DNA from: Escherichia phage P479
Sequence record: MW269952.1
DNA length: 64,000 nt
Direction: 5' to 3' (one strand)
In this document: positions 1-64,000 of the stretch, one piece after another
Position numbering within the stretch: position 1 is the stretch's first letter
How the letters are laid out: each line of letters opens with the position of its first letter
Translations under genes and position numbers: made by a program
The notes under the pieces: model-generated
Seen by the model: only the letters and a program-made list of their open reading frames with translations
The model's database searches: none
What the model was told of the DNA's origin: nothing

Positions 1-118
1 CTTTTGTATCTGGTCCGCCTAAACATTGAGGAACAACATGGTGAGATTCTTTGTATCCAGTCAATTTTCTAGATTTGGCTCGGTTCATTAAATTCTCATA
101 TATTAAAGCATAATTCAT
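1..118 (-). CDS. HNH homing endonuclease, N-terminal part (gene continues beyond the left window edge)
   Basis: Manual translation of the - strand from ATG at 116-118: MNYALIYENLMNRAKSRKLTGYKESHHVVPQCLGGPDTK..., with the same ESHH-(V/I)-(V/I)-P-(K/Q)-C-(L/M)-GG motif as the HNH ORF at 59552-60226. Not in the ORF track because truncated. Confidence 0.5.
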   Translation of the reverse strand, partial: MNYALIYENLMNRAKSRKLTGYKESHHVVPQCLGGPDTK

Positions 119-121
119 TGT

Positions 122-376
122 ATGTCCTCTTTGGTGATATACTATATTTATACTCAAGTAGTGGAGATGTGGAACCCTATGAATAATATCGAAAAGATTT
201 TTCGTACAATCGAAGAAATTGAAAAACGTAAATGCTTTTTCTTCGGCGTATGGCCTTTAACCGATGGACGTATTGGCCTGGATGTAATGGACTATAAAGA
301 TGAAGACAAGGTCGATGGCGGTATCTTTAAATCCGCTCCAGAACTCTTGACCTTCTTGGAAGAACATTATGTATAA
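122..376 (+). CDS. hypothetical protein (true start possibly ATG at 167)
   Basis: ORF track, 84 aa; no recognisable motif. Confidence 0.35.
   Translation: MSSLVIYYIYTQVVEMWNPMNNIEKIFRTIEEIEKRKCFFFGVWPLTDGRIGLDVMDYKDEDKVDGGIFKSAPELLTFLEEHYV
145..152 (-). promoter_or_regulatory. T4-type late promoter (TATAAATA on - strand) upstream of the partial HNH gene
   Basis: + strand tatttata = TATAAATA on -, 27 nt upstream of the ATG at 118. Confidence 0.45.
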
Positions 377-584
377 CAAACACCATGAAGTTGAAGAAGA
401 AGCTTATAAAGAGCTTCAGAAACTGGTAGGGCAGAATATGTCTCCTGCTCTTATCAACAACCTGGCTGCACTGCGCAATGACCTCAATGAACGGTACAAG
501 GGCGAATATTATGTTGAATTCGTTCCGCTGACTGAAGTCATTGACCGATTTATCGTTAATGTCAAGGTGCATACCGTCCATTAA
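369..584 (+). CDS. hypothetical protein
   Basis: ORF track, 71 aa; overlaps the upstream stop in T4-like fashion. Confidence 0.35.
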   Translation: MYNKHHEVEEEAYKELQKLVGQNMSPALINNLAALRNDLNERYKGEYYVEFVPLTEVIDRFIVNVKVHTVH

Positions 585-622
585 CGCTTTAAAAATTTTA
601 TGTTATAATGGGGTCTAGGTCC
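585..622 (+). promoter_or_regulatory. middle-promoter-like element (variant MotA box cGCTTTA, 14 nt, TATAAT) with conserved downstream GGGGTCTAGGTCC
   Basis: Box at 585-591, TATAAT at 604-609, conserved core 610-622; member of the TATAATGG(T/G)TCTAG family seen at five sites in this window. Confidence 0.4.
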
Positions 623-656
623 TTTGGATAACCCCAATAACTAAGCGAGAAAAGAA

Positions 657-935
657 ATGTTTCCTACATATTCTGAAATTGTTAAAGTAGTTTTTAGTCA
701 GATTGTATCTGATTATCTATACGAAAGCGTCGACACGTCGACTGAACTAAAGGTGCATGGTCGTTTGTCTGCTATTCTGGAAATCATGTTCCCGGATGCA
801 GTTGATGCAATCACTGTTCAACTCACACCTGGTGCAGCATTTGCAATTGTTCCGTTTAAAATTGATAACCACATTTTGGCTATTTCATGCAAAATGGACT
901 TCCAGAAACAAACGGTAGTTGTCGAAGCAATTTAA
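657..935 (+). CDS. hypothetical protein
   Basis: ORF track, 92 aa; preceded by the promoter-like element at 585-622. Confidence 0.4.
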   Translation: MFPTYSEIVKVVFSQIVSDYLYESVDTSTELKVHGRLSAILEIMFPDAVDAITVQLTPGAAFAIVPFKIDNHILAISCKMDFQKQTVVVEAI

Positions 936-937
936 GT

Positions 938-966
938 GTTTACTTTCACCACGGATGGTGTATAAT
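938..966 (+). promoter_or_regulatory. T4-type early promoter (GTTTAC, 17 nt, TATAAT)
   Basis: gtttac 938-943, tataat 961-966; followed by the conserved leader cacatgaggaaaacaaaATG, which recurs at 11513-11536. Confidence 0.55.
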
Positions 967-995
967 GAATTTCATCAACACATGAGGAAAACAAA

Positions 996-1517
996 ATGAG
1001 TAATTTCTTTGAAGAAGGCAAGTTTTACAAGTTCGCATCTGAAAATGCCAAAAAACAGTTTATTGCCGGAGGCTGGGCAGCTAATTACCAAATTGCCAAA
1101 TACATCGGTATGACTCCGTTTGAAGTGAAAATTGTACCTGATACCGCGAGCGGTGGAAGAAAAGTTTGTGAGATACGTTTGATTGATGAAAATGATTTTG
1201 TGGATTTGGCAAAAATATCTGGTGCAGAAAACAGGCATCATGGAGCAATGTTTGTTTCTGCTGGTCCATTGTCTGATGAATTTGATTATTTCATCCGGGC
1301 AGAAGTTGGTGTTAAGCCAGAAGTTGAACCTGTGCCAGTGAAACTTGCATCAGTTTGGAAATTGCTTGTGGTTAAAAATGGCAAGATTGAGATTAACTCT
1401 CGTCATGTGTCAAAAGAGCGAGCGGAAGGCGAAGCAGAGCGTCTGTTAAACCGTGGTACTGCAGAAGATTGCTATATTATCAAAGGCGATATCACAAAAG
1501 CTTCTATCATTAAATAA
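996..1517 (+). CDS. hypothetical protein, 173 aa
   Basis: ORF track; strong RBS gaggaaaacaaaATG; no recognisable catalytic motif. Confidence 0.5.
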   Translation: MSNFFEEGKFYKFASENAKKQFIAGGWAANYQIAKYIGMTPFEVKIVPDTASGGRKVCEIRLIDENDFVDLAKISGAENRHHGAMFVSAGPLSDEFDYFIRAEVGVKPEVEPVPVKLASVWKLLVVKNGKIEINSRHVSKERAEGEAERLLNRGTAEDCYIIKGDITKASIIK

Positions 1518-1537
1518 GTAAAACAGGAGACAATCTG

Positions 1538-1783
1538 ATGCTTAGCGAAACCCCAATTACTGTTGAAGAGTTCCACGAAAAAGTGAAGGCATTTGCTCAA
1601 GCGATGATTAATCACGTATCAGAGCGATTCCCTGCTGCGACTTTGCAAGTTATTCAGGAATCTGCACGCAGTTTTATGATTGTCATTAATCCGAAAATTA
1701 CTCTAAAAGGTGGTGACCAGTTGACCCAACTGAAATTGGGTTCTGACGGTCTGGTTGAAGCGCAGCGAGTGTATATTCAATGA
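1538..1783 (+). CDS. hypothetical protein
   Basis: ORF track, 81 aa; RBS aggag upstream. Confidence 0.45.
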   Translation: MLSETPITVEEFHEKVKAFAQAMINHVSERFPAATLQVIQESARSFMIVINPKITLKGGDQLTQLKLGSDGLVEAQRVYIQ

Positions 1784-2115
1784 TGAATTTAATGGATATT
1801 TTTCAGGAAGCACTTAAAAATGATTTGGGTGACCATCGTAAGTTGGACCCGGAGACAGCTGCATTTATCAAAGTAACGCTTGCGAATGATGCTCTGTTTA
1901 AAAGTATTCACCCAAGTAATTATGATGCGGTTGTTATCACAGAAGCTCCTGTAGAAATTGGTGAGCGAATGTTTGGGGTGATTTTTGACGATAAGAAAAA
2001 ACGCTTCAGCGATGGTGATAGTATAATTACAACACATGTTAAGAGCATTACTAAATTGCGACATGAATTATATCGTGTTGAAACTATTAAAACCAATTAT
2101 CTCGTGGTGATGTAA
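1780..2115 (+). CDS. hypothetical protein
   Basis: ORF track, 111 aa; ATGA start/stop overlap with the upstream ORF. Confidence 0.45.
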   Translation: MMNLMDIFQEALKNDLGDHRKLDPETAAFIKVTLANDALFKSIHPSNYDAVVITEAPVEIGERMFGVIFDDKKKRFSDGDSIITTHVKSITKLRHELYRVETIKTNYLVVM

Positions 2116-2697
2116 ATGAAACCAACTACTGTTCTGCAAATCGCATACCTTGTATCTCAAGAATCCAAATGTTGCTCCTGGAAAGTGGGAGCTGTTATTG
2201 AAAAGAATGGTCGCATTATTTCTACAGGGTATAATGGTTCCCCTGCGGGTGGGGTTAACTGTTGCGAGCATGCGGAAGAGCAAGGTTGGTTACTGAATAA
2301 ACCTAAACCAGTTCTCATCCCTGGTCATAAGTCAGAATGCGTGAGATTCAGTCAGGTTGACCGTTTTGTATTGGCGAAAGCTCATCGCGAAGCTCATTCG
2401 GCCTGGTCAAAGAACAACGAAATTCATGCCGAGCTTAATGCGATTCTGTTCGCAGCCAGAATGGGTTCGTCAATTGAAGGCGCTACTATGTATGTGACGC
2501 TTTCTCCTTGCCCTGATTGTGCAAAGGCAATTTCTCAATCAGGAATCAAGAAATTGGTTTACTGTGAAACGTATGATAAGAATATTCCTGGTTGGGATGA
2601 TATCCTGAAGAACGCGGGAATTGAGGTGTTCAATGTGCCTAAGCGTAGTCTAGACAAATTGAACTGGGAAAACATTAACGAATTTTGTGGTGAATAA
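2116..2697 (+). CDS. cd: dCMP deaminase
   Basis: 193 aa; zinc-binding deaminase motifs CEHAE and PCPDC visible; recalled similarity to T4 Cd; synteny upstream of gene 31. Confidence 0.85.
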   Translation: MKPTTVLQIAYLVSQESKCCSWKVGAVIEKNGRIISTGYNGSPAGGVNCCEHAEEQGWLLNKPKPVLIPGHKSECVRFSQVDRFVLAKAHREAHSAWSKNNEIHAELNAILFAARMGSSIEGATMYVTLSPCPDCAKAISQSGIKKLVYCETYDKNIPGWDDILKNAGIEVFNVPKRSLDKLNWENINEFCGE

Positions 2698-2930
2698 TGA
2701 AATTTCGTCTAGTTAAGTTTTCAGGTCTGAACTCAAAAGGTGAAAACCTGGTAGCCTATTCAGTAGAATATAAAAAGTACTTTTTCTCTCGTTGGAAATC
2801 GTACTATAAATCCGAGTGGGTTCGCCCCGAAATGAACTATAAAACGGTGCCTATTCTTGAAAATTGCCATAGCCTATTAAGAGCTCTAAAAGAGCGTAAT
2901 GCAACAACCATTAAAACTGTTTTGGAATAA
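2697..2930 (+). CDS. hypothetical protein (positional equivalent of T4 31.2)
   Basis: ORF track, 77 aa; synteny between cd and 31. Confidence 0.4.
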   Translation: MKFRLVKFSGLNSKGENLVAYSVEYKKYFFSRWKSYYKSEWVRPEMNYKTVPILENCHSLLRALKERNATTIKTVLE

Positions 2931-2932
2931 TT

Positions 2933-3232
2933 ATGATTTTAACTGAACAAGAAACAATTCGTCTCCGTGAAAAAGTCAAGACTATTTTGTCTGTTGGTTT
3001 TCACGAAGTTCTGTTTGAAAAAGCAGATGGTAGCATCCGCCGTATGACTTGTACTCGTGACCTGGACCTGCTGCCGCATAAAGAAATCCAGACCCCTGGA
3101 CCAGAAGCCAATAAAGAACCAGTTAGCTATATCCGGGTATTTGATACCAAGCTTAATGAATGGCGTTCATTCTGTTTCAATAAATTGATTTCCGTGAATG
3201 GTCTGCAGACCGAGACTCTGCTTGTCCTTTAA
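2933..3232 (+). CDS. hypothetical protein (positional equivalent of T4 31.1)
   Basis: ORF track, 99 aa; synteny. Confidence 0.4.
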   Translation: MILTEQETIRLREKVKTILSVGFHEVLFEKADGSIRRMTCTRDLDLLPHKEIQTPGPEANKEPVSYIRVFDTKLNEWRSFCFNKLISVNGLQTETLLVL

Positions 3233-3287
3233 TGCTTCAAACGGTGCGTGTTATTATTAATACATGACCAAACAACATGGATTAAAT

Positions 3288-3611
3288 ATGGAATTACCAA
3301 TTAAAGCAGTAGGTGAATATATTATTTTGGTTTCTGAGCCAAAGCAAGCTGGTGATGAAGAAACTACGGCATCAGGTATCGTTATCGGAAAACTCCATCA
3401 GGGTGAAATCCCAGAGATGTGCGAAGTATTTTCGGTTGGTCCGGATGTTCCCGAAGGTTTCTGTGAAGTGGGTGATTTGACTCCTCTTCCGGTTGGCAAG
3501 ATTGCAAACGTTCCACATCCTCTGGTTGCTCTGGGACTTAAGCAGGCTAAAGAAGTTAAGCAGAAATTTGTGACCTGTCATTATAAAGCTGTTCCTTGTC
3601 TTTATAAGTAA
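3288..3611 (+). CDS. 31: co-chaperonin for GroEL (GroES analogue) gp31
   Basis: Translation ...[33 protein letters not shown]...[14 protein letters not shown] matches recalled T4 gp31. Start chosen at the internal ATG (MELPIK); the ORF-track start 3264 is the alternative. Confidence 0.8.
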
Positions 3612-3768
3612 AATTAGCGTTATAAATAATAATATGGATTGGCTGCCGGACCAGTTAGTTAACCGGAGAATCCTAAACGGTGGACTACAACTGAGAGACT
3701 TGCCGAAAGGAAGTGAAATTCAGAAGAACGTGTCCACCAAATATTCACCTCATATTGAGGCTTCTAAA

Positions 3769-4023
3769 ATGTCTTTAAACAAACAATTACAACACGCTCT
3801 TGAACTGCAACGCACTGCATGGAATAACGGTCACGAAAACTACGGCGCATCTATTGATGTTGAAGCCGAAGCACTGGAAATTCTGCAGTATTTCAAACAT
3901 CTTAACCCGATTCAAACCGACCTTCGTGCAGTGCTCGAAGCAAAAGATGAACTGAAATTTGCTAAGCCACTGGCATCTGCTGCCCGTAAAGCTGTTCGCC
4001 ATTTTGTCGTAACTCTGAAGTAA
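3769..4023 (+). CDS. rIII: rIII lysis-inhibition accessory protein
   Basis: About 84 aa from the internal ATG; position immediately downstream of gene 31 as in T4. Assignment by synteny and size. Confidence 0.5.
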   Translation: MSLNKQLQHALELQRTAWNNGHENYGASIDVEAEALEILQYFKHLNPIQTDLRAVLEAKDELKFAKPLASAARKAVRHFVVTLK

Positions 4024-4422
4024 TTTATTGGAGATTCACTGCCTTAGTGTGAGCTAAAATCGAGGAGCCGTCGAATTGTCTGATTAATGATTTGCGAATC
4101 ATTATAGTTTTAAGACCTCGGCAATTTTATGGTGTACCTCTTGAATGTTATTCTTATAGCGGCAAGTGCATGCTACCCCGAGGTGATGGCCAATCGGGAG
4201 TACGCCTCAAGGCCTATATATCCATCAGTATATATCTTATCCTCGAGAAATCGAACCCGGAACCTTTAAGCTAACGGTGTGCAACAGATAAGAGCTATAA
4301 GGTATGATGACGAGGTTTATGGTTATCCTGTCGTAAAATATCCGAAACCTAATGTTCCCTTCGAGGGCTTGCGCAGGCAATGTCAATAAGTCCTGCATTC
4401 TATTTTAAAGAGAATTTAATAT

Positions 4423-4581
4423 GGCTAAGAAAGAAGTTAAAGTTGTTGATGGCTCCTCCAAACGCGCTGGTTACAAGCGTGCGTCCAACAAGCGAATCAA
4501 TCAGGTGACTGATAAACTTCAGGCTCGTGCTCGTGCGGTATTGCGTGCCGATGCAGCTTGCTTTGGTAAGCCGAAAGCATA
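4423..4581 (+). CDS. small basic protein, 52 aa
   Basis: ATG at 4423 with upstream agag; MAKKEVKVVDGSSKRAGYKRASNKRINQVTDKLQARARAVLRADAACFGKPKA; followed directly by a terminator. Below the ORF-track size cutoff. Confidence 0.4.
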
Positions 4582-4587
4582 AGTTCA

Positions 4588-4615
4588 GGGACTCTTCGGA
4601 GTCCCTTTTTTATTT
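4588..4615 (+). terminator. rho-independent terminator
   Basis: ggactc-ttcg-gagtcc hairpin followed by a T-run (ttttttatttt). Confidence 0.7.
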
Positions 4616-4626
4616 TCCATAAAGGG

Positions 4627-4656
4627 GTTTACAACAGGGTTTGACCAGTACATAAT
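4627..4656 (+). promoter_or_regulatory. T4-type early promoter (GTTTAC, 18 nt, CATAAT) with conserved leader gattccatactgagtta
   Basis: gtttac 4627-4632, cataat 4651-4656; a near-identical cassette lies at 27629-27699. Confidence 0.55.
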
Positions 4657-4697
4657 GATTCCATACTGAGTTACCAAATAAAACACTGGAGAATAAA

Positions 4698-5066
4698 ATG
4701 AAAATCAATCTTAACTCATACATCAAAGGTAAAGACCACGACGGGTACAAAGCCATTGAAACTAAAGAAATGCAATGGCACTTGTATAAAGAACAATTTG
4801 AATTTGTTGGTTGCATGACTCCAGAAGGTCCTTCTGATGACTTCTCTTGGAAAATTATGGTAACAAACTTTTTTACTGGTGATACCTACGAACTGAAAAC
4901 TATCGTAACTGGTAAGATTCGTTGTAAGACCTATGAAGATGAAGAAACTGGTTATTCTGAAGATGTTACATGGTATCAAAATGGTCGCACCACTGCAGAC
5001 CTTCTGATTGAAAAAATGAAAGCTAAGGGTGAATTAAATTTAGATAATTGGATTAAAGTCGCATAA
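4698..5066 (+). CDS. hypothetical protein, 122 aa
   Basis: ORF track; RBS ggag upstream. Confidence 0.5.
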   Translation: MKINLNSYIKGKDHDGYKAIETKEMQWHLYKEQFEFVGCMTPEGPSDDFSWKIMVTNFFTGDTYELKTIVTGKIRCKTYEDEETGYSEDVTWYQNGRTTADLLIEKMKAKGELNLDNWIKVA

Positions 5067-5137
5067 AACAGTTTACTTTGGTACAGGTTATGATATTATA
5101 GACCTGTACCAACAAATGAAAACAACTGGAGAATAAA

Positions 5138-5503
5138 ATGAACTACATCAACTTTGAACGCAAATATGTTTCTAACTGCATCCCAGGTTCTTCTGAAGTT
5201 ATTTGCTTGTGGAAACATAAAAATGGTTCAGTGTGCGAAATTGAACAGTATATGACTCCTAACTACGTTTATATGCGATTTGAAAATGGTATCACCCTTT
5301 CAATCACTATGACTGGTTCAACCTTTAAAATTGCTTTAGATGATGATTTCCGTGAACGTGATTTAGGGACTCATCCTTGCTGGAATGGTGTTAATCGCAA
5401 GCTGTTGGTTAAAACTTGGATTCGTCACATCCTGAGCAACAAAGCAAAACCTGAACACCTGGAAGCAATCTTTGATGTAGTTCTTAATGAATTTGATATC
5501 TAA
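5138..5503 (+). CDS. hypothetical protein, 121 aa
   Basis: ORF track; RBS actggagaataaaATG is shared with the 4698 ORF. Confidence 0.5.
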   Translation: MNYINFERKYVSNCIPGSSEVICLWKHKNGSVCEIEQYMTPNYVYMRFENGITLSITMTGSTFKIALDDDFRERDLGTHPCWNGVNRKLLVKTWIRHILSNKAKPEHLEAIFDVVLNEFDI

Positions 5504-5539
5504 TCTTAAATGGGGCGAAAGCCCCTTGAGGAAAATACT

Positions 5540-5827
5540 ATGTTTATGACTACCTACTTTGATACACGCAAAAATTTCTGTGAAGTTGTTTTCTCTAAAA
5601 AAGGCCCTAATGTTCCTGCTGGGCGTGAACCAACTAAAGAATCCATTAAAAACTATGTGGATATAGTTTGCCCAGTTGAATTCAGGACTGTTAATGGATG
5701 TGATACCCTGGCAATCACCAAGCTTAGACGCGACATTGATATTGAACCAATTGCAGCACGTGAAATTAATTCGTCTGATATTAATGGCGGTAATGTTAAA
5801 TCACACGGTTTTCAGATGAGGTTCTAA
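5540..5827 (+). CDS. hypothetical protein
   Basis: ORF 5510-5827; internal ATG at 5540 has a better RBS (gagga). Confidence 0.4.
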   Translation: MFMTTYFDTRKNFCEVVFSKKGPNVPAGREPTKESIKNYVDIVCPVEFRTVNGCDTLAITKLRRDIDIEPIAAREINSSDINGGNVKSHGFQMRF

Positions 5828-6021
5828 TGCAACTATTCTTATCGCAAACTGTTCAGTTAAAAGGTGTGGGTATTCCTGGAATGATTTCTAAGGTTTTGCC
5901 TGCTTTTAAATTCGGTGGTATTGTAATTAAAGAAGCGTATCTAGTCTTGTGGGTTGATGGAACAGAAGACGTTCGCATGAGCGGTGAACTGTCTGTAATC
6001 AAATGTTTAAGGCGAGGATAA
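5827..6021 (+). CDS. hypothetical protein
   Basis: ORF track, 64 aa; coupled to the upstream stop. Confidence 0.35.
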   Translation: MQLFLSQTVQLKGVGIPGMISKVLPAFKFGGIVIKEAYLVLWVDGTEDVRMSGELSVIKCLRRG

Positions 6022-6022
6022 T

Positions 6023-6235
6023 ATGTTTAAGAAACTGATTCAGAAAATTTTGGGAACAGAAATGGTTGAAGTTACTTATTCAGTTATTGACCATAGTCCT
6101 TATCTTCAAGATAACAAAGAAAAAGTTATTAAAAAGATTATCCTTAAAAAGCATAACAGCTTATCTATTGAAGACCGTCTACCTGGTTATGGTCATTGGG
6201 CTGATGTAGATATTATCAGTGTCAAAGATGTCTGA
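6023..6235 (+). CDS. hypothetical protein
   Basis: ORF track, 70 aa. Confidence 0.4.
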   Translation: MFKKLIQKILGTEMVEVTYSVIDHSPYLQDNKEKVIKKIILKKHNSLSIEDRLPGYGHWADVDIISVKDV

Positions 6236-6686
6236 GTTAGAAATCAGAAGCAATTTCCCATGGCCGTCATGTGCATTAAGTAACTTTGCTAAATGGCCTT
6301 TTGTTATGGATGGCATCCAGTTTGGAGGTCTTGAAGGCTTCCTCCAAGGGTGCAAGGTGAGAAATAATGAACAACAAAAACGTATATTTGGGATGTCCGG
6401 ATTGGCCGCCCAGCAAAGTGGAAGAGCTTATGCAAGAGCTGCGGACCGTGGGACGCTTTTCTGGCGTGGAATTCCCTTTTCAAGATACTCTACAGCATGG
6501 AAAGAGTTGTATACAAATGCATATTTTGAAGCAGCGCTCCAAAACAAAGGATTCCGCGACGCATTACAAGCCACAAAGGGCAAAGTTTTAAAGCATTCGA
6601 TGGCGAGCCACCTTACTGTTCATGATACAATATTGACTGAACAAGAATTTATTGACATACTTAACCAATTGAGAGATGCATTATGA
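6228..6686 (+). CDS. NADAR-family (YbiA-like, DUF1768-type) protein; positional equivalent of T4 30.3
   Basis: Motif LSNFAKWPFVMDGIQFGGLEGFLQGCK matches the SNFA-WP...DG...E...K pattern of E. coli YbiA/NADAR as recalled; synteny in the 30.x cluster. Confidence 0.55.
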   Translation: MSELEIRSNFPWPSCALSNFAKWPFVMDGIQFGGLEGFLQGCKVRNNEQQKRIFGMSGLAAQQSGRAYARAADRGTLFWRGIPFSRYSTAWKELYTNAYFEAALQNKGFRDALQATKGKVLKHSMASHLTVHDTILTEQEFIDILNQLRDAL

Positions 6687-7531
6687 AACCCGTTATTTTA
6701 ACCGATATTGATGGCGTATGTTTGTCATGGCAGTCTGGCTTGCCTTATTTCGCTCAAAAATATAATTTACCCCTGGAACATATCCTTAAGATGATTCAGG
6801 ATGAAAAATTTGTGACCCCTGGTAAACTGTTCAATTGTGATGAAGAGTTAGGAGCGCAGTTAATTGAAAAATATAACTGTTCAGATTTTATTCGCTATTT
6901 GTCTCCTTACACAGATGCGTTAAGGGTTATTAATAACCTCAAAGAGCAATATGATTTTGTGGCTGTTACAGCCCTGGGTGATTCTATTGATGCTCGCCTG
7001 AATCGTCAATTCAACCTGAATGCTTTGTTCCCTGGGGCGTTTAAAGAAGTGATGATGTGTGGTCATACAGCCTCTAAAGAAGAGTTATTCCAGAAAGCGA
7101 AGACCAAATATAATGTCGTTTGTTATATTGATGACCTTGCACACCATTGCGACCATGCGAGTGAAATCCTTGAAGTCCCGGTTTATTGGATGGCTCGTGG
7201 TGAACGTGATGCTATTCCTAAAACAGCTTCCAAAGTTTTTAATTGGGACGATGTTGCTGGACAGCTTAAACTGAAACACAAAGATGAACCGGTCAAGCCA
7301 GAATACACCCCTGATGAACTCCGTAAACTGGACGAGCTGTTTCGTGAAACTCGCCGTCTTCAGCAGCAAATGCAGCAAGGCTGGCAGCCAGGTCAACCAT
7401 GGACTCCTGGATATAATCCAGCGTATCCATATCAATATAATCCAGCGTACCCATATCAATATGGTCCACGCGTAGGTACTGGCATTGAATATTGGTACAA
7501 TCAACCGACCGGTGGCCAAGGGGGTAATTGA
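6683..7531 (+). CDS. HAD-superfamily-like hydrolase with Q/P/Y-rich low-complexity C-terminal tail (positional equivalent of T4 30.2)
   Basis: N-terminal ILTDIDGV resembles the HAD phosphatase motif I (DxDG); C-terminus ...QQQMQQGWQPGQPWTPGYNPAYPYQYNPAYPYQYGPRVG... is encoded by a tandem 24-bp repeat. Confidence 0.5.
   Translation: MKPVILTDIDGVCLSWQSGLPYFAQKYNLPLEHILKMIQDEKFVTPGKLFNCDEELGAQLIEKYNCSDFIRYLSPYTDALRVINNLKEQYDFVAVTALGDSIDARLNRQFNLNALFPGAFKEVMMCGHTASKEELFQKAKTKYNVVCYIDDLAHHCDHASEILEVPVYWMARGERDAIPKTASKVFNWDDVAGQLKLKHKDEPVKPEYTPDELRKLDELFRETRRLQQQMQQGWQPGQPWTPGYNPAYPYQYNPAYPYQYGPRVGTGIEYWYNQPTGGQGGN
7414..7461 (+). repeat. tandem 24-bp direct repeat x2 (one mismatch) inside the 6683-7531 CDS
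   Basis: taatccagcgtatccatatcaata / taatccagcgtacccatatcaata; encodes the duplicated NPAYPYQY. Confidence 0.85.
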
Positions 7532-7809
7532 TGTTTGTCGTTCATACTATTTCAGACCATGGTCCAGTCACCACGATGGATTACGGTCATGTTAACCAGT
7601 TTATTCGTCATGTGAATCATAATTACTCGTTTGATATTAATCCGGCCAAGGATAACCCCATCTGGCGGGAATGTGTTGAACAAGGATTTATCTATGTTCA
7701 CTTCATGACTAAAATGAAACCAGATGGGGCGACTAAATTTGTGTTCACTTATCATAAGCGGTTGGATTTGCTTTTGGAAGATGTGGCATATAATAGAGCC
7801 AACGACTAA
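7528..7809 (+). CDS. hypothetical protein (positional equivalent of T4 30.1)
   Basis: ORF track, 93 aa; ATGA overlap with the upstream gene. Confidence 0.45.
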   Translation: MMFVVHTISDHGPVTTMDYGHVNQFIRHVNHNYSFDINPAKDNPIWRECVEQGFIYVHFMTKMKPDGATKFVFTYHKRLDLLLEDVAYNRAND

Positions 7810-7812
7810 GAG

Positions 7813-9351
7813 GTGATTATGATTTTAGATATTTTAAATGAAATTGCTGCAACCGATTCCACTAAAGAGAAACAAGCTATCCTGGAATCGTATTCTGACA
7901 ATGAAACCCTCAAACGTGTGTATCGTTTGACATATTCCAAAGGCATCCAGTTCTATATTAAGAAATGGCCAAAACCTGGGACAACGACTCAAAGCTTTGG
8001 TATGCTGAATATCGATGATATGCTTGACTTTATTGAATTCACATTAGCCTCTCGTAAATTAACAGGTAATGCTGCAATCGAGGAATTATCTGGCTATATT
8101 GCTGATGGTAAAAAAGCAGATGTTGAAGTCCTGCGGCGTGTTATGATGCGTGACCTGGAATGCGGGGCATCCGTATCAATTGCGAATAAGGTTTGGAAAG
8201 GTTTAATTCCTGAACAACCACAGATGCTCGCTTCTTCCTATGATGAAGCCGGTATTGCCAAGAACATTAAGTTCCCGGCCTTTGCGCAATTGAAAGCCGA
8301 CGGCGCTCGGTGTTTTGCAGAAGTTCGTGGCGATGAGTTGGATGATGTTCGATTGCTATCCCGAGCTGGTAACGAATACCTTAAGCTTGACCTCCTTAAA
8401 AAGGAATTGATTGAAGCTACCCGTGAAGCGCGTGAGAGGCATCCTGAGGGCGTTTTGATTGACGGCGAGTTAGTATATCATGAACAGAAAATAGCTCCAC
8501 AGAATGATGGTTTGGGTTTCCTTTTTGACGATTCAGATGAGATTGCTCCTGCAAAAGAAACCGCAGAATCAAGAACATTTTCGAATGGTATGGCAAACAA
8601 ATCATTAAAAGGAACCATTTCTGCAACAGAAGCTTCTTGCATGAAATTCCAGGTTTGGGATTATGTTCCACTGATTGAAGTCTATTCTGATGTTAAGATT
8701 CTCAATCCGTTGAAATACGATGTGCGTTTTGCTGTTCTGGAAAAGATGATTGCAGATAACGTGGTGCTACATGGTTTCGACCGCATGATTCTGATTGAAA
8801 ACCATGTTGTTAACAATCTCGATGAAGCGAAGGTTATCTATAAGAAATATGTGGATGAAGGTCTTGAAGGTATTATCCTTAAGAACATGGCATCGATTTG
8901 GGAAAACAAGCGCTCAAAGAACTTGTACAAGTTCAAAGAAGTAATTGACATTGCAATGGAAATCATTGGATATTACGAGCACGATAAAGACCCGAATAAG
9001 ATTGGCGGTGTTGTGCTTCGTTCTTCTTGTGGTAAGATTACAAATAACTGTGGTTCTGGTTTTAAAGACACAACTCAAGTTAAAGATAAGAAAACCAAAA
9101 AATGGGTTACTATTCCGATTGAGGAGCGTCATGAAATGGACCGTGAAGCCTTGATGGTTAAAGCCCGTAAAGGTGAATTGGTTGGAATGATTGCCGACTG
9201 TGAATGTAATGGTTGGTTGACTTCCGAGACTCGTAAAGATAATACGGTTGCATTGTTCCTGCCGATTATCAAAGGGTTCCGTTTCGATAAAGACCATGCA
9301 GACACATTCGAAGATGTATTTGGCGACTGGTCAAAGACCGGGTTAAAATAA
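7813..9351 (+). CDS. 30: ATP-dependent DNA ligase gp30
   Basis: 512 aa; N-terminus MILDILNEIAATDSTKEKQAILESY... matches recalled T4 ligase; adenylation motif KADG (AQLKADGAR) present. Confidence 0.9.
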   Translation: MIMILDILNEIAATDSTKEKQAILESYSDNETLKRVYRLTYSKGIQFYIKKWPKPGTTTQSFGMLNIDDMLDFIEFTLASRKLTGNAAIEELSGYIADGKKADVEVLRRVMMRDLECGASVSIANKVWKGLIPEQPQMLASSYDEAGIAKNIKFPAFAQLKADGARCFAEVRGDELDDVRLLSRAGNEYLKLDLLKKELIEATREARERHPEGVLIDGELVYHEQKIAPQNDGLGFLFDDSDEIAPAKETAESRTFSNGMANKSLKGTISATEASCMKFQVWDYVPLIEVYSDVKILNPLKYDVRFAVLEKMIADNVVLHGFDRMILIENHVVNNLDEAKVIYKKYVDEGLEGIILKNMASIWENKRSKNLYKFKEVIDIAMEIIGYYEHDKDPNKIGGVVLRSSCGKITNNCGSGFKDTTQVKDKKTKKWVTIPIEERHEMDREALMVKARKGELVGMIADCECNGWLTSETRKDNTVALFLPIIKGFRFDKDHADTFEDVFGDWSKTGLK

Positions 9352-9352
9352 C

Positions 9353-9374
9353 AAAAGGGCTTCGGCCCTTTTTT
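9353..9374 (+). terminator. rho-independent terminator after the ligase gene
   Basis: gggc-ttcg-gccc hairpin followed by tttttt. Confidence 0.65.
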
Positions 9375-9376
9375 AG

Positions 9377-9384
9377 TATAAATA
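9377..9384 (+). promoter_or_regulatory. T4-type late promoter TATAAATA upstream of alt
   Basis: tataaata 25 nt upstream of the alt ATG. Confidence 0.6.
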
Positions 9385-9409
9385 CATCATATTTTATAAG
9401 GAACCTATT

Positions 9410-11470
9410 ATGTCTGAACAATTAAATGAACTCTTTGACAAATATATCGAAGCCTTCGATTATCCTGTCATTAATATGAATCCGAAATACAAGGTCCCAC
9501 AGGTTTGGCAATTCGGTGTTCCTGGGACCAATTCTCTTATGGCCCGTTTGATGCAATTCACGGGCAAAGAAACAGTTAAACAATATAAACGCGGCGATGC
9601 AATTGCCGAGGTATTCCTGCTCTCCGGGACTTCACATGGCCATGCTGTTCCTCTGAAGGGTGGTCTAGGTGAAAAACCTCTTGATGCGATTAACCTGATT
9701 TTTGTTACAGTCTGGGAAAGCATTAAACTAGGCAAACCTGATGTAGTCTTGTTCCGTTTCCCATCCAAAAAGATGAAAGGGCAAGACCAAGCTGTTATTC
9801 GTATTATGAATCGACTGATTCAAATGAAAACCAGCGGGCGTTATCATGTTCTTCCAAATGCTTCTGGTCTCGGTAAAAAGAACGCATACGTAATTATGTA
9901 CAAAAAGGGTGTTGACCTGCTTTCGGTTGATGGTATGCCACCAGTCCCTGAGAAATATCAAAAAGTTGAAACTAAAGTTGGCGATGTATTCACCAATAAA
10001 GATACAGGTGCACAAGTCTCCAAACAAGAAATCGCAGCCGAAGTTCTGATTGACGCAGCAAACAAAAAGACCGATGCTGCTGTTGCCCAGAAAACTAAAA
10101 TAAGTCGCCGAGCTATTGCACAAGCCCAGTATGCTCCAAGTGATTCCGTGCCCGATGGCTGGGACGAAATTGATGCAGAAGCTGCTAAGTTTAGTCGACC
10201 GGCTACGGCAGAACTTATCGATGATTATGAAGAACTGGAAATTTTTGTTCGACCTTCCGAAACGAATACTATGGCTCGTATGCGCGCAGCAGATGAGGCT
10301 ATGCGAGCAAATGGTGTTTGGAAAGAAGAAATTCGTGTTGAAGACTCTGACCCAATTTTTAACCGTATGCATCGTGAACTTAAACGTGCCCCTGTTGGCA
10401 GTATGAAGCAGATGCAGATTTTTGCCGAATCATGTGCCGAGATTCTTAACCTTCGCAAAGCCGCATTTATCGAAAGAAAAATGAATGATGCTCCTCCTAA
10501 CCTGGATGCAGCCACTTATGCAGCCTCGCTCTGGGAAAAAGAATACACAAGCGCCATTCGTGTTGCAGTTAAAGACTTTGCCGAAGAAGCATCAGAAAAT
10601 ACTCTTAATTTCACAGCAGGATATACTGACAACCGTTTCCATTATGGCCAGCGAGAAGCAATTGCAGATTATTGTGGAGCAAACTATGCCGATATTAATA
10701 ATTATTTGATGGGCAAATATTATGAAGAAGAAGCTGAATTCCTAAATCTAGACAGAGTTGTCGAAACAATTAAGGAATTGGATTCGGCCTTTGAAATTGG
10801 ACATAAGTTGCCGCCTAATACAACTCTTTGGCGTGGTCAATATTTAAACGTTCCTACATTTGATAAAATTAAGAAATCTAAATTATTTTATTTCAGGAAC
10901 TATGTATCAACGTCGTTTAAACCGATTATCTTTGGTGGCTGGGTGGCGAACGTTGCTATGGCTGCAGTTCATCAGGACTATCGTGATGGGACATCTTTCC
11001 AGGCTGATGACGAAATTGTTTTACCAGATATGCCAGCTGTACGCCGCGACCATGTAATGATGCATGTTGGTTGGAAAATTTCTGGGGCGGACTTAATTAA
11101 CGTAATTGTTCCTGGGGAATTGTCAAGCAACCCGTCCGAGCAGGAAGTTATTCTTCCTCGTGGGACTGTAGTTAAGATTACCAAAATTACTGATGCTTCG
11201 TATCAAGGAAACGCGAACGTCAAAATGCTGGAAGCTGATATCCAGACTACGGACCAACTGGATGAAAATGCAGTTATCTATGATGGTGATGTGTTGATGG
11301 AAACTGGTGAGCTTGTCGTTTATCAGGGCGAGGAATCAGAAGAGCCAGTAGAATCTGTTGACTTTGCATCGTTTGCATCCTCTGGGGTGACGAAGAAAGT
11401 CAATCAAGGTCTTGGTATTCTTGCTAGTTGTATTAATTTGGAAGCTATTCCTCCTAAATTCCTTTCGTAG
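9410..11470 (+). CDS. alt: Alt-like ADP-ribosyltransferase (virion-packaged)
   Basis: 686 aa (T4 Alt about 680 aa); position adjacent to gene 30 as in T4; C-terminal block ...NVVLPGELSSNPSEQEVILPRGTVVKITKITDASY... resembles recalled T4 Alt. Confidence 0.75.
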   Translation: MSEQLNELFDKYIEAFDYPVINMNPKYKVPQVWQFGVPGTNSLMARLMQFTGKETVKQYKRGDAIAEVFLLSGTSHGHAVPLKGGLGEKPLDAINLIFVTVWESIKLGKPDVVLFRFPSKKMKGQDQAVIRIMNRLIQMKTSGRYHVLPNASGLGKKNAYVIMYKKGVDLLSVDGMPPVPEKYQKVETKVGDVFTNKDTGAQVSKQEIAAEVLIDAANKKTDAAVAQKTKISRRAIAQAQYAPSDSVPDGWDEIDAEAAKFSRPATAELIDDYEELEIFVRPSETNTMARMRAADEAMRANGVWKEEIRVEDSDPIFNRMHRELKRAPVGSMKQMQIFAESCAEILNLRKAAFIERKMNDAPPNLDAATYAASLWEKEYTSAIRVAVKDFAEEASENTLNFTAGYTDNRFHYGQREAIADYCGANYADINNYLMGKYYEEEAEFLNLDRVVETIKELDSAFEIGHKLPPNTTLWRGQYLNVPTFDKIKKSKLFYFRNYVSTSFKPIIFGGWVANVAMAAVHQDYRDGTSFQADDEIVLPDMPAVRRDHVMMHVGWKISGADLINVIVPGELSSNPSEQEVILPRGTVVKITKITDASYQGNANVKMLEADIQTTDQLDENAVIYDGDVLMETGELVVYQGEESEEPVESVDFASFASSGVTKKVNQGLGILASCINLEAIPPKFLS

Positions 11471-11472
11471 GG

Positions 11473-11502
11473 GTTTACAAGCACAAGGAAGTGCGATACA
11501 AT
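11473..11502 (+). promoter_or_regulatory. T4-type early promoter (GTTTAC, 18 nt, TACAAT)
   Basis: gtttac 11473-11478, tacaat 11497-11502; followed by the same leader cacatgaggaaaacaaaATG as at 976-998. Confidence 0.5.
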
Positions 11503-11533
11503 GTTCATATCAATTGCACATGAGGAAAACAAA

Positions 11534-11824
11534 ATGAAATCATCTTTTCGCTTTAATGGTCAGGAACTGGTAGTTGAGAATGTTATCCCGGCTTCAGAAG
11601 AGTTTGACAGCGCGGTGGGTAATGAACTGCGGCGCGTGTTTGGCGAAGATAAGAAGTTTGACCTTCGCCCTGTTGAAAACTTTGTAAATTCTGAACAAAC
11701 AGAAAATATTTTTAATGGTGTAGTAACTGGGCAACTTGAATCTGAAGCACCAATTGCAATTACAGTCTTTGCTAAGAAAGAAGTTGTAATGACTGCAGCA
11801 GGTTTCATTTCATTCCGCAAATAA
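11534..11824 (+). CDS. hypothetical protein (alt-downstream small ORF)
   Basis: ORF 11501-11824; internal ATG at 11534 with RBS gaggaaaacaaa. Confidence 0.45.
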   Translation: MKSSFRFNGQELVVENVIPASEEFDSAVGNELRRVFGEDKKFDLRPVENFVNSEQTENIFNGVVTGQLESEAPIAITVFAKKEVVMTAAGFISFRK

Positions 11825-11853
11825 AAAAGGGACCTTCGGGTCCCTTTCTTTTT
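11823..11853. terminator. bidirectional terminator hairpin (GGGACC-ttcg-GGTCCC) between the convergent 11534 ORF and gene 54
   Basis: Perfect 6-bp stem flanked by an A-run on the left and a T-run on the right. Confidence 0.7.
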
Positions 11854-12811
11854 ATAATATACGTTGACTTCCACCAGAGACTGTTCTCCCAGAACCAGTG
11901 AACGTATTGTACAGACTTGTTAATCCAGATTGAGCACCAGACAAGCGGCTCAATTTGGCAACTTCTGAGTTCAAGTTGTTATCTGAACTAATACCAGATA
12001 CACCCTTAATAACCTTATCTTCCAACCATTCCAATGCCGCAGCTCTTCCCACCGCACCAGTTGACATAACGCGATAAGCAAAAGTCACATCAAATGTAGC
12101 TATCTGATTATCCCCTTCATAGCTCAATTCAGGCGCAGATACACTTACAGGAACACAACCAGTTAACATAACAACCGTGTGCGGTAACCCATTACGTGAA
12201 TGAAGGTTAACCTGAATATCAGCTTCAACGTCTTCAGGCAAAGCCCTTAGCTGGGTAACTGGGTCCTGTACAGAGTTAACCCAATCGTTAAATGCTCTGA
12301 AGTTCCCTGCCTCTGAATCCATTCTAAAGCTCAATACCAACGGAGAATATTCTCTCCCGGTTATCTTGATATTTGGTGCATTATGGTTAAGGTCCATTTC
12401 GTAGTTCAATGTGTTATCCGGAAGCTTAACAGAGTGAACTAATAGACCAGCCGTTGGATATGCCATATTAAAGAAATCAAGTAGGTAAGTACCAACCTCA
12501 AATTCCCCCAATAATGATTGCACAACACGGTTACTCATTGCACCGATAAGATATTTGCTTATCCCTGATTTACGAATAAGCTTTTGTGTTCCGGCCGTAA
12601 CAAGAGTTGTTATCCCCTGAGTTAAGTCACCTTGTGTTAATCCGAACCAATCTGAGTTAACAGGAAGGTTACTGAATAATGCACCCCCGAACTGGTCCAG
12701 AAGATTCTGAGATTTGGAGGAAGGCGTGGTCGCGAAGACCACACTAAAAAGGTTATTCCTCTGCAAGTCGATATTAATCGCTTGTGTTTGAAATTCTTGT
12801 AAAGTAAACAT
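11852..12811 (-). CDS. 54: baseplate tail-tube initiator gp54
   Basis: 319 aa (T4 gp54 320 aa); synteny 54-48-29-28-27-51. Confidence 0.8.
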   Translation of the reverse strand: MFTLQEFQTQAINIDLQRNNLFSVVFATTPSSKSQNLLDQFGGALFSNLPVNSDWFGLTQGDLTQGITTLVTAGTQKLIRKSGISKYLIGAMSNRVVQSLLGEFEVGTYLLDFFNMAYPTAGLLVHSVKLPDNTLNYEMDLNHNAPNIKITGREYSPLVLSFRMDSEAGNFRAFNDWVNSVQDPVTQLRALPEDVEADIQVNLHSRNGLPHTVVMLTGCVPVSVSAPELSYEGDNQIATFDVTFAYRVMSTGAVGRAAALEWLEDKVIKGVSGISSDNNLNSEVAKLSRLSGAQSGLTSLYNTFTGSGRTVSGGSQRIL

Positions 12812-13905
12812 TAGAAACCTTCCGCATATAGTGAGCCACGGTTAAGCGTAATGATTTCACGGAAAGTGATTTCAAGTACAAAAGTCGATGGCAGGTTAGG
12901 AGCAATAGCTAATCCACCGAAATGACCATCCGGAGATTTATCGAATCTTATACTCTGAATCTGACACGGCCCAAATAGCTCCCCACGGCCATCGTATGAG
13001 CTTGTATCACCGAAGTTGCGGATATACCAGATGGTAGGGTTAGAGACCACCAGAACGTTCGTTAGGAAGCTTGTTATCTCTTCACCGAGCAACTTGCCGT
13101 CAAAGTTATCGATTGCTTCTTTTTTGAAGGTGGATTTATACCATGTGTCGATTTTATCTTTCAACTCGGAAGCAAACGAACTTTTACCGGTTTCCCCATA
13201 GGAATAATAGTTAAAAATCTCGTATATCTTCACTATCTGGATTAAGTCCTGGGCCGAACGTGGAGTCATTTCCCAGGTGTAAACTTTTGTCCTGTTATCC
13301 GGACCAGCATACATGCTTCGTGCGGTTGTGTAAATCTGTTCGCCATGGTCGGCCATTACACCGTTTGTAACTGATTCGAGTGCGCCGAAAACTGCAGTCG
13401 ATGCGATGTTACTAAGAATACCTGTAGCTGAGCCGCCCCCTTTCGTAATAAGAGATTCACCAACATCGTTGAATCGGTGTGATACGGATTCTACATCAGA
13501 CTTCGAACGAGGCAACAGGATATTTGCAACAGCGTTTGAATCAAAACTTTTACCTGTTGAGCCCGCCCCGGTTAATTTCGATTTAGCAAAAGATGTTAAA
13601 CTTTTAACCGGGTTAAATGAAGCACCATTGGAAACTTTCTTTAATGAAGTCAATTGGCTTGACCTATCTGAGCGTAATTCCGGAGATGTTCTTGAACTGA
13701 AATTGTATGCCGTGAATAACAGACCATTTTTATAAAGGTCATTAACTCGCATATCATCTGAAGAATCATTACCGGAAGCTCGTTCTGCTGGATATTGCGC
13801 CACAATAGTAGCTTGAGTCTGGGCAGCTTTTGACTGCCCAGCGGAGGTCTTAGAACCTCCGTTAAATAAACCCGCAATATCAATATCGAGTTCTTTTACT
13901 TTCAT
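12811..13905 (-). CDS. 48: baseplate tail-tube cap gp48
   Basis: 364 aa (T4 gp48 364 aa); synteny. Confidence 0.8.
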   Translation of the reverse strand: MKVKELDIDIAGLFNGGSKTSAGQSKAAQTQATIVAQYPAERASGNDSSDDMRVNDLYKNGLLFTAYNFSSRTSPELRSDRSSQLTSLKKVSNGASFNPVKSLTSFAKSKLTGAGSTGKSFDSNAVANILLPRSKSDVESVSHRFNDVGESLITKGGGSATGILSNIASTAVFGALESVTNGVMADHGEQIYTTARSMYAGPDNRTKVYTWEMTPRSAQDLIQIVKIYEIFNYYSYGETGKSSFASELKDKIDTWYKSTFKKEAIDNFDGKLLGEEITSFLTNVLVVSNPTIWYIRNFGDTSSYDGRGELFGPCQIQSIRFDKSPDGHFGGLAIAPNLPSTFVLEITFREIITLNRGSLYAEGF

Positions 13906-13913
13906 GTTATTCC

Positions 13914-15659
13914 TTAGTTAATTCTCGTGGCCTGTCTCATGCCAGGGGCAGGGGTTGAACTTTGAGGAGGCATATTGTATTGCGTCCTGGAAGTCTTCTG
14001 AATATTATTGACCGTGTTAATTTGTGCCTGAGCTGGTACATCCTTGTATTTATTTTCTTTGGCCTTCATGCCTTCGTCAACCTTCGCAGCTTGTTGTGCA
14101 TCCGGAGAAGTCTTAACATCCGGCGGTTTAACTTTCGGTTCGTCTTTGAACTTCTCGAGAGACTTATCAAGTTTTTCCAACAGGGCGCGCATATTCAGGT
14201 CTTTCGGAGCTCCACCTTTTGCCATAGCTGGGTCAGCTAATTGTTTTTCAATGTTAGCTCTCATTTCCATCGCATTCTTTTTATCGGTTGCGTCTGGCTT
14301 CATTAGGTTGTCAGCAGTTTGTGTCAAACGAATAATATCAGCCTGTGCTTTGTCACGCTTCTTGAAATAGTCCAGACGTTCTTCTTCCGGAAGGTCTCTG
14401 AAGCTTGTGTCAATCCCACCTGCGCGAAGCTGGTCAGCTTGTTCCTTGGTAAGGTTACCATATTTTTCGGCTTGATTAATTAGTTCAGGTTTATCCTTAT
14501 ACTTCTTATTCATCTTCTCTGCAGCTTCCATTGCTTCGGCCGAACGTTTGTCATGATATTTTGCTATCTTGGTTTGGTCTTCATCATCCAGAGTTGCCCC
14601 TGTATTTTGCTGATAAGACATCAAAGCTGAGGCTTCCACATTATCTGCTAAATCACCCATCCCAGGGATTTTGCTTAAGATAGCTGAAATCAGTTTCGAA
14701 ATACCAAGCATAAGAAGTTGAGCCATGTTCTTCGTTAAGTTGACCATCCCACGGATAATAGCTTCAGCTAATCCTAACCAGTTCCTTTCACTAAACATCG
14801 CTTCGGCGTTCTTAGCCCAGGTCATTAGTCCTTCAAGCAACGGTCCCCATTCTTTGAACTTATCATTAAATTCGGCCCATCCTTTTTCGAATTGCTTCAT
14901 GAAATATTGGAAGTAAACTCGTATCGCATCGATACCAAATACCAACAACAATAATCCACCAATAAGCTTGGCTGCTTCGGCTGCTGCCGTAATTGTATAT
15001 TTGAACAGCATTCCGGAGATTCGGTCAGCAACAGAAACCGATGCCTTAAATCCTTTTTCGGTTATCTTCGAAAGGGTATCAAGCTTATCACCAAGTGACC
15101 AGGTATTAGTCTCTTTACCTTCTGCATCGTTTTTTGGCTGTTCTGGTTCCGGAATGAAGTCAGCGTCGGGCTTTTGTTCTTCTGGCGGTATGAGCGCTGG
15201 AACGCTCGCTGTGGGCTTATTCTCTTCAGGCTCTGGTAGTGCATCCTCCACAGGTTTAAGGCTTTCAGAACCAGCCACAGGAGACGTGACGCCTATTTTA
15301 CCGCTTATCATTGCACTGAGTTTGTCGAGCTTATCCGAGAGAATATCCGTGAGGTTTTTAATCCCTTGTTGAGTCTTCTCGGTGGCTTCGGCCGTTAGTT
15401 CAACTCCGGCACTGATATCCTGGAGGACTCCATTGTTGGTCTGGATATTCTCAATAATCTGATTACCCTTATCCTCAATAGCTTCCGATACAAGTTCGGT
15501 TGCAGCCTGAGTATTTGTAAGGGTTGTGTTCAGATTCGATAATTCATCATTCTGTTCAGCAGAGAGGGCTTCCGCCCTCCTTTGTGGTGCTAATTCTTCG
15601 ATAAGCTTTTTATTAGGCCCACCGCGTCTGAAGCTTGTTTGTTCGGAGTTCTTATTCAT
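13914..15659 (-). CDS. 29: tail tape-measure protein gp29
   Basis: 581 aa (T4 gp29 about 590 aa); synteny. Confidence 0.8.
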   Translation of the reverse strand: MNKNSEQTSFRRGGPNKKLIEELAPQRRAEALSAEQNDELSNLNTTLTNTQAATELVSEAIEDKGNQIIENIQTNNGVLQDISAGVELTAEATEKTQQGIKNLTDILSDKLDKLSAMISGKIGVTSPVAGSESLKPVEDALPEPEENKPTASVPALIPPEEQKPDADFIPEPEQPKNDAEGKETNTWSLGDKLDTLSKITEKGFKASVSVADRISGMLFKYTITAAAEAAKLIGGLLLLVFGIDAIRVYFQYFMKQFEKGWAEFNDKFKEWGPLLEGLMTWAKNAEAMFSERNWLGLAEAIIRGMVNLTKNMAQLLMLGISKLISAILSKIPGMGDLADNVEASALMSYQQNTGATLDDEDQTKIAKYHDKRSAEAMEAAEKMNKKYKDKPELINQAEKYGNLTKEQADQLRAGGIDTSFRDLPEEERLDYFKKRDKAQADIIRLTQTADNLMKPDATDKKNAMEMRANIEKQLADPAMAKGGAPKDLNMRALLEKLDKSLEKFKDEPKVKPPDVKTSPDAQQAAKVDEGMKAKENKYKDVPAQAQINTVNNIQKTSRTQYNMPPQSSTPAPGMRQATRIN

Positions 15660-16170
15660 TTAGGAGTTCCATTATTTTCAGTAACCCCTTAACAGGACCA
15701 TTCGGACCCGGGATTGCTAATGTGCTTGTGATATCGTCTGCCCACTTAGCAACAAAAGCAGGCATATCCAGAAAGTCTGGAACATCTTCCCCGAGATAAA
15801 GGGTCTCCAGGAGATTGTCAACTGGTCCGAATTCTTCATACGGTTTATTGGAGCGGAATTTAAATGTCTTTCCTTGATAAGAAAATTCAAGGCGCTGACA
15901 GATATAAACAGCATCCAGCTTATATGTAAATCCATTAATCTCGCGTTTGTCTTTTAGCTTACCATTAAATTCCAGAAGATGTAAAGATACAAAGTCGGAT
16001 TCGGCTGCTGTAAGATTAGGGAATATCGATTGCATAATCTTTCTTAATGCAACATAAGGATTAGGTTCGTTTTTAATCAGATTGTGATGCTTGAGTCCAA
16101 GCTTGGGAACGTGAATCTCTTTATCACCCAGCTGTATTTTCTTCGTCGGCAGAATCAGTTTTAAGTTCAT
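15652..16170 (-). CDS. 28: baseplate hub distal subunit gp28
   Basis: ORF 15652-16212; start placed at internal ATG 16170 ([10 protein letters not shown]...) by recalled similarity to the T4 gp28 N-terminus; overlaps the 3' end of gene 27. Confidence 0.6.
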
Positions 16171-17293
16171 TTTTAACCTTCGGTGGTTCTTCAACTTCGA
16201 TAGGCTTACCATTGGTAAACATATAGAGGTTTGTAATTGATGTATTGTTACTCACTTCATGAATAACTTCGTCTACGTAAAAATCATATTTGAATTGGTT
16301 CTTAGGGTCAAAGAAATTTATCTTATCGCCCGGGGTTAATTCAAAGTTCCCGTATGTTTTGCAATGCGCGTAACCGTCATATTGTGACATGGTTATCAAT
16401 CGTTGTGCTTCCTCGAAACCATTTCGGTATGTATAATCTGCATAGCCACCGGAACGAGATACCAGAATACTGTTTTGTCCTTCCCCAAAAGTTATTCTGG
16501 TTGCGTTCTTATCAAGGAATGAATGCGCATACACGGTTGCGTTTTCGTATGGTTTTCTTGTGTGTTGGTTTGCCTTTGTTAACCATTCAAAATCGAAGGC
16601 TAAAGGAGTAGTCAGGTTTTGTACAAATTGACCAACCAATCGAGGTTCACCCACCACAAAATTAATTGGCTCTTGTGATGTTAACCATTCATAATCCTGG
16701 ATACTTATTCCATCAATATCTTCCCATACAAAAACAAATTTATCAGTTTCTACCGACAGGCCAACTTCCCTTATGAATTCCATATATTGGTTCATCGAAT
16801 CACACCATGGAACGTTAGGAGCATAAACGTTTATGCCGTTTATTGGTGGGGAAAGTAATGGTCTATCTTGATAAATTACCCCGGTCATTTCGACTAATGT
16901 TTCCTGTACGCTCGGGTAAAACATACGACTAAATTTCAAGTCTTCAATTTCGTGAATAGGAGCCAGCTGAATTGTAATTATGTTATCACCCTTTGAATCC
17001 ACGGAAACAGCAAAGTGTTTACTTCCATATATTCTGGATTGTGTTCGGTCGGAGTTAGCATTCTTAACGGAAATCTGAATAACCTGTTCACCATTCATTT
17101 TTGTATGCAGGTTTTTCGTATCATAGAATTGCAAGAGCCCCTCGTTTCTTCCATAAAGGGAATCACGCATGGTTAACGTTGTAAAGGTGGCAGCTAGTTC
17201 CACAAAACGGTGTTCAAGCCATGCATCATAATCTTCGTAAAGGCGGATGCTGATATTAGGAAAGCCTTCACGCTGCATAGATTTAACTGTCAT
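16124..17293 (-). CDS. 27: baseplate hub subunit gp27
   Basis: 389 aa (T4 gp27 391 aa); synteny. Confidence 0.8.
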
Positions 17294-18042
17294 TTTTTCA
17301 AGTCCTTCTCAACTAGTGATAAAGCAATACCTCGTTCAATAGGAATCATATGCATGATGCTATCTAGCGAATATTGATTCTTTACCAGCAAGTGGTTAAT
17401 TTGATAAAATACAAAGACTTCATCCGGGTTAAGGATAAGCTTAAAGACGTCAAGCAGGTCAGTATATTCGGTTTTGTGTTTTTCGCAGCAACCATATGTA
17501 AATGGGATATAAACTGAATGCATTTTCTTAAGGAGTGCTTCAAGGCTCTCTATATCAATTGCATCGATAACCTGCATCTTTGTTTCTTCGGGGAGGTCTT
17601 CCCAATTGTATTTTTGTTCCGAGTCTTCGACAGTCTGGATGGTGTTTAGAACAAGCTCCGACTTATCTTTATATTCCACTTCAGGGAACTTAAATTGTAT
17701 TTTTATCCCGGCGGTTTCCATTGTTGGATTTATCAATGGACCCTGATTCATGTTAAACAAAGTCTGCTTTGTCTTTTTACATTTTTGACATTCGAACGCT
17801 ACCGGGACTTTTGTCTTACCGATAGAGGAAGTGAATACCTTCAGGAATATGTAAGGCCTCCATGCTTTTGGATACTCTCCAAAATAATCTTCCAACAGTT
17901 CGTCTAATAATTGTTTTTGTTCTTCGACGGGTTTGTTGTTCATGTCGTTTCGCACAAGCAGTAAATCACGGTAATCAGCGACTGTAAACGGTTTGAAACG
18001 ATGAACTCCGTCTGGCATTTCACATCTTACGATATTGGCCAT
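17290..18042 (-). CDS. 51: baseplate hub assembly catalyst gp51
   Basis: 250 aa (T4 gp51 249 aa); synteny. Confidence 0.75.
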
Positions 18043-18066
18043 AGAATCCCCTTTTATCTTTATTGA

Positions 18067-18078
18067 TATTTATAAATA
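18067..18078. promoter_or_regulatory. overlapping divergent late promoters (TATAAATA on both strands) for genes 51 and 26
   Basis: tatttataaata: - strand TATAAATA at 18067-18074 (25 nt before the gene 51 ATG), + strand TATAAATA at 18071-18078 (17 nt before the gene 26 ATG). Confidence 0.6.
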
Positions 18079-18095
18079 CAGTAAAGGAGCAAATT

Positions 18096-18719
18096 ATGAC
18101 TTATGAATTTATTGTCCAAATTAAAAATAAAACTATAAATTGTAGGGCTTTTACCTTGCGCGAATACAAAGATTTGCTTCAGGCAAAATTAGAAAAGCGC
18201 ATGGAACCTGCAATAATTGAACTGCTTAATAAATGCACTGATGCTAAAGGGTTAAACAAACAGGAAGCCGAGCTGCTTCTTATTAATCTCTGGGCAAATA
18301 GTCTCGGAGCTGTTAACGTCGAGCATACATGGGTATGTGAGTGCGGAAAGGAACAAGATATTCCTGTGACTATAAGTCGCGCAAGCATCGTGGATGAGTC
18401 TGAGGTTATTCGTGATTTCGGGGCGTTTAAAATTAAATTCCGTTATCCTGGACTGTTTGAAGATGGCGATAAAGGAAAAATGATTGCTTGTTGTATCGAA
18501 TATATTATCACGGAAGGCGGTGAGCGTATCGTTGTTGATGACTTAAATGAGGCCGAAATCGAGGACCTGTACAATGCAATTACCCTCGATGATATAAATG
18601 CACTAACAGAAGAACTTCTCAAGCCACAGGTCCAAATGGCTATTCCTATCTCTTGCGAGTGTGGAGCACATTCTGTCCATGTAATTAAGGGGCTTAAAGA
18701 ATTCTTTAAGTTTATGTAA
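18096..18719 (+). CDS. 26: baseplate hub subunit gp26
   Basis: 207 aa from the internal ATG with RBS aaggag (T4 gp26 208 aa); synteny. Confidence 0.75.
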   Translation: MTYEFIVQIKNKTINCRAFTLREYKDLLQAKLEKRMEPAIIELLNKCTDAKGLNKQEAELLLINLWANSLGAVNVEHTWVCECGKEQDIPVTISRASIVDESEVIRDFGAFKIKFRYPGLFEDGDKGKMIACCIEYIITEGGERIVVDDLNEAEIEDLYNAITLDDINALTEELLKPQVQMAIPISCECGAHSVHVIKGLKEFFKFM

Positions 18720-19109
18720 ATGAATATAAACAAAATGTATAGCGATGTGTCTCCCGACTTATCTACAAGTTGGGATAAAGACGTTGCTAAAGTAACTGGT
18801 GCAAGGTCTGTTAAGAACAGTCTTTTGGGAATAATCACCACAAGAAAAGGGTCAAGGCCTTTTATGCCTGAATTTGGATGTGATATAAGTAATCAGCTTT
18901 TTGAGAATATCACTCCATTAATCACAGATACCATTAAACGCAACATCGTCTCCGCGGTGCGGAACTTTGAACCAAGGATAAGCAATCTGCAGGTTGCAGT
19001 TGTCCCTATGTATGATGATAACTCCATTATCGTAACGGTTCAGTTCAGCATTGTTGATGACCCTGATACCCTCGAACAAATCAGGATTCAGCTAAGTCAA
19101 AACGGTTAA
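18720..19109 (+). CDS. 25: baseplate wedge protein gp25 (gpW/lysozyme-like fold family)
   Basis: 129 aa (T4 gp25 132 aa); synteny between 26 and uvsY. Confidence 0.8.
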   Translation: MNINKMYSDVSPDLSTSWDKDVAKVTGARSVKNSLLGIITTRKGSRPFMPEFGCDISNQLFENITPLITDTIKRNIVSAVRNFEPRISNLQVAVVPMYDDNSIIVTVQFSIVDDPDTLEQIRIQLSQNG

Positions 19110-19146
19110 TGCTTTAATTTTATGGCTGTATAATGGTTCTAGACCC
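19107..19146 (+). promoter_or_regulatory. MotA-box middle promoter upstream of uvsY (equivalent of T4 P_uvsY)
   Basis: aTGCTTTA box 19109-19116, TATAAT 19129-19134, conserved GGTTCTAGACCC 19135-19146; the same position as the classical T4 uvsY middle promoter. Confidence 0.6.
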
Positions 19147-19162
19147 TTACATTGGATACATT

Positions 19163-19597
19163 ATGAAAACAGAGATTGAATATAAGTTAGAAGTCTTTCA
19201 GGATGAGTTGGATGCAGATTTAAAAATTGATGGTACACAACTTCAATATGAAACACAAAACAACGTTTTGTTGCATAGCAAATGGTTGAGATTGTATACT
19301 AACTGCAAGAAAGAAATAATGCGTCTTGAGATTCAGAAGAAAACTGCACTGAAAAAACGACTAGACCATTATACAGGAAGGGGTGACCCAGGGGAAGAAG
19401 TATGCATGGATGTATACGAGAAGTCAGAATTGAAAACAGTCATGGCCGCAGATTCAAGCGTGTTGAAGATTGATACTTCAATTCAGTATTGGGCACTGCT
19501 CCAGGACTTCTGTAGCGCTGCATTAGATGGTGTTAAGTCACGAAGTTTCGCACTTAAACATATGTTAGAAATAAGACAATTTGAGGCGGGCAAGTAA
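19163..19597 (+). CDS. uvsY: recombination mediator UvsY
   Basis: Translation ...DGTQLQYETQNNVLLHSKWLRLY...LQYWALLQDFCSAALDGVKSRSFALKHMLEIRQFEAGK matches recalled T4 UvsY; start at the internal ATG. Confidence 0.85.
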   Translation: MKTEIEYKLEVFQDELDADLKIDGTQLQYETQNNVLLHSKWLRLYTNCKKEIMRLEIQKKTALKKRLDHYTGRGDPGEEVCMDVYEKSELKTVMAADSSVLKIDTSIQYWALLQDFCSAALDGVKSRSFALKHMLEIRQFEAGK

Positions 19598-19830
19598 TGC
19601 GATATTCTATCGACGATGCGTTTAACCAAGACGAAGAGTTCGAAGAAGAAATTAAGTATATGATGAAGGAATGGAAATTGAATCGTGCAGATATTCGTAT
19701 CTGCGCTGACCACCCTTGTGGTGAAGATGTTATCTATGTTAAAGGTAAATTTGCGGGATACATCGATGATGCGTTCTATTCTCACAATATGGGAATAGAT
19801 ACTGGTATGAGATACTTTAAGGAAAATTAA
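19597..19830 (+). CDS. hypothetical protein (uvsY.-1 position)
   Basis: ORF track, 77 aa; ATGA overlap with the uvsY stop. Confidence 0.45.
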   Translation: MRYSIDDAFNQDEEFEEEIKYMMKEWKLNRADIRICADHPCGEDVIYVKGKFAGYIDDAFYSHNMGIDTGMRYFKEN

Positions 19831-19970
19831 ATGAAAAATATTAGTAAGATTCTCGACGAGATGGTTATCTCTGCAAACCGAATAACCGAAATTGTTAATG
19901 AGATGAAAGCTCGTGCTGCTATTATGAAGAACACTAAATAGATATGTAAGTTTAACTGAGGAGACAATCA

Positions 19971-20138
19971 TGTCAGATAAGATTTGTGTTGTCTGTAAAA
20001 CTCCAATCGATTCTGCATTGGTTGTGGATACAGACCAAGGTCCGGTGCATCCGGGCGCCTGTTATAATTATGTTCAGAGTTTGCCAGTTACGGAAAATAC
20101 AGAAGAGCAACTGAACGAGACCCAACTTTTAATTTAGC
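19971..20138 (+). CDS. small Cys-containing protein, 55 aa (uvsY.-2 position)
   Basis: ATG at 19971 with RBS gaggag; MSDKICVVCKTPIDS...HPGACYNY suggests a possible CxxC...C metal site. Below the ORF-track cutoff. Confidence 0.35.
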
Positions 20139-20194
20139 TAGTGTTGTTAACCATTTTTGGTTTTGCCCCTTCCTTTTGGTTGGGGCCTTTTTAT

Positions 20195-20422
20195 TTAGAA
20201 ATCTTCGTCTTCTTCGTCGTCCATATCCTCAAGCTCGGCGCGTTTACCGGCAAGAGCATCACGAACACTGATATCATCGGAATCTTTCAGTTCAGCTTCT
20301 TTGCTGCGTTTCTTATAATAGCCTTCCAACTCCTTCAGACCGTCCATGGTCTGACAGGAACCAATCTTAGCCATAAAGCCTTCAATTGATGCTTCGTACA
20401 TAATTTCTTCGAAGGATTTCAT
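20195..20422 (-). CDS. small acidic protein (positional equivalent of T4 UvsW.1)
   Basis: 75 aa with an acidic C-terminus (EDMDDEEDEDF); lies downstream of uvsW, separated from it by the HNH gene. Confidence 0.45.
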   Translation of the reverse strand: MKSFEEIMYEASIEGFMAKIGSCQTMDGLKELEGYYKKRSKEAELKDSDDISVRDALAGKRAELEDMDDEEDEDF

Positions 20423-21207
20423 TATATTTCCACCTGTTTAATAAATTTATCGACCATTTTCCCATAGTGTACTTTAGGATATCCAGCTTCGACAGCGATT
20501 TTGGTAAATCCCGTTACTTTAGGTTTATTGTTATTTATCCAAAGTAAAAATAACTCGTCATATAATAGCCAATGCGGATATTTTTTGGCATGAGTCTCTT
20601 TCCAATTTTTGGAATGGTCTTCACTTCTAAAAGATTTTTTAACACCTTTATTTGCCTTTCCCGCCTTAGAACATGTCGCATAATCACCCGCCTTGACAGG
20701 AGTAAATCCTTTCATAGCTTTAGATTTTTTGTCACGCGTTTCCTGAGACTGTTTGGACCCGGTGTTTTTTGCCCAGGCCTTTTCCAAAGCTTTTAATTTC
20801 GCGGGAGTGAATCCGACTTTTCGCATGGCGTCAATATGTATTTGGAGACGTTCTGCGGACCATTCATATGAACCATGATTATTACCCATCAAAGCTTCAC
20901 TAATTAAATGTGATGCCTTTTCTTTAAGCAGTGTAATGGTTCTTGAACTAACTTCTTTTAGGCGTCGACCGTTTGTCATACCAAATGCTGCGCGCCATAA
21001 TTTACCACCTTGTGCTTTTGCTAAAATAACATGAGCTAATATATGTTCACGAACTGTTAAAGCAACTAAATTATTAGGATGGTTGGAACCTCCAACCGAC
21101 TTTGGTATAATATGATGTATTTCAATTCGACAAGGAGCAGAGGTCTTTGTCCAACCCCTTGTCCTTGCATTTGAAATTAAATCATCGTAAATTTTTTGAT
21201 AATTCAT
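20422..21207 (-). CDS. HNH-family homing endonuclease (Mob-like)
   Basis: 261 aa; N-terminal EIHHIIPKSVGGSNHPNNLVALTVREH is an HNH motif; ATGA-type overlaps with both neighbours. Confidence 0.7.
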   Translation of the reverse strand: MNYQKIYDDLISNARTRGWTKTSAPCRIEIHHIIPKSVGGSNHPNNLVALTVREHILAHVILAKAQGGKLWRAAFGMTNGRRLKEVSSRTITLLKEKASHLISEALMGNNHGSYEWSAERLQIHIDAMRKVGFTPAKLKALEKAWAKNTGSKQSQETRDKKSKAMKGFTPVKAGDYATCSKAGKANKGVKKSFRSEDHSKNWKETHAKKYPHWLLYDELFLLWINNNKPKVTGFTKIAVEAGYPKVHYGKMVDKFIKQVEI

Positions 21208-22703
21208 AGTTCCACATGTTTCACTACATAGTTAAAACGTTCATCAGCATATCGTTGAATACGTTCAAGGCCGTGTTTAAGAAGATAGTTCAAATGAACA
21301 TATTTCTTTTTAGCGTTTGCTGATTTAGGACGGACCCCCATGTCGTCAACGATATCCCAAACATTTGCTTGCGATTTGGATGCGTGTTTTCGAAGTACAC
21401 GACCGATTGTTTGAAGGACAATTACCTTTGATTTTACACCGTGGGCGAAAATAATATGATGGAGGTTTTTAACGGAAATCCCCGTCGAGAATACACCGTA
21501 TGAAGCTACAACAATAATTCCCTTTCCATTCTCTGCCATGACCTTCAGAGCATTACGGGTTTCGGTATCGACTTCCCCAGAAACATAATACACTTTTTCA
21601 TGACCAGCTTCTTTAAGCATTTCAAACATCGATTTGCCGTGCTCGATATTCTTAAACATCAAAAAGACGTTTTCATCTTTTTTAGAAAGCTTGAGTGCAA
21701 GGTTTGTTACCCATTTATTTCGGCGTGTAGCTTTTGTAATTACCTTGATTTCATCCTGATAAGTTTTACCTTTCATTTTAACGGTGAATTCATCAGGGTA
21801 ACGAAGGAAAATACTATTTATTTTAAGGTCAGTAACCTGACCATCTTCCATCAATTTCGATGTTGATACTGGTTTAAAGATATCACCAAACAGACCCATA
21901 TATTGCATAAGGTTGGCTTTGCCATCACGGAGTGAACCTGACAGACCAAATTTAAACATGCAATTCGTAAGGCCTTCGATAACCGTCGAAATCGATTTAC
22001 CTGTAGCCATGTGGCATTCGTCATTCATAAACTGGCCAAACTGTTCAAACCATTCTTTAGGTTGTTTTACAGCCGTCTGATAAGTCGATACATAAATCAT
22101 CGCATCAGAATCGCGTTTAGTCCCAGAACGAATACCCAGACAAGCTGCACGAGGGAAAAGCCGATAATCAACAAAGTCATTAATCATCTGGTCAACAAGG
22201 GCCGTTGTAGGAACAAGGATAAGCACCTTGCCTTCATAGTTCTCGAGATAATATCGCGCCAGAAGCGCCTGGATGAGGCTTTTACCTGCAGACGTAGGTA
22301 AGTTCAGAATCTTTCTTCTGTTGACCAGACCATCATATACGGCGTCAGATTGATACCAATGGGGCGTTATCTTGGTATTGCCTGAATAGATTTCTTTTGA
22401 CTCGACCCATTTGTCGAATTCTTCGCGAGAGATTTCTTCTTTCTCGGTGATTTGCGGGTCAATCCAGAATGAATAACCAAACTGGTCAGCGAACTTTTTA
22501 ATTTGATTAACCAAACCGTATGGTAATTTACGATTGTAATCCAGGAGGCGGATTCGTCCGTCCCAAACTCCCTGCTTGAACTTTGGATTGAAGCGATAGT
22601 TTTCAGCTTCGAAGCTGAAGTAATCACGGAGTTCGTAGAAGATTCCATCTTCACATTCAACATGCACGTGACTAAAATTTAGAAAGTTGATTTTAATATC
22701 CAT
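21204..22703 (-). CDS. uvsW: UvsW DNA/RNA helicase
   Basis: N-terminus MDIKINFLNFSHVHVECEDG...LPTSAGKS (Walker A) and DECH box; matches recalled T4 UvsW. Confidence 0.85.
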   Translation of the reverse strand: MDIKINFLNFSHVHVECEDGIFYELRDYFSFEAENYRFNPKFKQGVWDGRIRLLDYNRKLPYGLVNQIKKFADQFGYSFWIDPQITEKEEISREEFDKWVESKEIYSGNTKITPHWYQSDAVYDGLVNRRKILNLPTSAGKSLIQALLARYYLENYEGKVLILVPTTALVDQMINDFVDYRLFPRAACLGIRSGTKRDSDAMIYVSTYQTAVKQPKEWFEQFGQFMNDECHMATGKSISTVIEGLTNCMFKFGLSGSLRDGKANLMQYMGLFGDIFKPVSTSKLMEDGQVTDLKINSIFLRYPDEFTVKMKGKTYQDEIKVITKATRRNKWVTNLALKLSKKDENVFLMFKNIEHGKSMFEMLKEAGHEKVYYVSGEVDTETRNALKVMAENGKGIIVVASYGVFSTGISVKNLHHIIFAHGVKSKVIVLQTIGRVLRKHASKSQANVWDIVDDMGVRPKSANAKKKYVHLNYLLKHGLERIQRYADERFNYVVKHVEL

Positions 22704-22731
22704 GATGATTCCAAGGTAATAAATATATCTA

Positions 22732-22739
22732 TATTTATA
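22732..22739 (-). promoter_or_regulatory. T4-type late promoter for uvsW
   Basis: + strand tatttata = TATAAATA on -, 29 nt upstream of the uvsW ATG. Confidence 0.55.
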
Positions 22740-22757
22740 CACTAACCGAGGTTCATC

Positions 22758-23423
22758 ATGATTGACAAGAACTACATTGAGGAAATTCGTGTCCTCGAGA
22801 AAAAAGAAGCCAAAGAAAAATTAGCCGAATATGCAGCATCACTTGGTGTTGATGTTAAGAAAACAAAAACCTTTGATAATATGTTGGCTGACCTGGAAGC
22901 AGGACTTAAAGCATTTGCTGACATGCCTATGCCTGATGATAATGAAGGCCTGAGCATCACTGACCTTATCGATGCCGATGATGAATTGTCAGGTGCTAAA
23001 TTTGATGGTGATGAGTCAGCTAAAGAAGAAGCTAAGCTCTTATTTGATGCTCCAACCGAAGCAAAGGTTGAAGTTGTTGAAATCGAAGAACCAGTTGTTG
23101 TGGTTGAAGAAGATGCTCCTTTTGTCGAAGAAAAGTTCGAAGCTGCTGTTGCTAAGGTTATCGAATCTGAAAAACCCGTATTTGCTCTGCCAAAAAACTT
23201 TAGCCCGAATTTAATGCTTATTGGTAAGAACCCTGGATTCTGCACTGTTCCATGGTGGATTTATCAGTGGATTGCCGAGACTCCAGATTGGAAAGAACGT
23301 CCAACTGCTTTCCCACATCCCACCGCACACCAAACTCTATTCAGTTTGATTTATTACATCAATCGTAATGGGTCTGTTCTAGTACGAGAAACTCGTAACT
23401 CATCTTTTGTCACTTTAAAATAA
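22758..23423 (+). CDS. Inh-like protein (positional equivalent of the T4 inhibitor of prohead protease)
   Basis: 221 aa (T4 Inh about 226 aa); lies directly upstream of hoc as in T4; acidic, Ala/Glu/Lys-rich N-terminal half. Confidence 0.4.
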   Translation: MIDKNYIEEIRVLEKKEAKEKLAEYAASLGVDVKKTKTFDNMLADLEAGLKAFADMPMPDDNEGLSITDLIDADDELSGAKFDGDESAKEEAKLLFDAPTEAKVEVVEIEEPVVVVEEDAPFVEEKFEAAVAKVIESEKPVFALPKNFSPNLMLIGKNPGFCTVPWWIYQWIAETPDWKERPTAFPHPTAHQTLFSLIYYINRNGSVLVRETRNSSFVTLK

Positions 23424-23432
23424 GGGTTTATT

Positions 23433-24566
23433 ATGGCTTATACCGTAACTATTGCTCCTTTGGCGGCTACGGCCGTTATTGGGGCAACAACAAATTTCAC
23501 TGCAACCGGTTCCGGTGCTGCAGCTGAAGGTACCGAATCATTTGTCTGGACCGTTGATGGCGTTCCTCAATCTTCTGTGACTGCTGCAATGGATTATGTC
23601 GCTGTTGGTCCAGCAGGCAGTAAGACTATTAAAGTTGTTGCAACCACCACTCCGGCAGACGGGGAACCGGAAACTGCTGAAGCTGAAACAACTTTAACTA
23701 TCCAGAATAAAACAATGCCGGCAATCACGCTGACTTTAGACCCGGCCTCTGTTACTAAAGAAATAGGGCAATCTCAAGTTGTTACTGCTAACGTGACAGG
23801 CGCTCCTTCTGGTGCAACAATCGCTTATGTTTGGAAACGAAATGCCGACGTAATCCCAGGACAAACTGGTAAAACAATCACCGTCACCGAATCGGCTGAA
23901 GCAAATTATACATTGAACTGTGAAGTTACTGTTTCAGCAGCAGATTATGATAATGGCACAGCAACTGAAGGTGCTGCTGTTATCTTTGTTAAGAAAACTA
24001 TGTCAGGTGTTTCTGTAACATTAACCCCAGAATCAATTAATGTTCCGGAAGACACCCCAGCCTCTTTTAAAGCGGATGTAGTCGGCGCACCGAGTGGAGC
24101 TACTTTTGCCTATTCTTGGAAGAAAGACGGTTCTCCTGTGGTTGGCAACACGGATACTCTAGCAATCGATACAAGCGCTGAAGGTTCACAGGTTATTGAA
24201 GTTTCTGTTGTGGTTTCGGCGACTGATTATAACCCGGCGACTGTCACAAAAACTGGTAATGTAACAGTCACGGCTAAAGTCGCACCAGTTCCAGATGGTG
24301 AACTACCTTACGTTCATCCGCTGCCAGTTCGTAATTCAGCTTATATCTGGTGTGGTTGGTGGGTTATGGACGAAATTCAGAAAATGACTCTTGCTGGACA
24401 AGACTGGAAAACTGATGCTCCAGATAGCCCGTATTATTTGCACCGATATACACTTCAAAAAATGATTACCGACTATCCAGAGGTTGATGTACAAGAATCT
24501 CGTAACGGTCGAATTATTCATCGCACCGCTTTAGAAGCTGGTATTATATACGATTACGTTTATTAA
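23433..24566 (+). CDS. hoc: Hoc, highly immunogenic outer capsid protein (Ig-like domains)
   Basis: 377 aa; repeated Ig-like segments; C-terminal ...GELPYVHPLPVRNSAYIWCGWWVMDEIQKMT...YYLHRYTLQKM...PEVDVQESRNG... matches recalled T4 Hoc. Confidence 0.85.
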   Translation: MAYTVTIAPLAATAVIGATTNFTATGSGAAAEGTESFVWTVDGVPQSSVTAAMDYVAVGPAGSKTIKVVATTTPADGEPETAEAETTLTIQNKTMPAITLTLDPASVTKEIGQSQVVTANVTGAPSGATIAYVWKRNADVIPGQTGKTITVTESAEANYTLNCEVTVSAADYDNGTATEGAAVIFVKKTMSGVSVTLTPESINVPEDTPASFKADVVGAPSGATFAYSWKKDGSPVVGNTDTLAIDTSAEGSQVIEVSVVVSATDYNPATVTKTGNVTVTAKVAPVPDGELPYVHPLPVRNSAYIWCGWWVMDEIQKMTLAGQDWKTDAPDSPYYLHRYTLQKMITDYPEVDVQESRNGRIIHRTALEAGIIYDYVY

Positions 24567-24568
24567 TT

Positions 24569-24598
24569 AAAAAGGGACCTTCGGGTCCCTTTGTTTTT
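24569..24598 (+). terminator. rho-independent terminator (GGGACC-ttcg-GGTCCC) after hoc
   Basis: Hairpin plus T-run. Confidence 0.7.
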
Positions 24599-24682
24599 AT
24601 GGTACTGTACAAACGTTGCCTGGCATAAAAACCCTGTTTACAAGTTAAAAATTCTATGATAGGATAGCTTCACTAACTCAAC

Positions 24683-24886
24683 ATGAGAATCATTATGGAT
24701 AAGGTTAAAGTACATTTTCTGCATGAATCTGGTATGACATTTATTGAAATCGCCAAGGTATTAGGCGGGACTGCTAAAGAGATGGCAAAGGCCTGGGTTG
24801 ATGTAGAACAAGCTAAAGCTAAATTTAAAACGAAAGAAAAGATTGTTTATCGTAAACGTTTGAATAACAAAAAGGTGAAGAAATGA
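24683..24886 (+). CDS. hypothetical small protein (24.3 position)
   Basis: ORF track, 67 aa; basic C-terminus. Confidence 0.4.
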   Translation: MRIIMDKVKVHFLHESGMTFIEIAKVLGGTAKEMAKAWVDVEQAKAKFKTKEKIVYRKRLNNKKVKK

Positions 24887-25146
24887 CATTCGCAGAAGAA
24901 CTACGTCAAATCGCAAAAGAATCCCAAGATAAAGTTGCAAATGACTTTATTGCTATATTCCGCAAAGTGGCAGTTGCCGCCGCTGAAAATGGCAAAGATG
25001 CTGTTAATATGGCAGTTTCTGAAAAAGAGTATGAAGAAGGAAACCGCGCAAAGATATCTGAATTTCTGCGAGCAGAAAAATTTACATCATTTACCTGGAA
25101 TTATGATTGGCAAGAAGCCAAGCCAATGCTGTATGTAAAATTCTGA
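24883..25146 (+). CDS. hypothetical small protein (24.2 position)
   Basis: ORF track, 87 aa; ATGA overlap. Confidence 0.4.
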   Translation: MTFAEELRQIAKESQDKVANDFIAIFRKVAVAAAENGKDAVNMAVSEKEYEEGNRAKISEFLRAEKFTSFTWNYDWQEAKPMLYVKF

Positions 25147-25150
25147 CCCT

Positions 25151-25190
25151 TTTTGCTTCAAATAAAAATGCGGTATAATGGTTCTAGACC
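25151..25190 (+). promoter_or_regulatory. MotA-box middle promoter upstream of rnlB
   Basis: TTTGCTTCA box 25151-25159, TATAAT 25173-25178, conserved GGTTCTAGACCCC 25179-25191. Confidence 0.55.
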
Positions 25191-25273
25191 CCTTTGCGAC
25201 TATTAATTCCTTTCAGAGAAAGTATAGTGGGTCTAATTTATAATGATATTTATAACATCAAAAGTGAGAGATT

Positions 25274-26281
25274 ATGTTTAAGAAATACAACAGCCTTGAA
25301 AATCACTATAACAACAAGTTCATTGAAAAGATTCGCCTGCAAGGCTTCACCAGCGGTGAATGGGTAGCTCGCGAGAAGATTCATGGTACCAACTTTTCAT
25401 TAATCATTGAACAAGACAATGTGACATGTGCGAAACGCACTGGACCTATCCTGCCTGCAGAAGATTTCTATGGTTATGAAATTGTACTAAAGAATTATGC
25501 TGATTCTATTAAATCTGTGCAGAAACTTTTGCAGGATATTAATTACCAGGCATACCAGATTTACGGTGAGTTTGCCGGGACAGGTATCCAGAAGAATGTG
25601 GATTACGGTGATAAAGATTTTTATGTATTTGATATCCGCGTTACTAAAGAAGATGGTTTTGAATCCGTCCTGACTGACACACTTATGGAAGCCTTTTGTA
25701 TTATTCATAAGTTTAAAGTTGCCCCGCGCCTGGCTACAGGTAGTTTTGAAGAATTAATTAAGCTACCTAATGACCTGGATTCTGTGGTCCCTGATTACAA
25801 TTTTACAGTGGATAACGCAGGATTGACTACAGCAAATACCACTGATTTTGATGCAAAGGTGGAAGGTAAAGTATTCACTGCTGAAGGATTTGTATTAAAA
25901 CCTGATGTTCCTGCATGGTTACCTAACGGCGAGCGTGTAGCGATTAAATGTAAGAACTCTAAATTCAGTGAAAAGAAAAAGTCTGATAAGCCTATTAAGG
26001 CTGCAGTGGTTCTGAGCCAAAATGATATGGATTTACTGTGGAATTTCACTGATTATGTGACTGTTAACCGTATCAACAATGTTATCAGTAAAATTGGGGA
26101 AGTAACACCGAAGGATTTTGGAAAGGTAATGGGGTTAACAGTTCAAGATATTCTGGAAGAAGCCGGGCGCGAAGGTCTTGAATTGTCCCTGACGGAAAAT
26201 CCTGTTGAAGTTAAAAAGCAACTCATCGCAAATGTAAGAGAAACATTAAGACATGTTTGGATTGCATTAGTTAGTGAATAA
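25274..26281 (+). CDS. rnlB: RNA ligase 2
   Basis: 335 aa; N-terminus [19 protein letters not shown]...[13 protein letters not shown] (ligase KxHGxN-type motif); matches recalled T4 Rnl2. Confidence 0.9.
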
Positions 26282-26283
26282 AA

Positions 26284-26312
26284 ATAAAGGGACCCGAAGG
26301 TCCCTTTTTTAA
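26284..26312. terminator. bidirectional terminator hairpin (GGGACC-cgaa-GGTCCC) between convergent rnlB and gene 24
   Basis: Hairpin with a T-run on + and an A-run on the other side. Confidence 0.7.
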
Positions 26313-27589
26313 TTTATTTCAGTCAGAACTTTAGGAAGTTTCACACCAAGCAGTACAGACATATCTGAACGTCCTGCCATCAAATCCATATTTGTTGCAT
26401 CAATAATACGAGCTTGTTTATCATCAGCAGTCACTGTATAAGGGTTAGCTGCTAACGCATAACGAACCATTAATGCAATAGACGGCTGCAAACTTTCTGG
26501 GTCAACGACAACTTTGAACGAACCAACATGTTCAGGGTCTTCCAGGTCAAGACCTTCGGTATAAGGTGCATAAAACAGTGAACCCACCATCTCTTTCCCA
26601 CCGAAATCTTCTTTAACACCAACAGTCACATAATCAAATGGAGTGTTCGTATCGCAATAAAGCGGTAGACCATTATCCAAGAAACCATACGCATTATCGG
26701 AGAGATATTTCTCATCTTGTGGACGATGCTTCAACCAACCGGAACCAGCCAAAACTGCAGCTACACGCGTAGAAGCAACAACGTATGTTGCGGTGTAAGA
26801 AGTTGCCCGCTGAATATGGGAGACCATCTCACACATGATTTCGTACAACTTGCGTGAAGCTTCCGGAGAGTTGGTATAAGACAGGTCAATCAGGCCATCA
26901 TCACAGAGCCCAGCAACTTTATAACGCTTGGAAACTGTTACCAGGGATTGCAGGATATCTTTGTTAATTTCATCAGCCATTTCGGTAGCTAACAGGTCTT
27001 CCAGGAAGTTTGGAGCGTCAAAACCGTTTGCTTCCAGGTCCTGGGCCAGTTCCACTGTAACAGTGCTTTTCAGCTTACGAGATTTAACCGGAGCATTCCA
27101 TTTGTTAACCAAAAATTTAGCTTCGGCAATTTCAACTTCCTGTGGTCCTTCAAAACGTTCGGTGATTGCAGCTTCGGACATAATACGGATGGTCAATTTA
27201 ACCATCGCTTCTTGAAGCTGGTCATACTCATCGCCCGTTGCTCCAGCAAATGGAGTTGCTACCAGCGCTTTATAAACTACATTTTCAAACTGGAACAAAT
27301 CGTCTTTAGCATAAACTGCGCCAGCAACAAAAACCGGAATGGTCGCACGGTCTTTTGCTGATACTGCACCAGAATAGGTTGCACCAGTCTGGAAAGATAA
27401 TTCATCTTGCTGAGTCAGGTATTTAAGACCGTATAATGCCGCCAGTGGCTGGGATGTGCGCTGTTGTGCTACTAAATCGGTGTAAATCAGTTTAGTCGTA
27501 GCTCTGGTTAAAGCTACTAGATTCGGTCGACCAATCGAAGAACTTGTGGTCGTGGTCGACTCTTTTAAGAGTTCGTTAATTTTAGCCAT
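26309..27589 (-). CDS. 24: capsid vertex protein gp24
   Basis: 426 aa (T4 gp24 427 aa); synteny next to gene 23. Confidence 0.85.
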   Translation of the reverse strand: MAKINELLKESTTTTSSSIGRPNLVALTRATTKLIYTDLVAQQRTSQPLAALYGLKYLTQQDELSFQTGATYSGAVSAKDRATIPVFVAGAVYAKDDLFQFENVVYKALVATPFAGATGDEYDQLQEAMVKLTIRIMSEAAITERFEGPQEVEIAEAKFLVNKWNAPVKSRKLKSTVTVELAQDLEANGFDAPNFLEDLLATEMADEINKDILQSLVTVSKRYKVAGLCDDGLIDLSYTNSPEASRKLYEIMCEMVSHIQRATSYTATYVVASTRVAAVLAGSGWLKHRPQDEKYLSDNAYGFLDNGLPLYCDTNTPFDYVTVGVKEDFGGKEMVGSLFYAPYTEGLDLEDPEHVGSFKVVVDPESLQPSIALMVRYALAANPYTVTADDKQARIIDATNMDLMAGRSDMSVLLGVKLPKVLTEIN

Positions 27590-27614
27590 TGCTATTTCCT
27601 TTTGTGATATACTT

Positions 27615-27622
27615 TATTTATA
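27615..27622 (-). promoter_or_regulatory. T4-type late promoter for gene 24
   Basis: + strand tatttata = TATAAATA on -, 26 nt upstream of the gene 24 ATG. Confidence 0.6.
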
Positions 27623-27628
27623 AAAGTT

Positions 27629-27658
27629 GTTTACAACCAGATTAAGATAAGACATAAT
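27629..27658 (+). promoter_or_regulatory. T4-type early promoter (GTTTAC, 18 nt, CATAAT), second copy of the 4627 cassette
   Basis: gtttac 27629-27634, cataat 27653-27658, followed by gattccatactgagtta as at 4657-4673. Confidence 0.55.
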
Positions 27659-27699
27659 GATTCCATACTGAGTTAACAAACAAAACCTGGAGTTTAAAA

Positions 27700-27981
27700 A
27701 TGAACAAAGCAACTTTCCTTCTGAACACCTTTAAAAATCTGGAAATTGAAGTTATTGCCTTGGTCAACAAATACCCAAATGGTGTTAATGGTAATGCTCT
27801 GAACAAACTAGTTAAAAAATATGAAAACTTAGCATATGACACTGATTTCTGGTGGAATGGTAATTATTCTACTCACACTAAAGATAAAAATTGTAACTGG
27901 TTGAAACTTCAAGAAAACAATGTTAACTTCAGAGACCTCATCAAGCGCCGGGTAGAAGTTCATTTAAATGGTATGGTATGA
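27700..27981 (+). CDS. hypothetical protein, 93 aa, inserted between late genes 24 and 23 on the opposite strand
   Basis: ORF track; own early-type promoter upstream and terminator downstream. Confidence 0.5.
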   Translation: MNKATFLLNTFKNLEIEVIALVNKYPNGVNGNALNKLVKKYENLAYDTDFWWNGNYSTHTKDKNCNWLKLQENNVNFRDLIKRRVEVHLNGMV

Positions 27982-27985
27982 AAAC

Positions 27986-28017
27986 AAGAAAGGGACCTCA
28001 AGGGTCCCTTTTTATTT
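27986..28017. terminator. bidirectional terminator hairpin (GGGACC-tcaag-GGTCCC) between the 27700 ORF and gene 23
   Basis: Hairpin followed by tttttattt. Confidence 0.7.
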
Positions 28018-28031
28018 AACTTAATCTAGGA

Positions 28032-29591
28032 TTAAATTCCTTTAACATATACGCGGCGGAAGTAACCGTTCAAGCCAAGGCTGTTAACGATGTCCGGCAT
28101 GCCGTTCTGAATGCGCTTGGTCGGAGCCTGAGCAGCAGGGTCAGCAAACGGGTTGATACCGATACCGTAACGGGTTTTGAAGCCCATAACCGGCTGGAAG
28201 TTTTTCGGGTCAGAACCACGCAGCGGGGTCAGTGCAACATATGGTGCGTAGTAGATACCAGCATCCATTTCGTTAGCGCCTTTGTAACCAATGGTGAAGT
28301 AATCTGCACGAGCATACTGGTCGATATAGACACGGTATTTGCCACCCAGAACACCAGCGAACACAGCTTTAGTGGTGTCAACGTTGAAACCTTTACCCAG
28401 ACCCTGAGCAGCATAACTAACAGAAGTATCAACAGCAGCCAGCACGTTAACTACGTTACGGGAAGCGATGATGAAGTTACCTGCACCACGACCGGTCTGA
28501 CGAGCGATTTCAGCGGCTTCTTTATCAATCTGGAACAGTAAAGCTTTGAAGCTTTCACCAGCCCAACGAGCACCACGGATATCAATCGGGTCCTGGAAGT
28601 CAAACACACCAGCTTTAGCACCAACGGTGTTGGTCATACCAGATTTACCAACCTGTGCGGAGTAGTTAATCCAATCGATAACTTCGCGGTTGATTTCCAG
28701 CATAATTTCGGTAGCCAGAATACCACTCAATTCGGCATCAGCATCCATACCGTGAACAGCGCGGAGGTCCTGTGCCAGTTCGATGGAGTAGCTTGCTTTC
28801 AGCTGACGGGATTTAGCTTCGATAACTTGTTTGTCGATGCGGAAGCCCATTTCGTTCCACGGGTTATCAGAGGAACCGTTAAAACCTTCTTGCAGTTCGG
28901 CGATGGAGGTAGCCATACCTTCAGCCAATTCAGCCAGCTGACCAGCTTCGAGCAGTTTGGTAACTTCAGCGTCAAGTTTAGCAGCATCGGTAGCAGCAGC
29001 ATCAACAGTTACAGCTTCAACAGCCTGGAAGTGTGCAGAACCGGTTGCTTCGAAGAAGTGAGAATAAATTTTACCAACTTCCAGAACTTTGCTTGCAGCC
29101 AGTGCTTCAAAAGTCTTAGCAGCGCCCTGACCAGAGAACATAGCGTTCGGAGCATACATCGGATGGAAAGCTTCTTTAGCACCAGATGCAACAGGGTCTT
29201 TACCGTATACTGCACGCAGTGCAAATACCTGGCCAGTCGGGTTGTTCAGAGGCTGTACGCCACAAATGTCAAACGCAATCAGATGCGGGATAGCACGACG
29301 AACCATACCCATAACTGCCGGCCCAATCTGAGTTACTGCACCAGAGGTCTGGCCAGCAGCAATATTGGTAGCATCATAACCATGGTCACCACCGATTTCA
29401 GCTTCGGTCAGGAAAGAACCAAATGCTTCGGAGATTTTTTCGTCACGGTATTCAGGAGCGGTCAGAATATCTTGTTCCTGGTTTTCAAAGATTTTAGCGA
29501 TGATAGCTTGTTTAGAAGCACCAACGATTTCCGGAAGAGCTTCGTTTTCCAGCAGAGCGGACCATTTTTGAACTAATGCATTCTTTTTCAT
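28032..29591 (-). CDS. 23: major capsid protein gp23
   Basis: 519 aa (T4 gp23 521 aa); synteny. Confidence 0.9.
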   Translation of the reverse strand: MKKNALVQKWSALLENEALPEIVGASKQAIIAKIFENQEQDILTAPEYRDEKISEAFGSFLTEAEIGGDHGYDATNIAAGQTSGAVTQIGPAVMGMVRRAIPHLIAFDICGVQPLNNPTGQVFALRAVYGKDPVASGAKEAFHPMYAPNAMFSGQGAAKTFEALAASKVLEVGKIYSHFFEATGSAHFQAVEAVTVDAAATDAAKLDAEVTKLLEAGQLAELAEGMATSIAELQEGFNGSSDNPWNEMGFRIDKQVIEAKSRQLKASYSIELAQDLRAVHGMDADAELSGILATEIMLEINREVIDWINYSAQVGKSGMTNTVGAKAGVFDFQDPIDIRGARWAGESFKALLFQIDKEAAEIARQTGRGAGNFIIASRNVVNVLAAVDTSVSYAAQGLGKGFNVDTTKAVFAGVLGGKYRVYIDQYARADYFTIGYKGANEMDAGIYYAPYVALTPLRGSDPKNFQPVMGFKTRYGIGINPFADPAAQAPTKRIQNGMPDIVNSLGLNGYFRRVYVKGI

Positions 29592-29612
29592 GTGTTGTAT
29601 AACCTTATTAAA

Positions 29613-30431
29613 TTAAGAAATTCGTGATGCTGCGAGAGCAGACAAGTCCGCGAAGGACAGGGTAGGCTTGGCGCCTTTTTCTTCAACTGCTTCTGAAATG
29701 TAATTCAGTGCCGCAGCATCGTCTACATTTTTATTTATAGCGGCTTCGGTGATTGGTTTGTCGGTGGGTTCTACCTGACCTTTAACCATTTCAACGATAG
29801 CGCCAATTTTGGTACCGAATGCATCAGAGTATTCCATGCCTTCTACCAGAGAACCAACTTTTTCTTTCTGAGATTCAGTCAGGTCTTTAGTTGCTTCAGT
29901 CAACGCAACTTCACGTTGGACATAATTGATATAAGCATCACGCTTAGAAACTTCTTCGAACAGGCTAGCGGTTTCTTCTTTCTGTTCAGCCAGTTCTTCC
30001 TGCATTTCTGCGACAACATCGACAGATTCTTCCGGAACAACAACGTTGTGCTCAACGAACAGTTCTTTCATGCCGGTGAACATGGATTCGAACAGGTCAG
30101 CTTTAATGCCACGGTCGACAGCCAGTTTATTTTCAGCAAGCCATTCTTTAGCAACGTGGTCCAGGAATTTAGCTGCAGATTCTTTCAGTTTTTTCTCTGC
30201 TTTTTCGTCGGATTCTTCTTTATTCTTTTCGACTTCTTCTTCAGCTTTTTCAGCGATGGCGTGAATGTGAGATTCTGCCAGTTTGATGGCGTGTTGCTTG
30301 ACGGTAGCTTCGAATACAGTGCCGAAGGTAGCTTTCGCTTCCGGGGACAAATTAACTGATTCGAAAATACTATCGAGAGCAACGGAAGCATCGATATTCT
30401 GAGCTTCGGCAATGAGTTGTTCTTTAAGCAT
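29613..30431 (-). CDS. 22: prohead core scaffold protein gp22
   Basis: 272 aa; acidic, coiled-coil-like composition; synteny. Confidence 0.85.
   Translation of the reverse strand: MLKEQLIAEAQNIDASVALDSIFESVNLSPEAKATFGTVFEATVKQHAIKLAESHIHAIAEKAEEEVEKNKEESDEKAEKKLKESAAKFLDHVAKEWLAENKLAVDRGIKADLFESMFTGMKELFVEHNVVVPEESVDVVAEMQEELAEQKEETASLFEEVSKRDAYINYVQREVALTEATKDLTESQKEKVGSLVEGMEYSDAFGTKIGAIVEMVKGQVEPTDKPITEAAINKNVDDAAALNYISEAVEEKGAKPTLSFADLSALAASRIS
29732..29739 (-). promoter_or_regulatory. candidate late promoter for gene 23 inside the 3' end of gene 22
   Basis: + strand tatttata = TATAAATA on -, about 140 nt upstream of the gene 23 ATG. Confidence 0.35.
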
Positions 30432-30460
30432 TTTGTAGTCCTGTTGTTAAGATATACATT

Positions 30461-30468
30461 TATTTATA
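30461..30468 (-). promoter_or_regulatory. T4-type late promoter for gene 22
   Basis: TATAAATA on -, 30 nt upstream of the gene 22 ATG, overlapping the gene 21 stop. Confidence 0.55.
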
Positions 30469-31102
30469 ACGTCTTTAAAGCCTCTGCGAGAGCCATAAAG
30501 GCGTCATCGGCACTGGTATCGGCAACAGCCGTTTGTGATTCTGTAATCTGCTTTGGTTTGACCCAAGCGTCCGGAGCACTTGGCCCCCATACTGCGTCTA
30601 CTCCAACCGTCAATTTAAAACCTTCATTAACGATGCTATAACCTTTTGCTGATTTAGTCAGGGAACCAAGTCCACGACTAGATACACCAGGAATCCAACC
30701 TGCTCTTATATTCGCAGCAAGTTTATCACCTGGGCCATGGTCGCCTTCGATAATACGAGCGCGGCCATATACATCATTCCCTTTCCACCACATTTCCTCG
30801 ATAATAATTGCCGCCTGCATAGGGTCAACGTTTGCACGAGGTGGATGGTTTAATTCTCCAAGAGACTGCTTGGTTTCAACCTGTTCGGCGATATAGTCCG
30901 CAACGGCTTTTTCCAAAATATGTTTAGGATAAAGTCGTTTATTACGGTTAACAACTTCAGCTTGTAGGAAAATACCTTCAATATAAAGTCCTGGCTTTAA
31001 ACCGCTGCTGGAACCATCATGAGATTCCAACATCGGTACACCATCTTTAATTTCGCCCGGTTGACCCCAGTGTTCGATTAGTAACTCTGGTTTCTGTTCC
31101 AT
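30464..31102 (-). CDS. 21: prohead protease gp21
   Basis: 212 aa (T4 gp21 212 aa); synteny. Confidence 0.85.
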   Translation of the reverse strand: MEQKPELLIEHWGQPGEIKDGVPMLESHDGSSSGLKPGLYIEGIFLQAEVVNRNKRLYPKHILEKAVADYIAEQVETKQSLGELNHPPRANVDPMQAAIIIEEMWWKGNDVYGRARIIEGDHGPGDKLAANIRAGWIPGVSSRGLGSLTKSAKGYSIVNEGFKLTVGVDAVWGPSAPDAWVKPKQITESQTAVADTSADDAFMALAEALKTL

Positions 31103-31530
31103 TAATCAAGTCCGAATGCTTTACGCTTAGCTCGAGCTTTTTTGCGCTTGCGCTCTGCTCTGATTTGCGTAGATGGGTTTGCTCTTTTCGTTTTAGTAGC
31201 CAGACGGGCAATTTGACGACGTTTAGCTTTAGAAAGACCAGTTGTTTGGAAAGCGTTACGCTTACGAGTAGCTCGGTCTTTTGTGCGGGTTAACTCACCG
31301 CGAGACGATACATGTTTAACGATAAATTCGTTAAGCTGAACACCTTCATTCAGAGCGCCGATAACCGTTGCTTTTTCGTATTCACCGGCTGCAAACATGT
31401 TTTCTACAATAATATTTATATCGTCTTTTTCTAAGGCTTCAGATAATGAATCAAATTGTCCCTGAGCTTCTTCGGAAACACTTTCGATGTTTTCAAGAGT
31501 TAATTCGTAATCATCAGGGATAATAAACAT
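31102..31530 (-). CDS. 68: prohead core protein gp68
   Basis: 142 aa; synteny between 67 and 21. Confidence 0.75.
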
Positions 31531-31784
31531 TATTCATCGTCCTCATCTTCATCGTCGTCGCCTTCGTCAGCGTCATCAGATTCTTTTTTGTCTTTCTTTT
31601 CTGCTTTACCGTCATCTTCATCTTCATCATCTTTAGGCTCTTCGCCTTCAATCATGATGGAACGTGCAATTTCAATCTTACGTTCTTCAATCAAACTACC
31701 GCATACTGGGCCAATGTTTTCAGCAAAATATTTGCGAACGGCTACGAGGTCGTTTGATTTAATGGCTTCAAATAAATCATCCAT
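31530..31784 (-). CDS. 67: prohead core protein gp67
   Basis: 84 aa with a highly acidic C-terminus; synteny. Confidence 0.75.
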
Positions 31785-33358
31785 TAGAAATCCTCTTCTT
31801 CTTCTTCAGGGTTTTGGAAACGAGCCTCTTTGGACTCCAATTCAATTTGCTTAGCTTCTTGATTAATTTCTTCATCAGACATCTGGAGGAAATCCTTCAT
31901 AGCCGTTTGATGCGAAATATATTTACCGATAAACGGTTCAGCCATCGTTAGCATATTGATTCTGCGTTCCATGATTTCTGCATCTTTCATTTCAGTGAAA
32001 TAGCTATCACGGTTGAACGTAACTTTAATATTATTTAGTTCCTTTTCCCATTCCTCTTCTGAAATAATTTTTTTCAGGATAAGGTTGGTTTTAAGTGGGT
32101 CGAGGAAAACTTCTTCAAATTTATTCTGTAGCTGTCGAATCCATTTAGAGAAATTCAATTCATCGCGAGTAATTGTCGCGCCCGCATCAAACATAACACC
32201 ACTGTTTTGGTCATTAGGGATACGAGATAATGGAATTCGGAGAGCCTGATATAGGTTGTTCTTAAACCAGCGAACATCGTCCATATCCGACATGCCTTGT
32301 GCACCCGGGAGTGTATCAACTTCAGTGACTGCTTTACCATCACGACGTTGCAACCAATAGTCTTCTGTCATTGACATGTTGTGCTGTTGGTTTTTGATTT
32401 TACCCGTAGTTGCATCATATACGACACGGTTTTTCATCGTGTTCATAATATGTTGCATGTGTGCTGCTGCTTTACGGGACGGCATATTCCCGGTATCGAT
32501 ATAAAAGACTCGGCGGTCCGGGGCACGAGTTATACGATAAATGACTAAAGCATCTTCTAATAGTTTTAATTGGTTTGCAGGTTTAATTGCTCGTTGCAAG
32601 TATCCGATGATATTCTTGCCACAACAATCAAGTAATCCAGAATGCGCATATACAATCGCCGCACGAGGAATTTTTATTTTAGTACCTGCTTCATATATAC
32701 GACCATCGGCACAATAACTTTCATGGCCAGTATCGTATACAAAATATTCTCTGTAACCGTCGACAATTTTTGTACCGTTTTCCATGCGTGTAACGATTTC
32801 ACGGATGAACTGGATTTGTCTTGGGTCAAGGCGACGAAGTTCTTGAACACCATCTTTAAGTTTTGATGGGTTGATAATTTTGTGGAAGAAAATTCGAGAA
32901 TCCACATACCAACGTTTAAAGTGGTCAGAACCTTTGCGCTCGAAATTAAGGAGGTTATTGACTTCCGAGAATTCTTCGAGGATTCGGTCTTTAATTTTCT
33001 GACTAAATTCGGTAGCATCAAGGTTAAGAGCTACAACATCTTTACCGTCTTCAAAAACGATAGCATCAGACACAATTTCTTGCACTGCGTTATCAACTTC
33101 ATAATTATTTAGTAAGTTGCGGTAGGTGTCAATTAATTCCCTGGTATTTTTTACTTCAGGTTCATTGCTCCCGAACATCTGTTGCATCAATGCATTATAC
33201 GGGACGTTTTGTTCTTGTGACTCAATTTCGCGAGCCCCATCATCAAACTTCGGCCCGGTCATTGACTCTAAATTATTTTTTTCTTGTTGCTTATATTCTT
33301 GTTCATCTTCTTTAGCCCAAGGCTTAAGAAAATTTAGTATTGTGTTAAAACCTGCCAT
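31784..33358 (-). CDS. 20: portal vertex protein gp20
   Basis: 524 aa (T4 gp20 524 aa); synteny. Confidence 0.9.
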
Positions 33359-33406
33359 TAGAGTCTCCGAAGTTTGGGAAATGAGGCCGAAGCCTCATAA
33401 TAACTT

Positions 33407-33414
33407 TATTTATA
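33407..33414 (-). promoter_or_regulatory. T4-type late promoter for gene 20
   Basis: TATAAATA on -, 49 nt upstream of the gene 20 ATG. Confidence 0.5.
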
Positions 33415-33415
33415 C

Positions 33416-33907
33416 TTATTCCCACCAGTCAATTGCGAACGTTGCTTCGAACGTTTCAATTTCGTTGTTTGAATCCCAATCCATCTGGACTTCCCCAACG
33501 TTGGTTGGCCACATGCCGGTAATAACAACTTCTTTCGTAATGGTCTTGCCATCACGATGGAACTGGCGGACAGTAGCGGTTTTCTTATAATCAGCAGGAG
33601 CTGCACCGGTGATTTCGTTAGTCATACCGTGACACAGATTTTGCCAATCAACAATTGCTTGACGAACTTTATGAGCATCGTCGTTATAAATCGTAATAGT
33701 CCAGTCATCAAATGTACGGTCGCCCGCAACGTTGATTTTACGGTTCATGTAACCGACAGGAACTTTTTCTACAATGCCTGCAGGCATCGGGGCTGCTTTA
33801 CAATGGAAAGCAAAGTTTTTGCCCAGGAATGGGATTTCGACTTCGAACAGGTTAGGGCGAGCAAAGTCGCCGGATTCGAAAGCGCGTGTGATATCGGTCA
33901 ACTCCAT
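33416..33907 (-). CDS. 19: tail tube protein gp19
   Basis: Start placed at the internal ATG (MELTDITRAFESGDFARPNLFEVEIP...), matching the recalled T4 gp19 N-terminus; 163 aa. Confidence 0.85.
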   Translation of the reverse strand: MELTDITRAFESGDFARPNLFEVEIPFLGKNFAFHCKAAPMPAGIVEKVPVGYMNRKINVAGDRTFDDWTITIYNDDAHKVRQAIVDWQNLCHGMTNEITGAAPADYKKTATVRQFHRDGKTITKEVVITGMWPTNVGEVQMDWDSNNEIETFEATFAIDWWE

Positions 33908-33959
33908 TAAGGAATCCTCTTTATAGACACAGGTTGCGTGAACGCGTCCCTGATGCATG

Positions 33960-33967
33960 TATTTATA
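33960..33967 (-). promoter_or_regulatory. T4-type late promoter for gene 19
   Basis: TATAAATA on -, 53 nt upstream of the gene 19 ATG. Confidence 0.55.
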
Positions 33968-34024
33968 CTAGGTAATATGATTCATCATCTCAAGATAATG
34001 GCTTCCCAGAATCAACCACAGGAG

Positions 34025-34075
34025 CCCGTAGAACCGATTATGCTTTTATTTATAACACTGTATAATGGTTCTACG
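34025..34075 (+). promoter_or_regulatory. middle-promoter-like cassette (TGCTTTTA box, TATAAT, GGTTCTA) enclosed by a perfect 10-bp inverted repeat, oriented antisense to gene 18
   Basis: Inverted repeat ccgtagaacc (34025-34034) / ggttctacgg (34066-34075); box 34040-34047; TATAAT 34060-34065. The - strand also carries TATAAATA at 34046-34053. Confidence 0.45.
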
Positions 34076-34107
34076 GTTTCTAACTGATTAATTCTAAGCG
34101 ATGATAA

Positions 34108-36087
34108 TTATTGTGGCCCAATCAGCTCATCGAAATTAGCACCGGTGCTTGTTGCTACGAAATTAAGCGTGATGTAGTTGATGCTGCGCGCCGGTTTGAA
34201 ATAAATGCTAGCAACAAACTCATTTCGGTCTATGACCGACGGGGTGTTGTTAGTAGTATCACAAACCACACGACCTTCATAAATGCCACCGAGCGCACGA
34301 ATACCATCCAAGTATTGAGAAGTTTCCATACGGAATGATGCACGAGTGAAGTTATCGTTAAGCTCAAACAGTTTATATTTGGATGCGTCACCGATATTTT
34401 TCTTCAGCATATTCGTAAGACGGCGAACGTTGATATGGTCCATCGGAGATGGAACTTTAGTTGCAGTCTTATCACCATACAGAACAAAACCATCACCACC
34501 TGCGAAACCAACAACCGGGTTGATAGCTTCCTGATACATGCGGTCACGTTGGGTCTGACGTGGTTCAACAGCCAATTTCAGAACGTTCAGAATCTGACCA
34601 CGATTATAACCTGCCGGAGACATCCAAGGCTGAGAAACATCATCAGTACGAGCACACAGTCCAGCCATATCAGCTGCCAGAGGAACCCAACGGTTAACGT
34701 CGTTATATTTATCATACTGATATTTATAGTTGCCATCAATCGCTGCATAAGTTGTGCTGATATTCATATTATCAGTATCAAATGCACCAGCACCTGTACG
34801 CCAGTCAATCAGGTTATCCACTGCACGGGTCAGAGGAACGTTAACCAACAGACCTTTCGGCGGGGAAATGAATGCCAAGCAATCCTGACGTTCGTCAGCA
34901 ATAGAAACTACGTGCTTCTGAACAGTGGAAGCGGTCGCATCACCTTCACCAGCACAAGCACCAGCGATAAGCAGGTTGATATGCAGAGCTTCACGGTCAG
35001 CGAACAGGTCCCAACCTTGCATCAAATCACCAGCGGTAATCTTATCGTTTGCAGAAATACCGCCAGACAGATTGATGATACCACTGAAGCCTACAGGCCA
35101 GTTGCGAGATGTTGCATAGATGTAGTTGGAAGTACCTTTTGCAAAGTAGTCATCCAGGTAAATGTTATTACCATAAACATCTTTTTCGCCCTGCTTAGTA
35201 GACAAAACAACGTTTTCGACGATTGCACCATCGCGGCGAACGATAATAGCATATTGGTTTTCGGTCTGAGGACCATAGTTAAACACCGCACGAGCTATAG
35301 AAGCGCGGGAACCACCACCAGGGAAAATATCCAGATTTGCAGTTGCGCCTTTTTCAAATTCAGCTTTGGATACGATTTCAACTTCAAGAGTCGAACCAAT
35401 TTCACCAGGATAAAGAGCAACAACACCCGGCATTGCATATTTTGCCAATGATGCCTGGAATTCCAGAGAAGTAATTGCTTCTTCACTGTTTTCTGCTTCA
35501 GTCAACAGAATGCCAGAATCGGTAACAATTTTTCCGACAGTGATGGTACCAGATACACCGGAAGAAGTGGTCGTAACTTCTGCAGTCCATGCACTGCCCA
35601 AATTAGGATACTGATTAATAGTTTTAGCAAATGCAATAATCTTATTGGTAGGAATAAAGATTGCCAGAATTTTACCATCAACATCGACCTTGGTCACACG
35701 GCCAGCTGGTTCAACAACAGTCTGGTTGTGTTTAACCTGAATAACATCACCGACAGCATAGTTTGTACCAGCAGTTACGATGGTAGTTTCAATATTGCCA
35801 GCAATAGGGGATGCGTTTTTAGCTTCGTCACGGTTAACAACACGTACAGTACGGAGGTCATTACCATATTGCAGGAAGTTCATCCCACTCATAAAGTAAT
35901 CTGCTGTTTCATTATTCGGACCACCAAACAAATCAACAAGTTCAACTTCGTTTGTAATCTGAGTTACCTGGAAAGCTGGGCCCCACTGGAATTTACCAAC
36001 CAGCGCCGCACGACCCGTCGCGTTACGAACAACAGTGCTTTGGACCGTTGTTTCTTTGAGCTCAATGCCCGGGGATAATAAAGCCAT
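34108..36087 (-). CDS. 18: tail sheath protein gp18
   Basis: 659 aa (T4 gp18 659 aa); synteny. Confidence 0.9.
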   Translation of the reverse strand: MALLSPGIELKETTVQSTVVRNATGRAALVGKFQWGPAFQVTQITNEVELVDLFGGPNNETADYFMSGMNFLQYGNDLRTVRVVNRDEAKNASPIAGNIETTIVTAGTNYAVGDVIQVKHNQTVVEPAGRVTKVDVDGKILAIFIPTNKIIAFAKTINQYPNLGSAWTAEVTTTSSGVSGTITVGKIVTDSGILLTEAENSEEAITSLEFQASLAKYAMPGVVALYPGEIGSTLEVEIVSKAEFEKGATANLDIFPGGGSRASIARAVFNYGPQTENQYAIIVRRDGAIVENVVLSTKQGEKDVYGNNIYLDDYFAKGTSNYIYATSRNWPVGFSGIINLSGGISANDKITAGDLMQGWDLFADREALHINLLIAGACAGEGDATASTVQKHVVSIADERQDCLAFISPPKGLLVNVPLTRAVDNLIDWRTGAGAFDTDNMNISTTYAAIDGNYKYQYDKYNDVNRWVPLAADMAGLCARTDDVSQPWMSPAGYNRGQILNVLKLAVEPRQTQRDRMYQEAINPVVGFAGGDGFVLYGDKTATKVPSPMDHINVRRLTNMLKKNIGDASKYKLFELNDNFTRASFRMETSQYLDGIRALGGIYEGRVVCDTTNNTPSVIDRNEFVASIYFKPARSINYITLNFVATSTGANFDELIGPQ

Positions 36088-36116
36088 TTTGAGTCCTCTA
36101 ATAGTTTGCTTTACTT

Positions 36117-38423
<2,307 letters not shown>

Positions 38424-38427
<4 letters not shown>

Positions 38428-39299
38428 AATGGTACCCTATTTTTTCTTGGGGCTGGAGGTGTTGGGTCAACCGGTACAGGAATATCCTGCGAGTAGGTTT
38501 GAACAGATTCACCTTGCCAGTCTTCTTGGTCGACGTCTCGTGGAACGGCTTCCGAATCAACAGATTCGAAATTACCTTCCGGTGCAAGCTCTCTAGAATT
38601 TGCAAAGAAGTCAAGATAGATAGTACGGATTTCCCCTGCTACTTCCTTGACTGGTGGATATAACCAACCGTTGACTTCGAACATAATGGACCATTCGAGT
38701 CTACGGCGAGTCATTGCATCACCTTCAATTTGCTCATCCATAGCAATGGACTGGAGCACGATTCTTATATCACGTTCGAACGTAATTTCATTCGTATAAA
38801 GTTCAGTGATAGTTGTATTAAAATGTGGTTGGAAGTAAGGCATGATTTGTTCGATAATCTGGAACATATCATCTTGATGTCTTGTATATATTCCAAGTTC
38901 GAAAATCATTTTGACCGGCACAGGAGAATATTGAGATATCTGCTTGCGGGGGTCGTTATTAGCAAATCGCGCCTGTGTGTGATTCTGGAGAGCCGTTTTA
39001 TATTGCCCGTTATACATCAAGTCAACCATATGTAGGTTCATACGGGGCAATACGGTCTCGATTTTAGCCTTCTGAGCAGCACGTTCTTGTGGTGTCATGT
39101 CAGGAGTAGGTGTATTCTGAATAGCGGTCCATTTTCCAAGCTGCATCATGAATTTTTCTTTTGAAGCATAAGAAATAGGGACCTTAATATATTTAAGTCC
39201 AGTGTCTTCTCTGGTTCTGGCCACTTGTACATGGGAAAATAAATCGCCCATTAAAACGATATAGCGACGCAGAGACGAATTATAAAAATGCCCAAACAA
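38424..39299 (-). CDS. 15: tail sheath stabiliser / tail completion protein gp15
   Basis: N-terminus [22 protein letters not shown]... matches recalled T4 gp15. Confidence 0.85.
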
Positions 39300-39342
39300 A
39301 GTAACCTCCAGGCGCCCAATTCGGGCGCATTAATAAATGTAT

Positions 39343-40128
39343 TTATTCATCAAAGAAACTATCGTCAAAGCTATCCTGTTTTGTCTTAGGAGGAGCCTCA
39401 AGCCCACGGCCATTCTGCACAAAATATGGTTTAACATATTCAGCTGCTTCTGCGTTAATCTCATCAGATTCTGCATAAGGGATATCGCTGATATCTGTAA
39501 GGCCATCGATATTGTGGATTGGTTGTAAATCGAGCTCGCTGAATTCTGAAATATTAATACCTTCATTCCGTTGCAATTCAGGTTTAAGTTCTTCCCCGGA
39601 GTAAATGTATTTGCTCGCGGTGATTTTACGAATGGCGTTTTGACCTACCTGATAGAATGGGTCGTAAGGTTGTACCCAGGTTATCTCGAACAGACTGTTA
39701 TCAAGAGGGAAATAAATCAAATCCCCGGCAATAGGTTCAGTCCCATTGCATTGGTGTTTAAACAGATTAGGGTTAATCGATACTGTGATTTCATCGTTCA
39801 CAGACATACCCCATTTACTAAAGATAGAACCATCACCCTGATATGCGTCAAACGTATCCAGATAACCTGCAAATTTCCATGCTTTATCAAATTTACTCTG
39901 GAGGTCTTCACCGAATAACAAATCCGGTTTAACAAATTGTCTTGGGATATAATAGAGAGACATTCCGCGCATCTGAATACTTTCAGCAACAATAGCATCA
40001 GCTAAAGTCTGGGTATTTTCATGATGCATAAAGTTGACATAAGGGTTCAATATCTCTGTAGCATTGGTATTGTCATACCCGGTCCCGTCTTCGAGCCGGG
40101 CGAATAATCTTGAGTCATAAGTAGCCAT
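39343..40128 (-). CDS. 14: neck protein gp14
   Basis: 261 aa (T4 gp14 256 aa); synteny. Confidence 0.8.
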
Positions 40129-41066
40129 TAGCCCACCAATATAGGAGTCGGTGCATCCAGCAAGTCAAGTTCTTCGCGAAGACGTTCTTTTTCCATACGA
40201 GCTTCTTCGATTAAACGGACACCATCAACTGTGACGCCACCTGGCATCATCATCCCCTGGTGTTTAGCCAATACGTTGCCGTTAACTTCCTTAACAAGCG
40301 CCGTGGCATAGTCTTTCACCCAACGGTTGTTGTATGCACCATCTTGAAGTCCAAGGTCCTCACCGGCTCTCATACCGCTTATTCTGCGCGCTGGGTTATC
40401 CCACTGTGCACCAGCATTCCACGGATTATCACAATCAGCCGAAGCAAAACCATAGCCAGCTGTATTGCCTACCATTGAATCCACACCGTTATATGATTTG
40501 GTATAAACTTCAATTACAATCACATCTCCCTGACGGAAGTTGCCCATAATTTTGAGTTGTTCAGTATCGTCATTATACCAATAATCTGGCAGCGGAACCA
40601 TCAGGTCTTGCATCATTGAACGGTATTGCATAAGCTGTGTAAAATAACCAAGGTCTGCACCAAAAGCATTTGGGCCAAAGCTGTTACATGAGCTACCCAT
40701 TCCACCGTTAATCCCAGCAAGTCCCAGAACGAAATCTGTGAACCACGGATATGTGGCTTGTCCGTCCATCGAAGTTAATGAACCGACGTTAGTACGAATA
40801 ATCTGCGTTACTGCAAAAATATTACGGCCTTTTAAATCGAAAACACCATCGCGGAATTTCTGCTGTGAAACTTCATCATGGCCAATATAAAAAGCCTGAT
40901 AACCTTTGTTATAACCATTATAGTGATATTCGCCATATAATTCTAATGCGCGCTGGATGCAATCATAAACCTGTTCGGTCGTAACTTCGATATTCGTGAT
41001 TGGAGCACCAAGACGGCGAAGGATTGCATCTTTTAATTGTTTCGGGTTGTATGATTCAGTTGCCAT
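40128..41066 (-). CDS. 13: neck protein gp13
   Basis: 312 aa (T4 gp13 309 aa); synteny. Confidence 0.8.
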
Positions 41067-41084
41067 ATGTTTTCCTCTTTACTG

Positions 41085-41092
41085 TATTTATA
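41085..41092 (-). promoter_or_regulatory. T4-type late promoter for gene 13
   Basis: TATAAATA on -, 19 nt upstream of the gene 13 ATG. Confidence 0.5.
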
Positions 41093-41094
41093 CG

Positions 41095-41116
41095 AAAAAA
41101 GGGCCGAAGCCCTTTT
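41095..41116 (-). terminator. rho-independent terminator after wac
   Basis: gggc-ttcg-gccc hairpin flanked by A/T runs (aaaaaagggccgaagccctttt). Confidence 0.6.
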
Positions 41117-41117
41117 A

Positions 41118-42749
41118 TTATGGTGCTGGATTTAATGTCACAAATGTTGACAAAAGAACCCATGCATTATCAACTAGAACATACGGGAGACCATCGGCCA
41201 CAGGAGCAACAGGAGGCCTTTTGGCGAGCTCTGTTTCTAAGGCTGATACTTTACCTTCTAAAGTAGTTATCTTCGCCTCGGCCTCATCCAGGCGACCAGG
41301 GAGCGGAGTTACTGTACCTTCAAGGGTTGTCACACGAGTGGTTAATGGTGCAATTTTTGCAGTATCAAGTTTAATTGCATCAATCTCGGTTTCAGCATCG
41401 ATAATTTCAGTCCAGGTTCCTTGCTTGCGACCATATAACTTATTGTCCAATGGTGCATCGTTCAGCTTGGACGCCATCAACATATCCAAGTTAATTACAA
41501 CAGGAAGAACACCACGTTCAGCCACAGTAGCACCGTTAGGGTTTGTACCATTCATCTGACTAGTTAAAGTCAAAATAGAACCTTTCATACCAGTGTTATT
41601 TGTACCAATTTCAGCTTGTACATCCTGGAGACCTGATGCAGTTTCGTTAGCCAGCGTAGTGGTTGCATTCAACTTATACGTGATAGTGTTTGGCTCTGGA
41701 GATTGCTCTGTACCGATTCTCTGAGAAAGCCATGCAGTGGTACCACGCAAACCGGAACTTGAATCCTGGCCAACAACAACCTGTAATCCATTGACATCCG
41801 CTCGTAAAGCACTGATTCGACCATTAATTGTCAATGGCTCCAGTGCTGTTCCAATATCAGCTTCAACCTTAGTGAGTCTTGGTTTGATATTCGCAATATC
41901 TGTTTCATTGACCGAAACACGCCCACCAAGATTTTCAACGCGGGTTGTAATTGCAATCCCTGTACCAAAACCAATAGCTTCTTGAATGTTGGCAATATCT
42001 TCGTCAATTTCGACTGCTTTACCATCAAGAGTATTCAGTCTAACAAATACAGCCGGTTTACCTATTGCTAAAGTAGACTCACCTAATTCTTCGCGAATTT
42101 TAATTACTTTTACGTTAAGAGAACCAACATCAGAATCATGGTAATTGTCCTCAAGAGTCTTAATACGAACTCCATGAGCAACAATAGCCGAACTGTTATC
42201 GATGATGCGGCGTTTCATGCCTTTTGACGGATTGCCGATAACCTGGAGACCATTTATATCTTGGTCAACATACTGGCCTAATTCATTTTTAATCCACACA
42301 AGGTCATTACGAACTGTGCGATAATATGAATCAGTTAACGGGTCATAAGCACCAACATCTTCTTTTAAATTTTTAAGGCCTTCGGATGTTTCGCTTGACA
42401 GTAATTCGGTATTAAATTGACGTTCATCAAGGTCAAGAATATCCGTACGGTTTTTTTCAATTTGTTTAACAACTTCCGTGTTAGTTGTTATATCCAAAGC
42501 TTCCTGGATATTATTGACGTTATCAATAATTTCGTTGATTTTTTCTTTAGATGTATTTGAGTTGTCGTCGAGTGTATCTACGTTTGTTTGAACGCTCACC
42601 GCAGCGGCGTTCAAATTACCATCATGACCATATTTGGTACTGGCCGCAGTCATACAATCGCCGTTTTGTATCCAACGAATTCTCTGTTGACCTTCGTCTG
42701 GAATACCGATGCTATACGGCAGTTCTTTGAGACTGAGTTTATTAATCAT
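41118..42749 (-). CDS. wac: fibritin (whiskers/collar), coiled-coil with C-terminal foldon
   Basis: C-terminus ...DGLPYVLVDNAWVLLSTF resembles the recalled T4 foldon; N-terminus ...LKELPYSIGIPDEGQQRIRWIQNG similar to T4 Wac; start at the internal ATG. Confidence 0.8.
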   Translation of the reverse strand: MINKLSLKELPYSIGIPDEGQQRIRWIQNGDCMTAASTKYGHDGNLNAAAVSVQTNVDTLDDNSNTSKEKINEIIDNVNNIQEALDITTNTEVVKQIEKNRTDILDLDERQFNTELLSSETSEGLKNLKEDVGAYDPLTDSYYRTVRNDLVWIKNELGQYVDQDINGLQVIGNPSKGMKRRIIDNSSAIVAHGVRIKTLEDNYHDSDVGSLNVKVIKIREELGESTLAIGKPAVFVRLNTLDGKAVEIDEDIANIQEAIGFGTGIAITTRVENLGGRVSVNETDIANIKPRLTKVEADIGTALEPLTINGRISALRADVNGLQVVVGQDSSSGLRGTTAWLSQRIGTEQSPEPNTITYKLNATTTLANETASGLQDVQAEIGTNNTGMKGSILTLTSQMNGTNPNGATVAERGVLPVVINLDMLMASKLNDAPLDNKLYGRKQGTWTEIIDAETEIDAIKLDTAKIAPLTTRVTTLEGTVTPLPGRLDEAEAKITTLEGKVSALETELAKRPPVAPVADGLPYVLVDNAWVLLSTFVTLNPAP

Positions 42750-42757
42750 TTTGGTCC

Positions 42758-44308
42758 TTAGTAATGAATTTTGATAATATAGTTTAAAGACATATTCCAT
42801 GGGCGAGTTTCATAACCAATAAGACCTTCACGGTTTAATGTACCTAAAGCATCTCTGCCGCCACCGAGTTCAAATCCATCGTTAGTAAAATATGAAGCGT
42901 TATCCCAGTCTGCATATTTTCTTGTGCCCAGATAACCCTGATAAACTGATGCACCAAATGGAGCTTCGTTACGTTGGTATTCACCCCAACCACCCGCGTG
43001 TTTATGATATGACATTTGCTGAGCTTGTACACCACCGACCCATGAACCATCACAACCAACACCCAAACGGTCTTTACCATAACCATCTTGGCCGCGGTTA
43101 TTCAGAATATGTCCACCGGTACCAGCACCACGAACAAACAAACCACGCATATCAGGAATACCGACGTTGGTCCAATCGCCACCGAAACGAGTTCCAACAG
43201 TATTTCGATAGTCAGGGAATTGGTCACCATTAACGGTGCCACCATGGCACATAATCCAACCAGGAGGAGCACTATCACCTGCAAACATCATCACGGTTCC
43301 GACAGGAACACGTTCAGAAGCATAACGCTGTGTAGAAAGTAATTCGCCACCCATGTGAGCTGTATTGGAATCAAAATTACCGGTGGAAATATAATCTAAA
43401 GAAAGACTTCCATTAATTCGTTGACCGCCGCGAGTGTTAATTACATCAGCGTTCCAAGCCAGCGCGCCTGCACCATCGCCGCCGGGAGCAACCCCTGCCT
43501 GAGTAGTTAATCTAACAACACCGCGAATATCGGTTGTAGCACCACGACCATTAAGAGTTGCTCCGGTTACCGCAACACCATCAGCACTGTTATTAATCTC
43601 TGACTGAGTACCAAGACGAATAATCCCCGCGCGGTCTTGTGTTGCTGTACGAGCATTTAAACCAGCCGGAGAAATTGCTACACCATCACCCAAAGTTCCT
43701 GCTTGTACTTCAGCATTTGTGGCAATTCGTACTAAACCGGAAACAGTTTGTGTGGCAGTTGAATAAGTCGGAAGAGCTGCTGTTGCCTTACCAATTGCCA
43801 GAGCAACTTTCAACGGAGACATAGCTGTTGTGTCGTCTGTACCAGCTAAAGCCGCATCCTCGGTACTAATACGAAGAACGCCCAAATTATTTTCGGTACC
43901 GACACGAACAGTAAAAACATCATCAATTGTTGCTTTTAATGAAGATGGAACAATAGCCGCATCGGTTACTGTCCCGGCAATTGCTTCAGCATCGGTTGCA
44001 TAACGGGTAATACCTACATAAGTTTCTGTGGCTTGCGTAGGGATGTCTAAACGAGCTTTTAAGGTTGCTGGAGTAACTGCAGAGTCTGGACTAATACCAT
44101 CAATAACTTCTTGTGTGGTGGCTAGTCTGATGAGTCCTGCAGTCGTTTCGGAAGAGGCTGGGATATATCCATCTAACGCAATTTTATTAAGAGACCCTAA
44201 AGCCTCTTGTACGTTGGTAACAGTCGACGGGAAGGCTGTCCCCGTCGGGTCGAACGTTTTATATTCGGATTTATCGCTAATGTGTTTTAGCGTGTTAGTC
44301 GTTGTCAT
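42758..44308 (-). CDS. 12: short tail fibre protein gp12
   Basis: 516 aa; C-terminal ...HKHAGGWGEY...TRPWNMSLNYIIKIHY matches recalled T4 gp12. Confidence 0.85.
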   Translation of the reverse strand: MTTTNTLKHISDKSEYKTFDPTGTAFPSTVTNVQEALGSLNKIALDGYIPASSETTAGLIRLATTQEVIDGISPDSAVTPATLKARLDIPTQATETYVGITRYATDAEAIAGTVTDAAIVPSSLKATIDDVFTVRVGTENNLGVLRISTEDAALAGTDDTTAMSPLKVALAIGKATAALPTYSTATQTVSGLVRIATNAEVQAGTLGDGVAISPAGLNARTATQDRAGIIRLGTQSEINNSADGVAVTGATLNGRGATTDIRGVVRLTTQAGVAPGGDGAGALAWNADVINTRGGQRINGSLSLDYISTGNFDSNTAHMGGELLSTQRYASERVPVGTVMMFAGDSAPPGWIMCHGGTVNGDQFPDYRNTVGTRFGGDWTNVGIPDMRGLFVRGAGTGGHILNNRGQDGYGKDRLGVGCDGSWVGGVQAQQMSYHKHAGGWGEYQRNEAPFGASVYQGYLGTRKYADWDNASYFTNDGFELGGGRDALGTLNREGLIGYETRPWNMSLNYIIKIHY

Positions 44309-44973
44309 TACGATACTCGCTTATAATGGTAAAGTGAAATTGCGCCATTTGCTGTGCCACCTGATAATGTCTGGGTTGAAGTTCCAAGATATTCCCATGA
44401 ACCATAACCACCGCGCGGTTGCTGTGTAATAGTCTGGCTAAGCGTACAACCATATTGAGTGAAAGGTACAAAATTATGGTTTTGGTAGTCGTTATATGTA
44501 ATATTTAATATAGACTGGTCCACACTATCAATTGCAGAGCTTGACACAATTAAACTATCAGCAACAGCCGTCAGCAAAGCATCGTTAACCTTGGAAGCAA
44601 CTAATACAGCCGAATCCCCGACAATAACCTCGACCGGAATACCAAAAATGAAAAATAAAACAGTATCACCGACCCCTGCGCCAGAAATAGACCCGGTGAA
44701 TTTAATTTTATCCGACTGACTAATTGCCGCAGGAGAAAGGTTATTCGTATTAGTAATTACACTGCCAACCGGAAGCTCATATCGAAACGCAATATCATCT
44801 ATTGCGCTCTGAACTGTTGGATAAAAAATACCCTCGGTTGTTTGTGTTGCGGATGGGCCGCCGATTGCTCGTTGACCCATGACAGCCGTAATATTTTTTG
44901 ATGTATTTTGAAATTCTAAGTAACTAGCAAGGCGGGAAATTACTCCAGCCTTTTTATTCGTTAATGTTTTCAT
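44308..44973 (-). CDS. 11: baseplate wedge / short-fibre attachment protein gp11
   Basis: 221 aa (T4 gp11 219 aa); synteny. Confidence 0.8.
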   Translation of the reverse strand: MKTLTNKKAGVISRLASYLEFQNTSKNITAVMGQRAIGGPSATQTTEGIFYPTVQSAIDDIAFRYELPVGSVITNTNNLSPAAISQSDKIKFTGSISGAGVGDTVLFFIFGIPVEVIVGDSAVLVASKVNDALLTAVADSLIVSSSAIDSVDQSILNITYNDYQNHNFVPFTQYGCTLSQTITQQPRGGYGSWEYLGTSTQTLSGGTANGAISLYHYKRVS

Positions 44974-46784
44974 TAAGCAATCCTTACCCAGCGATGAGCA
45001 ATCAAATATGGAGGCATTGTATAAACCGGTTGAGCTTGAGGGTCTTGCGCCTGATTAATAGTGGCTTTGTCTTCTCTGTATTTGGTATAGGCTGGACCTT
45101 GTGCATCTGGGTCTACCTGACAACCGCCAACAACAATCGGACCATTATCATCAACAACCAAAACTTTCTCATCGGTTTCAAGTTTAGGTACGTTTATATC
45201 TTTAATATGAACTTCAACACTACCACCTGTGCCACCCGCTGTCGCTTGTGGGTTACCACCAGAATCCAGGTCATTATTGTTTGTATGGAAGTTTGAGGCA
45301 GGGTCATCAGACCAGGCAACGATTACACGTTCTTTCAAACGTTTCCATGAACCGAATCCCATATAAGTAACCGGGTTATTCGGGTTAACCGTATTTTCGT
45401 AAATTGTACCAACCGGATAGAATAATTCAAAGATAGCGCCAACAGAAGATGGAACAACTTCCTGAAGACCGACAGGTTCAACGTTTGGTGCAAACGGATT
45501 ATCAAAATCTGTAATACGTACACGACCAGTTAGGCTCAATGTATTTCCCTGAGAAACATAAAGAGTGTCAGTCTCATCACGGATTTCATCCATGGTCATA
45601 GTTGTGCCGATATCGTTATTGTACCAAATGACCGACAGAATATCACCGTCTTCAAATTCACGATAAATGCTAATACCTTCGATGCGGTTGTCATCATCAA
45701 ATTGCAGCAAATAATCCTGGGTCGATTCAGACCAGCTACCACCATTTGCACTACATTCTGCAGCAGTAGAACCTTGTGCACCTTCGCAATAAAATACTGG
45801 AGTTCCTGCAGTCCCGGCTTGGTGTTGTAAAATACTGTTAATGAATACCTGACATGCGTTTGGGTTAATTGGACTACCCGGAGAAATACCAAGTTCTTCA
45901 ATTGTAAAGGTGTGTTTGGATGTCAAATCTGTAACAATCAAAGAACCATTAATTGTTGTTTCTTTGGTCCTGTCCTGACTACGAACAAGTACATCACGAC
46001 GATTATACGAACTACGCCATTGCGCAATACCATCATTAAATGTTCGGATGATAACCGTATCACCTTCGGCACATGGCATTTTCAAACGGATACTTTTGCC
46101 GTCAAGCGCAACAATTTCGCCAGGGTTTGCACCAGGGGAACCAAATTCAGCATTCACCGGGTCGAAAATATCATCTTTACCATAAAACAGGTCGTTACCA
46201 CGATGTTTGACTTCTAAGTTCGATACGCTATACGGAATAGCACCAAACACATTGATAAAGTCAGTTTGTCCTTCGGTAGCAATAAACTGTTGGGATGCAA
46301 CTGTAGCAACGTCATTATTTGAAATTTTATCGACTTGTTTATTATCGATATATTCCCAACGACCTGGTGAACAATATACAAGTTCAAGGTCAGCTAAGTT
46401 GCGTTTAATTTCTACTGGATTTGGTGAGCCTTTAATAGTATCCCCGACTGCAGGAACAATTGTCACCGGGTTGATTTGCCAAGTAGCAAACACGTCACGC
46501 AAGCGAATTACATAATTGTATTCTTGAGTTGTTCCTTTCGGGAGGACGACTCGAACTGCACCGGCTGATGTATCGATGGTATAGCTTCGACCCATAACAG
46601 CAGACAACTCGGTGCCTTCTTGTGTAGTCCAAGTTTTCCACGCACCAGCCGCATGAGGATTTTCACCGTCACCCAGCTGATAATAAAGGTCGTCAAAGTT
46701 ATTGTTTATTTTTTGACCGCCGAGACGAAGGTAATCACCAGTACCATCATCAACCATATTGCCAATTTTTAAATTCTGTTTCAT
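44973..46784 (-). CDS. 10: baseplate wedge protein gp10
   Basis: 603 aa (T4 gp10 602 aa); synteny. Confidence 0.85.
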   Translation of the reverse strand: MKQNLKIGNMVDDGTGDYLRLGGQKINNNFDDLYYQLGDGENPHAAGAWKTWTTQEGTELSAVMGRSYTIDTSAGAVRVVLPKGTTQEYNYVIRLRDVFATWQINPVTIVPAVGDTIKGSPNPVEIKRNLADLELVYCSPGRWEYIDNKQVDKISNNDVATVASQQFIATEGQTDFINVFGAIPYSVSNLEVKHRGNDLFYGKDDIFDPVNAEFGSPGANPGEIVALDGKSIRLKMPCAEGDTVIIRTFNDGIAQWRSSYNRRDVLVRSQDRTKETTINGSLIVTDLTSKHTFTIEELGISPGSPINPNACQVFINSILQHQAGTAGTPVFYCEGAQGSTAAECSANGGSWSESTQDYLLQFDDDNRIEGISIYREFEDGDILSVIWYNNDIGTTMTMDEIRDETDTLYVSQGNTLSLTGRVRITDFDNPFAPNVEPVGLQEVVPSSVGAIFELFYPVGTIYENTVNPNNPVTYMGFGSWKRLKERVIVAWSDDPASNFHTNNNDLDSGGNPQATAGGTGGSVEVHIKDINVPKLETDEKVLVVDDNGPIVVGGCQVDPDAQGPAYTKYREDKATINQAQDPQAQPVYTMPPYLIAHRWVRIA

Positions 46785-47653
46785 TATACCGGTACTCCGA
46801 TTGTTTGGGCGGAAATTACTTTAATAGCGAGCTTCATGGCAGTGGGTGAGCTTATAGCCGCCTGAATGATATCCTGGTTATCAATTCTAAAATCGATGGC
46901 ATATATCTCATCTTCTTCATTAGTTTGTCCACGTCTGATTACAGCGTATTCTGTGCTATATACCTTGCGGTCCTTAAGGTCGATGTAAAGTAATATTTCT
47001 GATGCTTTGTATTTAGTTTCGTCTGTTGAAATAGCTGTCAGCATCAATTTGATAGTTTTATAATCTGCGCGGAAAGCAAGTGGAATATCACGAACAACCG
47101 AGCTCATATTGTATGTTTTGTCGAGCAATACAGATTGGTTGCCAAACATACTTTCAATTTTGTAGTCCCAGGTCCCTACACCGTTAGCATCGTCAATACA
47201 CCACAATGTAATTTTTGTATAAGGCTGAGTAAATTTCATTTTGTTCGTTGCAGCAGTCAGGAATGAATCCGTGCCTTGTAGTTCAACTTCCAAAGGCAAC
47301 GAGGTGGATAATGAACCATTGGAGTTAATAAAGATAACACCTTCGCCTGCTTTACCTTTTGCAATTCTTGCGGTGATAACACCTTCGGCAGTATTGACAT
47401 CTCGCATAGAACCGAGAGCAACAGTTGAGTTCCATTCGATGATATTTGTGGCTTTTTGATAGTAGCCAGTCGCATGAAGTACCTGGGAGTTTTCTCCATT
47501 GTTCACAGAGTACAGACGCTGGTCGCCGAATGTATTATACAAACTGTCTAAATCCACGTTCAGTTTACGACCGCCTTCATATAGAATATCACCGGTGCTG
47601 GCGTTACCAATCTCGCCGATGTCTACTAATAATTTTGGGGTTTGATTAATCAT
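46784..47653 (-). CDS. 9: baseplate wedge / long-tail-fibre socket protein gp9
   Basis: 289 aa (T4 gp9 288 aa); synteny. Confidence 0.85.
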   Translation of the reverse strand: MINQTPKLLVDIGEIGNASTGDILYEGGRKLNVDLDSLYNTFGDQRLYSVNNGENSQVLHATGYYQKATNIIEWNSTVALGSMRDVNTAEGVITARIAKGKAGEGVIFINSNGSLSTSLPLEVELQGTDSFLTAATNKMKFTQPYTKITLWCIDDANGVGTWDYKIESMFGNQSVLLDKTYNMSSVVRDIPLAFRADYKTIKLMLTAISTDETKYKASEILLYIDLKDRKVYSTEYAVIRRGQTNEEDEIYAIDFRIDNQDIIQAAISSPTAMKLAIKVISAQTIGVPV

Positions 47654-47680
47654 AGGTAAGCCTCGTTATTGATATAGCTA

Positions 47681-47688
47681 TATTTATA
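47681..47688 (-). promoter_or_regulatory. T4-type late promoter for gene 9
   Basis: TATAAATA on -, 28 nt upstream of the gene 9 ATG. Confidence 0.55.
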
Positions 47689-47692
47689 GAAT

Positions 47693-47716
47693 AAAAAAGG
47701 GACCCGAAGGTCCCTT
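47693..47716 (-). terminator. rho-independent terminator (GGGACC-cgaa-GGTCCC) after gene 8
   Basis: Hairpin directly after the gene 8 stop, followed on - by a T-run. Confidence 0.65.
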
Positions 47717-47717
47717 G

Positions 47718-48722
47718 CTAGAATTCAAAAATAATGTTAACTTCTTCTGTCTGGTCCATTGCACGAATAATCGGTGGGCGGTTTTCCATATAAATCATTT
47801 CCCCGGAATGACGGTCTAAATCAATTGCATCGTAGTATTCTTTGATTGCTTTGATATTTGGGTCATTAGGATGTACTTTAACTTCAAGTGGGTTGGATAT
47901 AATCGACAGCTGGCGGAAGCCTTTGTTCCCCGGGAGACTGAACTCTGGGAAATAAATGGAATCCATAAATGCTTTAAATCTGATTGTATATCCTTTGATT
48001 CTGTATATTAAACCGAAATCATCTTGTTGCCAGCTGATATTGTCTTTGTAGCCCCAACGTGATGGGTCTTCTTCGATTTCTTCAGGCCATGGAACAACAA
48101 TATATTCGTTAGTACAACGGTTGATGGATACATCAGGTGGAATCTCATACAAATATTCCCAGAGATAACCATCGCCCATATCGACTCGTCCTTCTGTATC
48201 ACCAGTCCCAGCTGGAGCTCTCGTCGAGTTATATTCTGCAGTCCATTTACCACCGAGTTTTAAACACTCTTCTTTATTGATAATAGAATAAATGGAGCAA
48301 GTCCCAACATCAGGAACGTCTACACAACGATAAACCATCCAACCTTTACCAACATCAGTTCGGTTATACGGAGCACTGTTAGCTACAACAATTTCCCCTA
48401 CTTGGAAGTTAAGCGGATTAGGATATCTGATATCGCCCCAGTCTTTACGTGGGACAACACAATCAAGCATTGACTTATAAACTTTGACTGCACCCATCAT
48501 ATTTGTCCAAGTATCTTCAACACCTTGCGCTGTGTCAACCGGATAAGGAGGGGCGAACCCCGGGTCATTCTCATTCGAAGCCCAGGGTTCAGCGCGCCCA
48601 AATGTTACATACATCGTATTCTGGTCGGGCTCGTTACCAATCATTTTATAAAAGTTATACATTTTTTCAGTTCGAAATTTCGAGGTAATTATCGAACGAT
48701 AAACTACAGATGAATTATTCAT
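47718..48722 (-). CDS. 8: baseplate wedge protein gp8
   Basis: 334 aa (T4 gp8 334 aa); synteny. Confidence 0.85.
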   Translation of the reverse strand: MNNSSVVYRSIITSKFRTEKMYNFYKMIGNEPDQNTMYVTFGRAEPWASNENDPGFAPPYPVDTAQGVEDTWTNMMGAVKVYKSMLDCVVPRKDWGDIRYPNPLNFQVGEIVVANSAPYNRTDVGKGWMVYRCVDVPDVGTCSIYSIINKEECLKLGGKWTAEYNSTRAPAGTGDTEGRVDMGDGYLWEYLYEIPPDVSINRCTNEYIVVPWPEEIEEDPSRWGYKDNISWQQDDFGLIYRIKGYTIRFKAFMDSIYFPEFSLPGNKGFRQLSIISNPLEVKVHPNDPNIKAIKEYYDAIDLDRHSGEMIYMENRPPIIRAMDQTEEVNIIFEF

Positions 48723-51700
48723 TTACCTTTACCTGTGTTGGGTCTTTCGGGTCGCGTGGATTACCAATATCATCCTTAAGACGTTGATTAACCAAATTGC
48801 GCCAGTTAGCAAAAGTCACGGCGGACTGGTCAAACAATGGACTGTATTTTTTACGACGTTCAGACGGGAGAGTCCCATGAAAATCTGAAAAATCGTTTTC
48901 GGCATCATAATCTGCCGGTAATGGGAACGGTAAACCTGCGTTAGGAGCAATATTATATACTGCTTCGCCTGTAACAGCATTATGCTCAATGTTTCCATCG
49001 GCTCCAATAACTGCGATACGGTCACACCATTCTGACGGAATACCCGACGACCAACGATAGTTGTTCAGTTTATTGATAATGGTTTCTGTGTGTTTTAATG
49101 ACAGACCAGCATTAACAAACATTGTCAATAATGTAATTCCAACGAATCCAAATCCAACCGGATGAACAAATCGCAATACGTCATTACGATAACGAGATGT
49201 CGGGAGACTTGATTTAATGGTCATTACATAGTAAGAACGATTTCGGTTGATATAATCGATGTTATTGCTAAGTAATTCTTTCCCGCGAACGCCCTGAACA
49301 ATCATGCCTTCAAAGGAAGTCCTTTCGGATTTAATTTCTTGCCCAACAATAAAGCGACCAAGCAAGTTATGAATTGTGATACGCCATCTCAATTTACCCT
49401 GTTTGTAGTCACGCTCCATATAGGTAACGTTACTGCGGCCAGTTGGTGTGTAAATTGTTTGCCCAACAATATCTTCGCTGATATTATCAGATTCGACGAT
49501 TATGTCATACTCGGTTCCGTTCTTGGATTCAATATCGATTTCAACGTCTTCATTATATAACAATTTGAATAAAAACTTATAGGATGCTTCAGTCCCCTTG
49601 GTTGCCCAAAAATCAGACTGTCTTGCTTCAAAGAAACGAACTACTTCGTCCCGCTTGGTCTTTGACAAATATATATTTCTTTTGTACATTTCACTCCAAA
49701 GGTATTCCCATGCATCTTCCTCGCGTGGGTACTGGTTGCGAATCAAGTTCAAAAGGTTGTTATAATATGTGCCAGAACCATCACTGATAAACTGTAAATA
49801 ATATTCACAGAATTTTTCGAAGTTGCTATCCTGGAGCAAATAACTATCCGGAACCATCTTTGTTAAAAGAGGACGCAAGTCCGGGTCTTTCTCTTGTTCA
49901 TCATTATCCGGGGTCCATGGAATATCATGTTCCTGGTTCTGTAATTCTGCAGTGAACATAACTTCTTTCGGTTTCCAGATTAATCTAACTTCATCACGCA
50001 TACGATAGTCGAATTCAAAATAACCAATAAGCTCACCAGTATTTTTATGTAACATAATACCCGAGGCATATTTTTTAAAGCCATTGAATTCGATGTTAGG
50101 AGAAGTAACTTTCACTTGACCTTTATTCCAGTATTCGTGCACAATACGTTCAGGGGATGAACCACCAAAGGTATCGATAATCTTTTGATACAGCATGTCA
50201 TTATATACAACCAGAGCTTTGTCTGATGTAGTAATCCAGCAACGAGTATCATCACGGCGAGACCAGTTAAAGAACGGTTCTGCGTAATATGACATACGTC
50301 CAGGTTTAAACTCTTCCCAACCTGAATCTTTATTTGACCTAAAACTCATCATCAAATAATGCTTGTCATGTATCCATTGTTCATCATACACATATTTGAC
50401 TGCTTCGTTAACTTCTTCAGGATACTTAGCGGGGAGTTCGGTATCTGGCTCAACGGAATAACGGAAGTTACTTGAACTGATAAAAAGTTCAATTCCATCA
50501 GTTGACATGCTTGTGTAACCATGTTCAATACGGCGACGTTCATCCTCTGTATTACCAAAAACTCGTGTCCATGTATCGGTATCGGTATTTAATTTATAAA
50601 CGCCCTTTGATAATGAATCGACAACATTTTCAGGCTTAGTCGGGTCTTGACGTTCTTCCTTTACTTCACCCGTGATTAATGCAAACACTTCACCGTCAAT
50701 TGAATCCATCTTGTAACAAACAGCTTTTGGGTTGCCGCTTATTGTGCTATATCCAGCTTCAAATAATTTTTCACCGAATGTTGGGGAGTTAGGGTCGTTA
50801 TCAATTGGAGCATCAGAAGATTTAGCTTTGTATACACGGTCGCGGCCAGCAACGTAAATCATGGAATCGGTCGTAGTAATTGCTTCGGCAATTGTTGAGA
50901 TATATGCCGGAAGTCTTGCGTATGTGCCAAATATTTCAATATCAAATCCGAGATTAATATCCGAACCAATTTTTGCAAATGTTATATCTTGAGAACTGAA
51001 TCGAACATCATCAGCAGACCATCTTATGTCACTTGATTTACGACCGTAAAAAATTCGGTCATACCCGAGTACGTAAGTTGTCGTATTTGATTGATAATAA
51101 ATCGTGCGCGATACCGGGTTACCGATACGGTCATTAAACAATTTTACATAATACCAGTTCTGCCCTTTATCATTGGAGACTTTGACAGTTGTCTGGAATC
51201 GTTCAAACAAATACAGTACACCACCGAGTTCAGCAATCATCGTACGATTAACATCGTTACACACTGGCTGAATACTACCCTGAATTTCATGGTATTGGTC
51301 TTCTTTTAATACATAGTTTGAAATTGAAGACAAATGAGAATAAGCAGGAGTAAAGCTAAAATCTTCAGACATCAACGATGCCATAATTGCATCATTATTA
51401 AAGTTGATATAAGCCTGATTATTGTTTGTGAATTTTTCTTCGATGAATTTATTTGTTAATGTAAACTCACGCATGTGTTCAAATGTGTATGCGTTAGTTG
51501 CAAAGGTTTCAAATTCTTCGGTATAAACCCAATCAGATTGTTCAAAACCCATTGCTGCAACAGCAACACGCATTTTGTAAAATGATACTGGACGAATAAA
51601 ATCTTGTTCGAACCATTCATTGTCTGGAGTATAACCTAAATTCCTCCATAACAGATTTTCTTCTGGAATAGCAACACCATTTTCTTTTGTCGGAGCAATC

Positions 51701-51813
51701 TCAACAAAATAATAAAAGTTGGCGCCAACATTATCCCATTTTATGCTAACCTGGTTAGCAGATAGTTTATCAATCCGTAAGCTGGTTACATAAGGGGCTT
51801 TAACACTCATCAT
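48715..51813 (-). CDS. 7: baseplate wedge initiator gp7
   Basis: Start at the internal ATG (MMSVKAPYVTSLRIDKLSANQV...) matching the recalled T4 gp7 N-terminus; about 1032 aa as in T4. Confidence 0.85.
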   Translation of the reverse strand: MMSVKAPYVTSLRIDKLSANQVSIKWDNVGANFYYFVEIAPTKENGVAIPEENLLWRNLGYTPDNEWFEQDFIRPVSFYKMRVAVAAMGFEQSDWVYTEEFETFATNAYTFEHMREFTLTNKFIEEKFTNNNQAYINFNNDAIMASLMSEDFSFTPAYSHLSSISNYVLKEDQYHEIQGSIQPVCNDVNRTMIAELGGVLYLFERFQTTVKVSNDKGQNWYYVKLFNDRIGNPVSRTIYYQSNTTTYVLGYDRIFYGRKSSDIRWSADDVRFSSQDITFAKIGSDINLGFDIEIFGTYARLPAYISTIAEAITTTDSMIYVAGRDRVYKAKSSDAPIDNDPNSPTFGEKLFEAGYSTISGNPKAVCYKMDSIDGEVFALITGEVKEERQDPTKPENVVDSLSKGVYKLNTDTDTWTRVFGNTEDERRRIEHGYTSMSTDGIELFISSSNFRYSVEPDTELPAKYPEEVNEAVKYVYDEQWIHDKHYLMMSFRSNKDSGWEEFKPGRMSYYAEPFFNWSRRDDTRCWITTSDKALVVYNDMLYQKIIDTFGGSSPERIVHEYWNKGQVKVTSPNIEFNGFKKYASGIMLHKNTGELIGYFEFDYRMRDEVRLIWKPKEVMFTAELQNQEHDIPWTPDNDEQEKDPDLRPLLTKMVPDSYLLQDSNFEKFCEYYLQFISDGSGTYYNNLLNLIRNQYPREEDAWEYLWSEMYKRNIYLSKTKRDEVVRFFEARQSDFWATKGTEASYKFLFKLLYNEDVEIDIESKNGTEYDIIVESDNISEDIVGQTIYTPTGRSNVTYMERDYKQGKLRWRITIHNLLGRFIVGQEIKSERTSFEGMIVQGVRGKELLSNNIDYINRNRSYYVMTIKSSLPTSRYRNDVLRFVHPVGFGFVGITLLTMFVNAGLSLKHTETIINKLNNYRWSSGIPSEWCDRIAVIGADGNIEHNAVTGEAVYNIAPNAGLPFPLPADYDAENDFSDFHGTLPSERRKKYSPLFDQSAVTFANWRNLVNQRLKDDIGNPRDPKDPTQVKVNE

Positions 51814-51841
51814 GGTTTCCTTAAAAAGCCTCCGAAGAGGC

Positions 51842-53788
51842 TTATAGTGTAATTGGTTCAAGGTCAATCTTTGTATATTGCGGACGAAGGTCATTCTCAA
51901 ATACAATCAGTGAACCATCTTGCGTGTATATATTATCTTGGTTAGGACTTGCATAAAGTTCGATTGATTGAACTTCAAAGCGGTCGGAGGTCAATCCAAT
52001 CGCAGCGATATCCCAAAAAATATAATCAGAGTAATAGTCAATTTCGCCAATTGCGTAATAAACTGTTTGGTCAGCCGGAGCTTCCATTTTATTAAAGTCA
52101 TCTTGCAGGTAAGGCTGGATGTTTACATTTTCAATAACATCGCCTGGACGGAATGGACCAATTACCATTTTACCATCACCACGAGAATCTTTATCAGTTG
52201 CAACAATGCGAACGTTATAGGCTTCACCCGTGGTCGGAACAAATTCAAATTCACTTGATTCGACTGAACGGTTGCCATACTGGTTATAGTATTTAATGCC
52301 GGATTCTGGAGTCTTAAAGAAGTTCAGGACTTCACGCACCATCGAAATGGTTGCAGATGAACCAAGAATACTATGGTCAGTATTATCCACATACGTAAGC
52401 ATTTTTGACTTAGCAAAACTTCTGTTAAAGATTTCAACTTCATCGATATAATAACGGTCAATCTGATTAATGATTTGTGCTTGCAGCCATTGTTCAGATT
52501 CTTGTAATTTGTTCAGCGCATAAGATACTTTGATATTATGTTTAAGGAACAAATAATCCGGAGAAATTACCGAGGGTGTAATTGTTGATACGTTGAACTC
52601 ACTAAGATAGTTCTGGATGTCCTCACGCTGCACTGCAGTGAGATACAAACCCGATTTAGGCTTAACTGATATAAACGCATACCCAGGCTTATTTGCGTCT
52701 GTAAACGTCTGTACGGCTTGCACGATTGAGCCAAATCTTTCGGATACAAAGGTATCATAATCTGTTCCGGTGACAGCACGCATCTGCGCTTCACGTTTAA
52801 CAACAGCCAGTTCACGGATACGTTCGATATCTTCTGGGTCACCACCGCCATCGGCACCGACATAATCAGGGTCGTCATTGTAGTTTTCAGTAATTTTATC
52901 CACTGTGATATAAGACAAAGTATCGGCATAACTGAAATCAACAGCACCGTTTGCATCGGCCCCTGAGGTACGAAGATATTCAATAACAATTGTCGAATCT
53001 TGCACAGGTTTGAGACCGCCAATATAGTTGGCTTCCATAACGCCGCCGGCTACGGATTTGGTGGATTCACCTTCACCAAAGAAAAATTCAGTATAGCCAT
53101 CGATTGTTTCACGCATATAAAATATGGTGGAGGTCGAACCAGCATGGACCATTGATTTGTTCGTCCAGTCAACCCACTCAACACCGTTCACATATAACTT
53201 AACTTCTTTGCGGTCGATATCCGGGTCGCGAATAAGAATAGGTTGTTTCGGGTCATATAAAAGTTCTGTACGAATAATACGGCCCTGGGCTAGAGATACA
53301 ATCGGAAGGTATTGGTTGTTAATATCTTTAACCGCAATAACGTTTTCCGTGGTAACAAAAACATAAGGGTCAGCTGATGTATCACGAGCATATGCCAGGA
53401 ATTTAGTTCCTCGTGGGATTTCAATATTCGATGGTTGCAGAGCATGAGAACATGTCAACATAACCGAAGTCTTTGCGGCCGAACGTGAAGATGGAAGATA
53501 TCCATTATCCTGTGCTGCCTGAACAACCGAAGACCTTAAGTTTGCAGTTCCGATAAATGATTCATAAACTGCCGTGTTAGCAAACTGCTGCATATACAAT
53601 GTATTATATGCAAGCATGTCAATCAGGATATTCATTCGCGAACCTACGAAATCATAATCCTTAAATTCATCCTGGCTTGATAACCAGTCGATGATATTCT
53701 TTTTAATTTCTTCAAACGTAGCTCCCACAAATACTTTTGGGATAGCGTTAACGGTTCTTGTTAATTGGTAATTCGTAGGAGTAGCCAT
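51842..53788 (-). CDS. 6: baseplate wedge protein gp6
   Basis: 648 aa (T4 gp6 660 aa); synteny. Confidence 0.85.
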   Translation of the reverse strand: MATPTNYQLTRTVNAIPKVFVGATFEEIKKNIIDWLSSQDEFKDYDFVGSRMNILIDMLAYNTLYMQQFANTAVYESFIGTANLRSSVVQAAQDNGYLPSSRSAAKTSVMLTCSHALQPSNIEIPRGTKFLAYARDTSADPYVFVTTENVIAVKDINNQYLPIVSLAQGRIIRTELLYDPKQPILIRDPDIDRKEVKLYVNGVEWVDWTNKSMVHAGSTSTIFYMRETIDGYTEFFFGEGESTKSVAGGVMEANYIGGLKPVQDSTIVIEYLRTSGADANGAVDFSYADTLSYITVDKITENYNDDPDYVGADGGGDPEDIERIRELAVVKREAQMRAVTGTDYDTFVSERFGSIVQAVQTFTDANKPGYAFISVKPKSGLYLTAVQREDIQNYLSEFNVSTITPSVISPDYLFLKHNIKVSYALNKLQESEQWLQAQIINQIDRYYIDEVEIFNRSFAKSKMLTYVDNTDHSILGSSATISMVREVLNFFKTPESGIKYYNQYGNRSVESSEFEFVPTTGEAYNVRIVATDKDSRGDGKMVIGPFRPGDVIENVNIQPYLQDDFNKMEAPADQTVYYAIGEIDYYSDYIFWDIAAIGLTSDRFEVQSIELYASPNQDNIYTQDGSLIVFENDLRPQYTKIDLEPITL

Positions 53789-53796
53789 TTTATTTC

Positions 53797-54090
53797 CTAT
53801 TTTATAAAGACTTTTGATGAGGCTTGAGCCACAGTATCACCACATGAAATTGGGTCTGCCATTTGAACAGCTTTCTTACCGGTAACAAATACTTTTGATG
53901 TGCGCGGTTGTGTTACTCCGCCGTGAGTTTCATATGGTTTTTTAATTTCGGTATGCTCGGTAATAGGGTCTCCGGCAACTAACACCGGAATTCCCCCGGT
54001 GAATACTTTACCTTGAGTTGCATTAATTACAGTCGGTGGCCATGCTTCGTGGCCTGCTGTAACACATTGATTGAAACTTAATCCAGCCAT
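53797..54090 (-). CDS. 5.4: PAAR-repeat spike-tip protein gp5.4
   Basis: 97 aa; position downstream of gene 5; size equal to T4 gp5.4. Confidence 0.7.
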
Positions 54091-54611
54091 TAATCCCTCG
54101 CGTATACGTATGAACGCAGTTTATCTGCCCATCTTGACCAGTTGCCAACGATAGTTTTTGTGTAAACTTTTGTCATTGTTTTTCTTACTGGAGCAGGAGG
54201 TGGGTCGGTCTCATTACCTGCACGGCTATTACTGCCGCCAGAGCTCCCTGTGTCTCCACCAGAGCTCTCTTCTTGAAAGTCATAGGTCAGGGTTACCGTG
54301 TATGAAAAGACCTTCTGGAGGCTCGCTGGGGCCCTCCAGAGATACAATTGAGTACTCTTATCGGTAGGAAGGTCTTCCCATGAACCGGCAGTTTTGAATT
54401 CATCATTAAGCCGATATTTAAGTGCATCATCTGCGAATCCGAACACGGATTCGTAAACACCATAAAGATGATTCTCCTCAACATTAACGCCAGGGGTGGC
54501 CTCATATTCAGTTATATTTATTTCGACTAATGTTTCGTTTGTTTCTAATTGAGCTGTAAACGTAACATCGATTGAGGCTCCTTCCATGGAGTCTCCTAAG
54601 TCAGTGCTCAT
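54090..54611 (-). CDS. hypothetical protein (gene 5.1 position)
   Basis: ORF 54090-54671; start at the internal ATG placed just after the gene 5 stop. Confidence 0.45.
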
Positions 54612-54621
54612 TGGAAGTATA

Positions 54622-56364
54622 TTAGCCAATGTCAATCCTCGAACCATCAATAGTATATTGACCAGATGCAATAGAACTCATTGTTGACATTGTTTCGGAC
54701 CAATTGCCAGCCACGGTCATATCAACGTTTCCATTAACGGACCATTTGACATTACCATTTACCGTATAATCATGGTTACCTTCGACAAGAGTTTTTGCGT
54801 CACCTTTAACAGTTATTTCAGCATTACCTTCGACCAGAATACTTACATTACCTTTGACAATAATTGTACCGTCACCTTCAATGGTTTTGGTTTCATTCCC
54901 ACGAATATGAATGCTTTCGTTTCCATCGGTCTGACGACGAACGTTAGCCATATTGTAATAGGTTTCATCACCACCAACGTTGACTTTATTATTACCACCA
55001 ACATAAGTACTCGAATCACCCTGGGTCATATAATAACCATCAGCTACAGTCTTCGAAGTCTTACGACCATCCGGTGCAACTTCCTCGTAGGAACCGGTCG
55101 GGTGAATCAGTCGATAACGTTCTTGTCCAGGGGTGTTATCGAATTCCTGAACATGTCCGCCTTCAGTTTGCATTGTCTGCACATAAGGATATTCGCCCTT
55201 GTAACTGGATTCTGGCTCTTTAAATAGAATCCTCGTATCTTCTGGAGTCCACGGGTCGGCTGGGTCAGAATTTGTAGGGGCTGCAAAGGTTTGAATCATC
55301 CTATATGAACGTCCTTTAAATGACATTTCTTTAGGGGCCATAATACCATATGATTCCATGTTACCTGTGAGGATAATCATTGATACCCTTGATGCACGGC
55401 CTTTAGTTTGGTTAAACCATACAGAATCACGAGCGGCATCAAATGCTTTCTTATAATCTCCGGCTAACATTGCAGCGAGCATCGTTTTAAATTTAGCAAG
55501 CCCACTCAATCCCATTTGGAAAGCCATGTTTTCAAGAGCCATTTGTCTCGAACGGTTTTCTTTATTGTAAACTGGACCCACAACACTATGCCGGCCTATA
55601 TCGTTTTGTACTTTTTTAAGGTCTTCTTGGAATAATTTAGAGGCCTCGTCCATTGATATTGCACCAGGGTTACCTTTAACTTCACGACCTATTTGATTAG
55701 ATAATATTTTGTTTATCTGATTCATATCTCTAATAGGTTGTGGTGCAATTAAGTGTCCTATACCTATAGTAGGATAACCTTCGGTGTCCCAATATACTTT
55801 CAAACGAAGACCTTCATCACGGTGAAGCATATTTTCAATTGTGAAATTAGGATTATCATCTGGCTTAACTTGACTCAAATCAAGGCCATCGGGGTTAATA
55901 CCAAGGTCAAGGTTTGCATCCTGAATTACGTTCGAAGTTGCATCATAACCGACCTCACCGCCTCGGTTGAGCGCAGCAGCATCATTACCTACATAAAGTG
56001 GATATTGTCCTGTTGGGTCAGAGAATCCTTCGTTGGGATTTGCTTTTTGTCTTGAGGCTGAACCATATGTACCAATAACAAGCCCGTTGAGTTTCCACTT
56101 GTCTAAAAAGTGACCATATACTTGAGTCCCTGGCACCATACCGGTCATTGCAGTTTGAATACCAGAAACTGATGCAGATGATGTTGGCATCAATACAGAC
56201 ATCCATGGCAGGTCTTCAGTTCTGATACCTTTTACAGGCCCTTGCGATTTCTCATATGGATGCATACCCCATACACGAACACGAACACGACCTTGTTGAA
56301 GTGGGTCCATTCGGTCTTCGACAACACCGACGAACCAACTTACATTATCTGACATATTAATCAT
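54622..56364 (-). CDS. 5: baseplate central spike with tail lysozyme domain gp5
   Basis: 580 aa (T4 gp5 575 aa); C-terminal beta-helix repeats (VxGxxxxxV-type periodicity); synteny. Confidence 0.85.
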   Translation of the reverse strand: MINMSDNVSWFVGVVEDRMDPLQQGRVRVRVWGMHPYEKSQGPVKGIRTEDLPWMSVLMPTSSASVSGIQTAMTGMVPGTQVYGHFLDKWKLNGLVIGTYGSASRQKANPNEGFSDPTGQYPLYVGNDAAALNRGGEVGYDATSNVIQDANLDLGINPDGLDLSQVKPDDNPNFTIENMLHRDEGLRLKVYWDTEGYPTIGIGHLIAPQPIRDMNQINKILSNQIGREVKGNPGAISMDEASKLFQEDLKKVQNDIGRHSVVGPVYNKENRSRQMALENMAFQMGLSGLAKFKTMLAAMLAGDYKKAFDAARDSVWFNQTKGRASRVSMIILTGNMESYGIMAPKEMSFKGRSYRMIQTFAAPTNSDPADPWTPEDTRILFKEPESSYKGEYPYVQTMQTEGGHVQEFDNTPGQERYRLIHPTGSYEEVAPDGRKTSKTVADGYYMTQGDSSTYVGGNNKVNVGGDETYYNMANVRRQTDGNESIHIRGNETKTIEGDGTIIVKGNVSILVEGNAEITVKGDAKTLVEGNHDYTVNGNVKWSVNGNVDMTVAGNWSETMSTMSSIASGQYTIDGSRIDIG

Positions 56365-56996
56365 AATGCCTTCCTCTGTTTTAAAATATTTTTAACTATG
56401 GAAATATTATGCTCACATATATTTCGATTGAATTGGTAAAAATCAAATCCTAACTTTTTAATATGTCGAGACACATAACGGGTTTCAACCGACGTTGGTA
56501 TAAACCCCATGTTCTTAGTTATTGTCTGCTCATTTTCAAAATGCTTTTTAAGCTTATCAGAAAGAATCTTCTTTTTCTCTTCTGAACATTTTTTGCCATA
56601 ATTTGGTGCATTTACTCCATGCTGGTCTCGCTTTTTTCCATACATGGGATTATTTTTACCTGAGTTATTTGCACTCATAATATCTTTAGTTTTCTGGCTA
56701 TGTTTTCGACCTTTAAAGTTATCATGTTTTAAAAATCCACCGGAGCCGCCTGGTTTTAAATTGTATGAGTTTTCATTAAGAACAACAAGTTCCTTTTCAA
56801 GTTCATACATTTCTTGTTTGGAATCAACAAATTTTAATATTTCTTTTTTGAAATTTTCAATGCCATATTTTAGTATGGCACGTTTAATTAATTTACCTGA
56901 GCCCATATATCCATCATCCATATTTGATGTACTATGCGCCCCGATATAAAATTTGCCGTTAATATTATTGGTTATTTTATATACATAATAAAACAT
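56361..56996 (-). CDS. GIY-YIG homing endonuclease (Seg-like) inserted between genes 53 and 5
   Basis: N-terminus YYVYKITNNINGKFYIGAHS is a GIY-YIG motif; NUMOD3-like repeats (NPMYGKK, NAPNYGKK); start and stop overlap the neighbouring genes. Confidence 0.75.
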   Translation of the reverse strand: MFYYVYKITNNINGKFYIGAHSTSNMDDGYMGSGKLIKRAILKYGIENFKKEILKFVDSKQEMYELEKELVVLNENSYNLKPGGSGGFLKHDNFKGRKHSQKTKDIMSANNSGKNNPMYGKKRDQHGVNAPNYGKKCSEEKKKILSDKLKKHFENEQTITKNMGFIPTSVETRYVSRHIKKLGFDFYQFNRNICEHNISIVKNILKQRKAL

Positions 56997-57598
56997 TAGA
57001 GTGCCTTTTCCATTTCACGGATTAATGCCGAAATAAATGATTCGATATCATTAGGGTCGATTATCTTTATTTCTCGTTTATATTCATTTTTACGAATAGC
57101 ATCTTCATAGATATCTACTGCAGCTAATGGACCTTCATATTGTGGGTACAATTTATTCTTATCACCTTTATCATACCAGGTGTACGGATTATCAGGATAA
57201 GAAACAAGATTCCAGAATTTTTCACCATCTTCATTTACATGATAAAGAACCTGATTACCACCTATATTCGAATAGCGTTGAATTGATGCCTGATACGATG
57301 ATTCTTGTGAACATATCCAACCATAATACGGGTCATAGATATCATTAAGCATAAGGAGAACCCAATAGAGTTGAGTATTACCATAGAGCTGATATGCAAG
57401 TTCTTCAGGTCTTGGAGCTCCAGCGATGTAATATGTTTTCGGTGTATAATTAACCGCAACCTTATCAAAATAGGCGCGATAGTTTCTGAAGATGTCAGTC
57501 ATTGGGATGCTTAAGACGTCTTCTTTCGTTAATGATGCCGAGTTTTTTCTGATTGTTTTAGCATCATAATCAATTGGGTTAAAAAATGAAAAAAGCAT
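56996..57598 (-). CDS. 53: baseplate wedge protein gp53
   Basis: Start at the internal ATG (MLFSFFNPIDYDAKT...) matching the recalled T4 gp53 N-terminus. Confidence 0.8.
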   Translation of the reverse strand: MLFSFFNPIDYDAKTIRKNSASLTKEDVLSIPMTDIFRNYRAYFDKVAVNYTPKTYYIAGAPRPEELAYQLYGNTQLYWVLLMLNDIYDPYYGWICSQESSYQASIQRYSNIGGNQVLYHVNEDGEKFWNLVSYPDNPYTWYDKGDKNKLYPQYEGPLAAVDIYEDAIRKNEYKREIKIIDPNDIESFISALIREMEKAL

Positions 57599-57610
57599 AA
57601 AGCCTCCATT

Positions 57611-57618
57611 TATAAATA
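57611..57618 (+). promoter_or_regulatory. T4-type late promoter for gene 4
   Basis: tataaata 28 nt upstream of the gene 4 ATG, with RBS aggagg. Confidence 0.55.
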
Positions 57619-57646
57619 AGTATATCAATATTTATTAGGAGGCTAT

Positions 57647-58099
57647 ATGGCATACTCCGGGAAATGGCAACCTAAAAACGTTGCAAAGTACAAAGGAGAC
57701 TGGAAGAAAATTACCTACAGGTCAAACTGGGAAAAATTTGTATTTAACTGGTTGGATAATCATCCAGATGTGGTGCAATGGGGGTCAGAGACCGTTATCA
57801 TTCCATATTTTAGTAATGCGGATGGTAAAAAACGCAGGTATTACATGGATATGTGGGTAAAATTTTCAAATGGTCAACAATTTTTCTTTGAGGTTAAACC
57901 CAAAAAGGAAACAAGACCTCCAGCAAAACCAGTTAATACGACCGCTGCGAGCAAGAAGAGATTTATGAACGAAATGTATGTTTGGGCTGTTAATTCGGAT
58001 AAATGGAAAGCCGCTCAAGCTGTAGCTGATAAAATGGGCATCCAATTTAGATTGATTACTGAAGATGCACTTAGGAAAATGGGTTATAAGGGTTTATAA
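57647..58099 (+). CDS. 4: head completion protein gp4
   Basis: 150 aa; MAYSGKWQPKNVAKYKGDWKKITYRSNWEKF... matches recalled T4 gp4; divergent from gene 53 as in T4. Confidence 0.75.
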   Translation: MAYSGKWQPKNVAKYKGDWKKITYRSNWEKFVFNWLDNHPDVVQWGSETVIIPYFSNADGKKRRYYMDMWVKFSNGQQFFFEVKPKKETRPPAKPVNTTAASKKRFMNEMYVWAVNSDKWKAAQAVADKMGIQFRLITEDALRKMGYKGL

Positions 58100-58746
58100 T
58101 GTATACGGTATATCAAATAACAAATAAAATTAATAACAAAATTTACATCGGTGTGCACAAAACCGACAATATCGATGACAAGTATATGGGCACAGGGAAA
58201 TTAATATTAAAAGCTCATAAAAAATATGGTATTGAAAATTTTCAAAAGGATATTTTATTTGTTTTTGATTCCATCAATGAATCAGAGAACGAAAATTTAG
58301 CCTTTGCTAAAGAGGCTGATTTAGTCGACCAAGAATTTGTTAATCGGCCCGACACGTACAACATTGATTTGGGTGGTAGAGGCGGTCGCGGCCGCTCCGC
58401 TTCTGTTAGAAAACGTATTGGTGATGCCCAGCGAGGAAAACCTGGTAAAAAACCATCAAAAGAATCTCGTTTAAAAATGAGTTTGGCACACAAGGGTAAA
58501 AAATTATCCGAAGAACATAAGATAAAAATTGGCAATGCTGGCCGTGGTAAAAAGCGTCCTGAAAGTGCAAATGAAGCGGTTAGACAACATTTATTAGGGG
58601 TTCCTCGTAAAGAAGAACATAAAAATAATATGAGAATTGGTTTTCTAAATACACCTACCAAAATATGTCCACACTGTGGATTAGAATGCAAACCAGCCCC
58701 ATTTAAAAGATGGCATGGCGATAATTGCAAAGCGAGGAAAGGATGA
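58099..58746 (+). CDS. GIY-YIG homing endonuclease (Seg-like) inserted between genes 4 and 2
   Basis: N-terminus [19 protein letters not shown] is a GIY-YIG motif; NUMOD3-like repeats; C-terminal CPHCG...HGDNC zinc-finger-like; overlaps the gene 4 stop and gene 2 start. Confidence 0.75.
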
Positions 58747-59570
58747 GTATTTTTACATTTATCAATGAATCTGCAGATAAACCAGGTCCGAAACCCAGTA
58801 AATCAGAACAACAATGGGTTGAAATAGGGGTTGAATTTTATACAGCAAAAGAAAAGGGAATGACCTCGAAGAAGTTTGCTGAAGAGAAAGGAATCAACTA
58901 TTCGACCTTTACCAAAAGCATGTCAAGATATCATTCGAGAATTCAGACTGCTTATAAAGTATCCAAGCTCAAAAAGAAACCTGCCGGTAAACTTACGAAG
59001 GCTGAACGTCAGCTGATAATGGTGAATAGCTTTAGAAAGAGCATAAGAGATAAGATTGCTAACGAAGGCGCTGCAAGCAACACCAAATCTGCCAGATGGT
59101 TCGCTGAGACAATTAAGAAATCAGTTCGTGGTCACGTAACGGCTAAACCTCAACCGGGTAAGATTTATGCTTATATCTATGATGCAAAGCATAAGGATAC
59201 TCTTCCGTACTGGGATAAATATCCGTTAATCATTTATCTTGGGCTAGGTAAGCACAATTTGATGTATGGTTTGAACTTGCACTATATTCCACCGAAGGCA
59301 CGTCAAGAGTTCCTTGAGGAACTTCTTAAGCAATATGCTAATACTCCTACGATTACGAACAAGACTCATCTGAAGATTGATTGGTCAAAGGTGAAGGGAT
59401 TTAAAGGGGCTGACCAGATGATTAAAGCATATATACCTGGCAATATAAAAGGTACTATTACTGAAATCAAGCCCAGCGACTGGGCAAACGTTGTATTACT
59501 CCCCCTTCAGCAGTTTTTTTCAAAAGGCAAAAGATTTTCTTCACAGAAAGTATGGAGAAATTCACTTTGA
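58743..59570 (+). CDS. 2: DNA end protector protein gp2
   Basis: About 275 aa from the internal ATG (T4 gp2 274 aa); synteny 4-2-3-1. Confidence 0.75.
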
Positions 59571-60226
59571 ATTATCAGTTTATATATTCATCGTTAATTG
59601 AAAGGGCCCGTAACAGGGCCCTGATTTCATATAAAGAATCTCATCACATCATTCCGAAATGTATGGGCGGTTCAAATGCTCCGGATAACCTAGTCGATTT
59701 GACTCCCGAAGAACATTATGTAGCCCATCAACTATTGGTTAAAATATATCCTACAAATCCAGGTTTAAGTTTTGCTGCCACATCTATGAGCCAGTCAAGC
59801 AAGTATTTGAAACGCAATAATAAATTATTTGGCTGGTTAAGACGCAGACACGCTGACAATATTTCTAAAAGCCAAACCGGTAAAGTTTACTTTAATAATG
59901 GTGTCAAATCGATAAAACTATTTCCATGGGAAGATGTTCCGGATGGGTTTGTCAAAGGAAGACATTACAGTCCAACCAAGGGTACAAAACATTCTCGCAA
60001 TAATGGACATTTTAAAAATAAAGAGATTCAGGATGAATTGAGAAAGCGCCGGTGGGAAAAAGATAGGCAAGAAATGTGTAAAAACTTCGGAGTTGATACC
60101 ATCGAGCAAGCTCGAGAGTTGGTCCTAGCATATAAAAAGGAATTGCATCCTCGATACTGGGTAAAGCCAATGTTGGAACGTTATCCGTTTATGACTAAGC
60201 TAAGACTTAACACATTAATAAAATAA
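59552..60226 (+). CDS. HNH-family homing endonuclease (Mob-like) inserted between genes 2 and 3
   Basis: [30 protein letters not shown] motif; paralogous to 20422-21207 and to the partial gene at 1-118; overlaps the gene 2 3' end. Confidence 0.7.
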
Positions 60227-60261
60227 TCTATTATCGGTCAGTGTTATTGGTATGGACAAAA

Positions 60262-60298
60262 GGTCTAGAACCATTATAACACTGATTGTTTTAAAGCA
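60262..60298 (-). promoter_or_regulatory. middle-promoter-like element on - strand (TGCTTTA box, TATAAT, GGTTCTAGACC), antisense to the upstream HNH gene
   Basis: Reverse complement reads tttgctttaaaacaatcagtgtTATAATggttctagacc, with the same box-to-TATAAT spacing as the other family members. Confidence 0.4.
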
Positions 60299-60311
60299 AA
60301 CAAGGCGCACT

Positions 60312-60911
60312 ATGTCAGGTTTATATAATCAAACTAACACGACTAACTTTATATTAGAGGTAAGCGATTCAAACCTCACACAGACCTTTAAACTCAACGT
60401 TCAAGACGTTACCCTCCCAGGAGTTCACATTCCTGTGACGGATGTCCCTGGGGGAACACAAGGTATAAATCGCTCCAGTCTTCCTGGTAGTACAATAGAA
60501 TTCGACCCGCTGATTGTTAACTTTCTGTGTGACAAAGACCTAAGAGCGTGGCTTGACATCTATAAATGGATGCTCTCGCTCAACAACTACATCACACACG
60601 AATCAAAAGCATGGCATCCGAAAGGTCGTCCCGAAGCGGTCACGCTTCATATCTTAGATAACAACAAGGACAAAATTGTCATGTCAATCCATTACTATGG
60701 AGCATGGCCGTCCGACCTGTCAGAGATTCAGTATTCATATAAAGAAGATTCTGACCCGGCCATCAATGCAACAGCGACTTTTAACTTTAAGTCTTTTGCT
60801 GTAGAAATTGATGGTATAATAATAGAAGGTAGACCACAGATTGATAGTAATGCAACAATGCAACAGGAAATCAGGTCTAAGTCAATGCATCCATCTATGA
60901 GAAACGTATGA
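60312..60911 (+). CDS. 3: tail completion / sheath terminator protein gp3
   Basis: ORF 60252-60911; start placed at the internal ATG 60312 (uncertain); synteny between 2 and 1. Confidence 0.6.
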   Translation: MSGLYNQTNTTNFILEVSDSNLTQTFKLNVQDVTLPGVHIPVTDVPGGTQGINRSSLPGSTIEFDPLIVNFLCDKDLRAWLDIYKWMLSLNNYITHESKAWHPKGRPEAVTLHILDNNKDKIVMSIHYYGAWPSDLSEIQYSYKEDSDPAINATATFNFKSFAVEIDGIIIEGRPQIDSNATMQQEIRSKSMHPSMRNV

Positions 60912-61584
60912 AATTAATTGCGATTGTGGGTAAAAAACGCAGTGGTAAAGATACGACTGCTGATTATGTTATTAGTCAAAACGGAACAAAGTGGCAGCTT
61001 GCAGGTCCGATTAAAGAAGCGCTTTATAAAGCGTGGATTCGTCAAGACCTGCCACACAATTTGACCCTGGAAAATTTTGATGGACAAGGTTACGACCGTG
61101 AAAAAACCTTAATAATGAACAACACCGAAGCTTATATTCTTCTGGTTGATGCTCTTGAATGGTTGAAACAACAATACAATCTTGACCTTCCGAATCCGGA
61201 TATGGTTCGTAAAATTATTGAATTTCACACACTAAATAATGTTGAGCCCTGGACAGTTAGACGTTTCATGCAGACCCTTGGAACTGATATTGTTTGTACA
61301 GAGTTCGACAGCATGTTTTGGATTAAAACTTTTGCCTGCGACTATCTTGACAACCTCTATTCTGGATATAAATATTACGTTGTCCCAGATGTTCGCCAAA
61401 AGAACGAACTTGATTCGCTTCGGGCGATGGGTGCTACAATAATCTTTGTAGAACGCGATGAAGCAAATCATTCTACTGATACACACATTACGGAAGCTGG
61501 ACTTCCACCACTAGCTAGTGACATTGTTATTAAAAACGATGGCACACTCGAAGAACTTTTTGATAAAATTAATAAGGTAATATA

Positions 61585-61585
<1 letters not shown>
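60908..61585 (+). CDS. 1: deoxynucleoside monophosphate kinase gp1
   Basis: MKLIAIVGKKRSGKDTTADYV... P-loop; ...VPDVRQKNELDSLRAMGATIIFV...THITEAGLP... matches recalled T4 gp1. Confidence 0.85.
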
Positions 61586-62276
<691 letters not shown>

Positions 62277-62315
62277 TGTACAAATGAGTGTAGGTGCAGT
62301 ATTATGTTCCTACAC
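62277..62315 (+). promoter_or_regulatory. promoter-containing stem-loop cassette (TGTACA, 17 nt, TATTAT; stem gtgtagg/cctacac)
   Basis: -35-like tgtaca 62277-62282, -10-like tattat 62300-62305 in the loop of a 7-bp stem (62288-62294 / 62309-62315). Confidence 0.5.
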
Positions 62316-62336
62316 CAACGAACAAACGGAGTTAAT

Positions 62337-62669
62337 ATGAACATCAAAACTTACAACGAGTTTTTAGCCGAATCCGCCATCAATGAGACCAAATCAATTG
62401 ATGATAGTGAAGGCTCTCTGAAATTTGGTTTAACCAAAAATGCAGATGGTGTTTTCTTTCAGATTGGTAATGAACGTTTTCAAACGTCCAAATATTCCAA
62501 AGCTGCAGTTGAAGCTGTCCTGAAATCTGGTGGCAAGTGGAAAGGCAAAGAAGGTACTAAAGAAATTGGTATCGCTGTTGACGGTGGTATGGCTTATTTT
62601 AAAATTGGCGATGAACAATTTATTATGTCTGCTCGCGGACGTAAAGAACTGGCAAAACTTTATAAATAA
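62337..62669 (+). CDS. internal-protein-like small protein 1 (CTS-like N-terminus MNIKTYNEFLAE)
   Basis: Internal ATG with RBS ggag; N-terminus fits the T4 capsid targeting sequence pattern ending in a hydrophobic-x-E cleavage motif; internal repeat FFQIGNERF / YFKIGDEQF. Confidence 0.55.
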   Translation: MNIKTYNEFLAESAINETKSIDDSEGSLKFGLTKNADGVFFQIGNERFQTSKYSKAAVEAVLKSGGKWKGKEGTKEIGIAVDGGMAYFKIGDEQFIMSARGRKELAKLYK

Positions 62670-62677
62670 GGTTTCTT

Positions 62678-62950
62678 ATGAAAACTTTCAATGAATTTTT
62701 CAACGAGTCCCAACTGAACGAAGAAGTAAAAATTAGTAAAGCAGTCAAAGCTATGATTGACAATATCAATCACCTGTATAGCATTGACTTAACTGACCAT
62801 ATAACAATTGGCAACAAACGCAACTTTTTCGCGTTTGACATTTCAGAACTTGACCAGAACCAAATTAATAACATTGAGCGATTTGCCAATGACAAGGGTC
62901 TCCGTCATGAGACAGCTGGTTATAAAAAATATGCAATTTATCTAAAATAG
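62678..62950 (+). CDS. internal-protein-like small protein 2 (CTS-like N-terminus MKTFNEFFNE)
   Basis: ORF track, 90 aa; CTS-like N-terminus. Confidence 0.55.
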   Translation: MKTFNEFFNESQLNEEVKISKAVKAMIDNINHLYSIDLTDHITIGNKRNFFAFDISELDQNQINNIERFANDKGLRHETAGYKKYAIYLK

Positions 62951-62958
62951 GATTTCAA

Positions 62959-63258
62959 ATGCAAACTTTTCATGAATTTTTGGTAGAAAACAATTACCTG
63001 GCAGAAGCAAAAACCTGGCCTCTGGGTCTTCAGAAGAAAAACACCTACAAATGGGTTGACTTCAAAGGTAAAGGCGACGCTGAAGACTTTGACCAGCTAC
63101 GCAAAAATGGTTATACCTTCCTTGACTCCAACTATAACAAAATTACCTCTTTTAGTCAGAAGTCAAGCATTGCCTTCATTGAAACTGGTAAGAACTCTCC
63201 TAAAGATATTTCTGACGACTTCGCCGCTTATGGTGTAATTCGTGGTTCAAAAATGTAA
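62959..63258 (+). CDS. internal-protein-like small protein 3 (CTS-like N-terminus MQTFHEFLVE)
   Basis: ORF track, 99 aa; CTS-like N-terminus. Confidence 0.55.
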   Translation: MQTFHEFLVENNYLAEAKTWPLGLQKKNTYKWVDFKGKGDAEDFDQLRKNGYTFLDSNYNKITSFSQKSSIAFIETGKNSPKDISDDFAAYGVIRGSKM

Positions 63259-63266
63259 AAATGTAA

Positions 63267-63304
63267 TGTACACGATGGGATAGTTGCAGTATAATTATCC
63301 CATC
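63267..63304 (+). promoter_or_regulatory. promoter-containing stem-loop cassette (TGTACA, 17 nt, TATAAT; stem gatgggata/tatcccatc)
   Basis: 9-bp perfect stem 63274-63282 / 63296-63304 with loop gttgcagTATAAT. Confidence 0.55.
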
Positions 63305-63321
63305 AACTACTGGAGCTACTA

Positions 63322-63600
63322 ATGAAAACTTATCAAGAATTTATTAACGAATCAATTAATCACCCGGATATGCTGGAAGACCTGAAAGGACATCTGATGG
63401 TTAAGGCCCGACCGGTTGATGGTGGCGCATTTGAGTTGTTTCTTGTTAAAGGCGAAAACGGTCCTGATAACAAGAAAGTTTCAGCAATGATGTTGACTAA
63501 AGGTTACAAAGTCAGTTCTTCCTGGAATGCTCCATTCACTTACGCGGTAAGCCCTCGTGAACTGAAAAAAGTTAAAGCTGGACAATATACAAAAATTTAG
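63322..63600 (+). CDS. internal-protein-like small protein 4 (CTS-like N-terminus MKTYQEFINE)
   Basis: ORF track, 92 aa; first ten residues nearly identical to the recalled T4 CTS MKTYQEFIAE; RBS ggag. Confidence 0.6.
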   Translation: MKTYQEFINESINHPDMLEDLKGHLMVKARPVDGGAFELFLVKGENGPDNKKVSAMMLTKGYKVSSSWNAPFTYAVSPRELKKVKAGQYTKI

Positions 63601-63601
63601 T

Positions 63602-63639
63602 GTACGTGATGGGATAGTTGCAGTATGATTATCCCATCA
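63602..63639 (+). promoter_or_regulatory. promoter-containing stem-loop cassette (TGTACG, 17 nt, TATGAT), third copy
   Basis: Same 9-bp stem (63609-63617 / 63631-63639) and loop gttgcagtatgat as the 63267 copy. Confidence 0.5.
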
Positions 63640-63657
63640 ACTACTGAGGAGAATAAA

Positions 63658-63843
63658 ATGAAACGTTGTGAATTAATTAGAAATGCTACTGCCCTTGTTG
63701 CTGTTACCGCTTTTGGTTTTAGCATGTTTGCTGGCTTTATGTTGAATATGCTTTCAACTTCTGAGAATATAATCTCTTTAGTAGTTGCATTTTTAATTGG
63801 TTCAATCTCTTTCGTTATGGATAAAATCTCCAAAGGTGAGTAA
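63658..63843 (+). CDS. small predicted membrane protein (about 61 aa, two hydrophobic segments)
   Basis: Internal ATG with RBS gaggag; hydrophobic stretches ALVAVTAFGFSMFAGFML and IISLVVAFLIGSISFV. Confidence 0.45.
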   Translation: MKRCELIRNATALVAVTAFGFSMFAGFMLNMLSTSENIISLVVAFLIGSISFVMDKISKGE

Positions 63844-63844
63844 A

Positions 63845-64000
63845 ATGTATAAAGTGTATGCGGATTATCAGGCAAATCCATCTGAAAAACCAGATTGTCA
63901 AATTGGGTGGGCGCATGACACCCTGCTTGAAGCGGTAAATGAAGCACAGAAATTAGGATATAGTTATGTAGATATTGTTCAACCTAGTGGAACAGTTATT
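63845..64000 (+). CDS. hypothetical protein, 5' part (continues beyond the right window edge)
   Basis: ATG at 63845; open to the end of the window (MYKVYADYQANPSEKPDCQIGW...). Confidence 0.35.
   Translation, partial: MYKVYADYQANPSEKPDCQIGWAHDTLLEAVNEAQKLGYSYVDIVQPSGTVI

Follow-up and report, generated by a model that had tools for sequence, protein, structure and literature searches.

C(UUCG)G hairpins were reportedly described in 1988, by Tuerk and colleagues, in the intercistronic regions of bacteriophage T4. PMC3972237 traces UUCG hairpins in T4 mRNA, and their use as terminator loops, to Tuerk et al. 1988 and d'Aubenton Carafa et al. 1990. In T4-like genomes, terminators are positionally conserved 3' of genes 23 and 32 and upstream of alt (PMC1524935). 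The promoter-early stem-loops (PeSLs) combine, over approximately 50 to 100 nt, an AT-rich region with a stem-loop, a sigma-70 promoter, a Shine-Dalgarno sequence, and an ATG; most of them lie in hyperplastic regions, in association with indels (Arbiol et al. 2010, PMC2839356; Comeau et al. 2014, PMC4122927). The stretch of DNA analyzed in this study (64,000 nucleotides of Escherichia phage P479, accession number MW269952.1; referred to as the window) belongs to a T4-like coliphage (genus Gaprivervirus) and is 96 to 98% identical to vB_EcoM_RZ.

Five GGGACC hairpins in the window

The window contains five exact matches to GGGACC-N4/5-GGTCCC (11829-11844, 24574-24589, 26289-26304, 27992-28008, and 47699-47714), as listed in a preliminary description of this DNA, whereas dinucleotide-preserving shuffles give a mean of 0.01 such hairpins per window and never reach five. 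A separate repeat search of the window also recovers these hairpins, as family D1, which heads its list of direct repeats. The preliminary description also correctly placed three of them (11829, 26289, and 27992) between convergent genes and noted A/T-rich flanks, which are A-rich upstream and T-rich downstream in all five. Its distinction between ttcg and cgaa loops was mistaken, because CGAA is the reverse complement of TTCG. The identical oriented 16-mer GGGACCUUCGGGUCCC accounts for four copies, two of them on the + strand (11829 and 24574) and two on the - strand (26289 and 47699), and the UUCG loop of these four is always on the sense strand of the preceding gene. Nor are the five hairpins the discrete family that had been proposed; they are a subset of a larger class with C(UUCG)G loops. 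The terminators at 4589, 9357, and 41101, which had been set apart, do have different stems, yet they carry the same C(UUCG)G loop.

The stem extends to 9 bp (AAAGGGACC...GGTCCCTTT) in four hairpins and to 8 bp (AAGGGACC...GGTCCCTT) in the 47699 copy, and the predicted folding energies of the extended hairpins are -13 to -14 kcal/mol. When they are folded in context, the z-scores range from -2.6 to -4.3. Folding of the bare hairpin makes the UUCG orientation more stable than the CGAA orientation by 0.9 kcal/mol. Any perfect stem reads alike on its two strands; this property is trivial, and the informative feature is the orientation of the loop. The hairpins and associated elements are listed in Table 1; every small ORF flanking the hairpins belongs to a PHROG family of unknown function.

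Table 1. Hairpins and associated elements in the window (z, folding z-score in context)
Position	Strand	Element	z	Location	Remarks
4587..4606	+	AGGGACUC-UUCG-GAGUCCCU + U-tract		3' of 53-aa ORF (4421-4582)	Related stem; followed by an early-promoter-like site (4628-4656)
9353..9372	+	AAAAGGGC-UUCG-GCCCUUUU		3' of DNA ligase gp30	Same class; late promoter TATAAATA (9377-9384) between hairpin and alt
11826..11847	+	AAAGGGACC-UUCG-GGUCCCUUU	-3.2	Occupies the 27-nt gap from the stop of a 107-aa ORF (11501-11824, +; downstream of alt) to the gp54 stop (11852-12811, -)	UUCG on + strand; -15.2 kcal/mol in context; T-runs on both sides, predicted to be able to act bidirectionally
24571..24592	+	AAAGGGACC-UUCG-GGUCCCUUU	-2.9	Directly 3' of the hoc stop (hoc 23433-24566, +)	Sigma-70-like promoter match (24637-24665) precedes small ORFs and rnlB
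26286..26307	-	Same hairpin as 11826 and 24571 copies	-4.3	Occupies the 27-nt gap from the rnlB stop (26281, +) to the gp24 stop (26309, -)	UUCG on - strand, the gp24 sense strand; predicted to be able to terminate bidirectionally
27989..28011	-	AAAGGGACC-CUUGA-GGUCCCUUU	-2.6	Between a 93-aa ORF (27700-27981, +) and the gp23 stop (28032, -)	Predicted terminator of gp23 (major capsid protein); 5-nt loop variant; predicted to be able to terminate bidirectionally
33381..33398	-	AUGAGGC-UUCG-GCCUCAU		Between gp19 and gp20	Same loop class, without U-tract; just downstream of late promoter 33414-33407, probably the 5'-end hairpin of the gp20 mRNA
41097..41116	-	AAAAGGGC-UUCG-GCCCUUUU		3' of wac	Hairpin identical to 9353 copy (element, 35/40 nt identical); late promoter TATAAATA (41092-41085) between hairpin and gp13
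47681..47688	-	T4-type late promoter TATAAATA		8 nt past the predicted gp8 terminator	Would restart transcription for gp9 (start 47653)
47697..47716	-	AAGGGACC-UUCG-GGUCCCUU then UUUUUUAUUC	-3.6	Directly after the gp8 stop (47718), between gp8 and gp9	T-run on - strand only, predicted one-way action
51826..51843	-	AAGCCUC-UUCG-GAGGCUU + UUUUU		End of gp6, short gap before gp7	Overlaps the gp6 stop codon (51842-51844) by two bases

Anatomy and predicted function of the hairpins

Each of the five hairpins has the stem-loop of an intrinsic terminator, with six GC-rich pairs, two to three A-U pairs, and a loop of 4 to 5 nt. At least six T residues lie within 10 nt past the GC core on the sense strand in all five, and the opposite strand has a T-run as well in four. 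The extended hairpin starts 0 to 10 nt after a stop codon at every site. The C-G-closed UUCG loop (CC-UUCG-GG) is present in four hairpins and is replaced by CUUGA in the copy at 27992. This gp23 copy, lacking the UUCG loop, counts against a UUCG-class reading.

The terminator function that had been assigned to the hairpins is well supported by this anatomy (a GC stem, a U-tract, and a stop codon directly before) and by the comparison with T4 and T4-like phages. We put at roughly 0.9 the probability that all five are intrinsic (Rho-independent) terminators in a T4-like phage, of the class whose cap is the unusually stable C(UUCG)G tetraloop. The anatomy, the strand-specific orientation of the loop, the conservation of the sites with compensated stems, and the generic recurrence of the sequence are observed directly; termination as such, its efficiency, and a role of the hairpins in stabilizing mRNA are inferred from them. 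Two-way termination, which had been claimed for the whole set, is plausible for four of the five but does not extend to the 47699 copy, which has its T-run on the - strand only.

In the mechanism that we propose, the host RNA polymerase would read the 6-bp GC core, lengthened to 8 to 9 bp by A-U pairs, and then the U-tract. The UUCG tetraloop would seed quick and stable folding of this very short stem, the hairpin plus the weak rU:dA hybrid would release the transcript, and the hairpin remaining at the 3' end of the mRNA would shield it against 3'-to-5' exonucleases. At the four sites with an A-run upstream and a T-run downstream, the same 22 to 23 bp would halt polymerases arriving from either side, so that convergent genes would be able to sit only 27 to 50 nt apart. 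Where the neighboring genes are co-directional (hoc to the small ORFs and gp8 to gp9), termination would be followed by a fresh promoter, which after gp8 would be the late promoter 8 nt downstream of the hairpin. Several of the T-tracts are interrupted (UUUCUUUUU and UUUGUUUUU), and termination efficiency may thus be partial; in late infection, the T4-modified RNA polymerase may also show different termination behavior. The literature searched yielded no Term-seq or usable 3'-end mapping study of a T4-like phage.

Loop orientation and conservation in T4-like phages

UUCG hairpins with a stem of at least 5 bp number 12 in the window, versus 0.66 in shuffles. The window has nine GC-rich UUCG hairpins between genes, and without exception their UUCG is in the sense orientation relative to the gene upstream. 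Copies at convergent sites are uninformative in this respect, because whichever way the loop points, it is sense for one gene of the pair. In the complete genome of vB_EcoM_RZ, UUCG is the loop of 22 of 40 GC-rich tetraloop hairpins, with the sense orientation in 22/22; in T4, it is the loop of 16 of 44, with the sense orientation in 16/16. Such strict placement on the sense strand indicates a function at the RNA level.

The sites themselves are conserved in position, and their stems change in a compensatory manner. T4 has terminator hairpins at all five equivalent sites (GGGAGCC-CAUG, GGGAACC-UUCG, GGGACC-UUUC/GAAA, GGGGC-UUCG, and GGACC-GAAA), and the GGGACC stem itself occurs in T4 at gp24|rnlB and 3' of gene 32. 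Of 50 T4-like loci, nearly all carry a perfect hairpin and a T-run downstream of gp23, and at least 12 different stems occur among them. In an ungapped subset of 19 distinct gp23 hairpin sequences, pairing holds in 98% of cells, and six of the eight pairs have changed on both sides; this count is partly circular, since the sequences were chosen by a hairpin finder. Hairpins with a T-run and compensated stems are likewise kept downstream of gp54 (18 loci). Downstream of gp8, a conserved, compensated hairpin with a T-run is present in 35 of 40 T4-like loci, and the arrangement of gp8 terminator and late promoter TATAAATA is found in most of the 40 T4-like contigs.

The sequence also recurs generically outside the T4-like phages. 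The exact 16-mer GGGACCUUCGGGUCCC is present in more than 120 unrelated viral contigs, where 93 of 120 copies have a T-run after the UUCG orientation and 32 of 120 have an A-run upstream, and in more than 120 bacterial genomes from many phyla. These observations bear on whether the hairpins, rather than being terminators, are signals in the DNA (cruciforms that serve replication, packaging, or the targeting of nucleases) or are bound by a sequence-specific protein. The stems are perfect palindromes of the same sequence, as a sequence-specific binder would require; a cruciform is symmetric, however, yet the loop is on the sense strand in every case counted in vB_EcoM_RZ and T4. At orthologous sites, moreover, structure is kept and sequence is not, a T-run follows in unrelated genomes, and no Rfam family matched anywhere in the window at gathering thresholds. 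We consider a DNA-level or protein-binding role highly improbable.

One stem at many sites

The recurrence of a single stem could reflect more than terminator function, namely, that short-patch gene conversion, or copying from one terminator site to another during the recombination-driven replication of T4, spread GGGACC-UUCG among the terminators of this lineage. The GGGACC core at gp8/gp9, gp23, hoc, and alt/gp54 is limited to the Gaprivervirus clade. At those sites, the JS98-like sister clade has GGGCC-GCAA, GGGAGAC-UUCG, GGGCC-GCAA, and GGAGAGC-GUAA, so that its own allele, GGGCC-GCAA, appears twice, and T4 has five different stems at its five sites. GGGACC makes up 9 of 119 terminator cores at other T4-like loci, and the probability of finding it in at least 5 of 23 terminators is 0.03, or 0.0005 for 5 of 10, although these statistics are post hoc, the site having been picked because it was conspicuous. 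The segments 11820-11855 and 24565-24600 are identical at 34 of 36 positions, but the flanks past approximately 12 nt are at background identity. Every alternative stem is one or two compensated steps from GGGACC, and independent origins of the 16-mer in hundreds of unrelated genomes demonstrate that convergence is easy. Homogenization in this lineage is a tentative addition to the terminator reading, with the odds against it. General within-genome homogenization across T4-like phages was rejected, since cores match in 3.6% of comparisons within genomes versus 3.9% between genomes, and the excess is confined to this lineage.

A bolder version, which we hold somewhat more doubtful still, is a concerted evolution of terminators in which AAAGGGACC-UUCG-GGUCCCUUU would have been gene converted onto at least four Gaprivervirus sites while the sister clade spread GGGCC-GCAA. 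Loops would flip by stem-mediated micro-inversion, and selection would then keep the stable tetraloop on the sense strand. GUAA and UUAC loops do occur at the same site in relatives whose gp23 is 98% identical. The use of one stem at more sites in the Gaprivervirus lineage than in its relatives is mildly unusual and may reflect homogenization.

Recombination and repeat structure

The preliminary description further suggested that the palindromic stem supplies short dispersed homology. In the corresponding explanation, the hairpins would be PeSL-like recombination linkers that shuffle gene modules. Recombination of PeSLs, as stem-loop terminators with early promoters, has been demonstrated in RB49 and phi1, where they form mini-circles (PMC2839356; PMC4122927); early-promoter-like sequences follow two hairpins in the window (4587 and 24571), and in more distant relatives the ORFs beside 24574 and 27992 vary. 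On the other hand, the sequence common to the copies is just 22 to 36 nt, all of it terminator parts. Compared with the closest complete genome, vB_EcoM_RZ, the window has eight indel or replacement breakpoints (20442/21206, 23717/23991, 34093/34108, 40118/40121, 56373/57002, 58103/58736, 59564/60223, and 62972/63633), and none coincides with a GGGACC hairpin, so that the hairpins were rejected as indel or mosaic breakpoints. Homology breaks versus more distant relatives are uninformative, being present in every intergenic spacer, where they are expected anyway. Four of the five hairpins lie in the conserved structural-gene core, outside hyperplastic regions, and a crossover between direct copies would remove 12.7 or 21 kb of essential genes, while one between inverted copies would invert them. 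The proposed homology role is therefore not supported, as similarity stops approximately 12 nt outside the hairpin and the breakpoints lie elsewhere, and we regard a linker function as improbable. A larger repeat or mobile element (REP or MITE-like) around the hairpins was also rejected: the repeated unit spans no more than 36 nt, all of it A-run, hairpin, and T-run, with flank identity past approximately 12 nt of 0.22 to 0.43 versus a background of 0.26 (95th percentile, 0.38).

Comparison with known systems

Read as intrinsic terminators, the five hairpins are unremarkable; their class has been known since 1988, and they lie at boundaries that T4-like phages share. They add little new biology, C(UUCG)G terminator hairpins having first been described in T4. 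The ten hairpins in Table 1, with late promoters after three of them, nevertheless give a clean transcription-unit map of this Gaprivervirus stretch, and the 22-bp element AAAGGGACCUUCGGGUCCCUUU is a compact candidate bidirectional terminator for engineering. The sense-strand loop, with the signs of loop flips and the lineage-uniform stems, is of small conceptual value as a possible system for studying the turnover of regulatory hairpins.

The hairpins resemble the PeSL and PmSL cassettes (PMC2839356; PMC4122927) in being repeated terminator stem-loops of the form A3-4 G3 ... C3 T3-4 in T4-like genomes, with promoters after some copies (early-like at 4628 and 24637; late at 9377, 41092, and 47688). 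Unlike PeSLs, the five hairpins have just the terminator in common, lie mostly in the structural core, and are off indel breakpoints. The full PeSL unit of stem-loop, early promoter, Shine-Dalgarno sequence, and ATG is absent at the five sites: three are convergent without room for a promoter, and 47697 is followed by a late promoter. The sole promoter-like match resembling a PeSL among the five sites is at 24571 (45 nt downstream, 9/12 positions). Extended conservation between copies of the PeSL type is not seen, flank identity being near background, nor is a PeSL-type link with insertions, deletions, or replacements at the five sites in the comparison with vB_EcoM_RZ.

Like the C(UUCG)G hairpins of T4, those in the window are intercistronic, with a short GC stem, a C-G-closed UUCG loop, and UUCG on the sense strand of the mRNA. 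They differ from T4 in that one stem is used at more sites (five in the window, and six in vB_EcoM_RZ if GGGGACC after gene 32 is counted) and in the 5-nt CUUGA loop of the gp23 copy. With the intrinsic terminators of E. coli and its phages, among them bidirectional ones located between convergent genes, they share a GC-rich hairpin followed by a U-tract, a preference for tetraloops, and an upstream A-tract that serves both strands. There is no essential difference from these terminators; the stems here are short, with a 6-bp GC core, and this is offset by the UUCG cap and the A-U extension.

Five GGGACC hairpins as probable terminators

All five GGGACC hairpins of the preliminary description are exact matches at the coordinates in the table; GGGACC-N3-6-GGTCCC matches the window exactly five times, compared with a chance mean of 0.01 in dinucleotide-preserving shuffles, and a separate repeat search places the copies in one direct-repeat family, D1, which heads its list. 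An A-run precedes and a T-run follows each hairpin, and in four of the five these runs lengthen the perfect stem to AAAGGGACC...GGTCCCTTT. The window is approximately 98% identical to the coliphages DK-13, vB_EcoM_RZ, and SP18 (T4-like, Gaprivervirus), and its gene order in T4 names is cd-31-rIII-30-alt / 54-48-29-28-27-51 / 26-25-uvsY / uvsW / inh-hoc-rnlB / 24-23-22-21-...-8-7-6-5-53 / 4-.... As had been noticed, three hairpins lie between convergent genes (107-aa ORF/gp54, rnlB/gp24, and 93-aa ORF/gp23); in two of these cases, the genes are separated by just 27 nt, all of it taken up by the hairpin. Judging from sequence, we assign a probability of about 0.9 to the five being intrinsic (Rho-independent) terminators, an ordinary case of the T4-type C(UUCG)G class, in agreement with their earlier recognition as a terminator set.

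Hairpins and other elements of the window, with the T4 hairpins at orthologous sites
Coordinates (strand)	Element	Context	T4 hairpin
11829-11844	GGGACC hairpin	between 107-aa ORF downstream of alt (+) and gp54 (-)	GGACC-GAAA (gp54/alt.-3)
24574-24589	GGGACC hairpin	immediately 3' of hoc (+)	GGGGC-UUCG
26289-26304	GGGACC hairpin	between rnlB (+) and gp24 (-)	GGGACC-UUUC/GAAA
27992-28008	GGGACC hairpin	between 93-aa ORF (+) and gp23 (-)	GGGAACC-UUCG
47699-47714	GGGACC hairpin	between gp8 and gp9, both (-)	GGGAGCC-CAUG
4587-4606; 9353-9372; 41097-41116; 51826-51843 (-)	C(UUCG)G hairpins beyond the five	strict window scan	
47681-47716 (-)	gp8 hairpin and late promoter	serving gp9	
9353-9390 (+); 41116-41079 (-)	terminator and late-promoter composites	ahead of alt and gp13	
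33381-33414 (-)	UUCG hairpin without U-tract	between gp19 and gp20	
4621-4684; 27623-27686 (+)	64-nt repeat, 78% identical	second copy drives 93-aa ORF (putative promoter)	
63250-63312; 63584-63646	63-nt pair, 87% identical	small-ORF/internal-protein region	
19100-19141; 25146-25186; 34032-34073	MotA-box-like element		

TTCG read from the opposite strand is CGAA. Four of the five hairpins are therefore a single oriented 16-mer, GGGACCUUCGGGUCCC, and the two loop types distinguished previously are one and the same element. Read along the + strand, the 16-mer follows the alt-side ORF and hoc; along the - strand, it follows gp24 and gp8. The UUCG of each copy is on the sense strand of a gene that terminates there. 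The loop of the fifth hairpin, the gp23 terminator, is CUUGA on the gp23 strand. A stem that reads alike on both strands is trivial for any perfect stem; the informative feature is the loop orientation.

The nascent RNA would form the 6-bp GC core, lengthened by A-U pairs (predicted folding energy, -13 to -14 kcal/mol with the extension), capped by the UUCG tetraloop and followed by the U-tract. The UUCG tetraloop is exceptionally stable; the bare hairpin is predicted to be 0.9 kcal/mol more stable in the UUCG than in the CGAA orientation, and the in-context folding z-scores are -2.6 to -4.3. The proposal that one stem serves both directions holds for the four copies with T-runs on both strands, which could stop both converging transcripts, but not for the gp8/gp9 copy, which would act in one direction only. 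The hairpin remaining at the mRNA 3' end may also slow 3' exonucleases. At the co-directional sites, transcription would resume just downstream, where an early-promoter-like site lies 45 nt from the hoc hairpin and the late promoter TATAAATA 8 nt after the gp8 hairpin; the latter arrangement is seen, with differing stems, in most T4-like contigs examined (L343-L392). Two other terminators are identical to each other, AAAAGGGCUUCGGCCCUUUUUU; each is followed by [A/C]GTATAAATACA, and the resulting composites match at 35 of 40 positions.

Orthologous sites in T4-like phages

T4 has a terminator-like hairpin at all five orthologous sites, with varied stems and loops. The T4 gene 32 terminator (146908-146924), GGGACC-CUAGA-GGUCCC, is one loop base apart from the window gp23 terminator, GGGACC-CUUGA-GGUCCC, despite unrelated loci and different genera. 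A perfect hairpin with a T-run is found 3' of gp23 in nearly all of 50 T4-like contigs, with at least 12 different stems and mainly UUCG loops (some GNRA, e.g., GCAA and GAAA). Among 19 distinct gp23 hairpin sequences, which were chosen by a hairpin finder, 98% of cells pair and both sides change in six of eight pairs, far exceeding both controls. A hairpin and T-run are likewise kept downstream of gp54 (18 loci) and gp8 (35/40 loci) (see also Nolan et al.).

At the convergent rnlB/gp24 site, a stable tetraloop is on the rnlB-sense strand in T4 (GAAA, 108610-108631), some JS98-like phages (GUAA), and VR20-like phages (GCAA), contig L125 (10562-10579) being among the loci compared, and UUCG is on the gp24-sense strand in the window (26286-26307) and vB_EcoM_RZ. 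Between contigs L123 (10541-10562) and L124 (10542-10563; also L126, L127, and L155), the loop at this site is GTAA versus TTAC on the same strand, with identical stems in phages that are approximately 98% identical in gp23, which suggests a stem-mediated micro-inversion.

The C(UUCG)G class and reuse of one core

A strict scan for hairpins with T-runs gave approximately 10 strong sites in the window, nine with the C(UUCG)G loop; three that had been set apart for their different stems (4587-4606, 9353-9372, and 41097-41116) share this loop. The window contains 12 UUCG hairpins with a stem of 5 bp or longer, compared with 0.66 in shuffles. In the complete vB_EcoM_RZ genome, there are six matches to the GGGACC pattern, of which five are orthologous to the window copies and one follows gene 32, and UUCG is present in 22 of 40 GC-rich tetraloop hairpins, always on the local sense strand (22/22); the T4 values are 16 of 44 and 16/16. 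This strand specificity rules out a symmetric DNA-level role and indicates a role at the RNA level. The hairpin at 51826-51843 lies in the short gp6-gp7 gap, with two of its bases inside the gp6 stop codon. In T4, where gp6 and gp7 overlap, a hairpin was not detected at their junction. Directly downstream of the late promoter between gp19 and gp20, AUGAGGC-UUCG-GCCUCAU probably stabilizes the gp20 mRNA as a 5'-terminal hairpin; the counterpart in relatives is GGAGC-UUCG.

The presence of one core at more sites in the Gaprivervirus lineage than in relatives is mildly unusual: of 119 terminator cores in other T4-like loci, nine are GGGACC, giving P ~0.03 for at least five of 23 terminators in a post hoc test. 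At these sites, the JS98-like sister clade carries different alleles, one of which, GGGCC-GCAA, is present at two. Both observations would fit short-patch gene conversion, but we consider this unlikely, since all terminator stems are near neighbors of one another, core matches in T4-like phages overall are no commoner within than between genomes, and the 16-mer readily arises by convergence. It is a generic sequence, arrived at repeatedly in evolution, which occurs exactly in >120 unrelated viral contigs (GC content, 31% to 66%) and >120 bacterial genomes of many phyla. Of 120 viral matches, 93 have a T-run after the UUCG orientation, and only 32 have the mirror-image A-run upstream.

Comparison with PeSL cassettes

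The suggestion that the hairpins provide dispersed homology for module shuffling was not borne out: similarity ends approximately 12 nt beyond the stem, and none of the eight breakpoints between the window and vB_EcoM_RZ (NC_070780) has a hairpin. Four of the five are within the conserved structural core, and essential genes would be lost or inverted if two copies recombined. Differences from vB_EcoM_RZ include an internal indel in hoc (window 23717-23991; 377 versus 282 aa) and, only in vB_EcoM_RZ, gp19.1 between gp19 and gp18 (missing at 34093-34108) and a homing endonuclease between gp14 and gp13 (missing at 40118-40121).

The nearest published idea is the promoter-early stem-loop (PeSL), a stem-loop with an early promoter that recombines and makes mini-circles in RB49/phi1 and marks indels in T4/PST and KVP40/nt-1 (PMC2839356; PMC4122927); the five hairpins miss its defining features. 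The window has real PeSL-like repeats, which are distinct elements. The 63-nt pair has a promoter-like TATAAT, and the three-copy TGCTT...TATAATGGTTCTA element looks like a middle promoter. The 93-aa ORF (phrog_6003) lies as an antisense insertion in the gp24-gp23 interval, the position of the homing endonuclease segD in T4. The 64-nt repeat ahead of it, with the exact 24-mer ACATAATGATTCCATACTGAGTTA, looks like a PeSL-type early promoter and 5'-UTR cassette.

What the first reader, a model, noticed from the sequence alone, without database searches (positions are those of the whole stretch)
19107..19146. uvsY-proximal middle promoter as a candidate replication origin (ori(uvsY) equivalent)
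Seen: a well-formed MotA box/TATAAT promoter directly upstream of uvsY. Established, from memory: in T4 the uvsY middle promoter region functions as an origin of replication through a persistent R-loop formed by its transcript. Inference: this site may be an origin in this phage as well.
Basis: partly seen in the sequence, partly recalled or inferred. Interest (0 to 1): 0.4.

Follow-up and report, generated by a model that had tools for sequence, protein, structure and literature searches.

The report
uvsY middle promoter, possible replication origin
This is the counterpart, in a T4-related coliphage, of the T4 promoter that switches on the uvsY recombination gene and in T4 also starts DNA replication; the promoter is certain, the origin role is plausible but cannot be shown from sequence.

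Summary
At 19107-19134 the gene 25 stop codon runs into a perfect MotA box (TAATGCTTTA), followed by a 12-bp spacer and TATAAT, 28 nt before the uvsY start codon. The layout matches T4 PuvsY, the promoter of ori(uvsY)/oriF. This strict motif occurs 3 times in the window against 0.03 expected. It is conserved in front of uvsY across MotA-encoding Tevenvirinae. Close relatives of this phage (Gaprivervirus) encode MotA and AsiA.

Whether the site is also an origin cannot be settled in silico. The downstream DNA is as easy to melt as T4's unwinding element. But in T4 itself that measure, and RNA:DNA-hybrid energetics, do not separate the two known origin promoters from about 35 ordinary middle promoters.

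Indirect support: T4's other R-loop origin promoter (antisense in gene 34) is retained in this lineage with unusual synonymous-site conservation, and uvsW keeps its late promoter.

New context: the promoter belongs to a multi-copy cassette class (TATAATGGTTCTAGACC, 3 exact copies here). The class includes gene-less antisense copies conserved from T4 to this phage, so the uvsY site is not the only origin candidate.

Verdict: a new member of a known kind, with origin function about even odds.

The parts
18720..19109 (+). Gene 25 (baseplate wedge). Its stop codon TAA (19107-19109) forms the 5' flank of the MotA box.
   Evidence: Pfam GPW_gp25 E=5.8e-17. T4 has the same junction.
19107..19116 (+). 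MotA box TAATGCTTTA (core TGCTTTA at 19110-19116), centred near -30.
   Evidence: Matches the consensus (a/t)3TGCTTtA at 10/10 positions. A GCT-containing box is conserved at this position across Tevenvirinae.
19129..19134 (+). -10 element TATAAT, 12 bp after the MotA box.
   Evidence: The hexamer is invariant in 32 unique orthologous sequences.
19135..19150 (+). Conserved initial-transcribed block GGTTCTAGACCCTTAC. The predicted start site is A19141.
   Evidence: The start site is placed by homology to the mapped T4 PuvsY start. The 17-mer TATAATGGTTCTAGACC occurs 3 times in the window against 0.05 expected. The block is conserved across genera.
19141..19240 (+). Candidate downstream unwinding / R-loop zone (inferred): the 22-nt 5' UTR plus the first ~26 codons of uvsY.
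   Evidence: GC 0.30-0.33 against a window mean of 0.408. The least-stable 50-step window is -56.6 kcal/mol, against T4 oriF -56.5 and oriG -56.8. The leader RNA is unstructured, z=+0.8. This measure does not discriminate origins in T4.
19163..19597 (+). uvsY (recombination mediator), 144 aa.
   Evidence: Pfam UvsY E=1.6e-50. It is 61% identical to T4 UvsY.
19597..20137 (+). The rest of the operon: uvsY.-1 (19597-19830), a small ORF (19831-19941) and uvsY.-2 (19970-20137).
   Evidence: ORF list. DUF2685 E=2.4e-29 for uvsY.-2. Annotations in relatives.
20165..20196 (.). Intrinsic terminator hairpin (GCCCC...GGGGC followed by a U run) between the converging uvsY.-2 and uvsW.1 genes. It ends the ~1.06-kb PuvsY transcript.
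   Evidence: Fold energy -18.6 kcal/mol, z=-2.96. T4 has a terminator annotated at the same place.
21207..22739 (-). uvsW helicase gene (coding about 21207-22703) with the late-promoter motif TATAAATA at 22732-22739. In T4 this is the late-expressed helicase that unwinds R-loops at oriF and oriG.
   Evidence: Pfam UvsW_N E=1e-39 plus helicase domains. TATAAATA hit. Role in T4 from PMC3016281.
586..628 (+). Sister cassette: GCTTTA-N12-TATAAT-GGGGTCTAGGTCC, upstream of ORF 657-935.
25155..25190 (+). Sister cassette with the exact 17-mer, upstream of rnlB (25274-26281).
60262..60298 (-). Sister cassette with the exact 17-mer that has no gene to express. It overlaps the first codons of gene 3 (60252-60908, + strand) and fires antisense.
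   Evidence: An orthologous orphan promoter is present in T4 (record position about 75988, + strand) and in all 10 other lineages tested.

Best explanation
The site is the ortholog of T4 PuvsY, a MotA/AsiA-dependent middle-mode promoter. It starts transcription at about A19141 and drives the ~1.06-kb uvsY / uvsY.-1 / uvsY.-2 operon, which ends at the terminator near 20165-20196. I put this part at about 0.95.

My preferred fuller reading is that it also works like T4 ori(uvsY)/oriF. Early in infection, a fraction of the unstructured, purine-rich transcripts stay annealed to the template in the easily melted 19141-19240 region and form an R-loop. Phage RNase H trims the RNA to a 3'-OH that primes leading-strand synthesis toward uvsW. 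gp59 and gp41/61 then load on the displaced strand. The origin is switched off when middle transcription stops and when UvsW, made from its late promoter, unwinds R-loops.

Shown here: promoter anatomy, orthology, conservation, presence of the trans-acting genes, and low duplex stability downstream. Inferred only: R-loop persistence, priming, and any origin activity.
For: - Exact consensus promoter, non-random: 3 against 0.03 expected.
- Same junction with the gene 25 stop codon and same start-site geometry as T4 oriF.
- T4 oriF is defined as a middle promoter plus an A+T-rich DUE of no specific sequence, about 100 bp in all (PMC3016281).
- Downstream helix stability is identical to that of T4 oriF and oriG: -56.6 against -56.5 and -56.8 kcal/mol. 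The leader is unstructured.
- MotA (33% identical to T4's) and AsiA are encoded by relatives that are 98-99% identical to the window at this locus. gp59, the rnh-position exonuclease and gp32 are also annotated there.
- uvsW lies 2 kb downstream with a late promoter, as in T4.
- The T4 oriG promoter (P34i), antisense in gene 34, is retained at the homologous codons in Gaprivervirus RZ. Nine of 10 synonymous codons are identical there against 50% gene-wide, and only 3% of 28-nt windows in the gene are as conserved. This suggests R-loop origins remain under selection in this lineage.
- The site carries the extended cassette shared with T4 oriF. Its weight-matrix score is +18.6 bits. T4 oriF ranks 1st and oriG 2nd of 40 mapped T4 middle promoters.
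Against: - No experiment exists for any phage other than T4, and I found no origin mapping in relatives.
- In T4 only 2 of about 58-60 middle promoters act as plasmid origins.
- My calibration shows that downstream instability and RNA:DNA-minus-duplex energy rank oriF 24th and oriG 28th of 38. These 'DUE' measures therefore carry no predictive weight.
- The 5' UTR here is 22 nt against 44 nt in T4, and it lacks T4's A/C-rich CCAATAAC repeat. Similarity to the T4 leader beyond +16 is not significant, z=0.4.
- Conservation of the promoter is fully explained by the need to express uvsY.
- Three sister cassettes in the window are equally good or better candidates.
- The oriG match to the class motif is weak: -7.4 bits, p about 0.03.
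Confidence: 0.5

Rival explanations
1. Promoter only. The site is the middle promoter of the uvsY operon and has no origin activity in this phage. Replication would start elsewhere, for example at the ori(34) equivalent, at an oriE-type site, at other cassettes, or by recombination-dependent initiation.
For: - Expression of uvsY alone explains the conservation seen across genera.
- Most T4 middle promoters are not origins.
- The leader is half as long as T4's and lacks the T4 DUE core.
- The sequence metrics do not discriminate origins from non-origins.
- T4 origins share no common motif and their use is redundant and variable (PMC3016281).
Against: - The T4 DUE has no sequence requirement and can be replaced by heterologous unwinding elements, so a shorter or different leader does not exclude function.
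- Duplex stability here equals that of T4 oriF.
- The R-loop control gene uvsW, with its late promoter, and the oriG promoter are both retained in the lineage.
Confidence: 0.35
2. The relevant unit is the cassette class. The site's special feature is membership in a repeated promoter class: MotA box, then TATAAT, then GGTTCTAGACC. The shared role of this class would be something other than priming replication. Possibilities are an especially efficient initiation/escape sequence, production of antisense RNAs that hold late genes down before the late period, or repeats that promote recombination and module shuffling.
For: - Three exact 17-mers plus one variant lie in the window.
- Class members in T4 and other genera include orphan antisense copies with no downstream gene.
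- Class membership is not tied to one gene: T4 PrnlB is not in the class, whereas the rnlB promoters here and in Dhakavirus are.
Against: - The only class member that has been studied experimentally, T4 PuvsY, is an origin.
- The orphan antisense arrangement is the same logic as T4 ori(34).
- There is no evidence here for any alternative role.
Confidence: 0.12
3. A chance match to a short consensus, with no function.
For: None, beyond the general point that short motifs can recur by chance.
Against: - 0.03 expected against 3 observed.
- Exact positional orthology with T4.
- The -10 is invariant in 32 unique orthologous sequences.
Confidence: 0.01

Closest known systems
Bacteriophage T4 ori(uvsY) / oriF (PuvsY middle promoter plus downstream unwinding element)
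   Same: - Same locus between gene 25 and uvsY, with the MotA box abutting the gene 25 stop codon.
- Perfect TATAAT, with the start site at the A seven bases downstream.
- An A+T-rich, low-stability, purine-rich transcribed region.
- uvsW nearby under a late promoter.
- A MotA/AsiA system present in the lineage.
   Different: - MotA box TGCTTTA with a 12-bp spacer, against TGCTTCA with 13 bp in T4.
- 5' UTR of 22 nt against 44 nt. The T4 CCAATAAC(AAC) repeat is absent, so any unwinding zone must extend into the uvsY coding sequence.
- The lineage's MotA is only about 33% identical to T4's.
- Origin activity has not been tested.
Bacteriophage T4 ori(34) / oriG (P34i, antisense middle promoter inside gene 34)
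   Same: - Same mechanism class: a MotA promoter plus a DUE, forming an R-loop.
- Its promoter is retained in the Gaprivervirus relative RZ.
- The gene-3 orphan cassette in this window (60262-60298, minus strand) has the same 'promoter without a gene, antisense in late genes' layout.
   Different: - The uvsY site is a sense promoter with a clear gene-expression role.
- oriG lies outside this window.
ColE1-type RNA II priming and E. coli oriK (constitutive stable DNA replication)
   Same: Initiation by a transcript that stays hybridised to the template and is processed to a primer. The analogy is drawn in PMC3016281.
   Different: - ColE1 RNA II needs a specific folded structure and a G-rich hybrid anchor. 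Here the leader is unstructured and no such element is seen.
- The trans-acting factors are phage-encoded.
Repeated promoter cassettes of T4-type phages (PeSL 'promoter-early stem-loop' elements; recalled from memory, Arbiol et al. 2010, not checked here)
   Same: A short regulatory module repeated at several places in the genome, some copies at module boundaries next to mobile endonuclease genes.
   Different: These are MotA-type middle promoters with a conserved initial-transcribed block. They are not early promoters followed by a stem-loop.

Membership tests
T4-type MotA-dependent middle-mode promoter | A MotA box (a/t)(a/t)(a/t)TGCTTtA centred near -30. | tested here: met
   TAATGCTTTA at 19107-19116 matches 10/10 positions.
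T4-type MotA-dependent middle-mode promoter | A sigma-70 -10 element TAtaaT placed 12 +/- 1 bp downstream of the box, with an excellent match required. | tested here: met
   TATAAT at 19129-19134 with a 12-bp spacer.
T4-type MotA-dependent middle-mode promoter | No functional sigma-70 -35 element; the box replaces it. | tested here: met
   The best -35 match is 3/6, and the generic sigma-70 scan does not list the site.
T4-type MotA-dependent middle-mode promoter | The phage encodes MotA and AsiA. | tested here: met
   These genes are not inside the window. Relatives 98-99% identical at this locus (vB_EcoM_RZ, TH55) carry a MotA homolog (33% identity over 98% of T4 MotA), and RZ also has an annotated anti-sigma factor in the T4 gene order. 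The same box is enriched in this lineage.
T4-type MotA-dependent middle-mode promoter | Transcription in vivo or in vitro depends on MotA and AsiA. | not testable with these tools
   This needs primer extension or dRNA-seq with motA/asiA mutants.
T4 R-loop origin of the ori(uvsY)/ori(34) type | A middle-mode promoter is an essential component. | tested here: met
   See the promoter rows above. The definition comes from PMC3016281.
T4 R-loop origin of the ori(uvsY)/ori(34) type | An A+T-rich DNA unwinding element of about 50 bp lies immediately downstream of the promoter. | tested here: inconclusive
   GC is 0.30-0.33 against a window mean of 0.41. The least-stable 50-step window is -56.6 kcal/mol, equal to T4 oriF (-56.5) and oriG (-56.8). 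However, 23 of 35 T4 middle promoters scored are at least as unstable as oriF, so the test cannot discriminate.
T4 R-loop origin of the ori(uvsY)/ori(34) type | The promoter transcript forms a persistent RNA-DNA hybrid, leaving the non-template strand single-stranded. | not testable with these tools
   The nearest-neighbour hybrid-minus-duplex energy is unremarkable here and at both T4 origins. This needs KMnO4 or S9.6 mapping.
T4 R-loop origin of the ori(uvsY)/ori(34) type | The site drives autonomous plasmid replication in infected cells, or gives an early copy-number peak or bubble arcs in the genome. | not testable with these tools
   No data exist for this phage or its relatives in the searchable literature.
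T4 R-loop origin of the ori(uvsY)/ori(34) type | Positional orthology with T4 oriF (the gene 25 / uvsY junction). | tested here: met
   Gene order is 27, 51 | 26, 25, uvsY, uvsY.-1, uvsY.-2 | uvsW.1, uvsW, and the stop-codon/MotA-box junction is identical.
T4 R-loop origin of the ori(uvsY)/ori(34) type | Shut-off by UvsW helicase expressed from a late promoter. | tested here: met
   uvsW is at about 21207-22703 (minus strand), with TATAAATA at 22732-22739 (minus strand). Function is inferred from T4.
T4 R-loop origin of the ori(uvsY)/ori(34) type | Location near a switch of transcription strand and nucleotide skew (true of oriE, oriF and oriG in T4, but not of all origins). | tested here: met
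   Genes 51 (-) and 26 (+) diverge at 18042-18063, 1.1 kb upstream, and GC skew changes sign around 17-18 kb. This is weak evidence, because skew follows transcription direction.

The most novel reading that the evidence does not exclude
The uvsY promoter is one copy of a conserved, multi-copy class of MotA-dependent cassettes. The class is defined by a fixed initial-transcribed block: MotA box, N11-13, TATAAT, G(G/A)(T/G/A)TCTA(A/G)(G/A)(T/C)CC, then TT.

The class contains T4 oriF. It weakly resembles T4 oriG. It also includes orphan copies that fire antisense with no gene to express. One orphan sits at the start of gene 3, here and in T4 and ten other lineages. Another sits in the srd/modA gap in T4.

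The conserved block, rather than A+T-richness, could be the missing determinant that makes a middle-promoter transcript persist as an R-loop primer. If so, these cassettes would be the phage's dedicated R-loop origins, and this window would hold four of them, with start sites near 622, 19141, 25186 and 60266.
Probability: 0.15. Interest if true: 0.7.

Novelty: new member of a known kind. Interest (0 to 1): 0.35.

Why it matters
That is useful for annotation, but it would not surprise a specialist.

It gains some value from two results of this check. First, simple 'unwinding element' or R-loop energy measures cannot pick T4's own origins out of its middle promoters. Origin calls made by analogy therefore need experiments. 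Second, the T4 oriF promoter turns out to belong to a small, conserved cassette family with gene-less antisense members.

[quoted passage not shown] The conserved initial-transcribed block gives a concrete variable to mutate. The orphan copies give new loci to test in the established plasmid-replication assay.

Tried and rejected
- **Helix stability and GC content downstream of the promoter as a DUE test.** The site looks like T4 oriF, but calibration on 35 mapped T4 middle promoters shows oriF and oriG are unexceptional (ranks 24 and 28 of 38). I rejected the measure as a discriminator. My first version of this calculation took the wrong extreme and was redone.
- **RNA:DNA-hybrid minus duplex nearest-neighbour energy and purine content.** These are also non-discriminating.
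- **GC skew and cumulative skew.** Skew follows local transcription direction, so it gives no independent origin signal.
- **RNA structure or a known RNA family in the leader.** There is none: z=+0.8 and +0.4, and no Rfam hit at E<=1.
- **Iterons or tandem repeats, as at T4 oriE or plasmid origins.** None were found near the site or near the gene 53/4/5 region.
- **The perfect 12-nt inverted copy of the -10 region inside uvsY (19365-19376).** It is lineage-specific, arises from the D-H-Y-T codons, has variable flanks among close relatives, and has no MotA box or -35. I treat it as a coding by-product.
- **Apparent similarity of the gene-3 orphan leader to the T4 oriF DUE (CCAATAAC).** It is not significant beyond +16, with z=2.1 at best and 0.4 for the uvsY copy.
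- **Membership of T4 oriG in the cassette class.** The evidence is only weak: rank 2 of 40, but at -7.4 bits.
- **Literature.** I found no origin mapping in T4 relatives. Brister & Nossal 2007, Brister 2008, Carles-Kinch 1997 and Miller 2003 are not held. The T4 dRNA-seq start-site table is not in the held supplement.

Full report
**What the window is.** The region around the finding is 97-99% identical to coliphages of the SP18/VR7/VR26/RZ group (Gaprivervirus). The best matches are TH41 and UPEC01 at 99.1%. Gene order is that of T4: genes 27 and 51 on the minus strand, then 26, 25, uvsY, uvsY.-1 and uvsY.-2 on the plus strand, then uvsW.1, an inserted HNH endonuclease gene and uvsW on the minus strand. 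Window GC content is 0.408.

**The observation.** The sequence reads TAA (gene 25 stop, 19107-19109), TGCTTTA (19110-19116), a 12-bp spacer, then TATAAT (19129-19134). The uvsY ATG is at 19163. The published consensus for T4 middle promoters is (a/t)(a/t)(a/t)TGCTTtA placed 12 +/- 1 bp from TAtaaT (PMC2988021), and this site matches it at every position. A loose version of the motif is barely enriched: 7 observed against 2.5 expected. The strict form, TGCTTYA-N11-13-TATAAT, occurs 3 times against 0.03 expected. No usable -35 element is present, and the generic sigma-70 scan does not list the site.

**Orthology with T4 PuvsY/oriF.** In T4 the gene 25 stop codon TAA is likewise fused to the MotA box TGCTTCA, followed by 13 bp and TATAAT. 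An old T4 GenBank entry annotates exactly these as 'mot box' and 'TATA_box'. The mapped T4 start site, 115371, is the A seven bases after the -10. The equivalent A here is at 19141. That gives a 22-nt leader, against 44 nt in T4. The T4 record places oriF at 115321, about 50 nt into that transcript.

**Conservation.** I examined 11 named genomes and 49 IMG/VR uvsY loci. A perfect TATAAT with a GCT-containing box 11-13 bp upstream precedes uvsY in almost every lineage down to about 54% UvsY identity. It is absent from the RB49-like and the large Aeromonas/Vibrio phages; the review lists phages such as KVP40 and Aeh1 as having no recognisable motA. The promoter is therefore ancient. The need to express uvsY in the middle period is enough to explain that.

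**Trans-acting factors.** The window does not contain motA or asiA. Relatives that are 98-99% identical at this locus encode a MotA homolog (33% identical to T4's over 98% of its length). RZ also has an annotated anti-sigma factor in the T4 gene order, together with gp59, the rnh-position exonuclease and gp32. uvsW lies 2 kb downstream of the promoter and is preceded by the late-promoter motif TATAAATA. In T4, late-made UvsW unwinds origin R-loops (PMC3016281).

[quoted passage not shown] The element's sequence is not specific and it can be replaced by heterologous ones.
- Downstream of the promoter here, GC is 0.30-0.33 and the least-stable 50-step window is -56.6 kcal/mol. That is essentially equal to T4 oriF (-56.5) and oriG (-56.8).
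- I then calibrated the measure on T4 itself. Among the 38 promoters scored (35 mapped T4 middle promoters plus three from the window), oriF ranks 24th and oriG 28th for downstream instability. RNA:DNA-hybrid minus duplex energy is equally uninformative.
- So the site passes the DUE criterion only in the sense that most middle promoters do. The leader RNA is unstructured and matches no Rfam family. No iterons occur nearby. GC skew merely follows gene orientation.

**Indirect evidence that R-loop origins persist in this lineage.**
- T4's oriG promoter P34i is antisense inside gene 34 and has no gene to express. In the Gaprivervirus RZ the same antisense promoter, TTTGCTTCA-N13-TATAAT-GGTCCCAGAG, sits at the homologous codons.
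- Across those codons 9 of 10 synonymous codons are identical, against 50% gene-wide. Only 3% of 28-nt windows in the gene are as conserved.
- This points to selection on the DNA itself. It modestly raises the prior that the oriF equivalent is also used.

**An unexpected context: a promoter cassette class.** The 16 nt after the -10 (GGTTCTAGACCCTTAC) are conserved in uvsY promoters across genera. They recur elsewhere in the window.
- The 17-mer TATAATGGTTCTAGACC occurs three times against 0.05 expected: at 19129 (+), 25174 (+) and 60278 (-). A fourth variant lies at 586-628. Each has a MotA box.
- The copy at 25155 serves rnlB, and the copy at 586 serves ORF 657-935.
- The copy at 60262-60298 overlaps the first codons of gene 3 on the opposite strand and fires antisense with no ORF of its own.
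- T4 has the same orphan in its gene 2/3 gap (about 75988, + strand). It has another in the srd/modA gap (about 11885, + strand). Both read TATAATG(A/G)(A/G)TCTAAGTCC, like T4 PuvsY, and neither is in the published table of T4 middle promoters.
- The gene-3 orphan is present in all ten other lineages examined, down to 54% gp3 identity.
- T-even genomes in IMG/VR carry at least four sites matching the strict pattern.

**Is the class linked to origins?** I trained a weight matrix on class members, excluding both T4 origin promoters. It ranks PuvsY/oriF first of 40 mapped T4 middle promoters (+13.6 bits) and P34i/oriG second. The oriG score is weak, however: -7.4 bits, roughly p=0.03. The oriA promoter is not in the class. 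Similarity among leaders beyond about +16 is not significant.

I therefore treat 'cassette class equals origin-competent promoters' as an unproven lead, at about 0.15. It has one firm consequence: the uvsY site is not the only candidate in this window, nor clearly the best one, for a function beyond gene expression.

**Verdict.**
- The promoter is real and orthologous to T4 PuvsY (about 0.95).
- That it also acts as an R-loop origin is a reasonable extrapolation, which I put near even odds (0.5). The main rival is 'promoter only' (0.35).
- The finding is a new member of a known kind. Interest is modest (0.35), lifted slightly by the cassette observation and by the demonstration that DUE-style metrics do not identify T4 origins.

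Noticed in passing
window 586-628 (+), 19110-19150 (+), 25155-25190 (+), 60262-60298 (-): A family of middle promoters shares an extended block after the -10. TATAATGGTTCTAGACC is present as 3 exact copies against 0.05 expected, plus one variant. The meaning of the conserved initial-transcribed block is unknown.
   Followed up: partly
window 60262-60298 (-); T4 locus L066 about 1960-2010 (+) (record position about 75988); loci L097-L108: An orphan middle promoter fires antisense from the start of gene 3 toward gene 2, with no ORF of its own. It is conserved in T4 and in all 10 other lineages checked, and it is absent from the published T4 middle-promoter table. The layout is that of T4 ori(34).
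   Followed up: partly
T4 locus L064 about 11860-11905 (+), the srd/modA intergenic gap: A second orphan antisense cassette in T4 (AATGCTTTA-N13-TATAATGAATCTAAGTCC) has a start region nearly identical to that of T4 PuvsY. It is conserved in T-even contigs L072, L083, L086, L088, L091 and L092.
   Followed up: partly
L065 7741-7765 (-) (vB_EcoM_RZ gene 34): The T4 ori(34) antisense promoter is retained in Gaprivervirus at the homologous codons. Nine of 10 synonymous codons are identical, against 50% gene-wide.
   Followed up: yes
L013 447-497 compared with L038-L043: T4 itself carries an extra ~11 bp forming a tandem repeat in the oriF leader (AATAACAACC-AATAACAATTG). Its close T-even relatives lack it, so the classic T4 unwinding element is longer than in sister phages.
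   Followed up: no
window 20425-21207 (-): An HNH endonuclease ORF (261 aa; Pfam HNH E=9e-5) is inserted between uvsW.1 and uvsW. No gene is annotated between uvsW and uvsY.-2 in the T4 record.
   Followed up: partly
window 59552-60223 (+); 56364-56996 (-); 58099-58743 (+): There are three mobile endonuclease genes. The ORF between genes 2 and 3 is annotated as a homing endonuclease and is present in only 8 of 34 relatives. Two GIY-YIG/NUMOD3 seg-like ORFs flank the gene 53/4 divergence. The first lies directly beside the orphan cassette.
   Followed up: partly
window 19126-19137 and 19365-19376: A perfect 12-nt inverted repeat (CTGTATAATGGT / ACCATTATACAG) places an antisense TATAAT inside uvsY. 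It is lineage-specific, comes from the D-H-Y-T codons, and has no MotA box or -35. It is probably coincidental.
   Followed up: yes
window 18067-18078: Two overlapping, oppositely oriented late-promoter motifs (TATAAATA on both strands) lie in the A+T-rich gap (GC 0.20-0.25) between the diverging genes 51 and 26. This is the least stable DNA near the finding.
   Followed up: no
window 19597-19830: uvsY.-1 appears to be variable. Several close relatives (VR20, P896, PSD2001, CJ20) align over only about 80% of the 18700-19900 query, in two pieces.
   Followed up: no
window 7411-7474: A 24-nt tandem repeat is present: 2.6 copies at 90% match.
   Followed up: no

What the first reader, a model, noticed from the sequence alone, without database searches (positions are those of the whole stretch)
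27600..28017. Stand-alone early-type gene module inserted between capsid genes 24 and 23 on the opposite strand
Seen: a 93-aa ORF (27700-27981) with its own GTTTAC/CATAAT promoter and its own GGGACC/GGTCCC terminator sits between two leftward late genes. The late promoter for gene 24 (27615-27622) lies back-to-back with the early promoter. Established: in T4 this 23/24 interval is a known site of optional gene insertion. Inference: a moron-like accessory gene expressed early; function unknown, sequence non-repetitive and moderately basic.
Basis: partly seen in the sequence, partly recalled or inferred. Interest (0 to 1): 0.55.

Follow-up and report, generated by a model that had tools for sequence, protein, structure and literature searches.

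The report
Small early accessory gene between capsid genes
This is a real but ordinary small phage gene of unknown function, already annotated as "hypothetical protein" in over 200 T4-like phage genomes, sitting in a swap-prone slot between two capsid genes that holds a homing endonuclease gene in other T4-like phages.

Summary
A 93-aa ORF (27700-27981, +) lies between gp24 (26309-27589, -) and gp23 (28032-29591, -). It has a T4-type early promoter (GTTTACA-N17-CATAAT), a back-to-back late promoter (TATAAATA) for gene 24, and a GC-rich hairpin downstream. The window is about 99.8% identical to Escherichia phage DK-13 (Gaprivervirus). The ORF is SP18gp189 / VR7ORF190c and belongs to phrog_6003, function unknown. 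It occupies the same position in Gaprivervirus, Dhakavirus and Mosigvirus (237 records, about 35-99% identity), evolves under purifying selection (dN/dS 0.04-0.24), and folds confidently (pLDDT 93) into a three-helix bundle with a beta-hairpin that has no structural or sequence relatives.

Alignment with "empty" 23/24 intervals in other genera shows a roughly 350-nt insertion carrying only the promoter, leader and ORF. The hairpin is the ancestral bidirectional terminator of gene 23, not the ORF's own. The same slot carries segD in T4 and in one Gaprivervirus (TH15). The gene is frameshifted independently in RB69 and in the mogra lineage, so it is dispensable.

The most likely role is an early, non-enzymatic, basic binding protein used for host takeover or counter-defence. 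This role is inferred, not shown. Interest is low and the feature is already known.

The parts
26309..27589 (-). gene 24 (capsid vertex protein), left flank of the slot
   Evidence: 426-aa ORF; PF07068 E 3e-104; annotated gp24 in SP18 at 99.3% identity
27615..27622 (-). T4-type late promoter TATAAATA for gene 24
   Evidence: Read directly. Invariant across Gapriver-, Dhaka-, Mosigvirus and the 'empty-slot' genera. TATAAATA occurs 16 times on the - strand and 6 times on the + strand in the window.
27625..27979 (+). Approximate extent of the roughly 350-nt insertion (early promoter + leader + ORF) relative to empty 23/24 intervals
   Evidence: Alignment A9. The empty sites read ...TATTTATAAA|GCTAC|AGAAACAAGAA-hairpin; the filled sites carry the promoter and ORF between these same flanks.
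27629..27658 (+). T4-type early (sigma-70) promoter: -35 GTTTACA (27629-27635), 17-nt spacer, -10 CATAAT (27653-27658)
   Evidence: Scan gives 10 of 12 matches. Member of a class of six +-strand sites, each upstream of an SD and ATG. The -35 is conserved and the -10 stays in register across genera. T4 and TH15 have the same -35 position in front of segD.
27654..27675 (+). Repeated -10/leader segment ATAATGATTCCATACTGAGTTA, shared with another early promoter
   Evidence: Exact second copy at 4652-4673, upstream of the gene 30.8 homologue, with 0 expected by chance. Also found at another early gene in phage TH57.
27689..27692 (+). Shine-Dalgarno GGAG, 7 nt before the ATG
   Evidence: Read; a GGAG/GAGG motif is conserved in relatives
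27700..27981 (+). 93-aa protein-coding gene (phrog_6003; = SP18gp189 / VR7ORF190c), basic, three-helix bundle plus beta-hairpin
   Evidence: ORF; phrog_6003 E 4e-46; 237 phage records by tblastn; dN/dS 0.04-0.24; AF2 pLDDT 93.4; pI 9.3
27987..28017 (.). Bidirectional intrinsic terminator (stem AAAGGGACC / GGTCCCTTT at 27989-28011, T-runs on both strands), shared by the ORF and gene 23
   Evidence: z -3.3 on both strands. Compensatory stem change in other genera. Present in empty-slot phages, so ancestral to the site.
28032..29591 (-). gene 23 (major capsid protein), right flank of the slot
   Evidence: 519-aa ORF; PF07068 E 3e-122; SP18 annotation

Best explanation
This is a genuine monocistronic accessory gene cassette in a T4-like (Gaprivervirus) phage. 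An early promoter, a leader and a 93-aa ORF (about 350 nt in all) were inserted in an ancestor of Gapriver-, Dhaka- and Mosigvirus. The insertion lies between the gene-24 late promoter and the pre-existing bidirectional terminator of gene 23.

Proposed operation:
- Host sigma-70 RNA polymerase starts at the GTTTACA-N17-CATAAT promoter immediately after infection.
- It makes an mRNA of about 350 nt that stops at the shared hairpin.
- The SD GGAG drives translation of a small, basic (pI about 9.3), compact alpha/beta protein with no enzymatic motif.
- The protein most likely acts stoichiometrically, binding a host macromolecule for host takeover or counter-defence.
- It is dispensable for growth.

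The slot behaves as an exchangeable cassette site. It can be empty, hold this gene, or hold the homing endonuclease gene segD. The exchange points lie in the repeated promoter and hairpin sequences, as in PeSL-type shuffling.

Shown: coding status, conservation, insertion boundaries, regulatory motifs and their conservation, cargo swapping, dispensability.
Inferred: early timing, and the binding and host-directed function.
For: - Coding and selected: ORF; phrog_6003 E 4e-46; 237 phage records, same position in three genera; dN/dS 0.04-0.24; pLDDT 93.4; the distant Vequintavirinae-type homologue has the same predicted fold, TM 0.86-0.91.
- Insertion into an ancestral empty site, with the hairpin pre-existing.
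- Early-type promoter class and its conservation.
- Repeated promoter/leader and repeated hairpin stems.
- Cargo swap with segD at the same junctions.
- PeSL precedent, with T4/PST promoter consensus TTTACW-N17-TAYWAT: PMC4122927 and PMC2839356.
- Dispensability: independent frameshifts in RB69 and in mogra-type genomes.
- Early-region context of distant homologues: long arrays of small same-strand genes in a Vequintavirinae phage and related contigs.
- Non-enzymatic: no hit in Pfam, NCBIfam, PADLOC or PDB. The invariant residues are M1, K3, F6, N30, G31, N32, N35, A45 and Q71, with no obvious catalytic set.
Against: - There are no expression data for this gene, so the timing rests on promoter class only.
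- The uniformly basic pI of the family (8.0-9.9) fits nucleic-acid binding as well as protein binding.
- The promoter has no stem-loop immediately upstream, so it is not a canonical PeSL unit.
- The -10 hexamer begins with C, which departs from the consensus.
Confidence: 0.6

Rival explanations
1. The protein is a small nucleic-acid-binding factor (DNA or RNA) that modulates phage or host gene expression or nucleoid state early in infection, rather than a binder of a host protein.
For: The whole family is basic (pI 8.0-9.9, net charge +1 to +8). Basic positions are conserved (K3 invariant; K40 in 15/17; K24 and K63 in 13/17). Invariant Asn/Gln residues (N30, N32, N35, Q71) sit at the N-terminus of a helix and the end of a strand.
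Against: No helix-turn-helix, winged-helix, ribbon-helix-helix (RHH), zinc or KH signature was found in Pfam, NCBIfam or the PDB profile search. No structural match to DNA- or RNA-binding folds was found. The basic residues in helix 3 (KRR) are not conserved in the Mosigvirus and Vequintavirinae-type members.
Confidence: 0.25
2. The gene is selfish or slot-related cargo. It persists because it occupies or alters the 23/24 intergenic target that SegD-type homing endonucleases invade, or because it travels with repeated promoter/terminator cassettes. On this reading it gives little benefit to infection itself.
For: The same slot holds segD in T4 and TH15, with junctions in the shared -35 and hairpin regions. 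The flanking regulatory sequences are repeated elsewhere in the genome. The gene has been lost by frameshift at least twice without loss of viability.
Against: Purifying selection is strong, and the protein is conserved down to about 29% identity with its fold retained across three genera and in unrelated Vequintavirinae-type phages. That argues for a protein-level function. The SegD cleavage site was not examined.
Confidence: 0.08
3. The gene has a capsid-related function (assembly chaperone, decoration or regulator of gp23/gp24), as its position between capsid genes might suggest.
For: Position only: it lies between genes 23 and 24 in every T4-like carrier.
Against: It is on the opposite strand, under an early-type rather than a late promoter. 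It is absent from four other genera that have the same capsid genes, and segD can replace it. Distant homologues sit in arrays of small early-type genes away from capsid genes. It is frameshifted in viable phages.
Confidence: 0.04
4. The ORF is not a real gene. The functional unit would be a non-coding transcript or simply spacer DNA.
For: No experimental evidence of the protein exists. The Rfam scan gave only sub-threshold matches.
Against: dN/dS is 0.04-0.24. Protein similarity is conserved where the DNA has diverged. The AF2 model is confident. An SD sits at the correct spacing. No Rfam family reaches its gathering threshold.
Confidence: 0.03

Closest known systems
T4 segD cassette in the 23/24 intergenic slot
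   Same: Same genomic slot and same regulatory frame. The gene-24 late promoter TATAAATA sits back-to-back with a (G/A)TTTACA-type early promoter, the cargo is on the opposite strand, and a GC-rich hairpin lies next to the gene-23 stop. A SegD homologue (72% identical to T4 SegD) replaces this ORF in Gaprivervirus TH15.
   Different: The cargo is unrelated. SegD is a 223-aa GIY-YIG homing endonuclease. The 93-aa protein has no GIY-YIG or any other Pfam domain.
PeSL (promoter-early stem-loop) flanked ORFan cassettes of T4-type phages (Arbiol et al. 2010, PMC2839356; Comeau et al. 2014, PMC4122927)
   Same: A small ORF of unknown function is bounded by a repeated early promoter (T4/PST consensus TTTACW-N17-TAYWAT), an SD and ATG, and a repeated stem-loop. 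It is associated with an indel or replacement between close relatives (papers read).
   Different: The canonical PeSL has the stem-loop immediately upstream of the promoter and lies in hyperplastic regions. Here the upstream neighbour is the divergent gene-24 late promoter, the stem-loop is downstream and ancestral to the site, and the slot lies inside the conserved structural module. Mini-circle formation was not tested.
Morons of lambdoid phages
   Same: An extra gene with its own promoter, inserted between two genes of a conserved late (structural) block and transcribed independently of them.
   Different: The host phage is a member of Tevenvirinae, with no prophage state in which a moron would be expressed (background knowledge). 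The terminator is shared and ancestral, not brought in by the insert. The insertion is old and fixed in three genera.
Small early host-takeover proteins of Tevenvirinae (e.g. Alc; Mosigvirus AV110 Gp94/Emp, bioRxiv 10.64898/2026.09.14.751387)
   Same: A small protein of about 90-110 aa with an early-type promoter, a fold without known relatives, and conservation within related Tevenvirinae genera (for Emp; here).
   Different: There is no sequence or structural similarity to these proteins. The AV110 screen tested only homologues of T4 early proteins, so this gene, which has no T4 homologue, was not covered. No toxicity or target is known.

Membership tests
PHROG phrog_6003 (unknown function) | Full-length match to the family profile | tested here: met
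   E 4.4e-46, 155.8 bits, residues 1-90 on profile positions 1-90 of 90
T4-type early (sigma-70) promoter | -35 GTTTAC(A/T), 16-18 nt spacer, -10 close to TATAAT, AT-rich upstream, followed by SD and ATG | tested here: met
   GTTTACA-17-CATAAT, 10 of 12 matches. Class of six on the + strand, each upstream of an SD and ATG. Conserved across genera.
T4-type early (sigma-70) promoter | Transcription in the first minutes of infection by unmodified host RNA polymerase | not testable with these tools
   No transcriptome of a carrier phage covering this gene was found
Rho-independent terminator | GC-rich hairpin followed by a U-run | tested here: met
   9-bp stem (12 with G-U and A-U extension), -17 kcal/mol, z -3.3 on both strands, TTTTTATTT on the + strand. 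Compensatory stem changes in other genera.
PeSL cassette (Arbiol 2010; Comeau 2014) | Early promoter of the TTTACW-N17-TAYWAT type with SD and ATG at the 3' end | tested here: met
   TTTACA-17-CATAAT, with the first base of the -10 deviating. Consensus taken from PMC4122927.
PeSL cassette (Arbiol 2010; Comeau 2014) | [quoted passage not shown] | tested here: not met
   Upstream of the promoter lies the gene-24 late promoter and 5'UTR, with no hairpin. The only hairpin is downstream of the ORF. Canonical PeSL-type units do exist elsewhere in the window (4587-4606 + 4628; 24571-24592 + 24637).
PeSL cassette (Arbiol 2010; Comeau 2014) | Element sequences repeated in the genome and located at indels or replacements between close relatives | tested here: met
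   22-nt exact repeat at 4652-4673. Stem AAAGGGACC at 11826, 24571, 26286 and 27989; a shorter AAGGGACC stem at 47697. segD replacement in TH15 and empty sites in other genera.
PeSL cassette (Arbiol 2010; Comeau 2014) | Formation of excised mini-circles during infection | not testable with these tools
   Requires inverse PCR on infected cells (method in PMC2839356)
Moron (lambdoid sense) | Autonomous unit bringing its own promoter AND its own terminator | tested here: not met
   The promoter came with the insert, but the hairpin and its 5' flank AGAAACAAGAA are present in empty sites
Seg-type GIY-YIG homing endonuclease (usual cargo of this slot in T4) | GIY-YIG catalytic domain | tested here: not met
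   No Pfam hit for the 93-aa protein, whereas the TH15 occupant matches PF19835 and is 72% identical to T4 SegD
Known anti-phage defence proteins (PADLOC) | Match to any model of known or candidate defence-system proteins | tested here: not met
   0 families for three family members

The most novel reading that the evidence does not exclude
The 93-aa protein founds a previously unrecognised fold family of early effectors, shared by three Tevenvirinae genera and by Vequintavirinae-type coliphages. It would neutralise a specific enterobacterial target, either a defence system or a nucleoid- or RNA-associated factor. Its slot between genes 23 and 24 would be a dedicated exchange site where phages trade such effectors against SegD.
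Probability: 0.3. Interest if true: 0.5.

Novelty: already known. Interest (0 to 1): 0.2.

Why it matters
The result matters mainly as housekeeping. It shows that the flagged module is a real, conserved but uncharacterised gene that public records already annotate as hypothetical.

It has modest added value in three respects:
- The 23/24 interval of T4-like phages is documented as a defined cassette slot. It can be empty, hold phrog_6003 or hold segD, and the junctions lie in repeated promoter and hairpin sequences. That fits the PeSL shuffling model inside a structural gene block.
- The "own terminator" is really the gene-23 terminator.
- The protein is a confident, compact, orphan fold shared with unrelated large coliphages, which makes it a reasonable low-cost candidate for host-takeover or anti-defence screens.

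Tried and rejected
- Sequence libraries: Pfam gave only a sub-threshold DUF5380 match (E 0.21). NCBIfam gave no hit for the window protein and only weak, scattered hits for other members. PADLOC gave nothing. The PDB profile search gave nothing below E 0.1.
- Exhaustive HMM search of 1.84 billion representative proteins: 9 hits only. These were family members or fragments, plus two long repetitive proteins (P0025, P0026) that I judged spurious after reading them, and one chimeric short-contig protein, P0023.
- Rfam: only sub-threshold sRNA matches overlapping the hairpin.
- Literature: no paper mentions the locus tags or phrog_6003. The JS98 genome paper is not held. The AV110 early-protein screen did not include this gene.
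- Middle promoter: I considered a MotA-type promoter from the TGCTAT...TATACT sequence overlapping the gene-24 start. I rejected it because that sequence coincides with the conserved gene-24 5'UTR and SD and lacks the TGCTT core.
- Capsid-related role and non-coding reading: both rejected (see rival explanations).
- JGI name: the label 'curcumin reductase CurA' on one homologue is a misannotation. The supporting match is NF058644 at E 0.047 in one member only.

Full report
**1. What is there**

The window is a T4-like phage. The 601-nt stretch around the finding is 99.8% identical to Escherichia phage DK-13 and 99.3% identical to Shigella phage SP18, genus Gaprivervirus. The ORF list confirms a 93-aa ATG-initiated ORF at 27700-27981 on the + strand. 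It lies between two - strand genes, 26309-27589 and 28032-29591. These are gp24 and gp23: both match PF07068 (E 3e-104 and 3e-122) and the SP18 annotation. In SP18 the ORF is annotated as hypothetical protein SP18gp189, in VR7 as VR7ORF190c, and it is noted as similar to JS98 gp173.

**2. Regulatory signals**

- Early promoter: the scan finds TTTACA-17 nt-CATAAT at 27630-27658, matching 10 of 12 positions.
- Promoter-like hits in this 8-kb region are no more frequent than in shuffles (12 against 14.7 expected), so the motif alone proves nothing.
- Three further results make the promoter credible.
  - First, the window has six GTTTAC(A/T)-N16/17-(-10) sites on the + strand (939, 4628, 5072, 11474, 24637, 27630). 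Each lies shortly upstream of an SD and ATG (leader about 28-44 nt). The - strand has only one, weak, such site.
  - Second, across Gapriver-, Dhaka- and Mosigvirus and a metagenomic relative, the -35 is nearly invariant. A -10 (CATAAT, TACTAT or TATTAT) stays in register while the spacer diverges.
  - Third, the -10 plus the first 17 transcribed bases (ATAATGATTCCATACTGAGTTA) recur exactly at 4652-4673. That copy lies in front of the gene 30.8 homologue, with 0 copies expected by chance. The same segment sits in front of another early gene in phage TH57.
It is invariant in all relatives. TATAAATA occurs 16 times on the - strand and 6 times on the + strand in the window, consistent with - being the late strand here.
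- Hairpin: the stem AAAGGGACC / GGTCCCTTT at 27989-28011 folds at -17 kcal/mol with z = -3.3 on either strand. T-runs lie on both sides, so it is a bidirectional terminator.
- The Dhaka- and Mosigvirus equivalents have a different but fully complementary stem, GGGAGAC/GTCTCCC.

**3. The ORF is a real gene**

- tblastn finds it in 237 phage records, all covering at least 80% of its length. Identity is 90-99% in Gaprivervirus, about 61% in Dhakavirus and about 35% in Mosigvirus.
- It always lies between gp24 and gp23 on the opposite strand. A 29%-identical metagenomic T4-like relative has it in the same place.
- Within Gaprivervirus, dN/dS is 0.04-0.24.
- The protein matches phrog_6003 (unknown function) over its full length, E 4e-46.
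- AlphaFold2 with a 17-sequence alignment gives pLDDT 93.4. The secondary structure is H3-24, H31-48, E52-61, E67-71, H77-90, that is, a three-helix bundle with an inserted beta-hairpin.

**4. It is an insertion, and the terminator is not its own**

- The 23/24 interval is only 81-93 nt long and holds no ORF in four other genera: Kanagawavirus IME523, Winklervirus CHI14, Pseudotevenvirus Miller and Jiaodavirus Mineola. In these phages it contains the late promoter and a hairpin.
- Aligning filled and empty sites shows that the empty sites read ...TATTTATAAA-GCTAC-AGAAACAAGAA-hairpin.
- The filled sites carry about 350 nt between these same flanks (window about 27625-27979). The insert consists of the early promoter, the leader and the ORF up to its stop codon.
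- The hairpin therefore predates the insertion. It is the gene-23 terminator, which the inserted gene uses in the opposite direction.
- Aeromonas phage 25 has two small same-strand ORFs in this interval instead.

**5. The slot exchanges cargo**

- T4 has the GIY-YIG homing endonuclease gene segD in this slot on the opposite strand.
- The T4 architecture is the same: TATTTATAAAGTTATTTACA...TATTAT...ATG on one side and a GC hairpin next to the gene-23 stop on the other.
- One Gaprivervirus, TH15, lacks the 93-aa gene and has a 219-aa ORF in its place.
- That TH15 ORF matches the SegE_GIY-YIG Pfam family and is 72% identical to T4 SegD.
- Its left junction falls right after the shared ...AAAAGTTGTTTACA -35, and it has its own hairpin.
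- The hairpin stem AAAGGGACC recurs at 11826, 24571, 26286 and 27989, with a shorter AAGGGACC stem at 47697. At 4587-4606 and 24571-24592 a stem-loop lies just upstream of a GTTTACA promoter.
- This is the composite "PeSL" arrangement described for T4-type phages. The reported T4/PST promoter consensus is TTTACW-N17-TAYWAT. These elements were proposed, with inverse-PCR evidence for mini-circles, to mediate insertion, deletion and swapping of small ORFs (PMC4122927; PMC2839356).
- The present unit shares the promoter, SD and repeat features and the association with a replacement. It lacks the upstream stem-loop, so I file it as PeSL-like, not as a canonical PeSL.

**6. Dispensability**

- The RB69 reference record has the gene broken by two indels relative to the 97%-identical ST0 locus. 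It is annotated there as two tiny ORFs, 188c and 189c.
- Phage mogra and independent metagenomic contigs carry a different lesion, a 1-nt deletion in an A-run. This leaves a 38-aa and a 51-aa ORF.
- So the refutation criterion "frameshifts in close relatives" is met in a small minority of Mosigvirus genomes. The bulk of 237 records keep an intact, constrained ORF.
- The pattern is that of a useful but non-essential accessory gene.

**7. Function**

- No library gives a lead. Pfam, NCBIfam, PADLOC and a PDB sequence profile all returned nothing useful.
- An exhaustive profile search of 1.84 billion representatives returns only the family itself, fragments and spurious repeat proteins.
- BFVD returns only the family's own distant member, with TM 0.86-0.91.
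- That distant branch occurs in a Vequintavirinae phage (ABPH49) and in related large contigs. There it lies in long arrays of small, same-strand, unannotated genes separated by hairpins and promoters, which is typical early-region organisation.
- The family is uniformly basic, pI 8.0-9.9. Its invariant residues are M1, K3, F6, N30, G31, N32, N35, A45 and Q71, with no obvious catalytic set.
- My best inference is a non-enzymatic early protein that binds a host macromolecule for takeover or counter-defence.
- Nucleic-acid binding is the main rival because of the conserved positive charge.
- A capsid role is unlikely. The evidence against it is the opposite strand, the early promoter class, absence from genera with the same capsid genes, replaceability by segD, and disruption in viable phages.
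- A recent screen of Mosigvirus AV110 early proteins covered only homologues of T4 early proteins, so it did not test this gene.

**8. Verdict**

There are three corrections: the terminator is shared and ancestral, the insertion is ancient and fixed in three genera, and "moron" is only an analogy, with PeSL-type cassette exchange and the T4 segD slot as the closer precedents. The gene is already annotated as hypothetical in public genomes and belongs to an existing PHROG. Its kind, a small early accessory ORF in a T4-like phage, is commonplace. Interest is low. The residual interest lies in an orphan, confidently folded, basic protein shared between T4-like and Vequintavirinae-type coliphages whose target is unknown.

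Noticed in passing
window 4587-4700: A canonical PeSL-like unit. Stem-loop AGGGACTC-TTCG-GAGTCCCT plus a T-run is followed by GTTTACA-17-CATAAT and a leader identical over 22 nt to that of the 27630 promoter. It drives the gene 30.8 homologue (PF06019, 4698-5066).
   Followed up: partly
window 11826-11847, 24571-24592, 26286-26307, 27989-28011, 47697-47716: The same terminator stem AAAGGGACC/GGTCCCTTT (AAGGGACC at 47697), mostly with UUCG/CGAA tetraloops, recurs five times. It is a repeated regulatory hairpin that could serve as a recombination substrate.
   Followed up: partly
L010 (Escherichia virus TH15, MT446392.1) 2614-3273: This Gaprivervirus carries a SegD homologue (219 aa, 72% identical to T4 SegD) in the 23/24 slot instead of the 93-aa gene. 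The left junction falls right after the shared -35 hexamer.
   Followed up: yes
L018 (RB69, NC_004928) 9285-9540; L026 (phage mogra, MN850579.1) 488-756: The Mosigvirus copy of the gene is disrupted independently. RB69 has two indels (annotated as ORF188c and ORF189c). Mogra and several metagenomic contigs have a 1-nt deletion in an A-run. The RB69 lesions could also be old sequencing errors.
   Followed up: partly
window 27892-27894 (codon 65): The window protein has Cys65 in the beta-hairpin turn, where 13 of the 17 aligned family members have Gly (one other has Cys). This is the only amino-acid difference from SP18.
   Followed up: no
window 23433-24566: The ORF at the Hoc position is 377 aa with internally repeated Ig-like segments. 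The hoc gene annotated in the otherwise 99%-identical SP18 is only 849 nt (282 aa), which suggests a difference in domain number in the head decoration protein.
   Followed up: no
L002 (JS10) 1-2399; L012 2337-4901; L019 1-2115: Dhakavirus JS10, a metagenomic relative and Kanagawavirus IME523 carry two tandem gp24 paralogues (24a/24b). The window has a single gp24 followed directly by rnlB.
   Followed up: no
P0017, P0023 (database proteins): One family member carries the JGI name 'NADPH-dependent curcumin reductase CurA', an evident misannotation. P0023 (160 aa, on a 701-nt contig) fuses 30 residues of this family to an unrelated N-terminus and is probably an assembly chimera.
   Followed up: partly
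window, whole: Promoter motifs show strand asymmetry. TATAAATA occurs 16 times on the - strand and 6 times on the + strand. GTTTAC-type early promoters occur 6 times on the + strand against 1 weak site on the - strand.
   Followed up: partly

What the first reader, a model, noticed from the sequence alone, without database searches (positions are those of the whole stretch)
34025..34075. Promoter-like cassette enclosed by a perfect 10-bp inverted repeat between tail tube gene 19 and tail sheath gene 18, pointing antisense to gene 18
Seen: ccgtagaacc (34025-34034) and ggttctacgg (34066-34075) are exact reverse complements and bracket the TGCTTTTA box and TATAAT of a family member. The element is oriented rightwards, into the 3' end of the leftward-transcribed gene 18. 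The same stretch carries TATAAATA on the - strand (34046-34053) in addition to the late promoter at 33960-33967. Inference: this could be an antisense promoter modulating sheath expression, a hairpin-forming recombination or insertion footprint, or a bifunctional early/late control region.
Basis: seen in the sequence. Interest (0 to 1): 0.6.

Follow-up and report, generated by a model that had tools for sequence, protein, structure and literature searches.

The report
Two-way promoter inside an intergenic hairpin
A 51-base hairpin between the tail-sheath and tail-tube genes of a T4-like phage holds a middle-stage promoter pointing back into the sheath gene and a late promoter pointing on to the tube gene; it is a conserved variant of known promoter/stem-loop cassettes, and what the backward transcript does is untested.

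Summary
The window is a Gaprivervirus (VR7/VR20/SP18 group). On the + strand the arms enclose a MotA-type middle promoter: Mot box TGCTTTT, 13-bp spacer, TATAAT, then the start block GGTTCTA. That block is shared with the promoters at the uvsY and rnlB positions. On the - strand the loop holds a late promoter, TATAAATA (34054-34047). Among seven relatives the arms and all three promoter boxes never vary, while 20/30 and 20/35 flanking columns do. The unit is single-copy and is not a 51-bp insertion. Its promoter core is present at the same site in VR26 and, more diverged, in Dhakavirus (JS98); Klebsiella Marfavirus has a comparable antisense promoter there. Only the left arm is an 11-12 nt indel. 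A stem-loop after gene 18 is found in most T4-like phages compared. A sister cassette sits between genes 2 and 3 (60238-60298), and its antisense promoter is conserved as far as T4. Mobile 19.1 ORFs insert on either side of the cassette. Best reading: a compact middle/late two-way signal inside the junction hairpin, closest to PeSL/PmSL cassettes and to T4 P34i. The role of the antisense RNA is inferred only.

The parts
34026..34035 (.). Left arm of the inverted repeat (CCGTAGAACC). It sits just upstream of the Mot box and is absent from VR26 and JS98, where it appears as an 11-12 nt indel.
   Evidence: 0/10 variable columns in 7 relatives
34067..34076 (.). Right arm (GGTTCTACGG). It is also the discriminator, predicted start site and first transcribed bases of the + strand promoter, and it derives from the family start block GGTTCTAGACC.
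   Evidence: 0/10 variable
34037..34043 (.). Inner stem, 5' side (ATTATGC). It pairs with 34060-34066 (GTATAAT), so the Mot box half and the -10 hexamer are complementary to each other.
   Evidence: MFE structures
34038..34047 (+). MotA box (TTA TGCTTTT; consensus (a/t)3 TGCTTtA), 13 bp upstream of the -10.
   Evidence: consensus and spacing from PMC2988021; 0/8 variable
34061..34066 (+). -10 hexamer TATAAT of the rightward middle-type promoter. The predicted start is about A34073, inside the right arm.
   Evidence: invariant in Gapri-, Dhaka- and Marfavirus copies
34047..34054 (-). Late promoter TATAAATA in the hairpin loop, pointing to gene 19. The predicted start is A at 34041, so its transcript carries only the 3' arm.
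   Evidence: 22 matches vs 4.7 expected; all 13 in 26-57 kb on the - strand; -13/-6 position rule from PMC1524935
33960..33967 (-). Proximal late promoter TATAAATA for gene 19. Its 15-nt context (33953-33967) is 87% identical to that of the loop copy (34040-34054).
   Evidence: (repeat D1)
34021..34025 (+). AGGAG, conserved in all 8 Gaprivervirus sequences immediately left of the cassette. Role unknown.
34108..36087 (-). Gene 18 (tail sheath). Its 3' end faces the + strand promoter.
33416..33907 (-). Gene 19 (tail tube).
60238..60298 (-). Sister cassette in the gene 2 (or homing endonuclease) / gene 3 spacer. It is a family promoter on the - strand: Mot box 60298-60292, TATAAT 60278-60273, GGTTCTAGACC. 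It lies inside a perfect 10-bp inverted repeat, 60238-60247 / 60276-60285, and fires into the 3' end of the upstream ORF.
19110..19145 (+). Family member in sense orientation at the position of T4 PuvsY (= oriF). TGCTTTA, 12-bp spacer, TATAATGGTTCTAGACC.
25154..25190 (+). Family member in sense orientation at the position of T4 PrnlB. TGCTTCA, 13-bp spacer, TATAATGGTTCTAGACC.

Best explanation
The 51-bp unit is a compact two-way transcription signal built into the stem-loop that separates the sheath and tube genes.

Read rightwards, it is a MotA/AsiA-dependent middle promoter of the phage's own family. It starts an untranslated RNA at about 34073, antisense to the 3' end of gene 18 (or to the 19.1 ORF in phages that carry it).

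Read leftwards, its loop holds a second late promoter for gene 19.

The 10-bp arms and the inner 5-7 pairs can pair only in RNAs that read through the whole unit. The main such RNA is the long late 18-to-19 message. In it they supply the junction stem-loop that most T4-like phages have after gene 18, acting as a 3'-end stabiliser or punctuation mark. Transcripts that start inside the unit carry one arm only and stay open.

Shown here: the motifs, their family membership, the fold and the conservation pattern. Inferred: that both promoters fire, and that the middle-time antisense RNA damps premature or leaky expression of gene 18 or 19.1 ('anti-late' RNA).
For: Promoter identity:
- The Mot box, 13-bp spacer and TATAAT match the T4 rule.
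- The -10 plus start block matches 13/14 bases of three exact copies. Two of these sit where T4 has the verified MotA promoters PuvsY and PrnlB.
- There is no -35 hexamer.
- VR20 encodes motA and asiA.

Conservation:
- Arms 0/10 and 0/10, Mot box 0/8, late box 0/8 and -10 0/6 variable columns, against 20/30 and 20/35 in the flanks.
- 31 of 33 Gaprivervirus records keep the full unit.
- The core persists without arms in VR26 and JS98.
- Marfavirus has a Mot-like box and TATAAT inside a different hairpin at the same site.

Hairpin:
- Fold z is -5.5 and -6.6.
- A stem-loop after gene 18 is present in most of the 79 T4-like loci and in T4.
- VR26, which lacks the arms, has a separate GC hairpin at the gene 18 stop.

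Late promoter: TATAAATA is 4.7-fold enriched and strand-correct. T4 also has two copies in this spacer.

Sister case: the 2/3 spacer has the same design. In T4, Dhakavirus and Gaprivervirus its Mot box, -10 and start block are invariant and its spacer varies freely.

Precedents: T4 P34i is an antisense middle promoter inside a late gene. Phage PAK_P3 makes early antisense RNAs over its structural genes (PMC4933390).
Against: - No expression data exist for this genus, so neither start site is mapped.
- The Mot box ends in T instead of A, and JS98 has CTG in place of the usually conserved CTT.
- The arms never vary within the genus, so there is no covariation. Across genera the stems are not homologous, so 'hairpin kept by selection' rests on recurrence, not on compensatory pairs.
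- Hairpins and promoters both crowd into short spacers, so their overlap could be incidental.
- The hairpin is not followed by a U-run on the late-sense strand, and the simple scan does not call it a terminator.
- Sheath and tube are needed in equal amounts (own knowledge), so there is no obvious need to regulate gene 18 separately.
- T4 manages without the 18/19 antisense promoter.
Confidence: 0.5

Rival explanations
1. The rightward promoter is the core of an R-loop replication origin of the T4 oriF/oriG type. Its transcript stays hybridised downstream and primes leading-strand synthesis. The antisense orientation is then irrelevant to gene 18.
For: - In T4, oriG is exactly this: a MotA middle promoter (P34i) inside late gene 34, firing antisense (PMC3016281).
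- VR20 keeps P34i.
- The closest relatives of the 18/19 promoter include the uvsY promoter, which is oriF in T4.
- No downstream ORF was found on the + strand before about 57.6 kb.
- T4 origins coincide with recombination hot spots (a title cited), and this cassette borders indel sites.
Against: - The 50 nt downstream of the start are not unusually easy to melt: 21st percentile, against 3.6% for the uvsY-type promoter. T4 ori34 is also unremarkable in its first 50 nt, so this test is weak.
- The rnlB-type family member is an ordinary gene promoter, so family membership does not imply origin function.
- No replication data exist.
Confidence: 0.17
2. It is chiefly a PeSL/PmSL-type recombination linker. 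On this view the conserved promoter/stem-loop module persists because it serves as the homology patch through which neighbouring ORFs (19.1) are swapped. Its transcription signals are secondary.
For: - PeSL and PmSL cassettes are promoter plus stem-loop composites found next to indels. The stem-loop may overlap the -35 or -10 (PMC2839356; PMC4122927).
- 19.1-type ORFs lie on the gene 18 side in VR7 and L021, and on the gene 19 side in VR26, L018 and L016.
- The cassette is a conserved island between highly variable flanks.
Against: - The 60-nt unit is single-copy per genome.
- Family members share only about 17-35 nt.
- No pair of cassettes flanks the 19.1 ORF, so the mini-circle route does not apply.
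- The 19.1 proteins look like free-standing endonucleases with their own means of spreading (motif only).
- The promoter drives no ORF, unlike PeSLs.
Confidence: 0.15
3. The + strand 'promoter' is a by-product. The conserved bases serve only the late promoter, its start region and the hairpin, and TGCTTTT/TATAAT is silent.
For: - The Mot box overlaps the start region of the loop late promoter.
- That region is duplicated from the proximal late promoter (repeat D1).
- TATAAT lies in the stem.
- The Mot box is imperfect.
Against: - The same TATAATGGTTCTA block occurs at promoters of unrelated genes.
- JS98 and Marfa keep TATAAT and a Mot-like box at this site without any TATAAATA in that stretch.
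- VR26 keeps the core without the hairpin.
Confidence: 0.1
4. The inverted repeat is a protein site: the target or operator of the 19.1 endonuclease, or of another DNA-binding protein.
For: - It is a perfect palindromic pair of arms next to both 19.1 insertion sites.
- I-TevI is known to bind an operator over its own late promoter (PMC2988022).
Against: - The arms are identical in phages with and without 19.1, whereas homing targets are usually altered in carriers.
- A 31-bp spacing is long for a dimeric site.
- VR26, JS98 and Marfa have different arms or none.
Confidence: 0.05

Closest known systems
PeSL / PmSL cassettes of T4-type phages (Arbiol et al. 2010, PMC2839356; Comeau et al. 2014, PMC4122927)
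   Same: It is an intergenic composite of a promoter and a stem-loop. The PmSL subtype uses a TGCTT Mot box plus a -10. The stem-loop may overlap the promoter boxes. Such cassettes are found next to ORF insertions and deletions between close relatives.
   Different: Here the arms bracket the entire promoter, and the promoter faces the 3' end of a late gene and drives no ORF (no SD or ATG). A late promoter sits in the loop on the other strand. There is no AT-rich upstream region. The unit is single-copy and lies in the conserved structural module.
T4 P34i / ori(34) (oriG)
   Same: It is a MotA-dependent middle promoter in a late-gene region, firing antisense with no ORF of its own. The -10 and start context is similar (TATAATGGTCCCAGAG against TATAATGGTTCTACGG).
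   Different: P34i lies inside a coding sequence, has no enclosing hairpin and no late promoter on the other strand. Origin function is shown for T4 only.
T4 hairpins with an internal late promoter (genes e, soc, I-TevI, segB, mobE; PMC2988022)
   Same: The late promoter lies inside a hairpin. Read-through transcripts therefore fold, while late transcripts that start inside cannot.
   Different: [quoted passage not shown] Here the arms hold no SD or start codon, and gene 19's SD lies about 100 nt further on.
T4's own 18/19 spacer
   Same: It has a stem-loop just after gene 18 plus two TATAAATA late promoters ahead of gene 19.
   Different: The T4 stem is a short GC hairpin (GGCCTG/CAGGCC) with the late promoter beside it, not in it. 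There is no antisense Mot box or -10.
Early antisense RNAs over structural genes in phage PAK_P3 (PMC4933390)
   Same: Antisense transcripts are made before the late period across late structural genes, and are proposed to block leaky expression.
   Different: It is a different phage family, the evidence is RNA-seq, and the promoters are not defined. Here the promoter is defined by sequence but the RNA has not been seen.

Membership tests
MotA/AsiA-dependent middle promoter | Mot box (a/t)3TGCTTtA centred near -30 | tested here: met
   TTATGCTTTT at 34038-34047, 9/10 to the consensus with the last A replaced by T. Invariant in 8 Gaprivervirus sequences.
MotA/AsiA-dependent middle promoter | Excellent sigma-70 -10 (TAtaaT), 12 +/- 1 bp from the Mot box, with no -35 needed | tested here: met
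   TATAAT at 34061-66 with a 13-bp spacer. No -35 match was found by the scan.
MotA/AsiA-dependent middle promoter | The phage encodes MotA and AsiA | tested here: met
   Both are annotated in the close relative VR20. They lie outside this window.
MotA/AsiA-dependent middle promoter | MotA-dependent transcript start in vivo or in vitro | not testable with these tools
   No transcript data for Gaprivervirus were found in the library.
T4-type late promoter | TATAAATA at -13 to -6 on the sense strand upstream of a late gene | tested here: met
   34054-34047 on the - strand, 140 nt upstream of gene 19. The motif is found 22 times against 4.7 expected, and all copies in the late block are on the - strand.
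PeSL / PmSL cassette | Intergenic promoter combined with a stable stem-loop in or next to it | tested here: met
   definition
PeSL / PmSL cassette | The promoter is followed by the SD and start codon of a downstream ORF that it expresses | tested here: not met
   The + strand runs into the 3' end of gene 18. There is only a non-conserved 15-codon ORF.
PeSL / PmSL cassette | Many similar copies per genome, clustered in hyperplastic regions | tested here: not met
   The 60-nt unit occurs at one place per genome. The exact 17-mer start block occurs 3 times per genome. The location is the conserved tail module.
PeSL / PmSL cassette | Lies next to ORF indels between close relatives | tested here: met
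   The 19.1 ORF is present or absent on either side of the cassette.
T4 oriF/oriG-type origin | [quoted passage not shown] | tested here: inconclusive
   The promoter is present. Downstream duplex stability is at the 21st percentile, and there is an AT-rich stretch at +8 to +40.
T4 oriF/oriG-type origin | Supports autonomous replication or R-loop formation after infection | not testable with these tools
   This needs an experiment.
Intrinsic (rho-independent) terminator | GC-rich stem, short loop, then a U-run | tested here: not met
   It is not called by the scan. The loop is 16-31 nt. The tail is UUUCUAAC on the + strand and GCUCCUGU on the - strand.
RBS-sequestering hairpin with an internal late promoter (e / soc / I-TevI type) | One arm contains the SD or start codon of the downstream gene | tested here: not met
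   The arms are CCGUAGAACC and GGUUCUACGG. Gene 19's SD is near 33915-33922.
Rfam RNA families | A match at or near the gathering score | tested here: not met
   There was only a chance hit, E 0.56, elsewhere in the stretch.

The most novel reading that the evidence does not exclude
Antisense MotA-type promoters nested in or beside junction stem-loops between late structural genes form a conserved and so far undescribed class. One sits at 18/19 in Gapri-, Dhaka- and Marfavirus, another at 2/3 from T4 to Gaprivervirus. On this reading their short transcripts act on DNA rather than on mRNA, as extra R-loop origins or as loading points for the gp45 clamp. That would tie replication to activation of the adjacent late promoters.
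Probability: 0.1. Interest if true: 0.75.

Novelty: new variant of a known kind. Interest (0 to 1): 0.4.

Why it matters
T4 is the reference system for timed phage transcription. Even so, the promoters and purpose of the RNA made early against late genes are poorly defined, and only two antisense promoters in late regions (ori34 and oriE) have an assigned role.

This cassette and its sister in the 2/3 spacer, which is also visible in T4 itself, give precise and mutable sites for testing. One can ask whether middle-time antisense transcription at late-gene junctions controls late-gene timing, primes replication, or only marks recombination boundaries.

It also shows three signals packed into about 50 bp by using both strands of one hairpin. 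That is useful for annotating the many T4-like genomes now being deposited.

Tried and rejected
- **Sigma-70 early promoter:** rejected. The scan finds no -35 on the + strand.
- **Intrinsic terminator:** not called.
- **Known RNA family:** none.
- **51-bp insertion or dispersed repeat:** rejected. There is one place per genome, and the core is shared with VR26 and JS98.
- **Inverted repeat significant on its own:** no. Two of the six perfect 10-bp repeats fall on the two antisense family promoters. But five or six of the six lie in intergenic DNA, where promoters also lie, so I do not treat that coincidence as strong.
- **Unwinding-element test for an origin:** inconclusive.
- **Coding role:** ORF 34040-34087 (15 codons, after a conserved AGGAG) is kept in VR26 but not in JS98, so I dropped it.
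- **Covariation within the genus:** impossible, because the arms are invariant.
- **Naming the 19.1 protein:** no hit in Pfam, NCBIfam or PDB by sequence; only PHROG 5104, 'unknown function'. The HNH-like reading rests on the motif LDHKVSI..N..N..W..NR.K shared by two 35%-identical versions. Structure prediction was not possible, because the protein is not encoded in this window.
- **Literature:** no transcript maps for Gapri- or Dhakavirus. 'Anti-late RNA' returned no paper, and the T4 omics paper does not mention antisense RNA.
- **Whole-genome census:** done only for the window plus 70 kb of VR20, not the full genome.

Full report
**Context.** The window is a Gaprivervirus, a T4-type coliphage of the VR7/VR20/SP18 group. 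The region 33400-34700 is 92-98% identical to about 30 such genomes. Gene 18 (tail sheath) is 34108-36087 and gene 19 (tail tube) is 33416-33907, both on the - strand. The finding lies in the 200-nt spacer between them.

**Observation.** They enclose TGCTTTTA (34041-48) and TATAAT (34061-66) on the + strand, and TATAAATA (34054-34047) on the - strand.

- A perfect 10-bp inverted repeat with a short loop is not rare. There are six in the window against 3.5 +/- 2.4 in shuffles.
- The stem continues inward, with ATTATGC pairing GTATAAT. The fold is far more stable than shuffles on both strands: z -5.5 and -6.6.

**What the + strand element is.** It fits the T4 middle-promoter rule, which is a Mot box (a/t)3TGCTTtA, 12 +/- 1 bp, then TAtaaT (PMC2988021). 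It has no -35.

- It belongs to a family defined by a shared -10 plus start block, TATAATGGTTCTAGACC. There are three exact copies in the window (+19129, +25174, -60278). The copy in the finding matches the first 14 bases of this block (TATAATGGTTCTAG) with one mismatch. Looser copies occur at +604 and in VR20.
- The copies at 19129 and 25174 sit exactly where T4 has the verified MotA promoters PuvsY and PrnlB.
- VR20 encodes MotA and AsiA.
- The predicted start, A34073, lies inside the right arm. The primary transcript therefore lacks the left arm.
- No plausible ORF follows on the + strand, and the next + strand genes begin near 57.6 kb. The RNA would be antisense to gene 18.

**What the - strand element is.** TATAAATA occurs 22 times in the window against 4.7 expected. 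All 13 copies in the late block (26-57 kb) are on the late-sense strand. The loop copy is therefore very likely a real late promoter, a second one for gene 19 beside the proximal copy at 33967-33960.

- T4 also has two late promoters in this spacer.
- The two copies share a 15-nt context (repeat D1). So the Mot box on one strand overlaps the late start region on the other.
- The late start predicted at 34041 again gives a transcript with one arm only.

**Conservation.** Among seven arm-bearing Gapriviruses the functional pieces never vary:

| Segment | Variable columns |
|---|---|
| Left arm | 0/10 |
| Right arm | 0/10 |
| Mot box | 0/8 |
| Late box | 0/8 |
| -10 hexamer | 0/6 |
| Two short linkers | 2/7 and 2/6 |
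| Left flank | 20/30 |
| Right flank | 20/35 |

The 60-nt unit is single-copy and complete in 31 of 33 records.

- VR26 keeps the core (TTATGCTTTTATTTATAACACGGTATAATGGGTCTA) but lacks both arms. Window AGGAGCC|CGTAGAACCGA|TTATGC corresponds to VR26 AGGAGCC|TTATGC. VR26 instead has a separate GC hairpin at the gene 18 stop.
- JS98 and other Dhakaviruses keep GGTATAATGGTTTTAGG at the same site, without the left arm. There the promoter lies inside a different pair of arms, CCCAGGC/GCCTGGG.
- Klebsiella Marfaviruses have TTGCTAAA, 13 bp, TATAAT inside yet another stem, CCTGAAG/CTTCAGG, with z -6.0.
- Most of the 79 T4-like 18/19 spacers examined, and T4 itself, carry a stem-loop after gene 18, often touching a late promoter.

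So the promoter core and 'a hairpin here' are each recurrent. The particular 10-bp arms are specific to one genus.

**A sister element.** The -60278 family member lies in the spacer before gene 3 and points back into the upstream ORF. Here that ORF is a homing endonuclease gene; in VR20 it is gene 2.

- It too sits in a perfect 10-bp inverted repeat, 60238-47 / 60276-85, with z -5.3.
- Dhakavirus LHE83 keeps the promoter with different arms, CCCAGACAGT/ACTGGCTGGG.
- T4 has AATGCTTTA, 13 bp, TATAATGGGTCTAAG at the same place with a neighbouring hairpin.
- In the four-way alignment the Mot box, -10 and start block are invariant while the 13-bp spacer varies. That is the signature of a working promoter.
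- This T4 site is not among the 58 listed middle promoters.

**Mobile neighbours.** A 200-227 aa ORF, '19.1' (PHROG 5104, no other family hit), is present or absent in the 18/19 spacer of many lineages. The VR7 type lies between the cassette and gene 18. The VR26 type lies between the cassette and gene 19. Both arrangements recur in Dhakavirus. The cassette is thus the fixed boundary between two insertion sites, but it is resident whether or not the ORF is there.

**Mechanism.** The best-supported reading is a two-way middle/late signal nested in the junction hairpin.

- The arms pair only in read-through RNA, mainly the long late 18-19 message. There they replace the simple GC hairpin of other T4-likes.
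- Both internal promoters fire outward and escape the fold.
- The function of the antisense RNA is inferred. I favour damping of premature gene 18 or 19.1 expression, by analogy with PAK_P3.
- An oriG-like origin role is a serious rival. T4's known antisense promoters in late regions are origins, and the unwinding test was inconclusive.
- A PeSL-like linker role is also possible.

**Comparison and novelty.** The element works like a PmSL/PeSL cassette and like T4 P34i. It fails two defining PeSL features, since it drives no downstream ORF and is not multi-copy. It also differs from RBS-sequestering late hairpins, because the arms hold no SD. It is best filed as a new variant of known promoter/stem-loop composites. 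I found no description of it, or of the conserved 2/3 antisense promoter, in the papers searched. That search covers open-access text only.

Noticed in passing
window 60227-60311; T4 AF158101 about 75,955-76,060 (L095:656-761): The gene 2/gene 3 spacer carries an antisense MotA-type promoter that is conserved from T4 to Gaprivervirus. Mot box, -10 and start block are invariant and the spacer varies freely. It is not in the published list of T4 middle promoters.
   Followed up: partly
window 58099-58746 (+) and 59552-60226 (+): Two homing-endonuclease ORFs flank gene 2. The second is missing from most relatives (a 660-nt indel) and is inserted between gene 2 and the antisense promoter cassette.
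   Followed up: partly
L001:1204-1809 (VR7), L008:411-1094 (VR26), L016, L018, L021, L037, L043, L046: The 19.1-like ORFs (PHROG 5104, unknown function, HNH-like C-terminal motif) occupy two alternative sites on either side of the 18/19 cassette and occur patchily in several T4-like lineages. No Pfam, NCBIfam or PDB sequence match was found.
   Followed up: partly
window 19129-19145, 25174-25190, 60278-60262 (-); T4 L096 and L097: Eleven bases after the -10 (GGTTCTAGACC) are identical at three unrelated promoters. They resemble the start regions of T4 PuvsY/oriF (GAATCTAAGTCC) and P34i/oriG (GGTCCCAGAG). The reason for this conserved start block is unknown.
   Followed up: partly
L091:10950-11050 (VR20 10,950-11,050): A family-like promoter (ACGCTTTTA, then a spacer, then TATAATGGTTCTAAGG) lies on the + strand between srd and modA, antisense to both. 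A small stem-loop (TACACC/GGTGTG) lies just upstream, as in PmSLs.
   Followed up: no
L092:1636 (VR20 151,636, - strand): This is the exact homologue of T4 P34i/ori(34), 2.2 kb inside gene 34. It is conserved almost base for base between T4 and VR20.
   Followed up: partly
window 34021-34087 (+): A conserved AGGAG is followed by a 15-codon ORF (ATG at 34040, TGA at 34085-87). In VR26, which lacks the left arm, the AGGAG-to-ATG distance is 4 nt. The ORF is not kept in JS98.
   Followed up: partly
JS98 (L024) and Marfa (L041) 18/19 spacers vs window 34026-34035: JS98 (TTCTACG) and Marfa (CCTACGG) carry the arm sequence in direct orientation upstream of the Mot box, where the window has it inverted (CGTAGAA). 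This hints that the left arm arose by a small inversion or a templated change.
   Followed up: no
L042 and L080, 18/19 spacer: The post-gene-18 hairpin (GCCGATATA/TATATCGGC) contains TATTTATA. In the antisense direction it is followed by T5, making it look like a terminator with a late promoter inside it.
   Followed up: no
window, whole: TATAAATA occurs 22 times against 4.7 expected. All 13 copies between 26 and 57 kb are on the - strand, which maps the late transcription units cleanly.
   Followed up: yes
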